From: Guillardia theta CCMP2712
Lineage: Eukaryota > Protista > Cryptophyta
Direction: 5' to 3'
DNA: 64,000 nucleotides
Assembly: GCF_000315625.1 (NCBI RefSeq)
Contig: NW_005434639.1
Span: 127,670-191,669, forward strand
Every line of letters begins with the position of its first letter. Position 1 is the stretch's first letter. The notes below the pieces were generated by a model that saw only the letters and a program-made list of their open reading frames with translations, made no database searches and had not been told where the DNA came from. Below are positions 1-64,000 of this stretch, piece by piece. The translations under genes were made by a program, and so were the position numbers.

Positions 1-3000
1 AGTAGAGAGCATTTTCCGGGGGGATGAAGAGAGTAGTTTGCATGCAGGATTCCGTGTGGAAAGAGCCTTCCATGAGAGTAAGAGTCAGTTGAGAGTCGGA
101 CCAACGCCCTCGCATTCTATCTTGTCCGTCAACCAAGACCCTGATCCCTTGCATGTCATCGGCAGTTACAAACGGCAAGACCAATTTGATTGTGTCAAAC
201 TCGTACAACGGGAACGAGAGCGAGAAAGCGAGCGTGAGCTGGATCGGAGAATGGTCATCAGCAGCATCCAGCGAGATTTCTGGTCTGACCATGAAATTTC
301 CGAGCGGCTCGATTCTCATTGGGACCGCAAACTTCTTCATGGCATCATCGTACACAAACATTGCCCCCTCCTTCCATTCAGCTGGAATCCCAGTCTTGGG
401 GAGCACGATCCCAACGCTGCTGGGGATCATCAGGTCAAAGTGCTTCAACCCGACCTGCATGTCCGATGCTGACTCAGCGCTCTCGTACACGAGACGCAGC
501 TCATTGTGCTCCTCGCAGGTGTCGGAGCAGGAGACGTACTCCAGCACAGTGCTGGGCATACAGGAAGGAAAGTCAATCGCCAACGTCTGGTTCGTCCAAC
601 TGTTGTTCATACAGACGCGGGTGCAGGAGCGTTCGTACACCCACGTCATGTTGAAGCTCGTGGTGGGCTGGGGGGTGCTGATAAGAAGGTTTTCAAGTGA
701 AGGCCCAACGAAGCCCGGCAGGATCAAGCTGATGACGTATCCTGACTTGGGCCGCCTGAGGCAGATCTTGATGAAGAGCTGAACCAGACGGTCAGCGTTG
801 AGCAGCTCAAACCGGAGGACGGGAACTTCGCACACAGGCGCCGAGAAGAGGCCGATGGGAACAGCCGCAAAGGGAACCTGTGTGGAGTTGACAAGTTGAT
901 GGTATGGTATCACCCCAGCAGTGGCGTCGAACGAGACGGTGAAAGCTGCATTGTTGAGAGCAAACCCAGTAGCAGGTAGCGTGATCCCAGATTCCGACGG
1001 GATCCAGACAGTTACATGTTGGTCTGGTAAGATCGTATTGTTGACTACAAGCCGCATCGTCCCCAGCGACTGGCTCCATGTAGCTTCAGAGAAGAGTCTG
1101 TCAGGTAGAGAAAACAAGGTCAGAGAGGAATTTGAGGGGCCGGACAAGCCTTGCAATCGCAGCAAGATTGTTTCTCCCTTGTTCATGTTCACATTCACAG
1201 AGAACACAAACTTGATCGTGGTTGTCTCTCCAGCAATCGGCGGCAAGAACAACAAACCAGCGAAGTTGACTGAGCCAATAAACGAATAATTCAGGATAGC
1301 TCGCTCGAGCACTGGGCCTTCTTTAGCATCTGTCCTGATGGTGAAAGTGTGATTTGAGCCAACTCCTGCCTTGGGTACGATGATCGAACAGTGGGAGGAG
1401 GAGACGAAAACCCAACTTGCGTTTTGTGATGCGAAGGAGGAATCATTAACAGGTGTGAAAGCAGCAGACACGTTGAACGAGAGAGTTTGCTCTTGAGGAT
1501 TCCAGCTAGCATGATAGAAAAGCTTGTGAGGATGAGACGTCACAGGAAACTCATGGCAAACAGCCCCGGAGAAACCAGCGAGCTTGACAACAACAACATC
1601 CCCTGGGCTCAAGTCCATGTTCGGGGTGAAGGAAACATTGATATCAGTAGGACTTCCATAGATACGAGGGGAAAACACGATGGAAACGTCGGAGAAGGAG
1701 CCAACAGGAGGGTTCTTGAGAATGGGAGTGAAAGGGATGTTTCCGTTCCTTGACATGACAGATATTGTCGAAACATTTTCATCCCTCCTCAAAGGCCGAT
1801 GGGGTAACATGATTCCATTTTGCCAAAGGAACTTGACGACGATTGGCTGCATCGAGGGGACGGAGGCGTTGAGCACTGTCAGAGCTATTCCTGTGCTGTT
1901 GCAGTTGGTGATCCAGTCAGGATGGAAGACGTCTTGCATCGCTGCTGCAACCTCGACCTGCTTCGAGTAGTCCTGGCGCTGGAAGCCGTGAAGGTAGATA
2001 AAAACTCTGTCTCCTCTGATCAGGTCGAAGGTGACTGTGAACTTTACCTCAACCTCCACCACCGCGTTCACGATTAGCGGAGAGTAGGAGAGAGAGGTGT
2101 CCATAACGATGCCAACGGATTGTGCGAACAGCAAGTCGGTGGAGGGGACGGGACCGTTGAACGCAGATGTCAAGATCTTGAAACTGGTCTGGTTGGGATA
2201 CATCCCACCGACGGGGATCTTGATCCGTGCGGATGGATCAACGTAAATCTTGACATTCGTATCGATCTGCACATCGGCTGAGAACACGAACGTCAACAGG
2301 CTTCGTGCTCTATCTACCGTCCCCACCAGCTCAGCTCTTGTACCATCTTCATACAGGCAGGCACCTGTAAAGTTCTGAGCTTCAAAGTCGATCAAGCTGT
2401 ACTCAAGAAACATCTCATCTGCTGCTCTAATGTGCATCCTCACTCCAATCATCATCAGCAGCGCTGCATACTGCCCAGCGACGGGCGGCAGGAGGAACAG
2501 TCTGGGGTAGACGAAGGAACCCACTGGGAAGACATTGGAGAAAGAAGTCTGCTCTGTTTGGACAGCGATGGAGATGTTGTATACGGTGCTAGAGTAGAGT
2601 CCTGACCTGTAGATAGGACCATCATCACTGGCTACTGCGATCCAGAAATTAGATTGGTTCTCCCGCACTCCTACCACCGGTATCACTAGGCCCAGAGTTC
2701 TTGGCAGCACAAAACTGATCAAGGTCTCTGCCGGGACGTCATCTTGGCTGTCGACGACAATCAGAGAGTCAGAGGCGTTCCATGACACGTTGAACGACAG
2801 GTTCCTGTCAGAGACGACTGGGAAGTCAACGAACGAGTCCCCTTGGAAGTTGGGCAAGGGAAACGTGATGGTCTCCCTCATCGCCAAATCCATGGAGAGG
2901 GCGAGAGAAACGAAGATGTCCGCTGCTTCCCCAGCCTTACCCAAATGCCGCATCAGGTGAGGGTCCAAAACCGTCTCGAACCTGATGGTGGGCCCGTACA

Positions 3001-6000
3001 AGATTGACCCGATAGTGTCGACGTGGATGGGGACAGGGGTCCGAGGGCCGTAGAATGCGTTGCTGGCGATGGTGAAATTCTGCTGTTTCCTGATTCCGTT
3101 CACTGGTAAACTGATCCCAGCGTCAGTACCAACAACAACCTCGATAACTTCGAGCGGGTCGATCCGCTGTGAGACGATCATTACCAGAGTCTTAGTTTGC
3201 AAGTTCCAGGTAGCGTTCTGAAGGTGAGGAGAGAACTGTAGGGTAATGTTCGTATTGCTGTCCCCTCCGAAGGAATCGAGCTGTAAGATGATAAGTTCTC
3301 CCTCCAAGATCTTCATGGTAGGGACGAAGCGAAGAAACAGGTTGGCGACAGCTCCTGCGTACCGAGGCTCGAAGGTGACGTAAGGGGCGCTGTCCAAACT
3401 CGTCGACCCGTAGATCATCCCGACAGGATTGGAGCGAGGGACTTGGATCGGGAGCACCGGGCCGTCAGTAGCATTGCAGGAGATGAAGAAACCCGACTGG
3501 TTCCACTCGAGCCCCACCTTGGGCGGTATGAGACCCTGGTTGGCGAGGACTTCAAGGGTCAAGCTCGAGTGCGCAGAGAGGTTGGCTCCTATCAGAAACT
3601 CCAACTTCTGCCCGACGGGATCCCACATCGCCGATGTCACCACCTCTGGAGGGAGACTGCCGACTCGGATGATCCTCTGTTCGGAGGACGAGGAGTAGAA
3701 ATTGGGGAGGTCGAGACGGATCGTTTCGCCATTGTTCAGCTCCATGGGCACTTGGAGGAACAGAGTCATCGTCGTTGGTAGGGTCGGGGTAAACCTGAGC
3801 TCAGGCGACCTCTCCTCCAATCGCAACCGGGCAAAGAAAGATCCAACGGGCCTGACTAGCGCGGGACTGACACTCGACACCGGGCCCTGGGCCGCGTTGA
3901 CCGTGATCAGGATTCCGTGCTGCTGGCGTCTGACGCCGGACTCCGGTAGGTACAGTCCAGAAGCGTTGAGGACCTTGATGAAAATCCGGGTACCTGCAAG
4001 GATGGTGGGCCCGGCACAGGAGTCAGCGACTGTGAAGGTAAGAGTGGACGTGGTCAAGTTCCAAGAAGATGTAGAGATCTTGGCAGCTGGCTCCACATGG
4101 AGGGAGAGAGGGGACAGCGAGGAGCCCTGAAAGCTAGGCAAGAGCACAGTGAATGTCTCGCCGGGGAACAAGGGCATGCTGAACTTGAGTTGCATTGATA
4201 TGTTGACATTCTCCCCTGCTATCGGAGGCTCGAAGTAGATCAGACTCTCCATCACAGCTCCGACGGGCTGTACGAAGTCTACGCGCGCGTTCCTCACCGC
4301 CCCGTCGCGGGAGTTGGTTGAGACCCTGAAGTCGAAGACGTTGAAAGGGACCCCGTAGGTCGGCAACCGAAATTTGGACGAGCGGTCGAGCTTGATGGAG
4401 CATCCTTGAAAGGAAGGGATCTTGGAGAACACGAGGAAAGAGATTTCGTTGACTGAAGGATCCCAGGAGGAGAAGTTCACCTCGCAACCCTCGCTCACCG
4501 TTTGGACTTCATCTCCCTCCCATGCAAACTCCGGCAGCGAGAAGACGACAGACTCGCCGGAGCCGATATCCATGCCGGGAGTGAAGGAGAAGATGACGTC
4601 GACAGACTGGTTGGCGACCGGAGAGGAAAAGTGCAGGGAGGAGTAGGCGAACCTTCCGATGGTAGAGACGAAATCGAAGTAGAAGGGGAAGGGCTTGATC
4701 GAGGAGGTATAGAAGGTAACAGTAAACTCATGCACGTTCCTGGTCCTGATCCCGGGGAAGGGGAGCAGGAGGGCAGCAGAGGAAGGGACTTCGACGTGGA
4801 AGAGTTGATCCTTCTTGACGACTTGGCCACACCTCACAGTGACATTGAACCGTTGGAGGACTGGAAGCCACTGAATGTTGACTAGGTCTTTCGAGGACCC
4901 TTGCAAGCCTGCGATCTGAGAGATAGCTTCGCCAGTGAAACCTGGCAAGTGGATCAAGAAGTACTCCTGCGCAACGATGTCAAACGCAGGGACGAAGGCG
5001 ATGATGATTGCTGCGGCTTCTCCTGCATTGATGGGGTTGAAAGTGATGGACGAGTTGGTAACGTTATTGACGTAAGGGCCACTGGCGGCATGCCGGAACG
5101 GCCGGCAGTCCTTGCACTGCACTTGAGACGTGTAGACAAGAGAGGTTGTGGTCGAGAAGTTCGAACGACCGACGATCCTCGTGTTGAAATTTGACAAGTA
5201 CAACTTCAGGAGGGTCCCGCGCGGAATGCTCTTCCTCCCAACCGTCAACAAGAGGGTCTCGTTGGAGGGGAACCAGAGGGCCTCGTGTACGGTCGAAGTG
5301 TAGGGCTCGAACAGGAAGGAGGAGGAGTTGTACATCGATAGGCTCTGTGCCGTCGCCCCCCCAATCTGATCCGGGCAAGAGGCCGATGGGTCCAATCTCT
5401 GGGCGTTCAAGGCAAACCCGTCTTTCAAGCACCTGCTCATGCCGATACCAGCCTGACATAACGATACCTTCTGTTGGGGGTTGTCCAGACTGAAGTAGGC
5501 GCTTTCTGACGGGCATGTCGGCGACAGAGCCGGAGCAGGGCAGTAGCTGGGGCAGAGGAAAGAGGCGCAATCTGCAATCTGCAAGTCTGCAATGTCTTCG
5601 ATGCCCCAGCCGCAGCCGAGGAGAGTACGTCTTGTGGTGACGTCACAGACTCTGTCGACAGAGAAGAGGCCGGCAGACAGACCAGCCAGCGGTACTTGAC
5701 ATGTATCGTTGCAGTCGGAGCGCTGGAGACCGTGCAGTTCGAGCTGTACGGAGGAGCGAGGCTCCAAGTCGACGTCAAATCTCATCACGATCTCGACCTC
5801 GGCGTCATACCCGACCCTGCTGTCGTTCAGTCGAACAGAGACTGGGTACTGCAAGGGGGCCAGCCCGCTGACAACGAGAGGGAAAGAGTCCAAGATCAGC
5901 CCTTGCTTCGCGTTGCAGGAGAGCTGGAAGGACGTCTCGTCCAGCTCGTCCCTCATCAGGTATACTCCAGCTGGGAGAGGTACTCGGACCGTGATTTTCT

Positions 6001-9000
6001 CTCGAGCGCCGACAGACTGATTGAACACAAAGAAGATTGGTAGGACGATACTCTGATTCCCACCTGTCCCATTCGCGCCAGGGTCAGAGGGTTGGGTGCA
6101 ATCGCCGAGGTCAACGCGGCCATGGCTGAAGGAGGTGAAGTTCTCAATGCAGCAAGAACTGCAGGACTCAAGGAAGGTGCCCCTTAGCGGGAGCTTCAAC
6201 CTAACGTGCTCGCCCTCGTCAATTCTCATCGTGACCACAAACGAAAGCTCAAGTGCGCTGATGTTGTTGTTGGAGCATCTCTCCGGATCGAAGGCCAGGT
6301 GGCTGTACTCAAAGGCTCCGATCCTCGGGAAGTGTTGTATGTACGTGATGGGCTGGATGGGGATGGAGCCGTCCACAGCGATGGCTGCCACTCGTGGTTG
6401 GCGGATGTCGATGCCTCCAAGGAGCCCCGTGCTCGGGAGCATGAGACCGGAGGAGGAAGGGACTATCACTGAGATGTTCTCGTGGATGGAAATTTCTCGT
6501 GAGACTGTCAAGGTTAACGATTCCAGGGCCTGGTTCCAAGAAGCCCTCTCGAACCTAGCTGGGTCGCTACTGGAGATTCCGACGCAGAGAGGTCCGGAGA
6601 CGCCAAGGAAGAGAGGGAGGTAGACGGTGATAGTGTCCTTGACCACCAGCATCATCTCCGGGACGAATGAGATAGAGATCTGAACGGGAGCGCCTGCCAT
6701 GGGAGGGTTGAAACTGAGGACGAACGAGTCCAAGAACGATCCGATCGACTGGCTACTAACGAAAGGAGTGAGAGGATGCTTACTCACCGGGCCGCTGGCA
6801 GCGTTGGTGCTGATGCCAAGGTTGGGTTGGTTGAGCCGAATGCCGTCGTCAGGGACGATGATCCCGAACGAACTAGAGATGTTGACATCTACTTTGAAGA
6901 AGGCTGAGATCTCCGAGTCCACTGTAAAGATTAGCTGCATCGTGCTGTTCTCCCAGCTGGCAGACGTGATGGACCCGTTGGTCGCCGTCACCGAGCCGTT
7001 GACGCTGGCGCCATAGAACTTGGGGAGCTTGAGAACGATGAGCTCTCCCGGCGCAAGGGGCATCACAGCCTGGAAGCTGAAGAACAGAGAAGAGACATCC
7101 GCAGCCTTGGCTGGATAGAAGCGAAGGACAGTAGTGTCCATGAACGATCCCAACAGCTGGTACTCGGTCACGAAGGTCGGGGGGATCCTCGGAACGGGCC
7201 CGTACTTTGCAGACGAGAAGATTGTGAAGTTTCGGCTGCCGGCCGTGACGCCATTGTGCGGCATGATGATGCTGGCGTTCGTCGTCAAGGTGAAGATGGT
7301 GTTCCCAGGAACATCGGCGAAGAACTCGAAGGTCAACATCTCCTCCGTCTTGTTCCAGCTTCCCACAGCTTGGGTCTCGGAGGAGGACACGATGACGGGG
7401 AATGGGCTCTCGAGCACCGAGAATCCAGGGAGGATGATGCTGATCTTGTCGCCGGGGATCAGTCTTGACGTCAGCTCCAGTCGCACCTGAACGTTGCCGG
7501 GGACCTGAGAGATGCTGTTGGGGGCCATGGGCTCGATATAGCTAAGGGCAGTGTTATTCTTGAAGTAACCGATGTACTGGATGTCACGGAAGAGGACTTG
7601 CTGTATCTCACCGGCGGACAGATTCCCCTGGAGGGAGATGAAAGATGCCTCGTTCACCCCCTTCTCCGGCAGCAAGATACCTGCTGCATCGGGGATTACG
7701 AAGGAGAAGCTGAAGTAAGGGTCCCGGTAGACTTTGTTCACAAACGTGATCTCCACTCCCTCCGTTGACTCGCTGACCGTGATCGAGCGCTCGCTGTCCT
7801 CGAGCGTCAGAGCCTGCAGGTCTGACCTGTTGCTGAGCCTAAAGTCTGGGAGTTTGATCAAGAGACTGTCGTCCACATAGGTCAACACGTCAAAGGCCAT
7901 CACGACTGACAACTCCGTCGGCATGCCTGCCCTGGGCTCCTTGGAGAACCGGATGGAAGAGACGTTGACCGAGCCGTACTGCTTCACTTCCTCTGACTTC
8001 TCTATTGGAATTGCTTGGCTGATCGGAACTTCTCCATCCGTCGCTGAAGACGCCAGGGTGTTGGCCTGGTCGTTGAGCCCGTTCCCCCTGCTCGAGATTG
8101 TGACCGACGATTGCGCGATGCGCAGGGTCAGTTTGGTGAATGCCGGGATATTCGTCTGGACGGGGAGGACGAAGGAATAGTCGGGGCTCGTCTGACTCCA
8201 GCTAGCCTCATTGATCCCTCCAGCTGGGCCTTCGAGGACCTGTACGTTGATGCTCGCCCCGTCATTTCCATCAAGCCCAGGAATACGGAGAACAATGTTG
8301 TCGTTGGGCTGCAGGTTCATGGTCGGAACAAAGGAGACGGTTATAGAGGGGGAGGAGCCGATTTGCGGGGGGTCAAAGCGGAGGGAAGTTTCATAGAAGA
8401 ACCCAACAGGAGTGTAGTCCGTGATGGGGGTGGGTGGGATAGGAGCTGCTGGAGCAGAGCAAGAAACGTTCATCTTACCCGCGGACAGAGTGATTCCCAG
8501 CTGAGGGAGAGTGATTCCGATCGACTCGGGCACGACGAGGGTAACTTCGACGTTCTGGTTGATGCACTGATTGGCAGTCAAATCCAGCATTTCGGACGAG
8601 GGGTCCCAGATGAAGGAGAAAGGGACGTTGGAAGTGGATACGAGATTTCCGCTCGTGGCTCCTCCGTTGAACCCACCAAGGTAGATATGGAACAACGACC
8701 CCGACTCGATCGGCATGGTTGGGGTCAATACTATGGTGATCTCGACTGAATGCCCAGCACGGAGGGGCGCAAACGTAAGTCCGAAGGTTGTAAAGGCACC
8801 AGCTGGGCTGATCTGCTTGATTCTGATGGGCAGGACCGGTCCAAGGACGGCGTCAGTGCTGATGTTGGGGAGATAGGTGTCCAAGACACTGCGGTCTATC
8901 AAGCTCCCGCAGGAGGAGGTGTGAGTCAGCAAGCCCCGAGCAGGGAGCTTGAAGTTCTTGATCTCCACCTTGAGGTTTGACTGGAAGACGTCCTTTGCCA

Positions 9001-12000
9001 GGGTCAGCACCATGTTGTTGGTTGCTAAGTCCCAACTCGCCCCCGACGCGAAGCCTTCGGGGACGGTTACGATCTCCGAAGAATGGATCTGGTCCTGGTA
9101 TACCTCAGACCTCTCAAACAGAGGCAGATTTAAGACCACATGGTCCCCCTGCTGAATCGGGAGATGAGGAGTGAAGGAGAAGGAGATCACGTTAGCCACT
9201 CCCACTTGCCCTGGGATCACCTGGAAGGTCGTCGAGGACAGGAAAGTCCCCACAGCGGGAGACTGCCAGACTGGGGTCGGGAGGATCGGGCCGTCCGAGC
9301 TGGTGCAGGAGATCTTGATGTCTCCGTTGTTGAGGTTCGTCCCGTAGACCGGGAGCACGAGGCCCGATTCGGAGTGATACACTGAGAGCGAGATCGAGAC
9401 GTTGGCTGGGATCTCCTGCACGACTGTGAACTCAAGGATCTGAAGTCTCGTCGACCACGACGCTCGAGTGATGTAGTGCTGGGGGTCTACGACAGAAATC
9501 TGACCAGGGAGAAGGGTGAAGGACGGGAGGGAAAGTCGCACAAAGTCGTCCTGGAAGATCTTCATGGAAGCCCGGAAGCGGAAGAAGAGGTCGGAAAGCT
9601 CTCCAGCCCTCTTGTTTCCGTAGTCCAGCCACGAAGTGCCGGCGAAGGAGCCGATGGGAGTGTACTGGACGGGAGAGAAGGGAACAGGTCCATCGAGAGC
9701 GTTGCACTTGATGTAGATTTTTCCTCTAGCGATCCCTTCCTCTGGGATCTTGAAGCCGACGGACTGAGGGACAGTAACGACGACGGATTCCCCTATCACG
9801 ACTGAGCTCTGCGCTGTCAAGCTGAGGATCGAGAGGCTCCCTTGCCATGAAGCTTGGATGAAGCGCAGGTTCGTGGAGGTGACGGTGAACTGGGACGGGG
9901 TGGCCTGGAACCCTGGCAGGAAGAGCTCAACAAGTTCGCCGGGGGCGATCTTCATGGTCGGGGTGAAGGAAGCTTGCAATGAGGTCTTGACCTGTGAACG
10001 AGAGTTGTAGGCAACAGGTGGGGTGAAGACGATGTTGACATTCTTGTTGGGATCCGCGTTGTAGAAAGACCCGATGGCCTGGATCTTGGTCAGAGGGGCC
10101 GACAGGACAGGCCCGTCCTGTGCGTCAGAGTTGATGTTGAAACGAGTGTCCCCGTCCCTCACGCCCTCTATCGGCACTTTGATCAGGACAGACACGTTGA
10201 TAGTCAGCACGACGACAGAGAAAGCCGAGATGGTTTCGTTTGCCACCAGCCTCATCTTGCCCCTGTTCTCGTCCCATATCACCGTCCAGTCAGTCCCGTT
10301 CGAGGGCAAGACTCCGTCGGCCCGCTCCGAGACGTTCTTGAAGTCGTAGAAGGTGATTGTGATCGATTCACCTCTGAGGATTGTCATCGTTGGCTGTACG
10401 ACAACTCCGATACTGTTGATGCCCGACAGCAACGACGAGGACGAGACAGAGCCATAGAACCCGACCTCGCTCCGGAGGAAGTTGCCGATCGGGACAACGT
10501 GAGTGATGCAAGAGGAGAAGTTGCCATAACGGGAGGTGAAGGCTTGCAGTGTGTAACAACTCAGCCTTCGGATGCCTGCCTGGGGAATGACCATCCCCAC
10601 ACTTGACGAGATGAAGACCGAAGAGTTGCCGAGAAGACGAACGTGAGACTCGAAGGTCATCAGGAGCTCAGAAGTCGAGTTGGCCCAACAAGCAGACAAG
10701 GCATGCTTCATGCTCTGCCCTGAGATCGAGATCGTCAACGTCCGAGGGTCTTGACAGGAGCCCTCGCTGTAAAAGTCAGGGAGATGGAGTCTGAGCGTGT
10801 CGTTGACGTCAAAGGAGATATCGCTCTCGAAGGAGATCGAGAAGTTTACTGGAGAGAGAGAAACCTTGTCGCCGAAGTTGAGCGACGTCGATAGGATTCC
10901 AGTCAAGTTGAGGTTGTTAATCGGTTCTAGATCTCCATACCTGGAGCAGCCCACCAAGAAATTGTTGGAGGTCGCCCAAACCATTGACACTTGATCAACC
11001 ATGAGTGCTGAGTCTGCAGTGATTGTCAACTTCACTTCCCGTCCGAGTGGGAGGTTGCCAAGAGATGAGAGAGTGAGAAACTTTTGATCGAAGCCTTTGA
11101 CCTCCTCATACTTGCAAGGACAACTCTGATCCGCCTGACTGCCGTTGCCGCACGAACTGGTTCCCCAGAGCGCTTGGAAGGAAGCTGAGTCCTCTCCTGC
11201 CAGAGAGATCTGCTGGTTGCCGCTCGCTCGGCCCAGGAACGGCAGAAGGAGGATGAGACTATCGTCTTTGAATATCACTTTCCTTGACTTGATGGCGAAG
11301 CTGATCTCGAGGTACATGCTCCGGTCCTTGGGGAAGAAGAAGGCAGACACCTGCTCCAAGGATCCAATCCCCTGCACACCTGACACTGGAGCCGAGAAGA
11401 CCTGCCCTTCACTGGCGTTGATGGAGACAGTGAAGGCTGAGTCGTTGGTCATGATGCCATCGACAGGTGTGATGATCCCTTGATCAACTCCGATCGTCAA
11501 GGTCAGGGCTGAGTACATCGCGATGTCCTCGGCTGCTCTCCACCTGACTTCCATGTCCCTCTCCGACCAGCTGCCGTTGACGAAGACCGAAGGCGGGCTG
11601 ATGTCCAGCTGCGCCTGCGAGCTCCTCCTGAAGCCCGGGAGCTTCAAACTCAAAGTCTCGTCCTTGTAGATGGTCATCGACGGGGTGAAGTGGAAAATGA
11701 TCGAGGAGGACACTCCGGCGCGAGGAGGATCGAACGACAGGCTGGAGACGACCGAGCCGATCGCCGGCCACCTTCCTATGTCAGTGACTGGGATGTCTCC
11801 AGCCACGGCGGAGGCTTGCAGTTTCAGCCCAATCTTGTCCTTTGGGAGTCCGTCCTGGGGCAGGATGAGCCCCTGAAGGAGCGAGAGAGTGACCAAGGAG
11901 GACGCTGGGAGCTCCAGAGGGACGTTCAGCTCCAGCTTGGACTGTGCTGACATCCAGCTAGCAACGGTTTCCTGGGACTGCCCGCCGTACCAATCAGTGA

Positions 12001-15000
12001 CGACGAGGACGGAGACGTTGACGGAGGCCGAAGAGAAGCCAGGGAGAGTGAGAAGAATGGTGTCAGAGGGGAAGAGAGACACGTTGGCGACGAACTGAAT
12101 CTTCATCGGGGAAATCATCCCGGCGATGGGACCCTTTTGGTCAAAGAATAGTTGCACGTCCACGGCCTTCCCGTTGCTGCCGATACCCGGGGAGTACATG
12201 ATGGAAGTGGGAAGGATGGCCCCGACGCTCTGAACGCATGAGATCTTGAGGGAGGGCTCGTTGGCCGCCAGGCCCCCAGCTGGGATCTTGATCAGCTGAG
12301 CAGCTGAGAACTTGATGGATGTCAAGGCGTCGTGGTAGACAACCTGCCCCAGCACGATGGACAACCTGCTGATCTGAGAGTTCCATTGGATTGAAGTGAC
12401 TGTCGGACCAGTCTCGTTGTGATGGGAGACAGCGCCTGAGACCGTGAAACCGGGAAGGTCGAGCTGGACGACAGCGTTGGGCTGAAGGTCAACGATAGAG
12501 ATGAAGGAGATAGTCAGGGACACGCTGAGAGAGGTTGATGGAGGAGCGACATGGAGGCGAGAGAACTTAAAGTAGCCCACTGGATCGAAGTTTCCCTCGA
12601 CGAAGGGGGTCGGGATCACAGGCCCTGAACGCGCGTTTGAAGAGATCCGAATCAGTTTGCTGTCTGCGTAGACTCCGTCGATCGGCAGTGTCAGGTCAGC
12701 GCTGGAAAGGATTTCTCGTATCTGCTCCCCCTTGCTGAAAGGATACTCAACAGTGAACACAAGAGAGCTTGTCTCTGCCTGCCAGCTCACGAAGGCGAAC
12801 CTCTGACTCAGCGTCGAGATAGTCGTTGACGATGGCTTCGCTGAAAATCCTGGAAGGTGGAGGGTCACGGTCTCCCCGTAGAGCATGCCCATCCCTGCGA
12901 CGAAGGACATGGTGAGAGTCGTGAATCGCCCAGCGTACGCCGGAGAGAAGCGGAGGACGGGGTTGTTGAAGACTCCGACCGCGGGAGACCGCTCGAAGGC
13001 TGTGGGAAGGACGTTGCCATCAAGGGCTGATACTGAGATCTTGAGGGCCTGATAGTTCTCGATAAGGCCGTCCACCGGCAACTTGACGAAATTAGAGCCG
13101 AGAGCGAATTGAAGCGAAGTCCTCTTAGGGATGAAACTGCCGACAGACAGGCTGAGGGTGTGGGTCGTCAGGTTCCAGCACGCCTCGCTGAAGGGGAAGA
13201 CGGCAGTCGCGTTGAATGACTCGCAACGGTCGTCTCCTTGGAAGCCAGTCAAAGTGACGAGGAGCTTGTCAACGAAGGTTGAATCAGGGTACACGTTAAG
13301 CTCCATCAGGATGTCAAGAGAGACCAGCACTCTGCTGTAAACGTCTGCCTGCAACGGATCGAAAGTGATGTTGGGGTTGTCGATGCCGCCGACGGGGTAG
13401 AAGTCGACGACCCTGAAGGGGGACCTGGTGCTACCTGCCTGCGCCTTGCAGGCGATGCTGATGTTGTGCTGCCTCCCGACCCCAGTCTGCGGTAGGTTCA
13501 TCCCGGCGGTCGAAGGGATCAGAATGCTCATCTCGGTTCCTGCCTCTATGTCGCCCACGAGCTTCAACGTCAGCGTCTGGTTGGCAGCATCCCACAGTGC
13601 CGACCCGACGATCGGGTACATCACTGTCTGCCATCCGCAGCCTTTTGAGCAGTCCGAGCGCACAGACCACTCGGTGGTGAAGGTGCTGGTGTCGACAAGA
13701 CTCTGAGGAAAGGAAAACCGAGTCAGCCCCAACACAATCTCGTCGCCGTAGTGCAGACTTGCGTTGTAGGAGAAAGAGAGGAGGAGGGGAACAGGATAGT
13801 GCGTGCTCGGCTGATCTCCGAAGCGCAACGAGACATGGTTAAAGATCCCCTGCCACCCGATCACCGGCACGTAATGTATCTTCGTCTTCAAGACTGGCCC
13901 GAAGAAGGCGTCCGTCGACAGAAAAATGCTGGAGCTTGCGCTCAGTCCATCCTTCGGTATGCCGATCATCGCTGTAGAGGGCAGAAAGATGGTAATGGTG
14001 GAGTCAACAGGAAAGCTGTCGACGAGCTCGAAGGCAACGGAGCTGTTCTCTCGGAACCACGCGGAGCTGATCAACGTCCCGTTTTCGCCCACCGCTGAAG
14101 CACAGGAAATGTTGGGGCCACTAAAGGTGGGCAGGTACAGGACAATCACGTCCTTAGCAACCAACGGCATCTTGTTCCGCATGCGGATGGTCAGACCGAT
14201 GGTGGCCAAGGGCGAGGAAGTGATAAAGGAGATTGACATGTTCCAGAAGGCCCCTACCCGCTGCTTGTACGGGAAGCTAGTTAAGGGTACAGGCCCGTCG
14301 GCAGCATCCGTTCCGATCCGGAGGCACTCCCGTCCGTACAAACCATCTAGAGGGAGGACGAGACCGAACGAGCTTGGAACGACGAAGTCCATGAAGGTAG
14401 AGTAGAGCGTATACTTGGGGATTAAGGTCAGCTGGCTCTGAACGGCATCCCAAGACAGGTCAAACATGCTCGTCTCGTTCGTCGGCGGTGCTGGGCAGTT
14501 GACAACTCGTTGGAACCCGCAAAGTTGGACGAGCAGCTTGTCAGCTGGAGTGATAGACATGTACTTGATGAACTTGACAGTGACGTTGACGCGGAAGTTG
14601 CAAGCCTCTTGATAGTTGGTGCAGCACGAGGCCGTGTAGTCGTTGCAGCACGGCGAGCTCGCATACCGACTGACTGGCGCAGCATAGGGAGGAGAGAACG
14701 AGATGGAGCTGTTGAGCAAGGCTCCGATAGGCGTCACCTGCTGCAGCGAAAGAGGAGGGAAGGGGCCGGCAGAGGCGTTTGAGGACAGGGTGATGTTGAC
14801 AGAGTTGGGTCTGACGCCCTGCTCAGGTAGAATGAGCTGCTCCTCCACGCAGGAGGAGTAGATGAAAAGCTCCCGAGCCTCGATCTCGGAGATGACTTGG
14901 AGGACAAGGGAACTTTCAGCCTCCAACCAGTACAGGCTCCTCACCTTGGACGTCGAGCAAGTTCGCTGAGGCTGGAAGCCAGTCGTGTTCTTGAAGTCCG

Positions 15001-18000
15001 GGAGTCTCAGAGTCATGATGTCTCCTGGCACGAGAAGCATCTTCATCCTGACAGACAGTTGGATCCCACAAGGGTTGTTGGACGACGGCAGTTGCGAGCT
15101 GCCGAAGAGAAAGAAGGAGAGATTAGACTCGACGATCCCTCCCGTCTTGTAGATCCCTGGGGACTTGTCGATAGGCAGGGGAACCACCTTTCCGTAGCTC
15201 GAGTTTGTGCCAAGGGTGACATTGCTGCTGTTCTCCGACAAACCCTCCAGAGATACCCGGAACAGCTCTGAACGGGAGATCTGGATGTGATAGTTGCACA
15301 ACTGATCGACAGAAAAGACGATCGGGTTGGACGAGAAGAGGATCTGAAGTTCGAACAGGAGGGGCCGCCATTGCCCGACCATCTGACAGGCTCCATCGCA
15401 GCAAGAGGAGGTCGCGGTGATGGTGACCGCAGTGCCCTGGTCTGCTTTGTCCAGCTGAAACCCAGGGAGGGTGAGAGAGAGAGAAGAGTCCTTGCTGAGG
15501 GCCATGGAAGAGAAGAAAGCGAGGTCGATGCTTGCGAGCTGTCCGATCTGCGGGGGGTCAAACCTGATGACGGAGTGGTGGAAAGATCCCACGTTGAGGA
15601 CTTGCATGCTGCTGGGGTTCGCTGGCCCGGCCTTTGCGTTTGTCTCGATCAGAAACTTGTCATAGTGGTCATTGAAGCCACACTTTGGCAGGCGGATGCC
15701 CGAGCTGGAGGGGATGCTGAAAGAGATAACCATGTCCTGCTGGACTACCTGAGCTGCCAAGACCTCGATCACGACCTGGGTTTCGGACCACTTGATCAGC
15801 GCTGTGGGGAAGTAAAGGGAGCCGTTCCCAGCTGTTGCAACCGTGACGTCTGGGTGGCTGGGGAACGCCTGGCTGCACTCGGAGATGACATTGCGATTGT
15901 ACGTCCACGTCATCTTGACCGACTCGTTCGTGGCGATCTCCTGATTCAACCTGAACCCGACGGAGAGTGTGACAAGCGACCCTGCAACCGGCGGGTCAAA
16001 CGAGATGGACTTGTAAGTGAAGACTCCGATGGGATTGCTGTATGCGATGGGGATCGGAGGAACCGGGCCGTAGATGGCATTACAGGAGATGCGCATGCGA
16101 GGATCGTTGGTGCTAATGCCGTAGGGGGGCAGGCGGATACCGAAAGAGGATGGGACAGTAAGAGACTGAGCTGAGAGCTCTGGGATGTCCTGGATGAAGA
16201 CAAGCTGGAGGACAGCATCCTTGTTGAACCAGTTGGCGTAGAGGTTGGCGTTGTCGTTGATAGGGTCAAACTTGTAGATGTTGCCGTTGGCAGTGAAGCC
16301 TGTCAGGGTCAGGTTGATGATCTCCCCTGCCCTGATCGTCATCTGCGGCTCGAAGGAGAACTGGATGGTCGCTGGGGACTCGAGCGCAGTGTAGGTGACG
16401 TGGAGGAAGGGGAGCTTCTTCACAGGCTCGTAGAAGGAGCCGACGGCCTGCGAGGTAGGGATGATCGCGCCCTTGATGGGACCGTCGATGGCATTGGTAA
16501 GGATCTTAAGGTCCTGCTGGTTGGCACCCAAACCTTTCAGGCGAAGTCTGATTTCAGCTGCCTCCGGGATGACTATCTGAATGGTCTCGTTAGGCCCAGG
16601 GATGACGACCGCTGCCGTCATGAGCAGCCTTGACTCGTTGACGTACCACCTGCCCACCTTGAACCAGCCCTCAGGAGTCGAGGAGACATTGAATGTGTCC
16701 CGTCCCCCCGTGAAGCCGGGGAGGATCAGTCCGACGTGCTCGTCAACAAGGATTCTCATCTCAGGCCTGAACTCGAGGATGAGAGAAGAAACCTCTCCTG
16801 CCGTTGGGTTGCCATAAGACAACTTGGGGCTGTTGAGGAAAGAGCCAACACCATCGGACTCCGGGAACGCAACCTGGACAGCGTAGGCCACAGGAGACTG
16901 AACTCCGATCTTGAGGGAGGGCTGGTTCCTGCTCACACCTTCCAACGGAAGCCTGATGCCTGCGTCGGAGTCGACGAAGATTGCGACGCTGGTGTTTGCG
17001 TCAAAGGCAGTGTTCAGTAGCACGAGCCTCAGCTGACCGAGCAGGGGGTTCCAGCTAGCGAGGCCAAACCCAGGGACCCACACGTTGTGCGTTATCTCCC
17101 CGAGGAAACCTGGCAGGCTGAGGACGAGGGCATCGCCGCTCTTTAGAGGGAGGGAGTAGGAGAAGAGGATCTGAAGGCCAGTCTCAGGAGATGACGTGGA
17201 CTCGTAGCGCAGATAGACAGGTTCGATCCTTCCCACTCCCAGCACGTTGTACACCCTTGTGGGCAGGACTGGACCATCCTGAGCGTTGGTAGCGACGGTG
17301 ATGAAGTCAACGATGTAGACACCTCCTGGAGGAATTACCACATTCACCTCCTGCTCCACTACAGCAAGGCATCTGCTGGAGGGTGGTATGTCTGACAAGA
17401 CCGTGAAGTTGAGAAACGGAGGGTCCCAAAGGACTGACGAGGGGACGAGCGATTTTGAGTTGTCCAGGGAGCAAGACAGGTTGAAGTAAGCGACCTTGGA
17501 GCTCTTGCCGAGAAACTTCGGAATATGGACGAAAATGGTCTCCTCGAATTGAATAGACATGGCGATTGAGAAATTGAAAATGATCCTGGAGGGCTGGCCG
17601 GGGACTCCGTCGACGAACGAGACCTGAGTCTCGTTGTTGAAGGAGCCAACGGGCGGGAGCTCGTCAAAGACGTGACGGTAGCAGTCGTCCAAGAGGATGA
17701 AGATGCCTCGATCGATGGACCTGAAGCCATAGCGGGACAGCACAAAACCGTAAGACGTCGAGATCGCGAACTCCGGCTGGAAGCTTCCAACACCGTAAGG
17801 AAAGACCTCGAGCACCTTGGACGGCTCAGTCCACCTGATTCTCGTCCAGTAGACTCCGGCTAAGAAGAACTCAGTCACGTTCTGAGTCGCCTGCTGCAAG
17901 GAGATCTCCGGGAGGTGGATGCGTAGAATGTGCTTCTGTGAGTCTGAGAAGGTGACTCTGAACCTCAGCTCCACGGGCTCGCCCGCCCGCGCGTTGTAAT

Positions 18001-21000
18001 GCACAAGGGATGCGAACACTAGCGGGTAGGACTGGGAGAAGGAGCAGAAAAATCGAACGTTTTGAAAGGGTTGATCTTGGAAACGGGGTGCAGAAGAGAT
18101 TGACGGAGAATAGTTCTGGTTTACCTTGCTCAGAACAAGACCAGTGATCTTGAAATGTACAAGCGTCGACGCTAGAATGTCTTGGTCGATACGGAGCACG
18201 ACTCTTCCCAAAGACACGTTGAAAGACTTCACGCTGAGCAGAGGCGAGGAGTCCTGTAGTGCAGAGGACGTACCTACGAAGAGATTGGGCATGCTAACAG
18301 AGATTTCCTCCCCCGTCGACAAGTTTGACAAGCATGCAAACTGCACCTCCACCATCCCTGACAACGAGTATGCGTCCAATCTCGTGCTAGTGAATCCTTG
18401 CCCCCCTCCCACCTCCAGGAGCCTCCGCTTCCCAGCTGTCCCTGCCATCTGAATCTCATCTGAGTTGAACAGGATTCCCTTTGACCTCTCCTCCACCCAC
18501 GTTGCCCCCTTCTCCCTCATCTGCGAGCTCTGCGCAGGTACTGCAGGGCTCCATATCACACTCTCCCTCTCGATCGCAACCAATCCTTCAGAGCTTCTCA
18601 TCATCGCCTCCAGCCGCTTGTCCGCCTCCTCCAGACCTCCTCCTGGCAGCTTCAGGATCCCATCGAGACTTTCTGAAACGCTCCTCCCGCATCCTGCGGC
18701 TCGCTCGCACACCAGCTCCAGCACTCCCCTCACCTCATCCCACGTCCCATTCATCCCCTCCGTCATGATTCCCTGCACAGCAGCGGTTCCCATCTCCGAC
18801 AAGGTCAACGAGGAGGAGGAAGTGAAGTTGGGCAGGAACACTGAGACCTTGTCACCAATTGAGATGTTGATGCTGCTCTCCAGCTGCAAGTCCAGCTTGC
18901 AGGCCGCCAGAGGGGTCCTGGGATGAAAGTCGAGGGTGAAGTTGCGGAATTTCCCGACAGCCTGGACGAACTTGAAAGGCTGCCAGTCCACCATCGAGGT
19001 GGCCAGTTGAGCTGAGATCTGAATTCCATCCCAGTTCTTCTCGACTCCTTCGGTCGGCAAAGTCAGCCCGGTCCCAGCTGGGACTTCGACCTTGACAAGC
19101 TCTCCTCTCTGAAGCGATTGCTCCAACTTCAGTAGCAGCGTCCTGCTGCTCTGAAGCCACGTCATCGCAAGGGAAGTGTTGGAGACAGCAGCGAAGGCCT
19201 GTTGGGGCTGCGAGAAGGAGGGCATCCTGATAGATATCGTCTCATTCGCAGCCATGGGCATCTGCGGCACAAATGTGATGATGACGTCAGCAGACGAGTC
19301 AACCAAGTTGTAATTATTGAAGAACATTCTCGTGCTCTCGAAGGATCCGTCCGTCGCGGTCGAGACCAGAGCAGTCGGGATCAGGTACCCAGCGACTGCT
19401 ATCATCTCGATGGTGGGCGAAGTGAGAGCTGAGAGACCGTCAGGTGGGAAGAGAATGCCCAGCTGAGACTGAAACTGAACGACCTGCTTCACTCCCGGAT
19501 CGATCTTTTTCCCGACAGACACTGTAAGTGACAACGAGTTCTGACCCGCAGTGACTTGGTAGATGTCCAGGTCAAAGATACCTACTGGAGTGAAGAAGCC
19601 CGGGAGGTTGAGGACTATGCGATCCTTGGGCGCCAGCGACATGCTGGCCGTGAAAGAGATCTCAAAGGCGGCTGGGCTGCCAGCTACCACCGTTGACGTG
19701 AACACGATCTGCGGCTGAGTCTGCAGCGATCCGATAGCGCGAGAGTTGATTGGAAGTTGGATGGGGTAGCCGTGAGTTGGATCGAGGGAGAGAGAGAAAG
19801 AATTAGCTGCAAGGCCGGGGAAGGGAACGTACAGCTGTTGCGAAGAGGAGATGTACAGATAGCGGAAAGAGCTCGCCGTGCTGATGGTGACAGTCAGAAG
19901 GACTTCGCTGGTAAGAGGATTCCAGCTCGACCCCAGGACATCGATGTTCTGACCGACGACAGTGAAGGCGGAGATACTCGAGGCCCTCCGCAGACCAGAC
20001 AACTTGAGTCGCCATTGCTCGACCAAGTTTCTGGGTCGGGAAGTCGCAACGTCATGGAGCGAAATATTGATGGACAGATCGCGTTCGATGGCAGGAGGAT
20101 CGAAGGAGGCAACGATGGAGTCAAAGAGAGGAACGGCGGGAGAAATCTTGATCGACTGGGGGGCCACCGGACCCGCCTCAAACGATCCGAAAAGCCTCAA
20201 AGTTGCCTGGTTTGCCATCAGGCCATTGACAGGCACGTGAAGCCCGAAAGATTCTGGAATGACGATGGTAATGTTGGAAGCCTCAATGATATCCTCGTTG
20301 AAAGAGATGGAGAATTCATGGCTGCCTTGAACCCAGGTTGCAGACAAATAAACGTAGTTGATAGTATTTACAACGATCTGAATCATAGACCTTCTCTCGA
20401 AATTGTTCTCGAGGGAATACTCAGCAAAGAAATCCGGCAGCTGCATTGACAACACATCTCCCTTAACCAACTTCATCCCATTGCTGAAGACCAGCTCAAG
20501 CTGGACTATTGAACCAGCTGAAGGTGACTCTGGTATATACGCCAACCTGGCGTAGGTAGAAGTAGCAAGTAGAGCCCCGACTGGCTCGACATACCAAAGA
20601 GGGGTAGAATACACCGGCCCTGCCTTGGCGTTACAGGAGATGAAAAATGTTTGCTGGTTCAATGAGATGGCTTTCTCCGGCAGAGTGAGGCCAGAGGTGG
20701 AGGAGATGAAGGCATGAACTGATCGATTTGCCTCCAGCACTTTCCCGCAGTTCACCACAAACACCAGGCGCTGATCGGGGTAGGTCGCCGACCATGCAGC
20801 ATAGAACCGCGGATCGCTCACGCTCCCCATGTCGAACACATCGGACTGGGGGATGATACCCTCAGGGCCCTTGAAGCCCGGCAGATAGAACTCGATCAGC
20901 TCTCCCTCCTGAATGCTCATGAGAGGAGTGAACTGAAAATGAATGTCCACTCGCTCCCCGGCTGTCGGGTTGTCGTACGACATGCTGGTGTAGGAAAAAG

Positions 21001-22381
21001 CGCCGACTGGCGTCAAGATATCAAGAGATCTTGAGACAACAGGGCCGTAGATAGCGTCCGTCGTCAGCTGGACTCCCTGGAAGTCCGATGGAAGGCCTGT
21101 TGTAGGGAGCGCAAAAGAGTTTTGAGAGCTCACAAAAATGTCACTGCGCAAGCCTGCCAAAACAAGGTACTTAGCAGTGAACACGAGAATGTTAGAATCT
21201 CGATGCCACTTGGCCTGATCAAACTGATCGTTCTGAGTTGTGATGCTTTGATTCTGGTCAGCTACTCGTCTTGAGAATCCTGGCAGATGAAGAGCAATGT
21301 GTTCTCCAGGAAGAATATCGCGATTGTGTATGAATTTCAAGGAAATAGAGACGATATCCCCGGCAAGAATAACATCTGGAGATTGGCCAGCGAACTGAAA
21401 CCTGTACTCCTCAAAGGATCCGATGGCAGGCGCAGCAGCGACAGTTGGAAAGACTGGACCTTGAGAGGCATTCGTTTCCACCAAGACCCTAGGATCATGC
21501 AACAATATTCCATCCTGACCTATCGCTATTCCCGCCGACTGTGGAACAAAGATCCTGCAATGCAGCAGCGCCGGCAGGAGAAAACTTGTAGAGGCAGGCA
21601 TATAAACGCTAAGAACGCTGCTCATACTCCAACTTGAGCGAAGTATAGTACTGACAGTCAGTAGACCTTGCGCGTTCGAACAATTCAATTCAACGAGGGA
21701 AAACTGAGATGTGTAACATGGATAACCTTTTTGACATGTGAAACTAGGAAATGAGACCCTGATCATATCATTCGCAATCATATTCATCTGGGCAATGAAC
21801 GAGACGTCTATCCCAACCATTCTTCCTGCAACCCTCTCCGTAAAATCAACCTTGAGGGTGTCCGTGAACGAACCAATCTGCAGCAGAGGTGTGTTCACAG
21901 GAACCGAGGGCCCGCCATTCTGCGCGTTTGTGTAGTAAGTACCGAAGGAGTTGATTCGAACTCCTTCCTTGGGAGCACTGATGCCCGATGTCGCTGGGAT
22001 CAGCACGCTGTAATCGCGACCATTGGCCGTTATTTGAGTGCATGTGAGGACAAGAGTGCTCTCTGCCTCTACCCAGTCCGCTTCTGCGAACTCTGCTGTG
22101 CCAAGCTGGATGGTCCCCGTGGAGTTGCGGAAGAAGTTAGGCAGCGTGACCCAGATCTTGTCTCCAGGGAGCAGACCGCCGCAACCAAAGCACATCTTGA
22201 ACTTCAAGGTGAAGTTCAATGGCTGCGCTGAATACGCTCGTGTATAATCGACGGTAAGGTATTGAATCGCTACTTGATCTCTGAGGCCGAAGAAAGAAAC
22301 TTCTGACGATTTCATCCCTACTCCACTTGAGGTGAACGCTTGAAATAGGACAAGGATGCCACTCAGAAGCCATCTCTTCAT
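1..22381 (-). CDS. Giant secreted/surface repeat protein, >=7,460 aa, 3'-partial (runs off left edge), apparently one exon
   Basis: ATG at 22381 reads MKRWLLSGILVLFQAFTSSGVG (signal-peptide-like), then ...GDKIWVTLPNF...W...GISAPKEGV...GSFTD. The same frame still reads repeat-like sequence at the left edge (FPLYEFDTIKLVLPF...GRWSDSQLTLTL). No minus-strand ORF listed in the track between 1 and 22421 is in this frame, as expected if it has no stop. Spot translations at about 0-1, 3.7-5.6, 12.4-13, 18.3-18.8 and 21.7-22.4 kb were all open. Example unit at about 12980-12582: VGVFNNPVLRFSPAYAGRFTTLTMSFVAGMGMLYGETVTLHLPGF...W...LTLPIDGV...ARSGPVIPT. Confidence 0.93.
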   Translation of the reverse strand, partial: MKRWLLSGILVLFQAFTSSGVGMKSSEVSFFGLRDQVAIQYLTVDYTRAYSAQPLNFTLKFKMCFGCGGLLPGDKIWVTLPNFFRNSTGTIQLGTAEFAEADWVEAESTLVLTCTQITANGRDYSVLIPATSGISAPKEGVRINSFGTYYTNAQNGGPSVPVNTPLLQIGSFTDTLKVDFTERVAGRMVGIDVSFIAQMNMIANDMIRVSFPSFTCQKGYPCYTSQFSLVELNCSNAQGLLTVSTILRSSWSMSSVLSVYMPASTSFLLPALLHCRIFVPQSAGIAIGQDGILLHDPRVLVETNASQGPVFPTVAAAPAIGSFEEYRFQFAGQSPDVILAGDIVSISLKFIHNRDILPGEHIALHLPGFSRRVADQNQSITTQNDQFDQAKWHRDSNILVFTAKYLVLAGLRSDIFVSSQNSFALPTTGLPSDFQGVQLTTDAIYGPVVSRSLDILTPVGAFSYTSMSYDNPTAGERVDIHFQFTPLMSIQEGELIEFYLPGFKGPEGIIPQSDVFDMGSVSDPRFYAAWSATYPDQRLVFVVNCGKVLEANRSVHAFISSTSGLTLPEKAISLNQQTFFISCNAKAGPVYSTPLWYVEPVGALLATSTYARLAYIPESPSAGSIVQLELVFSNGMKLVKGDVLSMQLPDFFAEYSLENNFERRSMIQIVVNTINYVYLSATWVQGSHEFSISFNEDIIEASNITIVIPESFGLHVPVNGLMANQATLRLFGSFEAGPVAPQSIKISPAVPLFDSIVASFDPPAIERDLSINISLHDVATSRPRNLVEQWRLKLSGLRRASSISAFTVVGQNIDVLGSSWNPLTSEVLLTVTISTASSFRYLYISSSQQLYVPFPGLAANSFSLSLDPTHGYPIQLPINSRAIGSLQTQPQIVFTSTVVAGSPAAFEISFTASMSLAPKDRIVLNLPGFFTPVGIFDLDIYQVTAGQNSLSLTVSVGKKIDPGVKQVVQFQSQLGILFPPDGLSALTSPTIEMIAVAGYLIPTALVSTATDGSFESTRMFFNNYNLVDSSADVIITFVPQMPMAANETISIRMPSFSQPQQAFAAVSNTSLAMTWLQSSRTLLLKLEQSLQRGELVKVEVPAGTGLTLPTEGVEKNWDGIQISAQLATSMVDWQPFKFVQAVGKFRNFTLDFHPRTPLAACKLDLQLESSINISIGDKVSVFLPNFTSSSSLTLSEMGTAAVQGIMTEGMNGTWDEVRGVLELVCERAAGCGRSVSESLDGILKLPGGGLEEADKRLEAMMRSSEGLVAIERESVIWSPAVPAQSSQMREKGATWVEERSKGILFNSDEIQMAGTAGKRRLLEVGGGQGFTSTRLDAYSLSGMVEVQFACLSNLSTGEEISVSMPNLFVGTSSALQDSSPLLSVKSFNVSLGRVVLRIDQDILASTLVHFKITGLVLSKVNQNYSPSISSAPRFQDQPFQNVRFFCSFSQSYPLVFASLVHYNARAGEPVELRFRVTFSDSQKHILRIHLPEISLQQATQNVTEFFLAGVYWTRIRWTEPSKVLEVFPYGVGSFQPEFAISTSYGFVLSRYGFRSIDRGIFILLDDCYRHVFDELPPVGSFNNETQVSFVDGVPGQPSRIIFNFSIAMSIQFEETIFVHIPKFLGKSSKVAYFNLSCSLDNSKSLVPSSVLWDPPFLNFTVLSDIPPSSRCLAVVEQEVNVVIPPGGVYIVDFITVATNAQDGPVLPTRVYNVLGVGRIEPVYLRYESTSSPETGLQILFSYSLPLKSGDALVLSLPGFLGEITHNVWVPGFGLASWNPLLGQLRLVLLNTAFDANTSVAIFVDSDAGIRLPLEGVSRNQPSLKIGVQSPVAYAVQVAFPESDGVGSFLNSPKLSYGNPTAGEVSSLILEFRPEMRILVDEHVGLILPGFTGGRDTFNVSSTPEGWFKVGRWYVNESRLLMTAAVVIPGPNETIQIVIPEAAEIRLRLKGLGANQQDLKILTNAIDGPIKGAIIPTSQAVGSFYEPVKKLPFLHVTYTALESPATIQFSFEPQMTIRAGEIINLTLTGFTANGNIYKFDPINDNANLYANWFNKDAVLQLVFIQDIPELSAQSLTVPSSFGIRLPPYGISTNDPRMRISCNAIYGPVPPIPIAYSNPIGVFTYKSISFDPPVAGSLVTLSVGFRLNQEIATNESVKMTWTYNRNVISECSQAFPSHPDVTVATAGNGSLYFPTALIKWSETQVVIEVLAAQVVQQDMVISFSIPSSSGIRLPKCGFNDHYDKFLIETNAKAGPANPSSMQVLNVGSFHHSVIRFDPPQIGQLASIDLAFFSSMALSKDSSLSLTLPGFQLDKADQGTAVTITATSSCCDGACQMVGQWRPLLFELQILFSSNPIVFSVDQLCNYHIQISRSELFRVSLEGLSENSSNVTLGTNSSYGKVVPLPIDKSPGIYKTGGIVESNLSFFLFGSSQLPSSNNPCGIQLSVRMKMLLVPGDIMTLRLPDFKNTTGFQPQRTCSTSKVRSLYWLEAESSLVLQVISEIEARELFIYSSCVEEQLILPEQGVRPNSVNITLSSNASAGPFPPLSLQQVTPIGALLNSSISFSPPYAAPVSRYASSPCCNDYTASCCTNYQEACNFRVNVTVKFIKYMSITPADKLLVQLCGFQRVVNCPAPPTNETSMFDLSWDAVQSQLTLIPKYTLYSTFMDFVVPSSFGLVLPLDGLYGRECLRIGTDAADGPVPLTSFPYKQRVGAFWNMSISFITSSPLATIGLTIRMRNKMPLVAKDVIVLYLPTFSGPNISCASAVGENGTLISSAWFRENSSVAFELVDSFPVDSTITIFLPSTAMIGIPKDGLSASSSIFLSTDAFFGPVLKTKIHYVPVIGWQGIFNHVSLRFGDQPSTHYPVPLLLSFSYNASLHYGDEIVLGLTRFSFPQSLVDTSTFTTEWSVRSDCSKGCGWQTVMYPIVGSALWDAANQTLTLKLVGDIEAGTEMSILIPSTAGMNLPQTGVGRQHNISIACKAQAGSTRSPFRVVDFYPVGGIDNPNITFDPLQADVYSRVLVSLDILMELNVYPDSTFVDKLLVTLTGFQGDDRCESFNATAVFPFSEACWNLTTHTLSLSVGSFIPKRTSLQFALGSNFVKLPVDGLIENYQALKISVSALDGNVLPTAFERSPAVGVFNNPVLRFSPAYAGRFTTLTMSFVAGMGMLYGETVTLHLPGFSAKPSSTTISTLSQRFAFVSWQAETSSLVFTVEYPFSKGEQIREILSSADLTLPIDGVYADSKLIRISSNARSGPVIPTPFVEGNFDPVGYFKFSRLHVAPPSTSLSVSLTISFISIVDLQPNAVVQLDLPGFTVSGAVSHHNETGPTVTSIQWNSQISRLSIVLGQVVYHDALTSIKFSAAQLIKIPAGGLAANEPSLKISCVQSVGAILPTSIMYSPGIGSNGKAVDVQLFFDQKGPIAGMISPMKIQFVANVSLFPSDTILLTLPGFSSASVNVSVLVVTDWYGGQSQETVASWMSAQSKLELNVPLELPASSLVTLSLLQGLILPQDGLPKDKIGLKLQASAVAGDIPVTDIGRWPAIGSVVSSLSFDPPRAGVSSSIIFHFTPSMTIYKDETLSLKLPGFRRSSQAQLDISPPSVFVNGSWSERDMEVRWRAAEDIAMYSALTLTIGVDQGIITPVDGIMTNDSAFTVSINASEGQVFSAPVSGVQGIGSLEQVSAFFFPKDRSMYLEISFAIKSRKVIFKDDSLILLLPFLGRASGNQQISLAGEDSASFQALWGTSSCGNGSQADQSCPCKYEEVKGFDQKFLTLSSLGNLPLGREVKLTITADSALMVDQVSMVWATSNNFLVGCSRYGDLEPINNLNLTGILSTSLNFGDKVSLSPVNFSISFESDISFDVNDTLRLHLPDFYSEGSCQDPRTLTISISGQSMKHALSACWANSTSELLMTFESHVRLLGNSSVFISSSVGMVIPQAGIRRLSCYTLQAFTSRYGNFSSCITHVVPIGNFLRSEVGFYGSVSSSSLLSGINSIGVVVQPTMTILRGESITITFYDFKNVSERADGVLPSNGTDWTVIWDENRGKMRLVANETISAFSVVVLTINVSVLIKVPIEGVRDGDTRFNINSDAQDGPVLSAPLTKIQAIGSFYNADPNKNVNIVFTPPVAYNSRSQVKTSLQASFTPTMKIAPGELVELFLPGFQATPSQFTVTSTNLRFIQASWQGSLSILSLTAQSSVVIGESVVVTVPQSVGFKIPEEGIARGKIYIKCNALDGPVPFSPVQYTPIGSFAGTSWLDYGNKRAGELSDLFFRFRASMKIFQDDFVRLSLPSFTLLPGQISVVDPQHYITRASWSTRLQILEFTVVQEIPANVSISLSVYHSESGLVLPVYGTNLNNGDIKISCTSSDGPILPTPVWQSPAVGTFLSSTTFQVIPGQVGVANVISFSFTPHLPIQQGDHVVLNLPLFERSEVYQDQIHSSEIVTVPEGFASGASWDLATNNMVLTLAKDVFQSNLKVEIKNFKLPARGLLTHTSSCGSLIDRSVLDTYLPNISTDAVLGPVLPIRIKQISPAGAFTTFGLTFAPLRAGHSVEITIVLTPTMPIESGSLFHIYLGGFNGGATSGNLVSTSNVPFSFIWDPSSEMLDLTANQCINQNVEVTLVVPESIGITLPQLGITLSAGKMNVSCSAPAAPIPPTPITDYTPVGFFYETSLRFDPPQIGSSPSITVSFVPTMNLQPNDNIVLRIPGLDGNDGASINVQVLEGPAGGINEASWSQTSPDYSFVLPVQTNIPAFTKLTLRIAQSSVTISSRGNGLNDQANTLASSATDGEVPISQAIPIEKSEEVKQYGSVNVSSIRFSKEPRAGMPTELSVVMAFDVLTYVDDSLLIKLPDFRLSNRSDLQALTLEDSERSITVSESTEGVEITFVNKVYRDPYFSFSFVIPDAAGILLPEKGVNEASFISLQGNLSAGEIQQVLFRDIQYIGYFKNNTALSYIEPMAPNSISQVPGNVQVRLELTSRLIPGDKISIILPGFSVLESPFPVIVSSSETQAVGSWNKTEEMLTFEFFADVPGNTIFTLTTNASIIMPHNGVTAGSRNFTIFSSAKYGPVPRIPPTFVTEYQLLGSFMDTTVLRFYPAKAADVSSLFFSFQAVMPLAPGELIVLKLPKFYGASVNGSVTATNGSITSASWENSTMQLIFTVDSEISAFFKVDVNISSSFGIIVPDDGIRLNQPNLGISTNAASGPVSKHPLTPFVSSQSIGSFLDSFVLSFNPPMAGAPVQISISFVPEMMLVVKDTITVYLPLFLGVSGPLCVGISSSDPARFERASWNQALESLTLTVSREISIHENISVIVPSSSGLMLPSTGLLGGIDIRQPRVAAIAVDGSIPIQPITYIQHFPRIGAFEYSHLAFDPERCSNNNISALELSFVVTMRIDEGEHVRLKLPLRGTFLESCSSCCIENFTSFSHGRVDLGDCTQPSDPGANGTGGNQSIVLPIFFVFNQSVGAREKITVRVPLPAGVYLMRDELDETSFQLSCNAKQGLILDSFPLVVSGLAPLQYPVSVRLNDSRVGYDAEVEIVMRFDVDLEPRSSVQLELHGLQRSDCNDTCQVPLAGLSAGLFSVDRVCDVTTRRTLLGCGWGIEDIADLQIADCASFLCPSYCPAPALSPTCPSESAYFSLDNPQQKVSLCQAGIGMSRCLKDGFALNAQRLDPSASCPDQIGGATAQSLSMYNSSSFLFEPYTSTVHEALWFPSNETLLLTVGRKSIPRGTLLKLYLSNFNTRIVGRSNFSTTTSLVYTSQVQCKDCRPFRHAASGPYVNNVTNSSITFNPINAGEAAAIIIAFVPAFDIVAQEYFLIHLPGFTGEAISQIAGLQGSSKDLVNIQWLPVLQRFNVTVRCGQVVKKDQLFHVEVPSSAALLLPFPGIRTRNVHEFTVTFYTSSIKPFPFYFDFVSTIGRFAYSSLHFSSPVANQSVDVIFSFTPGMDIGSGESVVFSLPEFAWEGDEVQTVSEGCEVNFSSWDPSVNEISFLVFSKIPSFQGCSIKLDRSSKFRLPTYGVPFNVFDFRVSTNSRDGAVRNARVDFVQPVGAVMESLIYFEPPIAGENVNISMQLKFSMPLFPGETFTVLLPSFQGSSLSPLSLHVEPAAKISTSSWNLTTSTLTFTVADSCAGPTILAGTRIFIKVLNASGLYLPESGVRRQQHGILITVNAAQGPVSSVSPALVRPVGSFFARLRLEERSPELRFTPTLPTTMTLFLQVPMELNNGETIRLDLPNFYSSSSEQRIIRVGSLPPEVVTSAMWDPVGQKLEFLIGANLSAHSSLTLEVLANQGLIPPKVGLEWNQSGFFISCNATDGPVLPIQVPRSNPVGMIYGSTSLDSAPYVTFEPRYAGAVANLFLRFVPTMKILEGELIILQLDSFGGDSNTNITLQFSPHLQNATWNLQTKTLVMIVSQRIDPLEVIEVVVGTDAGISLPVNGIRKQQNFTIASNAFYGPRTPVPIHVDTIGSILYGPTIRFETVLDPHLMRHLGKAGEAADIFVSLALSMDLAMRETITFPLPNFQGDSFVDFPVVSDRNLSFNVSWNASDSLIVVDSQDDVPAETLISFVLPRTLGLVIPVVGVRENQSNFWIAVASDDGPIYRSGLYSSTVYNISIAVQTEQTSFSNVFPVGSFVYPRLFLLPPVAGQYAALLMMIGVRMHIRAADEMFLEYSLIDFEAQNFTGACLYEDGTRAELVGTVDRARSLLTFVFSADVQIDTNVKIYVDPSARIKIPVGGMYPNQTSFKILTSAFNGPVPSTDLLFAQSVGIVMDTSLSYSPLIVNAVVEVEVKFTVTFDLIRGDRVFIYLHGFQRQDYSKQVEVAAAMQDVFHPDWITNCNSTGIALTVLNASVPSMQPIVVKFLWQNGIMLPHRPLRRDENVSTISVMSRNGNIPFTPILKNPPVGSFSDVSIVFSPRIYGSPTDINVSFTPNMDLSPGDVVVVKLAGFSGAVCHEFPVTSHPHKLFYHASWNPQEQTLSFNVSAAFTPVNDSSFASQNASWVFVSSSHCSIIVPKAGVGSNHTFTIRTDAKEGPVLERAILNYSFIGSVNFAGLLFLPPIAGETTTIKFVFSVNVNMNKGETILLRLQGLSGPSNSSLTLFSLPDRLFSEATWSQSLGTMRLVVNNTILPDQHVTVWIPSESGITLPATGFALNNAAFTVSFDATAGVIPYHQLVNSTQVPFAAVPIGLFSAPVCEVPVLRFELLNADRLVQLFIKICLRRPKSGYVISLILPGFVGPSLENLLISTPQPTTSFNMTWVYERSCTRVCMNNSWTNQTLAIDFPSCMPSTVLEYVSCSDTCEEHNELRLVYESAESASDMQVGLKHFDLMIPSSVGIVLPKTGIPAEWKEGAMFVYDDAMKKFAVPMRIEPLGNFMVRPEISLDAADDHSPIQLTLAFSLSFPLYEFDTIKLVLPFVTADDMQGIRVLVDGQDRMRGRWSDSQLTLTLMEGSFHTESCMQTTLFIPPENALY

Positions 22382-22756
22382 GATTATAGTGATCCTCTGC
22401 TATCCTCGACCCTTCATGCACTCCCTGCTCGCCTCACTAGCTCAATCATCGTCTCAAACTTACAGATCGCTCGTCTCATCAACATATCTTCTCCTCTCCG
22501 TCCTCCTCTTCCTGCGCTTCTTCCCTTTGCCTGCCTCCCCCACCATGGCATCTCCGCCATGGTCACTGAAAACGAAGGGACGTCCACCGGGTACCCCCAC
22601 CCACCCCCTCAAATCTTTCACCCCATAATATCCTCTTGGGTTCAGTATTGCCTGATACCACCGGTGGTTTGACTTGAGCTTTGGACCCCCTGTAAATTGT
22701 CAAAGGTTGTCATGGAGAAAATGAGTAGGAGCTCAAATGCGGATCTGGCAGTACCG

Positions 22757-23085
22757 AGGGAGGAAGGGAGGGGAAAGGGGAGGGGAAAGGGGAGGGGAGG
22801 AGAGGAGAGGAGGAGAAGGGAGGAAGGGAGGGAGGGAGGAGGAGTGGCGAGGAGGAGGGAAGGGAGGGTNNNNNNNNNNNNNNNNNNNNNNNNNNNNNNN
22901 NNNNNNNNNNNNNNNNNNNNNNNNNNNNNNNNNNNNNNNNNNNNNNNNNNNNNNNNNNNNNNNNNNNNNAGGGAACGAAGGGAGGAGAGGGGAGGGCGGG
23001 AGGGGAGGGGAGGGCGGGAGGAGAGGGAGGAAGGAGAGGGGAGGGAGGGGGGAGGGAAGGGTAAGAAGGAAGGGAGAGGGAAAGG
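22757..23085. repeat. Purine-rich (GGA/GGGA) low-complexity tract containing a 100-N assembly gap (22870-22969)
   Basis: Sequence is almost entirely G/A on both sides of the run of n. Confidence 0.9.
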
Positions 23086-23151
23086 TTAAGGTGAAGCTAA
23101 GGGCCTTACATCGTGCTAAGTGGAAGGTGGCTGTTGTGGAGGCAGTGAGGA

Positions 23152-23246
23152 CAGGAAGAGGAGGTTTGAAACTCTGATCTCATCATTTCAAATTACGCAG
23201 GAAGAGGAGGTTTGAAACTCTGATCTCATCATTTCAAATTACGCAG
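23152..23246. repeat. 46-bp tandem duplication spanning the stop codon of the WD40 gene
   Basis: caggaagaggaggtttgaaactctgatctcatcatttcaaattacg occurs at 23152 and again at 23198. Confidence 0.9.
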
Positions 23247-26200
23247 CCTCAGGATCTGCAAGTTCCCTGCATCATCTCCTACCGCCAGCATCTCGTTAGA
23301 CTTGGTGATGTCGAGGCTCGTAATCGCGTTCTCCAACTTCAGATAGCACTTGTCGAACCCCCGCAAGACGTCCCAGACCCTCACCGTCCCGTCTAGCGAT
23401 CCGGAAACAACATACCTGACGGGCAATCAGCAATGGGCAAGAGCGAAACTTGGTGCGAAGGCAGTCACCTGATGTTTCTTCCGATCCTAGACTTCTGCCT
23501 TCCTTGACTCACTTCACTCTCGAGCAGGAAACACTGCAGCCTTCTCAGCATCTTGCCGGAAACCCCACACAGAGTCACCTCGGATATCGATGCTCCATGT
23601 CCGATGAAGTACTGCAGCGGCGTGCCGTGGGTCGCATCCCAGAGGATCATCGTGCAATCCTCTGAGGCGCTCAGAATCACCTCCCCCGATCGATCCATCT
23701 TGCAGTTGATGATGGCGGCTTTGTGGCCCTCGCACACCATGACCTCCGTCCCCATGTCTGTCGACCACGGCATCCTGAAAGCAGCGAGATTGAGAGCATG
23801 AAAGAGGAGTGGAGGGGATGCGCTGAAGGGGAGAGGAGAAGTCACCTGCAGTCCCAGATGCGAACTTCCTTGTCGTCAGAGCCCGTCGCGATGAACCCGG
23901 TGTCCGAGATGCTGAGGCAGCGGACGGCGAGGGAATGGGAAGCGAAGGAGAACAACTGCAGGAGGAGGATTAAGAACGACTCGTGCATGCCGCAGCTCTG
24001 ACCTGATCCCCCGTTAGGATGTGAAAGATTCTTGCCGTCCGATCTGCTGAGCCTGCACAGACGAAGGGTCCAAAGGGCAGGAAAGCCAGGCAGAGCACGG
24101 CTCCTTCGAACGAGCGTATCCTGCAAGCACTAATCAAGAGCCGAGGCCTGTATCCTTCTCAACGAACCTCTTGCGCAGGAGCCCGCGGTCGGCGTGCCAG
24201 ATGGAGATCGACTTGTCGTACGAGCCTGACACGATCCACGAGCCGTCGAAGAAGTAGGCCAGGCAGGTGATCCTGAACGTGTGCGCCCGCAGTTCGTGCT
24301 TGACGGCCCCCTTTTTCACGTCGATGATGTAGACCACCGAGTCCTCGCAACCCACAGCGATCTCCTCCTCCGACGCGCTCCAGCTGCAGCAGAGGAGGTA
24401 CTGCTCCTTGGCCGCCCACAGCTCGAGCTTCTGCTTCAGGCTCATCTTAGTGAGCTTTCCTGAGTCTCGCTTGTACAGCTCCCTGCTCCTCGGGGAGTCA
24501 GGGTTGTATGTCAACTTCCATATGCACAGCGTTCGGTCGAGACTGCACGTGCACATGTGGATAGAGTCCTTGGTGAAGCTGATACCCTTGACCTCCTCCT
24601 CGTGGATCTGCTCGAAGGAATCTACGATGTAGTTCGAGACTTGCATCATCTCAAGGTAACCGTTGTCGTAGCCGATAGCGACGTACCTGGGAACAGCACG
24701 AGGAGAAGTCAAGAAAGTTCACAACTGTGCTCTCCCCTCACCTTCCGTTGGGTGTCGTTGCAAGCACCATCGCCTTCAGAACCTCCTTCTTGACCTTCTT
24801 CTGCACGGCGTTCAGCTCATGCAGCAGCGAGTAGCCCTCCTCGGGGGTCCAGAGCTTGTGAACCTCCTCATCCACCCCCCAGACGCGGACGAACTTGTCA
24901 CGGCCACTTGTCAGCAAGGAACGGCCGTCACAGCTGAAGGTCACGGCCAGCACCCCAGCTGTGTGTCCTCGCAGGACTTTCCCTCCGATGGCCCTCCTCA
25001 CGTTCCAGACACGGAGGGTCTTGTCCTTGCTCCCGGTGACGAGCCTGTTGGTCTTGGGGTTGTAGTCGACGGAGAGGACGGGCAGCTTGTGCCCGGACAG
25101 CAGGGAGAGCAAACTCCCGTGCTCCACGTCCCAGATTCGACAGCTGGTGTCGTTAGACACAGAAACAAGGAGGGGACTGTCCGGGACAAACATGATGCTG
25201 TTGACGTCTCCTGTATGCCCCGACCCAGTCGTCGGGCCAGTTCCCAGCATGTGCCTCAGCTCTCCACTGGCAGCCTCCCAGATCCCGATGCTAGCATCCG
25301 CAGAGGCTGTGGCCAGCAAGCTTCCGTCCTGAGAGAACTGAACCTGGACCACAGCTTTGATGTGCCCCTTGAGGTGGTGGAGAGTGAGGCAAGAGTTCAT
25401 GTTCAGCATGAAGCTGGAGTTGTCGTCTGACGCTGAAGCGATCACGCACGTGTCCATTGTGTCCGACCTCCCCCTCCTCTCTAGCCCGTGAACCTTCCAG
25501 CTGCTTTCCCCCGGGCTGATGGCGACTTGGGTGACCGGGCCGACATGGCCGACGATCTTGGCGAGCTCGGTGGTGGAGAGTACTTCAAACGCTCGGATCG
25601 TCTTGTCCATGGAGCAAGTGATGACCCTGGTCTCATCAGCTGAGAACTTGACGCAGTTGATCCTCTTGTCGTGCCCAACTTTGACCTTCCAGATCTTCAT
25701 GGCCCCATCCACACCGGCCGACACAGCTCTCAGGCAGTCATACGACAACAGGCACCTGGTACACCTGCCGTTGTGGCCTTGCGATGAGGTCCCGACGCTG
25801 TCGTCGCTGAACTGATCGATCTGCGAGCCGTCCGACGTGTCCCACAGCCTGACCGTCCCGTCGTCTGACGTGCTGATCACTTGCGGTCCTGTCATCCCCA
25901 TCGCACATCCGTTCACGTTCCCCTTGTGCCCTCTGAAGAAGTTGAGCACTACCCCTGTGTTGGACTCCCAAGTCCGGACTGACCCGTCCATGGACGAGCT
26001 TGCGAAGGTGTCATGCCCGTAACCCCCAAAGCTGCACGCCAAGATGCCGTCGTGGTGCCCGAAGAAGACCTGAATGCACTCATACGTGTCAATGTTCCAC
26101 AGCCTCAGCGTCCTGTCCAAGGAGGCAGACACGATGAACTGCCCGTCGTTGCTGACGTCACAGTCTGTCACTGAGCCCCTGTGCCCAGCCAAGATGGCCC

Positions 26201-29200
26201 TCGTCTGCCTTGACTGGGGGTCGATTAAGTTCAAGGTGAAATCGTTCCCCGCTGTCACCATGCACTCCCCGTCCCTCGAGATCTTGATTCGATTGATCAT
26301 GGAGGGATTTTGCAAGGACGCGAACCTTTTGCCATGAGCGTGATGAACCAAGATTGAGTTCTCCTTCTTCTGAGCGATCAGATCCCAGAAGGTAACGAAA
26401 CCCTCCTGACTCCCCGTTACCATCTGAGTCGCATCCGCAAACAAGGCACAGCAGGTGGCGGAGTGCTGGGCTTCAGTCAGGGAGAACAACTCTACACCGT
26501 TGTGCGTGTCGAACACGTGCATCTTGTTGGCCTCAGTCACACAGCTCAGGTATCTCGAGTCAGGAGTGAACGAGAGATCGGTTACCGCGGATCCCAGGTG
26601 GAACACAGCAGTCAGGCTCTTCTTCTGCAGCTTGTTGAGCATCTCCAGCCATCCTCGCGTCTCAGTCCCCGTCATCATCATGAACCTGGAGGCGATGGAC
26701 GGGGCCATGGAGAGCGGAGAGTTGGCAGCGAGCTGGAACGTGTTTGACGGTCGGTAGACAATCTCAGCAGCGTTGGTCTTGACGAACTCATAGAAGTCAT
26801 GGATGAGCTTGAAGGTCTCTACCTTCATCTCCCCCTGCAGGGACTCCACTGCGATCCTGTAATCCTCCAGCATCTCAGGGAGCTGACCGAAAAGCACTCG
26901 CATCTCAATGAACCGGATGCTGCAGAGCAGCTCCTTCACCTCCTCCACCATTCTTGCTCGGATCGCGTGATAGGGAGCCTCGCTAAGCCCTCGAGCCTGC
27001 TCGTCCGTGATGATCCTGCTGTAAATCCATCGCTCCTTGCCCTCGCCGAGCATGTCGAGATCGAGCTCCAAGAAGCCATGATAGAACATGTTGGCCAGTT
27101 CCCGGTGAATCCTTCTCTCACGCTCTGAGGACTTGATCACCTCGTCGATGATGAAGCGAGAGAGGGAGGTGTGGGTCAGCAACAGCGCCTGCTCCCCACC
27201 ATGGTCGAACCAGTTGCGGTTCTTCTGAAGGAGGTGGGAGATCTTCAGCAGCACGTAGCGGAACCTGTGGTACCTGGGCTTCACGTCCCTGAGCTTGATC
27301 ATCTCCCAGATCTCTGTCTCCAGCAGCCCTCTTCTGGAGCAGGAAAGGTACTGCAGGATGTCCCGCATGTAGGGCGCGGCACCTCCCAGCTGCAGCTGGA
27401 GGGTCTCGAGGTAAGAGGCGAGCAGAGACGACATTCTGTCCGGGAGCTTCTCGATGAGAGTCTTCATCCCCGCGACGTTCTCTTCCTGCCCGACTTTCAA
27501 GGACAGCTCTGCAGTGAGCATCGAGTAGAACAAGGCGGAGTTCCTGACAAACCGCTGGGTGTGGTTGAGGTATGACGAAAGTTTAGACTTGATGGAATCC
27601 AAGTCTGCGGTCTCAGCCCTTGAGGTGAAGATCGCGCTCTGAATCATCGCCATCTTTGACTCCATGCTGAGCTCGTTGAGCTCGATCTCGTTGGTCTGCC
27701 AGCCTCTCTGCTTCACCCTCAGCGTGTGTAGCTCCTTTGCACACCGCACGGGATCGATGGAGAGGATGATGCGAACAGGAAAGCATGGCGGCCCCATGAA
27801 CTTCTCGGGTACCCAGTCTACCGCTGTCAGGTGCTGAGTGGTGAACCTCGTGGCATTGATTCTCCACATCTCCAGCTCCTCAAGTGAGTCGACGATGAGA
27901 AGCAAGCTGTCTCCCTGGAAGGAGGCAGACGCCAGGTTGCAGTACTTGGGGAACGTGTGGCACAGATGCTCGTAGTCTTGATCAAGCTCGCCTTCCTGCT
28001 GCAGGTAGAAATGCTCTGATATGCGCAAACAGAATCGGTGGAGCATGCGGACGGGGTCCCTGCTGGAGCCCGTGGCAGTGGTGAAGTGAATGTTCGGAAA
28101 GATCTTCGCCTTCGTTCTCCATCCTTTTTTCACAATCTTGGAGGTGACAGGATGCCGCAGGTCCAGGTACTCGTGCACAAAGTTCATGAGGAAGGCCGTC
28201 TTTCCCGATCCACTCGGCCCGATCACCAGCATTGGAGTCAGCCGATGCTCGTCATCGCAGTACCTGATCAGTTTCTCCGTCTCTTCCTTCCTCCCTACAA
28301 ATGAGTCGGGAACTTCCGAACGGTAGATGAAGAAATCCATGTTCCTAGTGTCGATCTCAGCGTTGGAATACGAGGTGCCCTCCTCCCCTGAGAACACCAT
28401 GTTCAAGTGATGCTGAATCTCCGTCTTGACAAAGTCTGCGTACTCAATCAGATCTCCTAGCTGGTACCCGAACTTGTCATCGCTCTTGGCGTAGGAACAC
28501 TTGTAGTTCTGCAGCAACTTGGAATTGGATTCAATGGTCACAGATTTGGCGCAAGCATTTCTCAGTCTTCTCTGCATGGCATCCCTGTCATGTCTCATCT
28601 CTTTGAATACATGCTGCTTGTCTGTAGGAACGTCGGACATGAAGTCATATCCTCGTTGCAAGATCAGGATTCGCTTCACCCCGTCTTGAAAATCATTCAC
28701 CGGCGCAACTGCTTTTGGGCTCTGTCCTACAGTGTTCTTCTTCAACCCCTGCCCCTTCTTCGATCGCAATTCTCGTATGCAAAGAGCGGCTTCCAACTCC
28801 TGGTAAGAGCGATCGGGAGGATAGTTATCCAGCCATTCATGCGCGCTGCTCAGTTCAACTCTCGATTCATCAGCAGGGATCTGCCCATACTTTCTACCTT
28901 GCAGCAAGACAACACAATGAGAGCTCTCTATCTCATGAAATCTTAGCTCCAGTGAGCACAGGTGAGCTTCAGCGTCTGTGAGACCATCCTGCAGGAATTT
29001 CAAGACGACCTTCTTGCCCCTCTGCCCGGCCACGTTGTGGAGATGACTGTACACGTCCGAGTACATCAGTTCCAGCTCTGACTTCATATCCTCACATGTT
29101 GCGCTGACATAGATAACGTAAGTCTGCCACGACTCCCTCATATCCCACTTGAACATCTCCGGAGGCTGAAGTACGTGCTTCATCTTATCCTCAACCTGGG

Positions 29201-29867
29201 TAATGTAGGTCTGAGGAGTAGGCGGCCTGGGGGGCTCATCGTCTTGGAAGAAGTCTTCGTCCTTTGCTTTCTTCTTCTTCTTCTTCTTCTTCTTGCCCGA
29301 CCCTACAAACATCGTTGTTCTCATAGATTGCTCCAGGCCCGTCGACATGGCGCTGGCTGCTACTTCTTCCTCAGTAGTTGACAGCATCTGTTGGAACGCC
29401 TTGAAAACGCTGCTTCTCTTCCCCTGCTCTGCTGTCAGAATTGTGCAGATCTACATCATACTAGTTCACCGCTCCTGCTTTCTTCTCGGGTCGAGTGTCT
29501 TCGACAATCGTACCAGGGATGACCTCCCCGTTGTCATCTTTGATGGGAGAAGGAGGCGGCTGCGCGTTCTCATCGAGGTCGCAGATCATCTCTCTTCGCT
29601 CTCTCATAAGAGCGTTCTCGGAATCCACTTTCAAGACTCTCTTCTTCCATCGGAACGGGCCCCACCGTACAACCTTGTAATCATAGATGTCCCCTGAAGA
29701 CTTCAGTCAGGAATAAACCCATAGATCGGGAGGAAGCAGACAAGATGACGCCATTGAACAACGCAGGCACATCATCTCTTACCATACTCCTGGAGCTTCA
29801 ACTTGAGTTTGTTCCTCTCCTTCTGCTTCAGCACCCTCTTCTCCTCGATTTCTTCGATATCAGCCAT
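23229..29867 (-). CDS. DUF4062-like + NACHT (STAND NTPase) + many WD40 repeats (NWD1/TEP1-like architecture), multi-exon
   Basis: The 1549-aa ORF contains YVIYVSATCEDMKSELE (resembles the FISSTFxDMxxER start of TEP1/NWD1/NPHP3), Walker A GPSGSGKT and Walker B LLLIVDSLEE. GH...WD-type repeats follow (GHRGSVTDC...SASLDRTLRLWN; GHKLPVLSV...TGSKDKTLRVWN). Further WD40 exons join through short GT-AG introns (e.g. 24687-24741) to the stop at 23229. Upstream exons MADIEEIEEKR... and GDIYDYKVVRW... splice in frame. The start codon is tentative. Confidence 0.9.
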
Positions 29868-30552
29868 CGTAGCCTATCCGACTCTCAACTTTCTCAAGTT
29901 GGCGTCGAAGTCCACGGAATCAGCAGCCTGCGTTCACCTCGCATCATGACATCTCATATAGTAGCTAGTTGCATGTCTTCGGCGTCGGCAGATTGTGTCT
30001 CACTGGTCTGCTGCCGCCATGGTTGTCGTGCAGCGTTGCCCGCCATCGGGCCATTTCGTGGGCCAACAACAGAAACAGTTCTCAACCACACCCATGCAGG
30101 GCAGTAATAAAAGAATAATAGAGAGATTAGAGGAGCTTTTACTGCCTTACGGAGGGGAAGGTGTTTTTAGGTTACTACCACTTTTTCACGAGCTTGCTGT
30201 CCTTCTAGAAGACGTAGTGGCTGGTAGGACCGGTCATGCTACAGCCATGGCGGACGGCAGCGGCTCCGGTTAGGAGAGCATGAGGCAGAGAGCGTGAGGA
30301 GGAGGAAGAGAGAGTGAGAAGCTGACGGGAAAGAAAAAAGAAGAGGAGACAGTTTACGGCACTTTCAAATCAAAAGGTGGAGGACAATCATTTTTTAGAA
30401 TTCTTGGCTCCTGAAGTCGCAGAGACAGAGAGGAAAGAGAGTGAGAGAGGGAGAGAAGGACGTACTTGATAGAGAGTGAGTGAGTGAGTGAGTGGAGACA
30501 TTGAGATACTTGTTTGCGTTTCATGGTGTTTCGCCTCCCACAGAAAAGGACC

Positions 30553-31065
30553 ATGGACGTAAACAATTTCATCAAAAATCGAAAGTCAGGGGAGTATTTT
30601 GAGGATTCGAATGCCCTGGTAGCCACTCTAGCGTTTGAGTGCTCGTCCAGTCATCGAACAGTTAGCAGAGAAGGAGCTCGCACCTCCAGAGAAGACCCGG
30701 TCTACTTCTCTCACGAGAAGAATGTGAGGATGGTCAAGAAAATCCCCAAGGCAAAATGTGTTGTGCTGCCGCATGTGTTGCCTGCCTCAGGGCCCATTGC
30801 ATGGCCAGCAGCACCAAGTGTAAACGACTCTCCTACAGCCTCGAGGAGGGAGACTGCGTTCAGCCCCGACCGGAAACCCACACCAGAGACAAGACCGAAG
30901 CAACTGGAACCTAGCCCGTCAAGCAGCCCCTCGCGTGACGGAAACATCAACCCCCAGCATGTCAGTATCAACCTCAAGACCGAGCGAAGCCCTGGACCTG
31001 AGGAAGCGCTGTTTGAGATCGAACGATGCCCTCCATCTCCTAGACGGACTGAAGGGAATCCTTGA
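30553..31065 (+). CDS. Hypothetical Pro/Ser-rich protein (possibly the last exon of a spliced gene)
   Basis: About 170-aa ORF MDVNNFIKNRKSGEYFEDSNALV..., preceded by an acceptor-like cccacag at 30543 and converging on the GT41 gene. No recognisable domain. Confidence 0.4.
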   Translation: MDVNNFIKNRKSGEYFEDSNALVATLAFECSSSHRTVSREGARTSREDPVYFSHEKNVRMVKKIPKAKCVVLPHVLPASGPIAWPAAPSVNDSPTASRRETAFSPDRKPTPETRPKQLEPSPSSSPSRDGNINPQHVSINLKTERSPGPEEALFEIERCPPSPRRTEGNP

Positions 31066-31124
31066 TTGTTGGTGATTTGGAAAATTCTATTTGAAATTTG
31101 GCTCGTTGATAACTATCTTTTGGA

Positions 31125-33577
31125 CTATAATACAATGATGTGCATATCCTTCCTTTCGGCACAATACAGTTCCCACATAAGACTGCATGCCACCTCCAGC
31201 TTTCTCACACCCAGTCGCGTGTTATACAAAGAACTTGTCCATCTGCTCCTCTCCAGATCAGCTCGCAGTGTTCTTCGCAGCTCCCTTCCTCTCTGTCCAG
31301 CTATCAACCGTTTTCCCACCTCCACGAAGTCTTCTTCGTTTCGAGCAATCAGCTGCGTTTGCCCCAGACTGCTCAGGATCGACGAGGCGACGCGGGAGGC
31401 GAAGAGCATTCCCGGCCTGCTCAGCAACGGCGTCCCCATCCATAAGACATCCATGGCCACAGTGTGAGCATTGACAGGAAACGTGTCGAGGACGATGTCC
31501 GACAGGCCGCATCTGGTTGGTAAGGTCAGGCAAGGAAACAAACTTGCGTCACTCTTCTCAACGTGTCAAGTGTGAGAGAGGTCTACATCACCTTCGGATG
31601 AATTCCACGATCTCTGTCTTGTACGTCCAAAACAATTTCTCGGCGGCGATGCGATGCGCGGAGGCGTGAAGTTCATAGCGCCTACTGATCCTCTCGCCTT
31701 GTGGCCCCTCCAAGATTTGCCAGAAAAGCGAAGTTTCCTCTTCTCTCACGATGTCGGCCCAAAGTTTGAACGTCTCTGGATTCACTTTGTACATCTTGAC
31801 AGCAAGTCAGTTCGAGAGATCCCACGATGTGAGTTGGTCACCTGATTGAAATTCGAAACAACCGTCTTGTTCGCAGGCAAACCCAGCAACCTTCGCTGTC
31901 TTTCTACGTATTCCTCTCGTGAGGGAGACCCGGCAGGACCGGAAGTTTCCTGCTCCCTTGCCTCCTCAAAGTGATACCTCCTATGATCGTTGATGTAATA
32001 GCAGCCCGGTAGCACCACCAGCTTCTCCGAGAAACTGAGGGAGATTTCGGGTGTGGTGGCAACGATGTCAGTGATGAAGAAGTCCATGTACTTCGCTCCC
32101 ATCGTCCCAGGATATCCCAGATACGTCGCCTGCACAGGTGCGACTTTGTACGAGAGGACATCACTTCTGTGCCCGGCAGTCCAACCGTTGAGATTGAGGA
32201 GGACATCGATGTTGAGTCGTCGGATTTGCTGGACGGCAAGGTCAACCGGCATGAGAGGGTCGACGTGGGTCATGTTGCAGTCTCTTGAGATCTCCACCTG
32301 CCAGAACTCACTGGCGTTGGAATGGCCCAGGTTGAGGCAGCGCAAGGAGACCTTGCCCTTGTCGTGGAGGGGAAAACTTCCTTTCAACAGATGCGAAGTC
32401 GCATGAGCGGCGAAGTCCGACGAGAAATATCCCAATACAAGTCTCTTCCCTTGTTTGGCTCTCCTTCTCCCTTCATGGACCTCCTCGAGCAGCCTATCGG
32501 ACTTGAGATGCCCGGTCTGACCTCGGGAGTAGATGATCGATGCTGTCAGGAAGTCGCAGAGCTGCGGGTTCAGCAAGAGGTACTCGTGAGGCTGCAAGAG
32601 CGATCCAACGCCGACCCCCGAGAAATCACAACAAGAGAACAAAAGGGAATCGACATCTTTCCTTGCCATGGTTGTTTCGCACAGATGACTCGGAAGAATC
32701 CTAGAGATGTATTGCTTGCTCATGTAGCTTGCCAGGGCCTCCGCATGAGACAGGAGAAGCTCCCACCTTGCCATCCTCGCAGCATTGACAAACGAGCCAA
32801 GAAGACAGAGAGGTCTCCTCGACGTCTTCATCCTTGAAGCAAGATAGAAGAGCCTCGCTGCTTGGTCATGCATCCCCTGCTTGTTGGAGCAGATTGCCGC
32901 CCCGAAGAAAGGGTCATCGTTCCTTGCTCCGAGCCTCCAGGCGACTTTGAAACACCGGATGGCACCCTCACATTCTCCTATACCCAGCAGGAGCCCTCCA
33001 AGTCTGTTCCACACCTCCTGTCTGGTCAACAACGCGGATGGGCCGGCAAACAGGATCCGCGCCATGTCGTTGAGGGACGTGTGTCGTATGTCGCTGCCCT
33101 GCACGAACAGACTTGAGCAGTCGAAGTAGGAGTCGATGAGCATGTCTCTGATCTGATGGCTCGCAGAACTCGTTCCTGCGATCCTGAGGGCTTCCGACAT
33201 GCATTCGACATTCTCCTCGCACTTGCCTTGCGCCTTGTAGGTCTGACCGAGCGCGATGTAGGACACGTAGATGGTAGGATCAAGTTTGAGCGCCGACTTG
33301 AGCTGGTCCTGTGCCAGGTCCTGCCTTCCCTGATAATGATATGCGATGCCAAGGTTGTGCCTTGATGACACGCTGCGCGGATCCTGAACGACGCAGTCAT
33401 AGTAGGCCTGCACTGCTTCGTTCAACCTGAAGGTGCGTTCGTCAGTTGATCGCATGGGAGGAGGATGCAGGATGAGCACCTGCCATTATCTCGCAGAGCT
33501 CTGCCTCGAGGACAGTCATCCTCCCCCGCTACCACCAGCATGACAACTGCCGCCATCACAACCGCCCGCGTCGCCAT
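31125..33577 (-). CDS. OGT: O-GlcNAc transferase (OGT/SEC-like, GT41) with TPRs and a predicted N-terminal signal peptide; 4 exons
   Basis: TPRs (HNLGIAYHYQG, WNRLGGLLLGIG). Catalytic motifs LGYFSSDFAAHATSHLL, LNLNGWTAG...APVQATYLGYPGTMG...DFFITD, SNFNQ|MYKV and DIVLDTFPVNAHTVAMDVLWMGTP...FASRVASSIL match OGT ([43 protein letters not shown]). Introns 33427-33479, 31795-31841 and 31513-31591 keep the frame. Confidence 0.92.
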
Positions 33578-33888
33578 GCGGCATGCCCCCGACAAAGTCA
33601 ACTGAGGCGGACCTGGGATATTGACATCCGCTTGCACCTCACTCAGGACATGGCCGAACCTCGGAGCAGGCGGCTCTTCATGCTGCTGCGCGGGATTGTG
33701 TGATGGCTGACGCGTTGGCGCGTCAACGAGAACATGCAGCTCTACTTGTCCCTGCTCATCCCTCCTCCTCCTCCTCGCTGCCACCTTGCTCTTGCCCCTC
33801 CCTCTCTGCCTACGTATGACCTCTTCGCTTGTTGGCTTTCAAACCTTTGTTTGTCGGTTGCACTTCTGATACCCTGGAAGTGCAGGTC

Positions 33889-34659
33889 ATGGGGAACAAC
33901 GTCAGCTTCGACTGCTGTGGGAGCAGAGCAAAGGATGTGCCCATCGAGCGCCGCGCTCAGAGGCCTGATGGACAAGCCCTGCAGGTTACGTGAGGTATAG
34001 CATGCAATCTGCTGAAGTGTGCAATGCAGTCGTCCACAGGAGCGCAGAGCACTTCCGAAGAGCCGAAGCAAAGGATAGTGCTGCAGACAAGTCTGGAGCA
34101 GAAGCACGATGAATCCATCTCCGAGGGCGCAGCTGAGCAAGATCAGGGAGGAGTTGGGATCATGTTGGTCCATGCACAAGGCAAGTGGGTCGTCAAGTCG
34201 GTGATCAAGGATTCGCCTGCATGGTCCTCTGGCAAGATTGCTGAGGGTGATGTGTTGCTGAGGTTTGGCGCTGAAGAGCTAGCTCAAGTTTCTCTGACTG
34301 GAGGTTTCTTGTGCAGTGTGGATGGGAACGAGGTTGAAAGTATTGAGAACCTTGGTGAACTATCGAAAATCCTGATGGGTGCGTGAAGCATGGGGGTCAG
34401 AAACTTGCCAGCTGATAGCATACAACAGGTCCAATCAATTCCGTAGTTGTCTTGCGATTCTCCAACAGCAAGACATCTGAATTGACTCACGTCACGCTGG
34501 TAAGGACAACCGACTTCACGGGTCAAGGTGAAATTCTCTGATTTGATTCGACGTGCGATGAATGATCTGAGCGGCTGACTAGGAAACGACAAGAAGCGCG
34601 TGTGGCGAGCGACTCGCACTGACTGGGTCAATGATAACATTGAGTGTGCAGACATATAA
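33889..34659 (+). CDS. Small PDZ-domain protein with N-terminal MGxxxS/CC acylation motif, multi-exon
   Basis: Exon 1 MGNNVSFDCCGSRAKD..., intron 33985-34029. PDZ-like GGVGIML...VVKSVIKDSPAWSSGKIAEGDVLL|SVDG...LMG|PINSVVVLRF...VTLVR. A probable last exon ends at TAA 34659. Confidence 0.75.
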
Positions 34660-34749
34660 GAGGAGGATGGGAATTGCTTCCTCGATTATTAGCACTTTTG
34701 CGTAGTACGATACCACACAGTAATTTAGAAAGCCCTTAGTTTGTTTCTT

Positions 34750-35454
34750 CCTTTCTTATCTCTTATTCTTACAACCAAGACAACTGGGATATTTTGTCTG
34801 CTGGTGGAATCATTATCATCGTCTTCGACGTGGACGATTCTCTTGCTTAGCCAGCTCTAAACTTTCTCATGATTTGAAATAAATCAACAATACATCATCT
34901 TGCGCTCTTTGCTTTTGACGAGCCTGTTTCAACATGCAAAGCTTTCGTCTGCAGGACACAAACTCGATAGAGATCGACATGTCAGCGATAGACCTTTGAA
35001 AGTGGAAACTAAGAAGAATCAAACAACACCTTAAAACATTCTTAATGATCAATCGGCAGCTAGTCTGCCTCAGCATTCCTCTCAGTGGCTTCTCCTTCCG
35101 TTCACAGCTACTGTGGCTATCCAGGCCCTCGTCCGCCCTCGTCGACCTCCCTCACATCTCTTCAGTACCTCATGACTCACCAGCTTCCCCATCCTGGTGA
35201 CGACTGAGTGGCAGGAGAAGGGAAGGAGGTATCGCGAGAGAGGTCGTCCTTCCTTCGGCCTGCACTGCTGGAGGTCCAAGTTTGCTCGGCCCGAGTTGGT
35301 TGCCCACCTGGAGGTTGCCTCGGCGTTGCTTTGCCTGACTGAATGAATGATGCTCGTCGGTGAGTTGTTTGCAGGAGAGGTTTGCAGGTCCGAGGTCCTT
35401 GAACATGAGAACCTGATCCTTGCCTTCGATCAGCAGGGACTTGAGGTCTGGCAT
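34750..35454 (-). CDS. Possible small spliced hypothetical gene; exon structure unresolved
   Basis: Short minus-strand ORF pieces (MPDLKSLLIEGKDQ..., ...MLRQTSCRLIIKNVLR) with plausible splice sites. No motif recognised. Confidence 0.2.
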
Positions 35455-35779
35455 GTCGATATCACGCTTGTCACGCTCAGCATAGAAGGCAGAGACGAGG
35501 GTTTTTGACGTGCTGGTTGAAGTCTCCTGCGACTATCTCGAGCAGGAGGAGTAGCACGAGGAGGACGACATGGAAGATTAGGAGGAAAAGGAGGACTGTG
35601 AAGATAAGGAGAACAAGGAGGACTGATTGAGGTCAGTCATGGTGATTCCGTTGCGGTCCATGAAGGAGCGGAGAAGGGAAACGAAGCAAGGGCCTTCGGA
35701 ATGGATGGACCACTACCCCACCTCTTGACATTAATCGGAACCCGTTCTTTCTTCGGCAAAAGTACCGGTGCATCAAGGA

Positions 35780-36430
35780 CATTGAATCACCCCCACCGTC
35801 CTAAATGATGATGCAAAAAACCCACAAACACTGCCTGCGTAATAATTTAGACTCGCCGGCCCGGGAACCGTTTGAACCTCCGACCATCGGACCGTTCTCT
35901 CTGATGGAACGTATGCCAGCCGTGCCAGTCAGATAGCGCCGAGTTAACAAAAACTCTCCTGTAAACCAAGACGACTTACGTGGCGAGATCTGCGTGACTT
36001 TGGACTAGTACAAGTCTAACAAACTTGTATTCCGGAATACATGTGATCGGACCGGCCCCGGAGATCATCCGCGGCGGTTTGCGCGGCTGTCGAACGACTC
36101 CCGTTTCAAATTTCAGTTCAACGGTTTCAAAATTCCCTATGGCTCACGGGTCACCGGCCCCGCCCGGCCCACCGTTGTGCCGGGGTCAGAACGGTTTGCC
36201 GCCCACCCGGTGACCGGGCCAGGGCTGCTGGGGGCGCAATGGCAGATAAAGAACCTCAAAGAGTATAGAGCAAAGCTAGATCACACCTGAAAATATTTAT
36301 TGCCCCATCCTGACGACTGCAGGGCTCAGGGGTTATTCGGCAGAAGGAGGGGTGAGGATGCCTGGTATGAGTGGGGTAGGGGTAGTAGACTGGGGGCTAC
36401 ACAGTGAAAGAAAGGGGGTGGTAGGGGTAG
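35780..36430. repeat. Degenerate intergenic element: CCGG-rich block followed by a GGGGT-rich block
   Basis: ccggcccggg, cgggtcaccggccccgcccgg and cggtgaccgggcc (36208-36220, identical to 55765-55777), then ggggtaggggtagtag tracts at 36340-36430. Confidence 0.5.
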
Positions 36431-36891
36431 TAGATTTTTGGCGAGGGATGGCGACGAAGAAAGCGGAGAGAGCGACGAAGGGAGGGAACTAGAGGCGATG
36501 GCGTCAGAGAGCGAGCGAGAGGAGGAATGGAGCGAGAAGAGAGGAAGTAGTCGAAAACAGGCAAGATGAAGGGGAGCATGATGCAGTAACAGGGAGTTCT
36601 TTTCTTTGTTTCACAGATTGAAGAGTTTGTATGTCCTGGTAGCAACGTTCGGTGGTTGAATCAGAAGCATGGCATGAGACCTCTAGATTGAAGGGCATAT
36701 TTTGAGTCATTTACAAGATATATCTAGCTTTGAAGCATCATAACCTTTCATAATATTCAGGTCTGAGCTCATAGTTTGCCTAGGATTCTTCCACCCCATC
36801 GATGTTTTTTTTTGTTCTTTTCATTTTCCTTCAGTGATGATTGATTCTTTCCTCTTCAGAATCTATTTCTTTTCTCTGTATCGATCGAAAA

Positions 36892-39703
<2,812 letters not shown>

Positions 39704-39789
39704 TCGCCTCCAACGACATTGCATCTTCAATAATGAACCCTCCCTCCTCTCTGGCGCTTCTTTCTCAGCTGCCGATTCTCCCTCTGGTT

Positions 39790-41385
39790 TTACAGCAGCA
39801 GAAACTCCCTGGTGTAGGAGTTCTGGTCCATGGTCGTCTTCACCGTCACGGCCCTCCCGCTCCTCCGCAGAAACGCAGTCGCGAGCTGCATGCAACGTCA
39901 GCGAAGACGTCGATCTGGCAGTAGGTCTACCATGACGTCATGGTCGTTGATGAGGTAGTTGTCTTGCATACTCAACCACTGCCGCCCCCACAGTGTGCAT
40001 GGCGCCTGTCAGTCGCTAAGGTTTAGGAGAGGGAGACGGCGAGAGCTGAGGGGCAGAGGAAAGAGAAGCAGGAGAGAAGAGAGCAGAAGCAGAATAGGAC
40101 CTGCATGCGTACGACAATTTTACGCCCGTGACCCTCCCAGTTCTGATCAGTGGCTGGTACCTGCTGCAAGGTTAGCCAAAGTGTTATCCCTCCCTCGCTC
40201 TCCTCCTCAGACCTTGTCTTGAATCTTCTTCGCCCAGTCCTCGTAGACCCCCTTCGCCTGGATGTATTCTTGGGTGCTGGCTGCACCAGCATCCTCCACG
40301 TCGATCTTCATCGCATACCCATTGTTTTGAAAGATCTGACCAGGGATGGTCAAACAAGACAACGAGCGAGGAGTGGAAGGCCTGTCTCGGCCCGCGTGTA
40401 CCTGGTAGATGCTGTTGAAAGACTTCAAGACCTCAGAGAAAGGAGCGTTGGGGCTGCAGCACGAGGGTGAGCAAGAGGGAACGAAGACGTTCCTAGCCAA
40501 CCTGGAGGGAAGCGGAGGTTTGACGTAGTTGCTGTCATCCGTGAAGTTTGCGAGCAGCCCGTCGTACATCCTGTCAACTTCGTCAGCGCAGAGTGAACGA
40601 GGGGCAAGATGATTGTACTTTTCACCCGAGCGCATGAAGAAGCGCGGGGCAAGGAGGTTATCGTCCTTGAGCATCGGGTCTCGTTGGATCACATGCTTGT
40701 CGTTCTCCACCCCGCTCGTCTCCTCGAAGATCTGCTTCGCGCCTTGGATGGACTGCGTGATGGATGCGAACTGGGCTGAGCTGATGAAGTCGAAGTAGAG
40801 CGCGTTGGTCAGGTCTCCCTGCTTCACGTCGTTCTCCTTGATGTACTTCTCCCACTCGTCCTGGCGGAGGAGGAAGAAATCTTTCTGGAACTGATTCATC
40901 GGGAAGAAATCGAGATCATCGACAGTGTTGTAGCAGGATCGCATAAGGAGCACTGCAAACTGAAGGAAGAGGAAAGTTCTTGGGATCCTGATCGGCTTCG
41001 GCCTCTGCTCCTTTATTTTGTTCGTCTGGCCAAAGGGATTTGACAGCAACCCTCCTCCTCCTCCCCGCCCTGTTCCAGATTCCCTTCCGTATCCAAAGAC
41101 TGACATCGTATCCAGGTTGATCGCGTCCGCTCTTCCTTCCCACAGCAGCAGCGGAGCAGCCGCAGCCACTACCTGCATACACCTCCTCCTCGACAGAGAG
41201 TCGATCTGCATCTTGAGCGAGCCCAGGCTCCTACGTCTCGACCCAGCAGTAGCCGTGCTAGCCATCGACAGGCGTCGCTGCTGGAGAAGGTTGGACATGG
41301 ACATGCTGCTGGGGCTGAAGGCTCCTGCCATCATGTTGAAAGTGGTAACGGTGAGCATCAGGCATATTCCGTGCACAGCTCGCAT
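39790..41385 (-). CDS. Nucleus-encoded plastid (thylakoid-lumen-targeted) protein of unknown function, multi-exon
   Basis: MRAVHGICLMLTVTTFNMMAGA-FSPSS (signal peptide + Phe), Ser/Arg-rich transit peptide, then SRRRCMQVVAAAAPLLLWEGRADA (twin-arginine signal with AxA site). Core FAVLLMRSCYNTVDDLDFFPMNQFQKDFFLLRQ...QGDLTNALYFDFISSAQF. 3' exons APCTLWGRQWL...NDHDVM and LATAFLRRSG...EFLLL end at TAA 39790. Confidence 0.85.
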
Positions 41386-42539
41386 CCTTCCTGTCAGATC
41401 CTGTCGATCCTGTCGATCCTGTGAGGAGATACCTTTGTAGCAAATGAAAGATCCTGCGAAGCTTCACATCAATGGAGTCAAACGACACAAACTGTTCAGA
41501 CAAGCACTGAAATTTCAAGAAATCTTTTCAGACGACCACTGAAATTCTAAGAAACCAGCCATCTCTCTCAATACAAATACGCACATCACAGCGAAGATGG
41601 CTCAGAACAAACTCGTGGAGAAAGGTTTGGACCTCGTCTCGTGCGACTCTCTTCCTATCATTGACAGACGAGCAAGGAAACGGCATGAGAGGAGATCGCA
41701 AAGTGCATGGCCGCTGATCGTCAGAGCTAAGCGGCGCCTTTTATAGGCGAGCAAAGCTTACGTGGGGGAAGTTGTGCTTACATGCTTACATGCTTACACG
41801 TCATGCTGACGAGCAGATGAACAGCACTTTCATCATTCGGCAAGATAACCTGATTGTTTGATATCTCAAGAGCAATGTTGAAGGAAACATCTATTATCCC
41901 TATTTTTTATCCATGCCGATCAATACGTCTTTTACCTGTCGATCTCCTAAACTACGTGTCCACGTTGCAGGTTATCTAATAAATCACACAAACTTATCAA
42001 CAACTCATCATGCAAGAGGAGGGCAGCTCCACTTGAAAACTAGTTTCTTCCTGCTGCTCCTGCTTCTCCTGCTGCTCCTGCTACTCCTATCTCACCATCC
42101 TTTCCCTTGTATGCCTGCGCTGACTTGACCCCGAACGACATTGAACATTTATATAAAGTTTTTGGTTTACTCAATAATCCTTTTTGATACAATTTTTCAG
42201 GTACGGGACACTTTTACAATTGTTTTTTAAAAAGGGAGGCGAGCTCGCAAAGCAATTGAGTAACTAAAATAATTTCATTATCGTACCCCTCCAATTAACG
42301 TTCATTCTAGGGGTGCGTTTACCCACCCCTATCAACGACATAACCCTCAAAATTGATGACCCTACCCACCAAATGTCGACACCCCCTCGCATTCAAACCA
42401 TTTCACCGTTTTTATTAATGTCAGAAGTATAAAATTCTCCACTTTGGTAGTCTAGTCATTCGGCAGGATACCCTCTACCCTAAAGAAATATAACCCCACC
42501 CCAGAAAACCATTTGCCTCGTTCTCCTCCTCTCAGCCTC

Positions 42540-43906
42540 ATGCTGCGGCTTGTACGAGGGACCGGTCTTCGCTTCTTCGGGCGGCACCCGAAGCATGACG
42601 TCGGGCAGCTCAACAGCTCCAAGCAGCTGCCCAGGTAGGAGCAACGGCGAGGGAACATGGCGGGCTCGATGCATGTCGAGGGCCATGTCGAACAGAGAGG
42701 ATGGGTAGAGATGGAAAAGGCGGTTGAGGGATAGAACAGAGCAAGAGGGGATTCTTGTGGTGTGGATGCAGCCTCGGGTGTGATGTAGGACACATCACTT
42801 CTAGCCCTGTCTTGTGTCTTGCTGTTGAGCCTCTTGCGCGTGCGCCCTTTGTTGAGTTGTGTGGTGGGGCTGGGTGGGTCGGAGTCAAGTGTTGGACCTG
42901 AAGATTTCCTTGATGGCAGAGTCGATGAGATCACTGGATCCATATCAAAGTCGATAAAGAGGAAAGAATGGAAACGCCAGCCCTTCCCCCACTCGAAATT
43001 TGACAGTGAGCTTGCACTGCTGTTTGCTGACCCTACTCATTTGATCCGTTTGGCAGGCAAGGAGGAGATTCGGCAGAAGAGAGATATCTACCTCTATCAG
43101 AGATCTCTGCCAGCCCCCGTCATAGATGCTGTAATGAATATGAGAATGGTCGGGCAGAATGTCGACTCAAGCTGTATTGCAGTATTTGCACGGAGCAGAT
43201 GTTACGGTGTCAAGGGAAAACACATTCAGGCGATGGTGGATTATGGACGCGCGGGATTATGTGATGATGTGGGCACAAGATGCCGGCCGTGAGATAACTC
43301 TGTTGTTCTACAGACTTTGGGAAAACTTGCTTCCTTAGCTTGTCGACTTATCATGGGCAAACACAAGCCGATCTTTGACAGGTCTCACATGCTGCGTCGT
43401 AGTGCTTGCTAAAACAAGAGTATCTACTTGCAGATCACTTGTTCTTGGGGACTTTGTCATTGTTACGAATGCGCCTGAGATCAATGTCGCCAGAAAGTCA
43501 CAGGATACAAAACTTTACCGATATCACACTGGTTGGTTGATGGCTTGCGAAGACTTTCTGAGTTTGACGTGTCGAGCAGGGTACCCCGGTGGCCTCGTCG
43601 AAACCCCATACATGAAGATGCTGAAAGAGAAACCTGAAGAAGTCATCCGAAGGTCCTTCTGCTCTAGACGTGCCGCGCTGCTTGTCACGTTGCTGCAGAG
43701 CTATTTCTGGGATGCTTCCGAAGAACAACTTGAGGAAAGAAAGGATGAAACTGCTGAGGGTTTTCCGTACCAGCGAGCACCCACACCTTGCGGAAGAACC
43801 GACGATAGTCCGAGCAGACTTGTTCGAGGTACTCGATCAACTTCCATCCTGTTCTCTCCCTTGCCTCGATTGCATCCTCTCTCTCTCGCGTCAGATCTTC
43901 TCATAG
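42540..43906 (+). CDS. MRPL13: Organellar (probably mitochondrial) ribosomal protein uL13, multi-exon, with N-terminal extension
   Basis: Spliced: RWWIMDARDY|TLGKLASLACRLIMGKHKPIFD|RSLVLGDFVIVTNA...KLYRYHT|GYPGGLVE...KPEEVIR|RAISGMLPKNNLRKERMKLLRVF...EHPH, the bacterial-type L13 signature. The N-terminus MLRLVRGTGLRFFGRHPK looks like a mitochondrial presequence. The last exon is tentative. Confidence 0.9.
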
Positions 43907-44480
43907 TGGTGCTGATTTGGCCTTCAGACACGTTCTCCCTGGTTGGAACCGAAAGAGGCAGTACAGGTCGCAGAGTTTTGTCAGATTGATGATCTGATCC
44001 TCACTTGTATGTATAGCAAGTGGACAATGAAGGAGTCGTTATCCTTGACCATGAAGGAAATCCCATCCAGGACCTGGTTGATAATCATGGTGAGCTCAAC
44101 GTGGTTGGTAGAGTGAGCGCGGGACTGATAGTTTGTATGCAGGCAACACATGGACTGAGGAGGAGGCCGAGTGGCTGCTGAGCGAAGGGACGACGATGTT
44201 CCGCGATCCTGTGACTTTCTTGCTCGCTGGTTCCTGCTAACGCGGCTGACATGTTGGCGCAGGAAATTTATGGCAAGGACGTTCCAGAGCCGAGAACGGA
44301 CACATATGGTGACTATTGGAAGAAGAAGATGAAGTGAGAAGGAGCTGGAGTAAATTGAGCTCCCCTCTTTACCCTCCTCCCCTTCTATCTCTGTTTCCGT
44401 CTCCCACTCCACTCCTCCAGTAGACATAGGGAGCACATATTCATCTTCATTGATGGGTAAGTCGCTAAGTAGTGTACAGT

Positions 44481-47400
44481 CTAACGGAAGACGGAGTTGA
44501 GGTAGTAATGGATGGAATAGGCGCGCTTGATGCTGTACAGCCGATGCATCTGAGTGTGGAGAGAGTAGAGCTGGCTGTCTTGTATCTGAATCTCCCCGAT
44601 GATCTGGAGATTCCCCTCCCCTCGGTAGATCAGATGCAGCTTCAAGTCCCGGTATCCATCTTCCACCTCTGCCCAGGCAAACTTGTTCTTCACCCGGCAG
44701 AGCGTGAGGGGCCCGGAGGAGGAGGACGCCTCGAACCATTCCGCCACCTGGACCATGTGGCTCGGCCCCTGGCACACGAGGCACAGGCGGACGGGGTCGA
44801 GGATGTTACAGCAGAGGGGCCACGTGCCCTTGGGGTTAGGAGGAGCGTACTCCCTCAGTTTCTCCCTCATCCTGCTGACGGACTTGACCCGGGCAAGATG
44901 CACCTTGACGTTCCCCGGGCCCTCCCGGAAGATGCAGCGCAGCTCGTGGACGACCGTCTCCTCCACCGGGCGGGTCTCCCGCGAGGAGGAGGAGGTTAGC
45001 GCATCCAGCCCGGTGCAGTGGCTGAGGAGAACGTCCATAACGGCCCTGTGGAAGCCGTCGTTGAGGATGCGAGACCGTGTGTTGAGCTGAACGACGAAGA
45101 TCTCTTCGTCCAGACACTCCAACGCCCCTTCCTTCACCATCTGCTCCCAATCCGTCCTCGCGTCCGACTTCTCCCGCTCCCCGTAGCGGACTGCCCCCAC
45201 CTGGTAGCAGGGTCAGCAAGGGACATCACCTCTGCTGGGAGAGCATCTAGCAGGGAGCAAGGAGGGGACGAGCATCGGGAAAGGACGAGGGCGAGGCTGG
45301 GGGAACAACAACTGCAAATGTGCTCACCGTGTCCTGTCTCTCCATGCTCAGCGTCACGTGGCGATTCTGCTCCATGAAGGTCGACGAGTAATCTTGCCAG
45401 GACCTCCTGCTAAGAGACAATCGATGAGGAAGGCAAGCGGCAAGCGGGACTCAGTCACCTTCCCTCCACATCCGATTGCACTCCAGGGATGTGAGGAGCG
45501 TAGACGACGAGGACAGCGCCGTGCTCCTTGTTGACCATTTCATTGAACCTCTGCTCGCACGACTTGACAAGGTCGGCCATGAGCTGCTGGGCAAGGAGTT
45601 GGAGCCTTCGGAAGAGGGTGATGTCATCCTTCCAGAGCTTGATGTTGGTGACCTTGGTCTTGAAGAAGAGATACCTTTCCTCCTTGGACAAGTTCCTGAT
45701 CTTCTCGAGCCTCATCTGCAGCAGCTTGTTCCTTTGCTCTCCTGTCATGAACCAGCCCAACACGCGCTGCATGCACGAGGAGAGGAGCGAGTCCCAGTGC
45801 GGCACGGTGGAACCAACCTGCTCCAGACGCCTCTCCAGGTCTTGAGTGTGGTTGGAGTGGAGGAGGAGAATCCTGCATTGCTCCAGAAGCCAGTCGCACA
45901 GGTTGTGGTACTGCTCCGAGTCTCCAACGTCAGCCTCGCTCCCTCTCTGCAATAGACACATGCAGAAGCTGTCGAAGAAGTGCTCGTCGAAGTCGTCTTG
46001 GAAGATCGACAGCCGCGCGGCCGCCTCCATCGACCTCTTAGCGATCACCTTCAACTGGCTCCTTGCCATCCGCATCCCCAACCGCTCCGTGCTGAGCGCA
46101 TAGCCGTCCTTGAGCTGGATGTGAAGGCGCTTCCGCAGGTCGGAGATCATCTCGATCAAGTCCTTGTCTTCCTGCACCTGCAGCCGACCCTGGAACTTGC
46201 GGAAGTACATGAGGAGGAGGACGGCGAGGAGGATGAAGGGAATGAGCACGACAACGATGAAGATACTGATGTGCTCGCATTCGTTTCCCATCAGCACAAA
46301 GTTGGAGGGGCAGGTGTCGCACCCATGGGAGCTGCTCGCGCCATACATGGACGTGATTTTCTTGTTCGGACATTGAATAGCTTGCGTGGAGTTCTCGGGG
46401 CAGAAGAAGCCCACCGGGCAGATCGTAGCGTTTGCTGTTCCTCCTGGACAAAACCAGCCAGCAGGGCATGAGAGGCAGGACAGGAGCGTTGAATCCCCGT
46501 AGAAGCCTTCGGGGCATATTGAGGGGATCCAAGGGAACCATGTCTGCTCGTTGCCCTTGAGCCAGTTGCAAGCCACCTGGAACATCGCCTCCCTGGAGGG
46601 CATGCCGCTTGTCTTCAAAACATTGCTCTGCGCCATGAACTCCTGAACGTCCTGGTCGAAGAAGTCGAGTTTCGACGCCAAGAAACTGACATGCTTGTCG
46701 ACGCTCGGGAGATACCTCCACATGTAGTTCCTCGGGTTCATATCCACCAGGCCTGTCGCGTACTTCCCTTGCGCCTGCTCGTAGCCGTTGGGGTCCGGCA
46801 TCCTGACCCTCACCGGCACGTTGTCAGTCGCCAGCAGGTTGTCGTCCGGCTTGAACCACCCGAACACAAAGTTTCCACCCCTCACTACGTCATAGTAAAC
46901 CTGGTCGAACGCGCTGGATCCATCCCGAAACTTGACAAGAGCGACGGGGAAGTCAAGGAAGAAGCTCAACTGCAGCATCACGTGGTATTCATACTGCACC
47001 ATCACCGGCACACACTGAGACGTGTTGCTCCTCCTCCTGCACGCAGGGGAGAACCACACCATGTCCCTGTAGCAGTCCAGCTGGTTATTGCCCGTGAACT
47101 TGATGTAGTCCGCCTTGTACCGCAAGTTCCCGTACGTTCCTTGATCCAAGTTCGTGCAGGTTTCGATGTTGCCGATGGGGGTTAGAGCCAGAAGCTTGTC
47201 CAAGCTATCGAAGTACTGCTCGGGGTTGTAAGACCCTGCGTTGTAATACCCGTAGAAATCGAGGAAAACCTTGTCCTTCTTGCCCCGTTCAACCGTGGAC
47301 TGCCACACAAACACCTGATCGACTGTCTTGTAGTCATACACGTTGGCTAGCAGCGGGCGGTACGCGTACGGCAACCCTTGAAGAGTTGCGATGCCCATCG

Positions 47401-47938
47401 TCCAAGTCTCCACTGACAGGTGGATCGTCGGATTCGCGTTGTTGATCTTCACACATTTCTCAATATCCACACAGCCGGCAAGATACGCCATGGAGACTCC
47501 CGTGTTGATCGCAACCCCTGAAAGCGACACCACGGAGTAACCCATCACCTCTTCTAGAAGAATATAAATGATCTCAGCAACGATGCGAGCGGAGGACCAA
47601 GACGCGTACGGGAGGGAGACGTTGTGAGCAGAGCCATCGGGATACGCCAGAAACCTCTTCTTGACGTCTGACAAGCGCAAGCCGGCAAACCTGATGTCAT
47701 CGTACTGGCCGTTGAAACAGCTGTTGGGGTGGTCCACCAGGGTTATCGCTGGCGTGCATGCGACGAGAGAACATTGCGCGATGAATATCAAAGCAATGAA
47801 AATGTGAACCAATCGATCTTGTCCAGCAAACCTCGCTAACCCACGAGCCTGTCCAGCAAACTTCGCAACCCAAAGCATTCCTTGCTCAGATGCTATGAAG
47901 TCTTGTTGAGAACCCCCCCCAAACATACGCGCTTGCAT
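44481..47938 (-). CDS. Single-pass receptor: betaine/choline-type periplasmic-binding domain + Cys-rich (GCC2_GCC3-like) stalk + TM + helical region + C-terminal RelA/SpoT-like domain; 3 exons, about 1093 aa
   Basis: Exons 47938-45459, 45409-45328 and 45200-44481, joined by GT-AG introns of 49 and 127 nt that keep the frame. Hydrophobic leader LVHIFIALIFIAQCSLVA. PBP2-like motifs ASWSSARIVAEIIYILLEEVMGY, ETW, GWFKPD, VACNWLKGNEQTWFPWIP. Cys repeats CPEGFY...CLSCPAGWFCPGG...CPVGFFCP. TM IFIVVVLIPFILLAVLLLMYF followed by RK. C-terminal ARVKSVSRMREK...ILDPVR...DGYRDLKL...GEIQI...MHRLY. Confidence 0.85.
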
Positions 47939-48762
47939 ACTTATTTACGGTGTAAAGATGCTTGAGGCCTATGGTGTTGAAGCATGTCCTTTTGATATGA
48001 CGGAATATCAAGAGGAATACATTCACATCCTGCAAGTACAAGCGTATGTCGTTGCTCGGTGGTTCTAACAATCCTGCCGTCCGTGCTCTTGAAATCTGGA
48101 GCACCCACGAGTCACATTAACCTATCCCCCTCTCCTTGCTGTGATCTACCAGATATCCTCCTTCATCCTCCTACTTCCGTCAATCGATCGAGCTCCACCC
48201 CTGCTGCTCCTCGCTCCTGTGCTAGGTATACCGCCGTATCGCCCTCCCCGACATTCGGGGGAATATCGCTGAGTGAAAAATGGGCCCTTTTATATGTTTA
48301 TTGACTTTTATACTTGCTATGGAATTAAAATACTTATAAAGCTCATGTTCACTTCTTTTGACTTATATAATATACTTATATATATTATAAACACTTAATT
48401 CATATATAAAATGTATGAAAATTTTAGATCATCAAAATCTCTGTACCAGGAGCTCATCGGAATCTGTACTATGATACTGGTAATATATGGTAATAACGAA
48501 AAAAGAAAATATTTCCCATACCCACGCATTTTCCTGATTTATTTACCACTTTCGACACGGTGGGATATCTTTTTTTACTCGAAATTATACATCAATCAAA
48601 ATTGAGTAAACATTGCTGCATTAACCGTTCACCGATATATATATGCGTGCCGCCACTCTCCCTGCCAGCAGTATGCTGAACCGTTTTCCTCTGCCCCCTC
48701 CACCCCTCCACCCCTCCCCCCTCTCCTGTTCCTGTTCCTGCTCCTCTCCCTTCGTTAGCATG

Positions 48763-48821
48763 CTCCTCCTGCTCCTCCTGCTCCTCCTGCTCCTCCTGCT
48801 CCTCCTGCTCCTCCTGCTCCT
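48763..48821. repeat. (CTCCTCCTG)n tandem repeat, about 6.5 copies
   Basis: Direct reading of the sequence. Confidence 0.9.
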
Positions 48822-49476
48822 ATGCTTCGTCCTTCTCGAGCCCTGCTTCTTCGCTCCAACGCCATGCTTCATCCTTATCTCCCAACTCCTCCTGATCTCA
48901 GTGCTTCAAGCCGATTCTTACCATCGCCCATCATCAACTATCGTTTCTCATCTTCTTCTCTTCAACTCTGTTCTTCCGCATATTTCATTCCCAACGCGTC
49001 GATCGGCTCCCCATGCCATTTCCACATCTACGTACTCTTGTCCTTCTGGAAAGCACACCGATACATTCTAAACTTATACTCATCTTTCTTGGCCTCAAAT
49101 TTCCACCTTTGCTGCCTGCTCTTGTGCTCCCAGACTCTAGTCTTTCAGCTGTACGCCAGCTTCCATATCCTCGTTCCCTCTCGCTGCGCCATGTCAGACT
49201 CTTCTTTCATCTATTCGTTCTGTGGCATTGGTGCGATGAAATATTCCTCTGCTATCCTCTCTTCTTCAAGAAATTCTTTCACTCCAAGTTGTTCTTGTTG
49301 TACCAAAACTTCCTTCTCATCGTCATCCAACAGTAGTTCTGTGTTGACTTTTGATGCAATGTTTCGAAATCGCTTTGCTGAAATACCAGTTCCAGGTTGA
49401 CGAGATGGAATACCTAAAGAAATGAGCTCAAGGGTTTGAAAACAAACAGAACTTCATAAGCTTGCGCGTTGGGGAG

Positions 49477-51810
49477 ATGGATTCCAATGAGGATCCAAAG
49501 AATCTCACAAACAGCAATGTACTTGCCGTGGGTAGCAAGCGGCAGCGCGTTCAGGTCTGACATCTGCACATCCTTGAGGATGGTAATAGGGCCTTGCTAC
49601 AGGTGCAGAGACTTCGATTCAGCGAGCTGGCTTTGAAGAACAATCAGAATTTGACACCGGTGAAGGTCAAGTGAGATGCTTGCCAATATATTTTTTTGAT
49701 TTGGTCCCGACAGGTGAATCCTGGTGAGAATGGAAGCAATCAAAGCTCTCCATCACCTGGTCTCCCTGAAGCTCTTTGTAAGATCCTTCCTTACATTCTT
49801 TTACAGGAAACGCTTCACCGAAGTGGGAGAGTGCTGCCAATAGATTGTGATAGATTAAGTTTCTCAAGACTGACATCCTGTAACTTCATTTGGTCAGGAT
49901 TGCCAAACAGCGCATTTCCCCTGGAGCAAGAAACTCGAAGGCTAATGGAACCCCGAACTCGAACAAGTCTGCTTCGCTGCCTGGAACGCCTACAGGCCAT
50001 GGCAGGATTCAAACTCCAGGTGGACAAAACTCGTAGTGATTCTGAGAGAGTGATGTTGGTCGTGCAGAGTTTGATGATGCATCGTCACGCACAAGCCAAG
50101 ATGATCAAGATCGAACCCCGCGAGCAAGGATGAGTGCAAGGATGAAGCGAGAGAGTCCGAGGACACCAATGGATGGAGGATCACAGAAGTCAATGGACGG
50201 AAAGAACTTGGACAAGAGTAATGCAGAGGTGAAGTCAGGAAGAAAATGTTCTCTTCTTGGTTCTTACAACAGCCTTGTATTGGTAGGCTGCTCGGAGTGC
50301 AAAGCCTGGCATTCAGATCCAACAGGTTGTCATGCTTTACCTCATGTTTCTTGTCTCAACGCCGGCGTGTAGATTCCAGAGCTTTTTGTGAAGCTGCAAT
50401 CTGGAGCATCTGTGGAGAACGTGAATGGAGCGAAAGGGCTTTGGACGTTGGTTACGGGAGGGAAGAAGGAGGAAGTTCTGAGCGTCCCTGATTGCCTGGA
50501 CGTGATGGCTGAGAATCTGAAGACGGTGAGTGACCTGTTCGAATGATGACTCAACAGAGATGGCTGACAACATTATGCAGGGCCCAACCCAATCGAGATT
50601 CTTTGTGCTAGCCATCCTTGGAGAATCTGCGTACTTTGACCCAAAGTGGAGCGTGAAGATTTCCAGCCACTCAAGCATCCGGACGGGGGTTGTCGAGGCC
50701 ATGCGTCATGGGAAAGGAATCGAAGGAGAAGCTTGCAAGGTTGTGCGAAACTGCAGCGCGAACAGTGCAGATAGTGCGAAGTTATGGGCTGAGCAGGAAG
50801 GATTTCTTCAAGGTGAGTACAAATGTTTTTTGAGTGAAGTTGTCTGCCTTCTGATCAGTATGATGTGCAGTGATGAAGGGTTGCTTCTCTGCTTCCAGTC
50901 ACATCAAATCTTGTGTCGTTGGAGCAATTTGCTCCTTGTCACGCTCAGCCGGCGCGGCTTGCGTTATGGAGAGGTTCAATCTGATCCCTGAAGTACGAGT
51001 GTAACTTTGCACTCCATCGTTCTCCTGATTTGCCTGCAGGTTTTGGAGCCATGCATCAAAGAAAGGATTGCAGGAGACATCGGAACAGACATCAGGGATC
51101 GCAACAGGATTACTGTTGCTTGTGCTGCCATGGCCATACTGAACATCAGGCAAGCGAAGAGCTCCAGTCTAAGCTCGTCCAAGGACAAAGCTTCGAACCT
51201 TCCCCACAGAACCAGCACTGAGAGCTTGCGGCCAGCGAACGCGAGGTCGCATGAGGGGGCGGGGGGAGAGCAGAACGAAGGCTATGTGCTGGAGAAGAGG
51301 GTGATCATCAACATGGTCCGGATACTCTCATCAGCCATCGACGAGATGCCGTTTGCAGGGGTTAAGTTCTCTCCCGAAGCTGCTCTCTTCTCTTTCCCTG
51401 CGGCTGTCCAGCATAGAGCGAACGTGGCAGTTTTCTGTGACCAGGGGCTTGTGGAGCTGCTGCTGTCCCTAATCCAGAGGCATCGGCCAGCAAGTACAGG
51501 AGGGGAGGGCGACAGTGCGCAAAAGAGCGATCCGACACAGGCTGATACTGCAGACAAGGTGGAAGGAGGGAAGGACGAAACCAACATCCGGTTGATCGAA
51601 CTGGCGCTGCAGACGATGTTGACCATGTCGAAGACGGAAGGAGGAGCAGGCCATGAATGCCTGCAGAGGATGAATCTTCTCAACTCTCAGGAACTGCTGC
51701 AAGGGCTAGCAGGATGGTCGGTGAATCGTACGGAGGAGGCTCCGAAAGTGGAGCGAGTGGCTCGACTAGCGACAGAAGTGAGGGATTTGTTGTCCCAAGC
51801 AGGATCGTAG
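49477..51810 (+). CDS. Hypothetical multi-exon protein: disordered N-terminus, ARM/HEAT-like helical C-terminus
   Basis: MDSNEDPKNLTNSNVLAVGSKRQRVQ|VQRLRFSELALKN... continues through a chain of about 45-55 nt GT-AG introns. The last exon has amphipathic helices (VFCDQGLVELLLSLIQ, LIELALQTMLTMSK) and ends at TAG 51810. Confidence 0.6.
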
Positions 51811-52193
51811 CTGATCATGAGGCAATACAAGAAATATCATGTGCAAAGTCACTCCGATCTGTTGTACGGCGTCACCAGTCTCCCAGCACTCCGGGAGTGC
51901 TGGGACTCTAGAGCCCTAGGCTACGGTCACTGGTCGGACTCGGACCCCGCCGGGCCTGCGATGCGGCTGCCCGTCGAGCGGTCACCATCCACTGCGGTGA
52001 CGTACCCCTACCCCACGATTTCCCAGCCAGTACCCCTATCAACTGCCCTTGTATTGGCGCCAGACTGATGACAACATTCGCCCTTATCACCCCTCCCTTG
52101 TGCCTGGATACGTGGAGAAAGCTGGGGTGGGTGAGCTTGTCCAGGGAAAGCAAGCAGAACAGGAATACGCTCTGAGTAGTTTGAAACGAAAGA

Positions 52194-52901
52194 ATGGGCA
52201 TCTTCACTTGTGGTTTCTACGACCTCTATGCTGATTTGATGACGATCCTCCCTGCTAAACACGTCATCCTGTTCTACCTAACATCCAAGGAGATCATGCG
52301 ATGTATCGACAATAATGCCAGGTGCTCTGATATCATCAAATCTCGAGTAAACCAGGCTAGGAGATCATATCGCAAGATTCTTGGTAAAGCTGGATTCGAA
52401 TTCAAGAAACTTAAACTGATGAATACACCCCCCCTCTCGGACATGCAACTCTTGTCCTTGTATACCTTTCGGATGTGTACAATGTGTTGGAGCCATCCCC
52501 TCAACAAGTCAGCGCGGCCTGTGATCGTGGGATTCGGACAAAGGCTATGTTTATCATGTTGTACATGTTTCACACTCGAACAATCTGTCGTCAAAGATGT
52601 GTACAAGCTAAGCCTCGAAGACTGTGTACACCTCCCGCACTTGATCGTGGTGTGGGAAGATCAGCGGAGTGAAAGTCGTGTATTTCTGAAGAGCGACATC
52701 GAAGAGATTGCAGGACAGCATCTCAGTGCTGATGAGGTTACGATGAAGCTTCGCCAAGCTCACTATGAATGCATCATCAACAAATTCACCACTCTTTGCT
52801 TTGCCAGGCTTCAATCCAGAATCGAAAATTTTCAGGCAATCTTTGAACAACTCCAACTGTACCAATCGACAAGGCAGAACCAACGTGCATCAAGGCGTTG
52901 A
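52194..52901 (+). CDS. Intronless 235-aa protein with CxxC pairs and an XPA-C-terminal-like segment (possible F-box-like N-terminus)
   Basis: CTMC...GQRLCLSC followed by VVKDVYKLSLEDCVHLP...RVFLKSDIE, reminiscent of the XPA Zn-finger/C-terminal module. Similarity judged by eye only. Confidence 0.5.
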   Translation: MGIFTCGFYDLYADLMTILPAKHVILFYLTSKEIMRCIDNNARCSDIIKSRVNQARRSYRKILGKAGFEFKKLKLMNTPPLSDMQLLSLYTFRMCTMCWSHPLNKSARPVIVGFGQRLCLSCCTCFTLEQSVVKDVYKLSLEDCVHLPHLIVVWEDQRSESRVFLKSDIEEIAGQHLSADEVTMKLRQAHYECIINKFTTLCFARLQSRIENFQAIFEQLQLYQSTRQNQRASRR

Positions 52902-53292
52902 TAGCATGATATCGTAATACTGCAATATTTCTTGCGCGCGTGAAAGATGCAGTTTGAATACATTTCACAACTCCGTGTTGTGTATTATAACGACCCAACA
53001 CTTACACCATCTTACATGTCGTCGTCGAAAGTTCCCATGGAAACATTCGTTGAAGATTCGATAGCACATTTGAAGGCATTGTGGGATGATAAAATAGTGA
53101 TTTGAGGTCTTCCAGAGCCACTCTATGACTTTCTTGTTCCTGGACGCGGCCTGATTTGAGATAACCCGGAATGTAGTACTGGAAGGGCATGAACCTACCG
53201 CAGACAGAGCGTATGTCGACAAATACGACTGAAGGAAAACAAAATGATCTGACATTCATTAACTTCTCCACAACAGAAAAAAAATTAGTGAC

Positions 53293-54306
53293 CTAGCAGC
53301 CAACAGCAACTTCAGCAGCTGCCATGACGGAGCTCCCTCTTAGCTTCTTGGTGAAGTGTGAGAGCCCTTCAAGAACCCCTCCTGCCATGGGCAAGCTTGC
53401 ACGGAAGTGCAAGTCCGGCTTCTCCAGCTTGTGAGCCACCTTGAGCAAGTCCTGGTCGGCGTTGGCGACGCAGATGAAAGGGATCTCAGTCTGCAGGAGG
53501 GGAGCGTCGTTCAGAGTGTCCCCAGCAGCGATGCAGCGATGGCTCTCATACCCCAGCTTCTTCCTCAGAAACATGGCGGCGTTGGCTTTGTTTGCCAAGG
53601 CAGGAAGCACACAGATCAGGCGGGGAGGAGGATCCGATCCCCACGCTGCCATCGAGTAAATGGTACAGTTCTCCGCGAGCTTGTCCTGCAGCTCCTGCAC
53701 AACCATCTGTGCCTTCTCCTCCGTCGATACAGTGATCGCATAACGCGCCTCCCCTCGAGGAGGAGAGTTGTCCACATCGTTGAGACTCGGTATCAGCCCT
53801 TCGTCGTAAGGGTCGCAGATCGCCTCGACCTTCTCGGCTAGCCCGGATTCCCACCATTGCTCGTTGATCTGACGCTCCCAGTCTTCATCGACTCGGAACT
53901 CAGCATTGTCATAGTCAACGCAATATCGGATCTCCGTGCCCTCCCCGGTGATCAACACATCTGGTACGATCAGGTTTGGCGTTCCTCCCCCGTGCAGCGA
54001 GTGAGTTCCTTTCCCGATGTTCTCGTTCATCTCTCGTGTTGCCCGCGTCTGGAACAGAGGATTGCAATCCCTGATGCTCCTCGCCGTGTTGTAGCACAAC
54101 ACTGATCCCGTACTCCTCTCGTGCGTTTCCCAGACCGAGTTGAAGTTTTGCAGGTTCGAGTCGTCGCCTATCAAAGTGCCATCGAGGTCGCTCATAAGCA
54201 GCACTGAATGATGATGTCCTTTACGAAGGCATGGCGTCATTGGCGATATTGTGCTGCCGCTCAGCCCAACCGCGCACAATATTAACAAACAATAAAAAGA
54301 TTTCAT
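53293..54306 (-). CDS. HAD subfamily IIB hydrolase, sucrose-phosphatase (S6PP)-like, with N-terminal signal peptide; intronless
   Basis: Motif I SDLDGTLIG, motif II YNTARS, PDVLIT..GTEI, motif III NKANA, motif IV AGDTLND. N-terminus MKSFYCLLILCAVGLSGS. Confidence 0.88.
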   Translation of the reverse strand: MKSFYCLLILCAVGLSGSTISPMTPCLRKGHHHSVLLMSDLDGTLIGDDSNLQNFNSVWETHERSTGSVLCYNTARSIRDCNPLFQTRATREMNENIGKGTHSLHGGGTPNLIVPDVLITGEGTEIRYCVDYDNAEFRVDEDWERQINEQWWESGLAEKVEAICDPYDEGLIPSLNDVDNSPPRGEARYAITVSTEEKAQMVVQELQDKLAENCTIYSMAAWGSDPPPRLICVLPALANKANAAMFLRKKLGYESHRCIAAGDTLNDAPLLQTEIPFICVANADQDLLKVAHKLEKPDLHFRASLPMAGGVLEGLSHFTKKLRGSSVMAAAEVAVGC

Positions 54307-54689
54307 AAGCTTGTGGTCTCAGGAAAGGAGTTTCCTGGACATACACCGCATCCACCAACTGTGGGACCAACAATTCCACCAGCTGCACGCTATTCGCTTC
54401 TCTTCTCCTGTCCTGTCCTCTTTCCTCGTATCCTTCCCTTACTCTCCCTCGCTCTCTCTCTCCTTCTTCGCTTCTTCCTCCTCAACACGTTTGTTTCTCC
54501 TCCTTGCTCTTCGCTCCTTCTGTCTTCAAACCTGTTTCAGGAACCTTTCTTGTTTACCACCCCACCCCTACCCCCTGATATTAATAACACCCACCCATCT
54601 CCCCCATCAACGATCAACTCGTTTCCTACGCTCTTCCTTCTCATCTCTACCTCACTAATTTCATATATCAGGTATTAATTAATTTTGAT

Positions 54690-56060
54690 GATCCCACCTC
54701 CAATTCAAATTTACCACTACTCAAGGTGACGTCATCACAACCCACCCCCCCTTGATCAAAGTCCTACCCGGTATCTAGCACCACGGTTGTACGATATCCC
54801 ACCAGAGCACCCCCTTCTATTCCCCGAAACGGAGTAACACCTGTACCCTACCCATAAGAGTGTGGTACAATTTCAAACCCCCAACATGACCAATGATGAC
54901 ATAGAAAATACAGGGGGTAGTTCATTACCCCCACCCTCTAATTTCAATCCCCTTTCAGAAGCAGGGGGCACGGCTACAATCTTTGAACCCATTACCCCCT
55001 ACCCCCTACTGAAAAGCTTCTACTACATTCACCCCCAATTTGTCAACCAATCACAAGAGAAAGGTACCGGCACTTTGAACAAACAAGTACCCCCCACCCC
55101 AGGTTTTTGAATCTGAAGTAAGTTTGATCCCTCTTACGTACGAGCACCACATCAATGTTCACCCCCTACCCCCCATTTGTCCACTACCCCCTTTGTGTCT
55201 TTCCTTGATTTTGCTCCATACCCTTGTATCTGACACCCCCACCCCCCCAAGTATCCTAGTCCAATTCATATTTGGTCAGGGAACTTGGCGACCGTCACCC
55301 TTGTCGAAGCACCCCCCACCCGACAAGTGTACCCCTCCACCCTCTCTGGTACCCTACCCTAAGTAAATACCCGCACGTTCTTCCCCTGCTAGCCCAACGC
55401 TCGAGAACGACCACCCCTACCGTCCAGTTTGCTATCCCATGACCCCACCCTGATTTTCTCAAGACAAGGAGTTCTGTTTCTGTACAAAATCTTGACTACC
55501 GGTTATTTAGATACTTATTTCATCGAAAAGTACCCGTACATTGTGAAGGTCAGCCATTAACGTGGTACTGTTACGATACCCCCACCCCCTTTCTCCCGGC
55601 ACCCTCTTCGACCCACCCCTTCTCGTATCTAACCGAATATGCTCTTCCCCGTGTCCATGAAATCCTGTGGAACTCATTTAATAGGATCCTAGGAGTGAAC
55701 TGAACATTTCCAAATTCTCAGTCCGACGGTCACCCGGAGCCCAAGACGCCGGGTCCCGGAACGACGGTGACCGGGCCGGGTGACGCTGGAGCAAAACTTG
55801 CCACTGTCTTGTTGCAACTAAGGTCGTTATGATCATCGGATGTCGGTACGGTCTGCATTAAGTTGCTGCCCCGCGGCTGACTCACTGAGTGCGCAGCGCC
55901 GGGGCGGGCGCACTGTTCTGAGTCTGCCGGCCCAGGGCCAGTCCGAGCCCCGAGCCTGACCCGGCGCCCGGCCGCCGCTGTCCGACGGTTGCGGCCCAAC
56001 TGCCGCCGCAGCTCGCCGGGACCGTGCCGGGCCGCCGGGCGGCGGCTTAGTGTGTACTAA
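54690..56060. repeat. Degenerate intergenic element: about 1 kb of (T)ACCCC-rich sequence followed by a CCGG-rich block
   Basis: Dozens of ccccacccc/tacccc words in 54690-55630, then a GC-rich gccgggcc/ccggc block at 55720-56050. Confidence 0.6.
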
Positions 56061-56132
56061 GTTTCCGGAAACTTTTGTTGGCCCGTTCCATTTGACGTTT
56101 GACAATCTTGACTACTACGGTGGTCATCAAAG

Positions 56133-63890
<7,758 letters not shown>

Positions 63891-63915
63891 AGTAAGAAGA
63901 GATCTCATGCCTTTG

Positions 63916-63960
63916 TTGTCTTGTCTTGTCTTGTCTTGTCTTGTCTTGTCTTGTCTTGTC
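63916..63960. repeat. (TTGTC)9 microsatellite
   Basis: Direct reading of the sequence. Confidence 0.92.
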
Positions 63961-64000
63961 TTGACCGTCTTGACTGTCTTGACTGTTACGACTAGTTCAT

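Follow-up and report, generated by a model that had tools for sequence, protein, structure and literature searches.

In the window analyzed in this study, a stretch of 64,000 nucleotides from Guillardia theta CCMP2712, the first 22.4 kb were found to be occupied by a single open frame on the minus strand. This frame (minus-strand frame 0) was stop-free over 22,402 nt, between the in-frame stop codon at positions 22400–22402 and the window edge, and conceptual translation of positions 22399–2 yielded 7,466 codons with zero stops and zero X residues. The first Met is encoded by the ATG at position 22381, six codons downstream of the stop codon that bounds the ORF on its 5′ side. From this ATG, 7,460 codons free of Ns remain, forming a partial CDS (2–22381, minus strand) that reaches the window edge without a stop. 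Both N runs in the window (22870–22969 and 61410–62401) fall outside the ORF. In the other five frames of the same DNA, 138–491 stops were counted, indicating that the open frame is not due to chance. The portion of the protein within the window has a predicted mass of at least 810 kDa and a pI of 5.1. A preliminary description of this DNA had claimed an apparently stop-free minus-strand frame longer than 22 kb that was missing from the ORF track. The translation bore out the frame, and the listing contained only four short plus-strand ORFs in this region, because ORFs running past the end of the source are not listed.

The GC contents at the three codon positions of the giant ORF were 0.52, 0.44, and 0.70, and the GC3 of 0.70 matched that of the neighboring eukaryotic genes (0.67–0.76), which include genes for WD40, GT41/TPR, and S6PP proteins. 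Two contigs from a DNA run of 2011 (X1), spanning positions 16900–22760, showed zero differences from the window. The frame most probably represents a true gene in the nuclear genome of an alga, of cryptophyte type to judge from the named relatives described below; as read, it is intron-free and at least 22.4 kb long.

Almost the entire protein consists of repeats. A profile HMM iterated from one unit detected 54 copies of a core of approximately 103 aa, 35 of which were full length, and the array extended from aa 59 to aa 7460 (2–22207, minus strand), the last unit being cut by the window edge. When a 300-aa piece was compared with the whole protein, 32 BLASTP matches with 20–29% identity were obtained. 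The median repeat period was 139 aa, as was the median length of 27 cleanly bounded units. The unit consensus retained the VGSF, AG, and LPGF motifs, a Trp residue, G..LP..G, and the terminal GPV, and units ended at positions 3878, 3455, 3041, 2612, and 2147. These values agree with the approximately 50 diverged repeats of about 140 aa described earlier and with the GPV motifs reported 413–465 nt apart between positions 3881 and 2151. The core segments were separated by segments of approximately 35 aa with a Pro content of 10%, compared with 5.6% in the cores.

The units were highly diverged from each other, with a mean pairwise identity of 21% and a maximum of 38.5%, and Tandem Repeats Finder did not detect any DNA-level tandem repeat in the gene; high divergence of the units at the DNA level had also been noted before. 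A super-repeat was considered and ruled out, as identity was flat (0.20–0.22) across unit offsets of 1–12. This lack of dependence on the distance between units also argues against recent duplication. The array was interrupted at three sites: a non-repeat insert at aa 1269–1343 (18353–18577, minus strand), a non-repeat or degenerate-repeat insert at aa 3747–3846 (10844–11143, minus strand), and a non-repeat insert containing nine Cys residues at aa 5578–5675 (5357–5650, minus strand; GC3 0.67, typical of coding sequence). Hidden in-frame introns at these sites appear unlikely, because the GC3 of the three inserts was coding-like (0.58–0.71) and one of them looks like a nine-Cys module.

The structure of the units was predicted with AlphaFold2. 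A single unit (aa 5064–5199; 6785–7192, minus strand), modeled with an alignment of 27 internal units as input, yielded an eight-stranded β-sandwich with a pLDDT of 93.3 and a pTM of 0.82. Three consecutive units (aa 6030–6447; 3041–4294, minus strand) were modeled jointly using 74 aligned three-unit segments of the giant protein and its relatives, and the pLDDT of 95.2 and pTM of 0.88 suggest that the domain junctions are confidently packed and probably stiff. With eight predicted strands and Ig-like structural neighbors, the modeled unit falls into the Ig-like/β-sandwich fold class (approximately 100–140 aa, two sheets, 7–9 strands). The tandem Ig-like β-sandwich modules proposed in the preliminary description were thus supported by confident models of one and three units, whose neighbors were of Ig-like and adhesin type.

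Structural comparisons with known folds gave only generic similarities. For one unit, Foldseek found no match in the PDB at E ≤ 1e-3, and its best TM-scores, approximately 0.5, were obtained for CBM3 modules and integrin legs. Exhaustive alignment with VIA-align gave a maximum Z of 7.6, a level common among generic arrangements; the matches included YcnI, an uncharacterized Ig-like protein from Nocardia, mu-homology domains, domains of Srr and MSCRAMM adhesins, and YweA. The three-unit model matched the C123 region of streptococcal antigen I/II, the Ig-like domains of PrgB, integrin alpha legs, and MSCRAMMs locally, with E values of 1e-9 to 1e-6, and its global TM-scores against them were at most 0.30. 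The closest shapes in the ESM Atlas (TM 0.70–0.75) belonged to eukaryotic proteins that are unnamed but labeled as oomycete and ciliate, and the search also reached bacterial DUF2808 proteins (TM 0.66–0.70). A language-model search of the Atlas returned only unnamed clusters, with recognition below the reliable level. DUF2808 and BslA/YweA were considered as homologues and rejected, since their scores were at the fold level only (TM 0.66–0.70 and Z 6.6). The models suggest that the unit has an ordinary adhesin-type Ig-like sandwich fold, without an identifiable solved relative.

The earlier statement that the repeat could not be assigned to a named family also held. Neither half of the protein matched any Pfam family at E ≤ 1, and no family recurred when 27 units were searched singly at E ≤ 10, the scattered matches including Big_8 for one unit with an E value of 7e-4. 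No match at the gathering score was obtained for Big_1–13, fn3, I-set, Cadherin, TIG/IPT, PKD, DUF11, CARDB, Cna_B, or SpaA. When the repeat profile was searched against all PDB sequences at E ≤ 10, the sole match was a marginal one to a collagen-adhesin (2z1p; E 0.027).

Relatives were obtained by searching a profile of 133 positions, built from 27 units of the giant protein (A1), against 1.84 billion cluster representatives. The profile matched 1,029 representatives at E ≤ 1e-3, 578 at E ≤ 1e-10, and 244 at E ≤ 1e-30. Many of the matches carry 10–51 units, such as P0006 with 7,659 aa and 51 units. Most are from metagenome contigs without a taxon, and every named match is from a protist, namely the cryptophytes Hanusia phi (P0008, 6,378 aa; P0172, 3,928 aa), Cryptomonas curvata (P0176, UniRef A0A7S0LYZ3), and Baffinella frigidus (P0173) and the chrysophyte Chlorochromonas danica (P0131, 7,569 aa). 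We presume that transcriptome assemblies are the source of the EukProt/UniRef entries of Hanusia and Cryptomonas, in which case the family is transcribed into giant mRNAs. A1 defines an uncatalogued domain family lacking a Pfam model, to which the giant protein belongs by virtue of its tandem matches and motifs. Our literature search found no paper on this domain family or on giant cryptophyte surface proteins.

All of the top 150 A1 matches had at most 35% identity to the protein encoded in the window. The protein itself was absent from the collections searched, as judged from these 150 matches and from word-index searches in three length ranges, and no gene model supporting its start or single-exon structure was present in the protein collections searched. 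The order of units was collinear with that of two relatives: identity on the best diagonal was 27.8% for P0001 (22.1% overall; 27 units) and 30.5% for P0030 (21.2% overall). This collinearity indicates that the array predates the divergence of these genes and that each position has been conserved in its own right, in line with the old expansion suggested previously. Giant paralogues were found in tandem among the relatives as well, P0006 and P0010 on one 46.8-kb contig and P0011 and P0004 on L002.

Several relatives include their C-terminal regions. In P0172, P0176, and the group of P0155, P0159, and P0161, a region rich in Ser and Thr leads into a single hydrophobic helix, behind which lie a basic stop-transfer segment and a 150–330-aa tail, and these complete relatives are predicted to have a type I membrane topology. 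Additional domains were identified in other members: Endonuclease I (Endonuclease_1) and LCCL domains in P0011, an F5/8 type C domain in P0017, a YHYH domain in P0054, and cadherin-like and GOLD domains in further relatives. An EGF-like Cys pattern was recognized by eye near the end of P0002. All of the accessory domains identified are of extracellular types.

The taxonomic distribution of the family bears on whether the gene could have come from bacteria, either through horizontal transfer of a fibrillar adhesin gene or as contamination. This idea draws on the nearest solved folds, most of which are bacterial adhesin domains, and on the DUF2808 proteins reached by the shape search. However, the scaffold carries eukaryotic genes with the same codon-position GC, all named members of the family are protists, no bacterial Ig family in Pfam was matched, and the similarity in fold is generic (Z ≤ 7.6). 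We therefore regard a bacterial source as extremely improbable.

At the N-terminus, the first 20 residues, MKRWLLSGILVLFQAFTSSG (22322–22381, minus strand), showed on inspection a basic n-region, a hydrophobic core of 13 residues, and a c-region of small residues, and this segment looks like an ER signal peptide, in agreement with the signal-peptide-like start that had been described. N-x-S/T sequons, which had been noted as frequent, numbered 127, a twofold excess over the 56 ± 6.8 expected from 1,000 shuffles (shuffle maximum, 80), and the reversed motif occurred 72 times. Scanning of the in-window protein revealed no convincing transmembrane helix in the interior of the array, and no ligand-binding module was identified within this part of the protein. 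The signal-like peptide, the sequon excess, and the membrane-anchored relatives with extracellular-type domains together support the prediction that the giant protein is secreted.

Transcription of the gene was examined in public read data. Approximately 6% of one RNA-seq run labeled with the same species was read, and only five reads from it mapped to the gene with a query of 5,901 nt. Their shared orientation would be consistent with RNA from the minus strand in a dUTP-type library. A second run (X8), which we presume to be RNA, yielded a single contig on the gene, 154 nt in length and identical to the window (19821–19974). No splice joint was seen among the five reads and this contig, a result that carries little weight with regard to introns. 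These data are weak evidence for low expression of the giant gene.

This very low RNA support, together with the lack of a gene model in the public protein sets searched, would be compatible with a silent or decaying gene, an unexpressed relic array, or an assembly artefact. Against decay, a stop-free frame of 22.4 kb, in DNA whose sister frames contain so many stops, needs selection; the core motifs are conserved, the units fold confidently in models, and the unit order is collinear with that of P0001. An artefact of assembly is opposed by the exact match of the DNA-run contigs and by the absence of any DNA-level repeat that could cause mis-assembly. We thus consider it very unlikely that the gene is a relic or an artefact.

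Our preferred interpretation, which we hold to be reasonably probable, is that the gene encodes a heavily N-glycosylated protein of the secretory pathway, in which at least 54 Ig-like modules form a long and fairly stiff rod serving as an anchored surface-coat fiber or spacer. It builds directly on the intact frame, the repeat array, the modeled fold and inter-unit packing, the sequon excess, and the large protist family. The protein would enter the secretory pathway and acquire heavy N-glycosylation, and its at least 54 β-sandwich modules would pack into a fairly stiff rod. By analogy with the complete relatives, the C-terminus beyond the window edge may consist of a stalk rich in Ser and Thr, followed by a single transmembrane helix and a tail in the cytoplasm. 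From the typical size of Ig-like domains, we infer a length of approximately 0.2 micrometers for 54 units, the distance over which the rod would project from the plasma membrane or the periplast surface; the filament of possibly hundreds of nm suggested in the preliminary description would likewise follow from the number of domains. In this position, it may function in adhesion, in cell–cell or particle contact, or in the display of binding modules.

The evidence for secretion and for an Ig-like rod would apply equally to a building block of an extracellular appendage, such as tubular flagellar hairs or periplast scales and fibrils, that is released and polymerized after secretion. Cryptophytes and chrysophytes bear tubular flagellar hairs, and the A1 family occurs in cryptophytes and in a chrysophyte. 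In addition, the mastigoneme of Chlamydomonas is described as being built from MST1, a glycoprotein with Ig-like domains (PMC10602792, PMC11015965). However, apart from the marginal collagen-adhesin match, solved chains had no sequence match to the profile, and no mastigoneme entry was present among the top 50 structural matches. Moreover, several complete relatives have a transmembrane anchor and a cytoplasmic tail, which fit anchored proteins better than released polymers. An appendage subunit is, in our assessment, an unlikely identity for this protein.

A signal peptide and sequons would be equally expected if the protein were kept in the cell until discharge as cargo or scaffolding of a secretory organelle, such as an ejectisome or a mucocyst-like vesicle. 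Cryptophytes possess ejectisomes; however, the known ejectisome ribbon proteins are small, and the transmembrane anchors, cytoplasmic tails, and enzyme- and lectin-type domains of the relatives point to a role at the cell surface. Storage in such an organelle seems quite unlikely. The membrane-anchored relatives weigh somewhat against both the appendage and the organelle readings.

A wider view of the family, which we put forward as speculative and rather doubtful, is that A1 represents a large, unnamed, protist-wide family of giant surface fibers, largely hidden from genome annotations by their enormous single exons. In cryptophytes and chrysophytes, such fibers might form the protein backbone of a visible surface structure, either periplast fibrils and scales or tubular flagellar hairs, and the tandem paralogues might constitute a dedicated locus for surface structures.

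Little is known about the molecules that make up the cell covering of cryptophytes and the surface coats of other protists, and the gene described here contributes a well-defined candidate component with a mass of at least 810 kDa. No Pfam model exists for its repeat family, which comprises approximately 1,000 cluster representatives and extends over at least the cryptophytes and one chrysophyte. The absence of the protein from the collections shows that standard annotation loses giant single-exon genes; metagenome gene calls split them. The domain model and the A1 profile provide a handle for a Pfam entry, for antibodies and tags, and for searches of surface proteomes. Because surface rods of tandem Ig-like domains are already familiar, the present results are of value for cataloguing and annotation and do not introduce a new principle.

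Among known systems, the giant protein resembles bacterial fibrillar adhesins and periscope proteins, which are giant secreted proteins consisting mostly of tandem Ig-like sandwiches of approximately 100–140 aa that act as a rod or spacer. The ice-binding adhesin of Marinomonas primoryensis, for example, contains approximately 120 tandem Ig-like repeats of 104 residues (PMC4083281; PMC9704523). As in the stalk arrays of such adhesins, the units of the giant protein cover nearly its full length within the window, and the structural matches to the C123 region of AgI/II, PrgB, and the N2/N3 domains of MSCRAMMs add to the likeness. In contrast to the bacterial proteins, the gene appears to be eukaryotic and nuclear, and the protein carries N-glycosylation sequons and, by inspection, an ER-type signal peptide. 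Its repeats are only about 21% identical and anciently diverged, whereas those of the bacterial adhesins are near-identical, and variation in length by recombination is therefore unlikely. By sequence, the protein falls outside all bacterial Ig families in Pfam, and the relatives are predicted to be anchored through a type I transmembrane helix instead of an LPXTG motif or type 1 secretion retention. The eukaryotic neighbors, the native codon-position GC, and the protist relatives argue against a bacterial origin, and the relatives, from which the anchor was judged, argue against a bacterial mode of anchoring.

The thigh, calf-1, and calf-2 domains of integrin alpha legs, which were among the top matches of both the one-unit and three-unit models, have sandwiches of similar size and topology and, like the A1-family relatives and by analogy perhaps the giant protein, are part of the ectodomain of a type I membrane protein. 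However, the TM-scores were only 0.2–0.5, there was no sequence similarity and no propeller head, and the giant protein has 54 units as opposed to three. MST1 of Chlamydomonas (PMC10602792, PMC11015965) is likewise an algal extracellular glycoprotein that is largely Ig-like and forms a fiber on the flagellar surface. Neither the profile search of PDB sequences nor the top 50 matches of Foldseek or VIA-align contained an MST1-type sequence or structure; unlike MST1, the giant protein has no hydroxyproline-rich helix region in its in-window part, and its size and domain number are much larger. What is new here is thus an unannotated gene and a domain family lacking a database model, while the working principle is that already known from fibrillar adhesins and Ig-rich surface fibers.

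Directly upstream of the giant gene, which encodes the secreted protein with Ig-like units, lies an ORF of 1,549 aa on the minus strand (window 24738-29387). This ORF contained numerous WD40 repeats making up multiple beta-propellers, and its N-terminal region of about 880 aa was unaccounted for among the best-stretch matches listed. On the same strand, the ORF at 31782-33479 combined TPR repeats with a domain of the O-GlcNAc transferase type (GT41, E 1.6e-37) and probably represents a single exon from an OGT/SPY-like gene. Two other minus-strand ORFs were located at 53293-54306, where sucrose-6F-phosphate phosphohydrolase (S6PP) matched at E 1.1e-33 alongside HAD hydrolase families, and at 45455-47938, encoding 827 aa with no Pfam match at E <= 0.01.

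The end of the window (60001-64000) had a GC content of 0.34-0.39, compared to about 0.55 in the rest, and surrounds a gap of 992 Ns (61410-62401). On each strand of this stretch, there were long ORFs, several in all and overlapping one another, that were rejected as spurious because they pass through the gap.

Relatives of the giant protein were found with A1, a profile built from its units. In the ENA metagenome contig k141_515901 (L001:1-19982), 40 A1-type units lie in a single frame (+0) from aa 246 to 6438 and span all three genes called on the contig, and the frame has stops only at 430, 1504-1795, and 16396. Probably a single larger gene of a eukaryote, containing either in-phase introns or a read-through, was split into three by prokaryote-style gene calling.

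Eleven relatives of approximately 6,300-8,000 aa (P0017, P0023, P0035, P0054, P0057, P0065, P0087, P0094, P0099, P0100, and P0131, the last from Chlorochromonas danica) formed a subfamily in which 12-24 units are followed by a C-terminal region of 2,000-3,200 aa. Pfam matches in this region were nearly nil, with just weak F5/8-C or YHYH matches; it is a large uncharacterised module.

In another relative, P0011 (L002:1-8538), the repeat array enclosed two further domains, LCCL and Endonuclease I, the latter matching PF04231 at E 3.6e-18. By eye, an endonuclease-I-like motif was recognized at the start of the relative P0009. The domain in the P0011 array and the similar motif in P0009 suggest that some members of the A1 family display an extracellular nuclease on the stalk.

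Follow-up and report, generated by a model that had tools for sequence, protein, structure and literature searches.

A spliced Guillardia theta gene for a candidate membrane receptor with a RelV-like alarmone synthetase domain

Gene, transcript and predicted protein layout

The window, meaning the whole 64,000-nucleotide stretch of Guillardia theta DNA that was analyzed, carries two open reading frames on its minus strand, 45455-47938 (827 aa) and 44481-45200 (239 aa), which are separated by a gap of 254 bases. A preliminary description of this DNA had joined the two frames through an 82-nt exon and two canonical introns, and exactly these introns are removed in transcripts from three studies. 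Transcript contigs from three runs, one per study, each show both splice joints (49 and 127 nt skipped), which read CT..AC on the plus strand and thus GT..AG on the minus strand. Both introns are canonical GT..AG introns that keep the frame; exon 1 ends in AG followed by GTgact (45459), intron 1 ends in ttAG, and intron 2 runs from GTgagc to ccAG. The spliced coding sequence of 3282 nt translates into 1093 aa with one stop, at its end. One transcript contig of 3637 nt is colinear with the DNA from 44429 to past 48200, the poly-T loose ends of raw RNA reads place the poly(A) at about 44431-44434, and in-frame stops lie just 5' of the ATG at 47938 within the same unspliced stretch. Guillardia theta expresses the receptor gene as a single spliced mRNA. 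It is hardly conceivable that the two frames are separate genes or that their join is an annotation artefact: no point supporting this was found, both joints occur in one contig in three independent transcript assemblies, and the gap between the frames holds canonical introns. The features, all on the minus strand, are as follows.

47939..48200 (-): 5' UTR; a transcript contig extends about 41 nt past 48200, with in-frame stops upstream of the ATG
45459..47938 (-): coding part of exon 1, aa 1-826 and the first two bases of codon 827 (ORF and transcript contigs)
47756..47812 (-): hydrophobic leader or signal peptide, aa 43-61 (hydropathy); the true start may be M1, M5 or M21
46499..47752 (-): ectodomain, aa 63-480, probably a diverged OpuAC/ProX-type domain with large insertions (Pfam, hhalign, Atlas features)
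46271..46498 (-): Cys-rich stalk, aa 481-556, with 9 Cys, ephrin-receptor-like/TNFR-like (weak Ephrin_rec_like match, paralogue names)
46202..46270 (-): predicted single TM helix, aa 557-579, followed by RKFQGR (positive-inside; hydropathy and sequence)
45461..46201 (-): predicted cytosolic helical module, family-specific, aa 580-826, continuing through exon 2 (blastp)
45410..45458 (-): intron 1, 49 nt, GT..AG (transcript contigs)
45328..45409 (-): exon 2, 82 nt, the last base of codon 827 and 27 codons (transcript contigs)
45201..45327 (-): intron 2, 127 nt, GT..AG (transcript contigs)
44481..45200 (-): coding part of exon 3, aa 855-1093 and the TAG stop (ORF and transcript contigs)
45024..45122 (-): long conserved helix before the catalytic core, aa 881-913 (AF2, pLDDT above 90)
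44523..44951 (-): predicted RelA/SpoT-fold, RelV-like synthetase core, aa 938-1080 (AF2, Foldseek, hhalign, conservation)
44431..44480 (-): 3' UTR, with poly(A) addition at about 44431-44434 (poly-T ends of raw RNA reads)

The order proposed earlier for the protein was borne out by hydropathy and sequence, which give a leader (aa 43-61), a sensor domain (63-480), a Cys-rich stalk (481-556), one TM helix (557-579), a helical linker and a C-terminal domain. The marks of a single-pass type I receptor-enzyme were all found, namely a leader, a sensor, one TM helix with a positive-inside flank, a catalytic domain predicted to lie on the cytosolic side, and relatives that combine this output with other sensors; the gene is predicted to encode a type I single-pass membrane receptor of 1093 aa. 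The Ephrin_rec_like match is weak in the stalk of this protein and significant in its relative P0105. Searches of the PDB and the Atlas with the helical module (aa 580-826) gave no match and no known homologue. Family members with other ectodomains keep the module, as seen by blastp against the CHASE-type P0055 (E 1e-15) and P0053 (6e-13).

Sensor domains and the receptor family

The ectodomain, which contains 9 Cys and the N-x-S/T sites N106 and N305, had been described as a betaine/choline-type binding domain. Three weak lines of evidence agree with this assignment. The match to the Pfam OpuAC profile (PF04069) stays under the gathering threshold of 21.2 bits, with 15.4 bits (E 0.014) over aa 107-159 only. 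Alignment to OpuAC with hhalign is limited to two colinear end segments (N-terminal P 1.3e-4, C-terminal P 8.9e-6; reversed control 0.4), the middle approximately 225 aa not being alignable. Language-model features (Atlas) gave 0.91, with OpuAC making up 99 of the 100 nearest clusters. Structure prediction did not add to these, as the AF2 model of the ectodomain, built from a 5-sequence alignment, is unusable (pLDDT 34). W114 and W179 align with conserved Trp residues of bacterial OpuAC proteins and are candidates for an aromatic ligand cage. The ectodomain profile had no match among PDB sequences, the ectodomain paralogues had no Pfam match, and a database search with the profile returned only three further relatives, which are unannotated. 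Taken together, the ectodomain is probably an OpuAC/ProX-type substrate-binding domain.

Relatives with this architecture, for which a search had been suggested, were found with several kinds of sensor. The same cytosolic cassette stands behind a CHASE ectodomain (GUITHDRAFT_162182), behind ANF_receptor ectodomains (GUITHDRAFT_122367, GUITHDRAFT_110646 and P0105, the latter with an Ephrin_rec_like stalk) and behind a Phosphonate-bd ectodomain (P0053), each of these relatives having one predicted TM helix 280-570 aa ahead of the domain. Judged by these sequences, the cassette is a modular receptor output that recurs behind unrelated sensors. The family is large, with at least 38 matching stretches in the Guillardia theta genome and 2021 clusters worldwide. 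In P0105, P0070 and P0176 the domain occurs twice, the second copy scoring much more weakly (30-38 bits) and being perhaps degenerate. No member turned up when 185,579 prokaryotic species genomes and the viral contigs of IMG/VR were scanned with motif patterns that are too specific for RelV-like proteins. No description of this receptor design or family was found in the literature.

Fold and kinship of the C-terminal domain

An AF2 model of aa 855-1093 (pLDDT 82, pTM 0.77) shows the nucleotidyltransferase-type alpha/beta fold of an RSH synthetase domain, and the best 50 Foldseek matches to this model are all RSH synthetases (SAS1 E 7e-6, identity 23-25%), as had been expected of a Rel/Spo-like fold. 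Among these structural matches SAS1 and RelP scored above CapRel and Tas1. A PF04607 match had been expected as well and is absent: Pfam searched with the C-terminal domain (E up to 1) yielded no family, PF04607 included, the 239-aa frame gave nothing meaningful against Pfam, NCBIfam and PDB sequences, and the family profile retrieved no solved RSH from PDB sequences. By its predicted structure, the C-terminal domain belongs to the RelA/SpoT synthetase fold. A match of the family profile to the HCN-channel C-linker in the PDB (E 0.006, 73 columns) was weak and was taken as chance.

The key residues of the core are K960, R964, K968, D989 (44796-44798), R992, N1026, Y1037 (44652-44654), E1057 (44592-44594) and Q1059, so that the basic residues of motif 1, the metal-binding Asp, the G-loop Tyr and the Glu-x-Gln motif are all present. 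In the first alignment, family members are approximately 40% identical to the C-terminal domain. In the alignment of 111 members these positions, which correspond to the Mg/ATP-binding and catalytic residues of RSH synthetases, phosphate-binding Lys/Arg included, are nearly invariant: K968, D989 and R992 are kept in 111/111, K960 in 110/111 and R964 in 109/111, and N1026 in 109/109, E1057 and Q1059 each in 86/86 and Y1037 in 78/90 (plus 5 Phe). Their counterparts in E. coli RelA are K254 (K960), S258 (R964), K262 (K968), D275 (D989), Y319 (Y1037), E335 (E1057) and Q337 (Q1059), and R992 is without a counterpart. The acceptor side departs from canonical RSH enzymes at several positions, with the His of GYxSxH being variable (K/M/Q/S), the Arg of EhQIRT replaced by His or Gln, and Pro standing in place of the first Arg of RxK in most family members; therefore, the acceptor could differ from GDP/GTP.

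The domain had been likened by eye to the small alarmone synthetase (SAS) RelQ. The likeness reflects true homology, as judged by profile comparison, and the nearest known enzyme is RelV of Vibrio rather than RelQ. With small alarmone synthetases sampled from gammaproteobacteria only, hhalign aligned the family to RelV-like SAS with a probability of 97.8 (P 1.3e-12) over 122 columns spanning all motifs, and to a mixed RSH alignment with P 2.5e-9 (reversed-profile control P 0.7). Other SAS groups (two, without subfamily names) and long RSH gave P 0.005-0.02; RelA alone was weak (P 0.0016), and the signal appeared once RelV-type sequences were added. With a plain HMMER family profile, RelV-like ORFs scored 24-45 bits, and searches of whole genomes gave E 4e-10 and 1.5e-9. 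These Vibrio ORFs are termed RelV-like by size, host genus and their position as a third PF04607 gene beside RelA and SpoT, not by comparison with VC1224 itself, and they too are borderline on PF04607 (24-36 bits vs a cut-off of 27). In a maximum-likelihood tree with the same gammaproteobacterial sampling, the eukaryotic family formed a clade together with the RelV-like sequences (SH-aLRT 99) and was itself monophyletic (SH-aLRT 99), placed as sister to the seven Vibrio-type ORFs, not nested in them, with long branches flagged by the tree tool. Among the sequences sampled, the C-terminal domain is thus placed as the sister group of Vibrio RelV-type SAS, and this specific kinship of the receptor family, as read from sequence comparison, is new here. 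Dasgupta and colleagues reportedly found in 2014 that K107, D129, R132, L150 and E188 are essential in V. cholerae RelV. In the hhalign register these fall on what we take to be their equivalents, K960, D989, R992, F1010 and E1057.

Two further observations on bacterial DNA were set aside. A tblastn match on a Pseudonocardia plasmid (E 6e-3) was spurious: it scored 6 bits with the family profile and had neither the motifs nor a Pfam match. A RelV-like ORF lies about 300 nt from an OpuAC gene in one Vibrio genome; such adjacency was seen in 2 of about 25 genomes compared, and nothing was drawn from it.

Proposed signaling, its alternatives and known systems

On balance, the 1093-aa protein would seem to be a type I receptor that signals in the manner of a receptor guanylyl cyclase with an alarmone as the messenger, an interpretation reached by analogy. 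The ectodomain, facing the outside or a secretory lumen, would bind a small solute, for which the family suggests glycine betaine, choline, DMSP or another quaternary amine. From the occupied ectodomain, a signal would travel by way of the TM helix and the helical module into the synthetase domain. This domain would take the beta,gamma-pyrophosphate from ATP and place it on the 3'-OH of a cytosolic purine nucleotide. RelV is an experimentally established (p)ppGpp synthetase (PMC7744563), and by analogy with it the acceptor would most likely be GDP/GTP, giving (p)ppGpp. In the Guillardia theta genome PF04607 marks only two canonical long RSH loci, and the two HD_4 (alarmone hydrolase) domains found both lie within these two genes. 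An HD_4 search of the genome found no stand-alone Mesh1-like hydrolase, so no obvious cytosolic turn-off enzyme was seen.

The same receptor could have another output, either (p)ppApp, as made by Tas1/FaRel, or pyrophosphorylation of the 3'-CCA of tRNA, as by CapRel/FaRel2, and would then serve growth arrest, defence or self-destruction instead of a reversible messenger. The differing acceptor-side residues, the absence of a stand-alone hydrolase from the genome and the size and fast diversification of the family argue for this, large and rapid family expansion being typical of conflict or recognition systems. However, the specific kinship in sequence is with RelV, a (p)ppGpp synthetase of the housekeeping type, whereas the two further SAS groups sampled gave only P 0.005-0.02 with hhalign, the structural ranking puts SAS1 and RelP ahead of CapRel and Tas1, and the sensors in the family (amino-acid/ANF, CHASE and SBP) are those of nutrient and hormone receptors. 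This leaves a product other than (p)ppGpp unlikely, though it deserves more weight than any of the other alternatives. It is quite improbable that the C-terminal domain is a pseudoenzyme, nucleotide-binding or purely structural, that signals by protein-protein contacts. Its score under the Pfam threshold, the replacement of some canonical residues and the weaker, perhaps degenerate second copies in P0105, P0070 and P0176 are consistent with such a role, but the metal Asp, catalytic Glu, ExQ Gln, two Lys, two Arg and G-loop Tyr stay nearly invariant across 111 members at approximately 40% identity, and the residues said to be essential in RelV presumably coincide with K960, D989, R992, F1010 and E1057.

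A similarly low probability is given to a location away from the plasma membrane, with the sensor facing the lumen of the ER or of the outermost plastid (chloroplast-ER) membrane and reporting a lumenal metabolite. In cryptophytes the ER lumen encloses the plastids, and the final membrane is not settled by a leader peptide alone, yet the ephrin-receptor-like/TNFR-like stalk, the N-glycosylation sequons and the ANF, CHASE and SBP sensors of the paralogues are typical of the cell surface. Such a location would alter the source of the signal only, not the working mode of the protein.

A broader proposal, put forward more tentatively than the receptor mechanism itself, is that cryptophytes, and by language-model neighbors also diatoms and ciliates, may possess a large family of cell-surface receptors with varied ectodomains that carry out alarmone-type nucleotide synthesis in the eukaryotic cytosol, with a specific common origin with Vibrio RelV as a corollary. 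RelV is, to our knowledge, confined to Vibrio, so that a specific common origin would imply transfer between marine eukaryotes and vibrios, in either direction. We likewise know of (p)ppGpp signaling in eukaryotes only from plastid RSH enzymes. In a survey of RSH proteins, stand-alone eukaryotic synthetases were limited to a few unplaced sequences of Dictyostelium and Ascomycota (PMC3153485), and one report describes ppGpp in animal cells without a known synthetase (PMC7666150). If the alarmone-receptor interpretation is true, the family would provide a concrete candidate for alarmone synthesis by eukaryotes beyond their organelles, a previously unrecognized second-messenger pathway outside organelles, and a new class of receptor-enzyme beside receptor kinases and cyclases in which an external ligand is coupled to cytosolic alarmone synthesis. 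For marine ecology, it would be of interest in itself that an abundant algal lineage carries sensors of betaine/choline/DMSP-type solutes, and the RelV link supplies a characterized reference enzyme that makes the hypothesis directly testable by standard assays.

Among known systems, RelV (V. cholerae VC1224 type) is the closest sequence relative found. The algal domain has in common with it the motifs VK(S/T)xxR..EK, (T/L)DxxR, VKN(R/K)F, GYRDL and E(V/I)Q(L/I)H and the D-x-x-R spacing. However, RelV is a soluble bacterial protein of approximately 258 aa without sensor or TM helix, whereas the algal domain is the predicted C-terminal output of a 1093-aa receptor, and branches of 2.1-2.4 substitutions per site lie between the two sister groups. 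RelQ and RelP are soluble homotetramers. No profile-sequence match was detectable between the algal family and these Firmicutes enzymes (RelQ/SAS1 and RelP/SAS2; PDB 5ded, 6ewz, 6fgx). The toxic SAS CapRel, FaRel2 and Tas1, compared by structure, matched more weakly than SAS1 and RelP, and the antitoxin-like or immunity-like neighbor of toxic SAS is not applicable to a eukaryotic gene. The plastid RSHs (Rsh1-4) resemble the receptor family in being eukaryotic proteins with the RelA/SpoT synthetase fold. The canonical RSH genes of Guillardia theta pass PF04607 and carry HD_4, whereas the receptor family fails PF04607 and is without HD_4, and its domain is predicted to be cytosolic behind a TM helix, whereas plant and algal RSHs are organellar and soluble according to the literature.

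On the sensor side, the two ends of the ectodomain align in colinear order with ProX/OpuAC proteins (PF04069), the N-terminal segment over a conserved Trp-Ser/Thr and L-x-E-x-GY-x-V and the C-terminal helices over W-x-x-x-N-x-x-x-W-x-x-W. The algal domain differs in its length (approximately 420 aa vs 260-340), in falling under the Pfam cut-off and in its unalignable middle, and ProX/OpuAC proteins serve betaine/choline ABC transporters whereas the algal domain would be tethered to a membrane receptor. The overall predicted layout, in which a single TM helix and a helical juxtamembrane/linker module connect the ligand-binding ectodomain to a nucleotide-converting domain at the C-terminus, is like that of receptor guanylyl cyclases of the ANF-receptor type, and some of the algal paralogues literally carry an ANF_receptor domain, as those cyclases do. 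In contrast to receptor guanylyl cyclases, the algal receptor has no kinase-homology domain, its linker module is without known relatives, and its output would be a RelA/SpoT-type pyrophosphokinase fold instead of a class III cyclase.

Gene structure and transcript

Both open reading frames of the preliminary description, of 827 aa and 239 aa and joined through an 82-nt exon and two canonical introns, were present on the minus strand, and public transcript assemblies from three studies carry both splice joints with their GT..AG ends, in contigs of each of the three runs. These assemblies settle that one spliced gene joins the two frames in a single mRNA and that they are not separate genes.

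45455-47938, minus strand: first open reading frame, 827 aa
45459, minus strand: end of exon 1, canonical AG/GT site
45410-45458, minus strand: intron 1, 49 nt, canonical sites
45328-45409, minus strand: exon 2, 82 nt
45201-45327, minus strand: intron 2, 127 nt, canonical sites
45200, minus strand: start of exon 3
44481-45200, minus strand: second open reading frame, 239 aa

Joining the three exons gives a coding sequence of 3282 nt and a product of 1093 aa (the receptor) with one stop, which is terminal. A single 3637-nt transcript contig spans 44429 to past 48200 with no other joints, raw RNA reads have poly(A) ends at about 44431-44434, and within the exon of the ATG at 47938 in-frame stops lie immediately 5' of it.

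Downstream, the neighbouring gene lies on the other strand and includes an exon of bacterial-type ribosomal protein L13 at 43375-43989 (plus strand; PF00572, E 4.9e-10), and a highly covered transcript contig from that side extends to 44365. Low-complexity frames just upstream of the receptor gene's 5' end (48621-49071; (RRS)n on the minus strand, poly-Leu on the plus strand) are probably a non-coding simple repeat.

The C-terminal domain and its relation to RelV

The last 239 aa were matched by none of Pfam, NCBIfam and PDB sequences, so the expected recognition by RelA_SpoT (PF04607) failed. Unannotated relatives were found by a word-indexed search (44) and by an exhaustive profile search (2021 clusters, E up to 1e-3). 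With the family alignment AlphaFold2 gave a confident model (pLDDT 82, pTM 0.77), and the proposed Foldseek check bore out the predicted fold, as all 50 of the 50 best matches were RelA/SpoT-type synthetases. Matches included B. subtilis SAS1 (E 7e-6, 23-25% identity), RelP, RelSeq, an exported Streptomyces small alarmone synthetase (SAS), FaRel2 and CapRel. Synthetases of the RelA/SpoT homologue (RSH) class fill the top 24 entries of the structural-match list, and the generic nucleotidyltransferases RsfS, TdT and pol lambda stood at 8.4 or lower in the structural comparison.

Residues were mapped against E. coli RelA and SpoT, 80 RelA loci and short PF04607 ORFs of Vibrio-related genomes, and equivalences with E. 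coli RelA were read from the hhalign register. The predicted catalytic residues and their basic neighbours are nearly invariant across the 111 aligned proteins that share this domain (the family).

Table. Receptor residues, E. coli RelA equivalents and conservation in the family
K960; RelA K254; 110/111
R964; 109/111
K968; RelA K262; 111/111
D989; RelA D275; 111/111
R992; 111/111
N1026; 109/109
Y1037; RelA Y319; 78/90
E1057; RelA E335; 86/86
Q1059; RelA Q337; 86/86

Three canonical positions are lost in the family: Pro mostly replaces the first Arg of RxK, the His position of GYxSxH varies, and QIRT has His or Gln where Arg would stand. The acceptor substrate may therefore be other than GDP/GTP.

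The likeness to RelQ that had been described stood as a relation to SAS proteins, but the closest relative found is of the RelV type. That RelV synthesises (p)ppGpp is established, and the enzyme is said to be unique to Vibrio (PMC7744563); it makes up one of 12 SAS subgroups (PMC3153485). The RelV-like ORFs used here (257-300 aa) are the third PF04607 gene in vibrios, in addition to RelA and SpoT. In hhalign the family profile matched them with probability 97.8 (P 1.3e-12, 122 columns; reversed-profile control 0.7), compared with P of only 0.005-0.02 when it was set against two further groups of SAS or against long RSH. The RelV-like group itself matched other bacterial RSH groups more weakly (P 2e-6 to 1e-4) than it matched the algal family. 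In plain HMMER these ORFs scored 24-45 bits with the family profile, which among 151 evenly sampled Pseudomonadota genomes matched two Vibrio genomes only (per-genome E 4e-10 and 1.5e-9). Shared motifs are VKNRF vs VKNKF, SGYRDLN vs DGYRDLK and EVQLHL vs EIQIHD (RelV-like vs algal), with identical D-x-x-R spacing. A maximum-likelihood tree grouped the eukaryotic family with the RelV-like ORFs, each on its own side (SH-aLRT 99), with long branches flagged and SAS sampled from Vibrio relatives only. The statistics thus agree in pointing to a specific relation between the algal domain and RelV-type SAS.

Of roughly 25 genomes related to Vibrio, 2 have the RelV-like gene beside an OpuAC-family binding-protein gene (G001 contig 1, 301853-303748; G024 contig 2, 314641-315951), the same pair that is fused in the receptor; this may be coincidental because the adjacency is not conserved across these genomes. 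NCBIfam also gave two weak matches over the full domain for residues 74-225 of ORF 44481-45200 (minus strand): one to XopAD/skwp type III effectors, at their C-terminal end (profile 1949-2093 of 2133, E 0.061), the other to PRK09169 (E 0.16). Large bacterial effectors of this type may end in a RelV-like domain.

Receptor architecture and family

The order of domains in the spliced sequence agreed with that proposed.

aa 43-61: hydrophobic leader
420 aa after the leader: sensor domain
aa 481-556: Cys-rich stalk, 9 Cys
aa 557-579: single TM helix, followed by RKFQGR
514 aa: predicted cytosolic part, with linker and C-terminal domain

Long relatives of the C-terminal domain have this plan with other sensors: CHASE in GUITHDRAFT_162182, ANF_receptor in GUITHDRAFT_122367 and _110646 (all G. 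theta), ANF_receptor with Ephrin_rec_like in the long member P0105, and a phosphonate-binding substrate-binding protein (SBP) in the MMETSP protein P0053. One TM helix separates sensor from C-terminal domain in each. The stretch from TM to synthetase (aa 580-870) had no relative found in PDB or Atlas and is conserved across sensor classes (blastp E 1e-15 to the CHASE member, 6e-13 to P0053), so the entire cytosolic part is a reusable output cassette, as expected of a receptor family. In P0105 and two further long members, P0070 and P0176, a far weaker synthetase-like copy (30-38 bits) lies upstream of the strong one and suggests a tandem, possibly of pseudo-enzyme and enzyme.

The ectodomain is probably of the betaine/choline type (OpuAC/ProX): its two ends aligned with that type, its middle did not, and the Pfam OpuAC match in its N-terminal part was sub-threshold (E 0.014). 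Against 23 bacterial OpuAC proteins, hhalign aligned the N-terminal beta-alpha unit (P 1.3e-4) and, colinearly, the C-terminal helices directly before the stalk (P 8.9e-6; reversed control 0.4). Atlas feature neighbours were almost all OpuAC (score 0.91), the first also with Ephrin_rec_like. With no more than four to seven homologues to align, AlphaFold2 gave no usable ectodomain model. This evidence is consistent but modest; an SBP fold is quite probable, and a quaternary amine is a possible, rather doubtful, ligand.

At least 38 stretches of the G. theta genome match the family. The members with names belong to Guillardia, Hanusia and Cryptomonas (the colourless C. paramecium among them), and language-model neighbours of the domain indicate diatoms and ciliates. 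Weaker profile matches (E 1e-9 to 1e-3) lie within open frames of about 1000-1100 aa on these G. theta contigs:

C64:421481-421960, C103:57094-57528, C50:417703-418140
C49:530585-533101, C226:4643-4969, C13:133274-140248

An abundant 4.6-kb transcript contig (depth 458 vs 134 in one RNA run, X1) matches the window solely at 44581-44605 and 44680-44699, the coding stretches of the motifs GYRD and GEIQ; the contig represents an expressed paralogue and not the receptor gene.

Proposed mechanism and known systems

The best-supported mechanism is that ligand binding would regulate a RelV-type pyrophosphokinase, which would release an alarmone into the cytosol. Two points speak for an active enzyme: which residues are conserved, and the kinship with RelV. 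In toxic SAS, however, the RelA/SpoT fold serves to produce ppApp or to modify tRNA, and such an activity is a live alternative for the algal domain. The HD_4 hydrolase domains of G. theta are confined to the two long RSH genes of canonical type, which leaves no evident hydrolase dedicated to the cytosol; this and the deviating acceptor-side residues call for caution in reading the receptor as an active alarmone synthetase.

Full-text literature searches turned up no eukaryotic RelA/SpoT enzyme that is bound to a membrane or built as a receptor, and an RSH survey placed eukaryotic stand-alone synthetases in Dictyostelium and Ascomycota only (PMC3153485). This study contributes the RNA proof for the gene, the table of conservation across the family, the finding that the cytosolic cassette is conserved, and the specific RelV link. 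The parts, an SBP sensor, a single-pass receptor and a SAS, are of known kinds; what is new is that they are combined, and that the predicted setting is the cytosol of a eukaryote.
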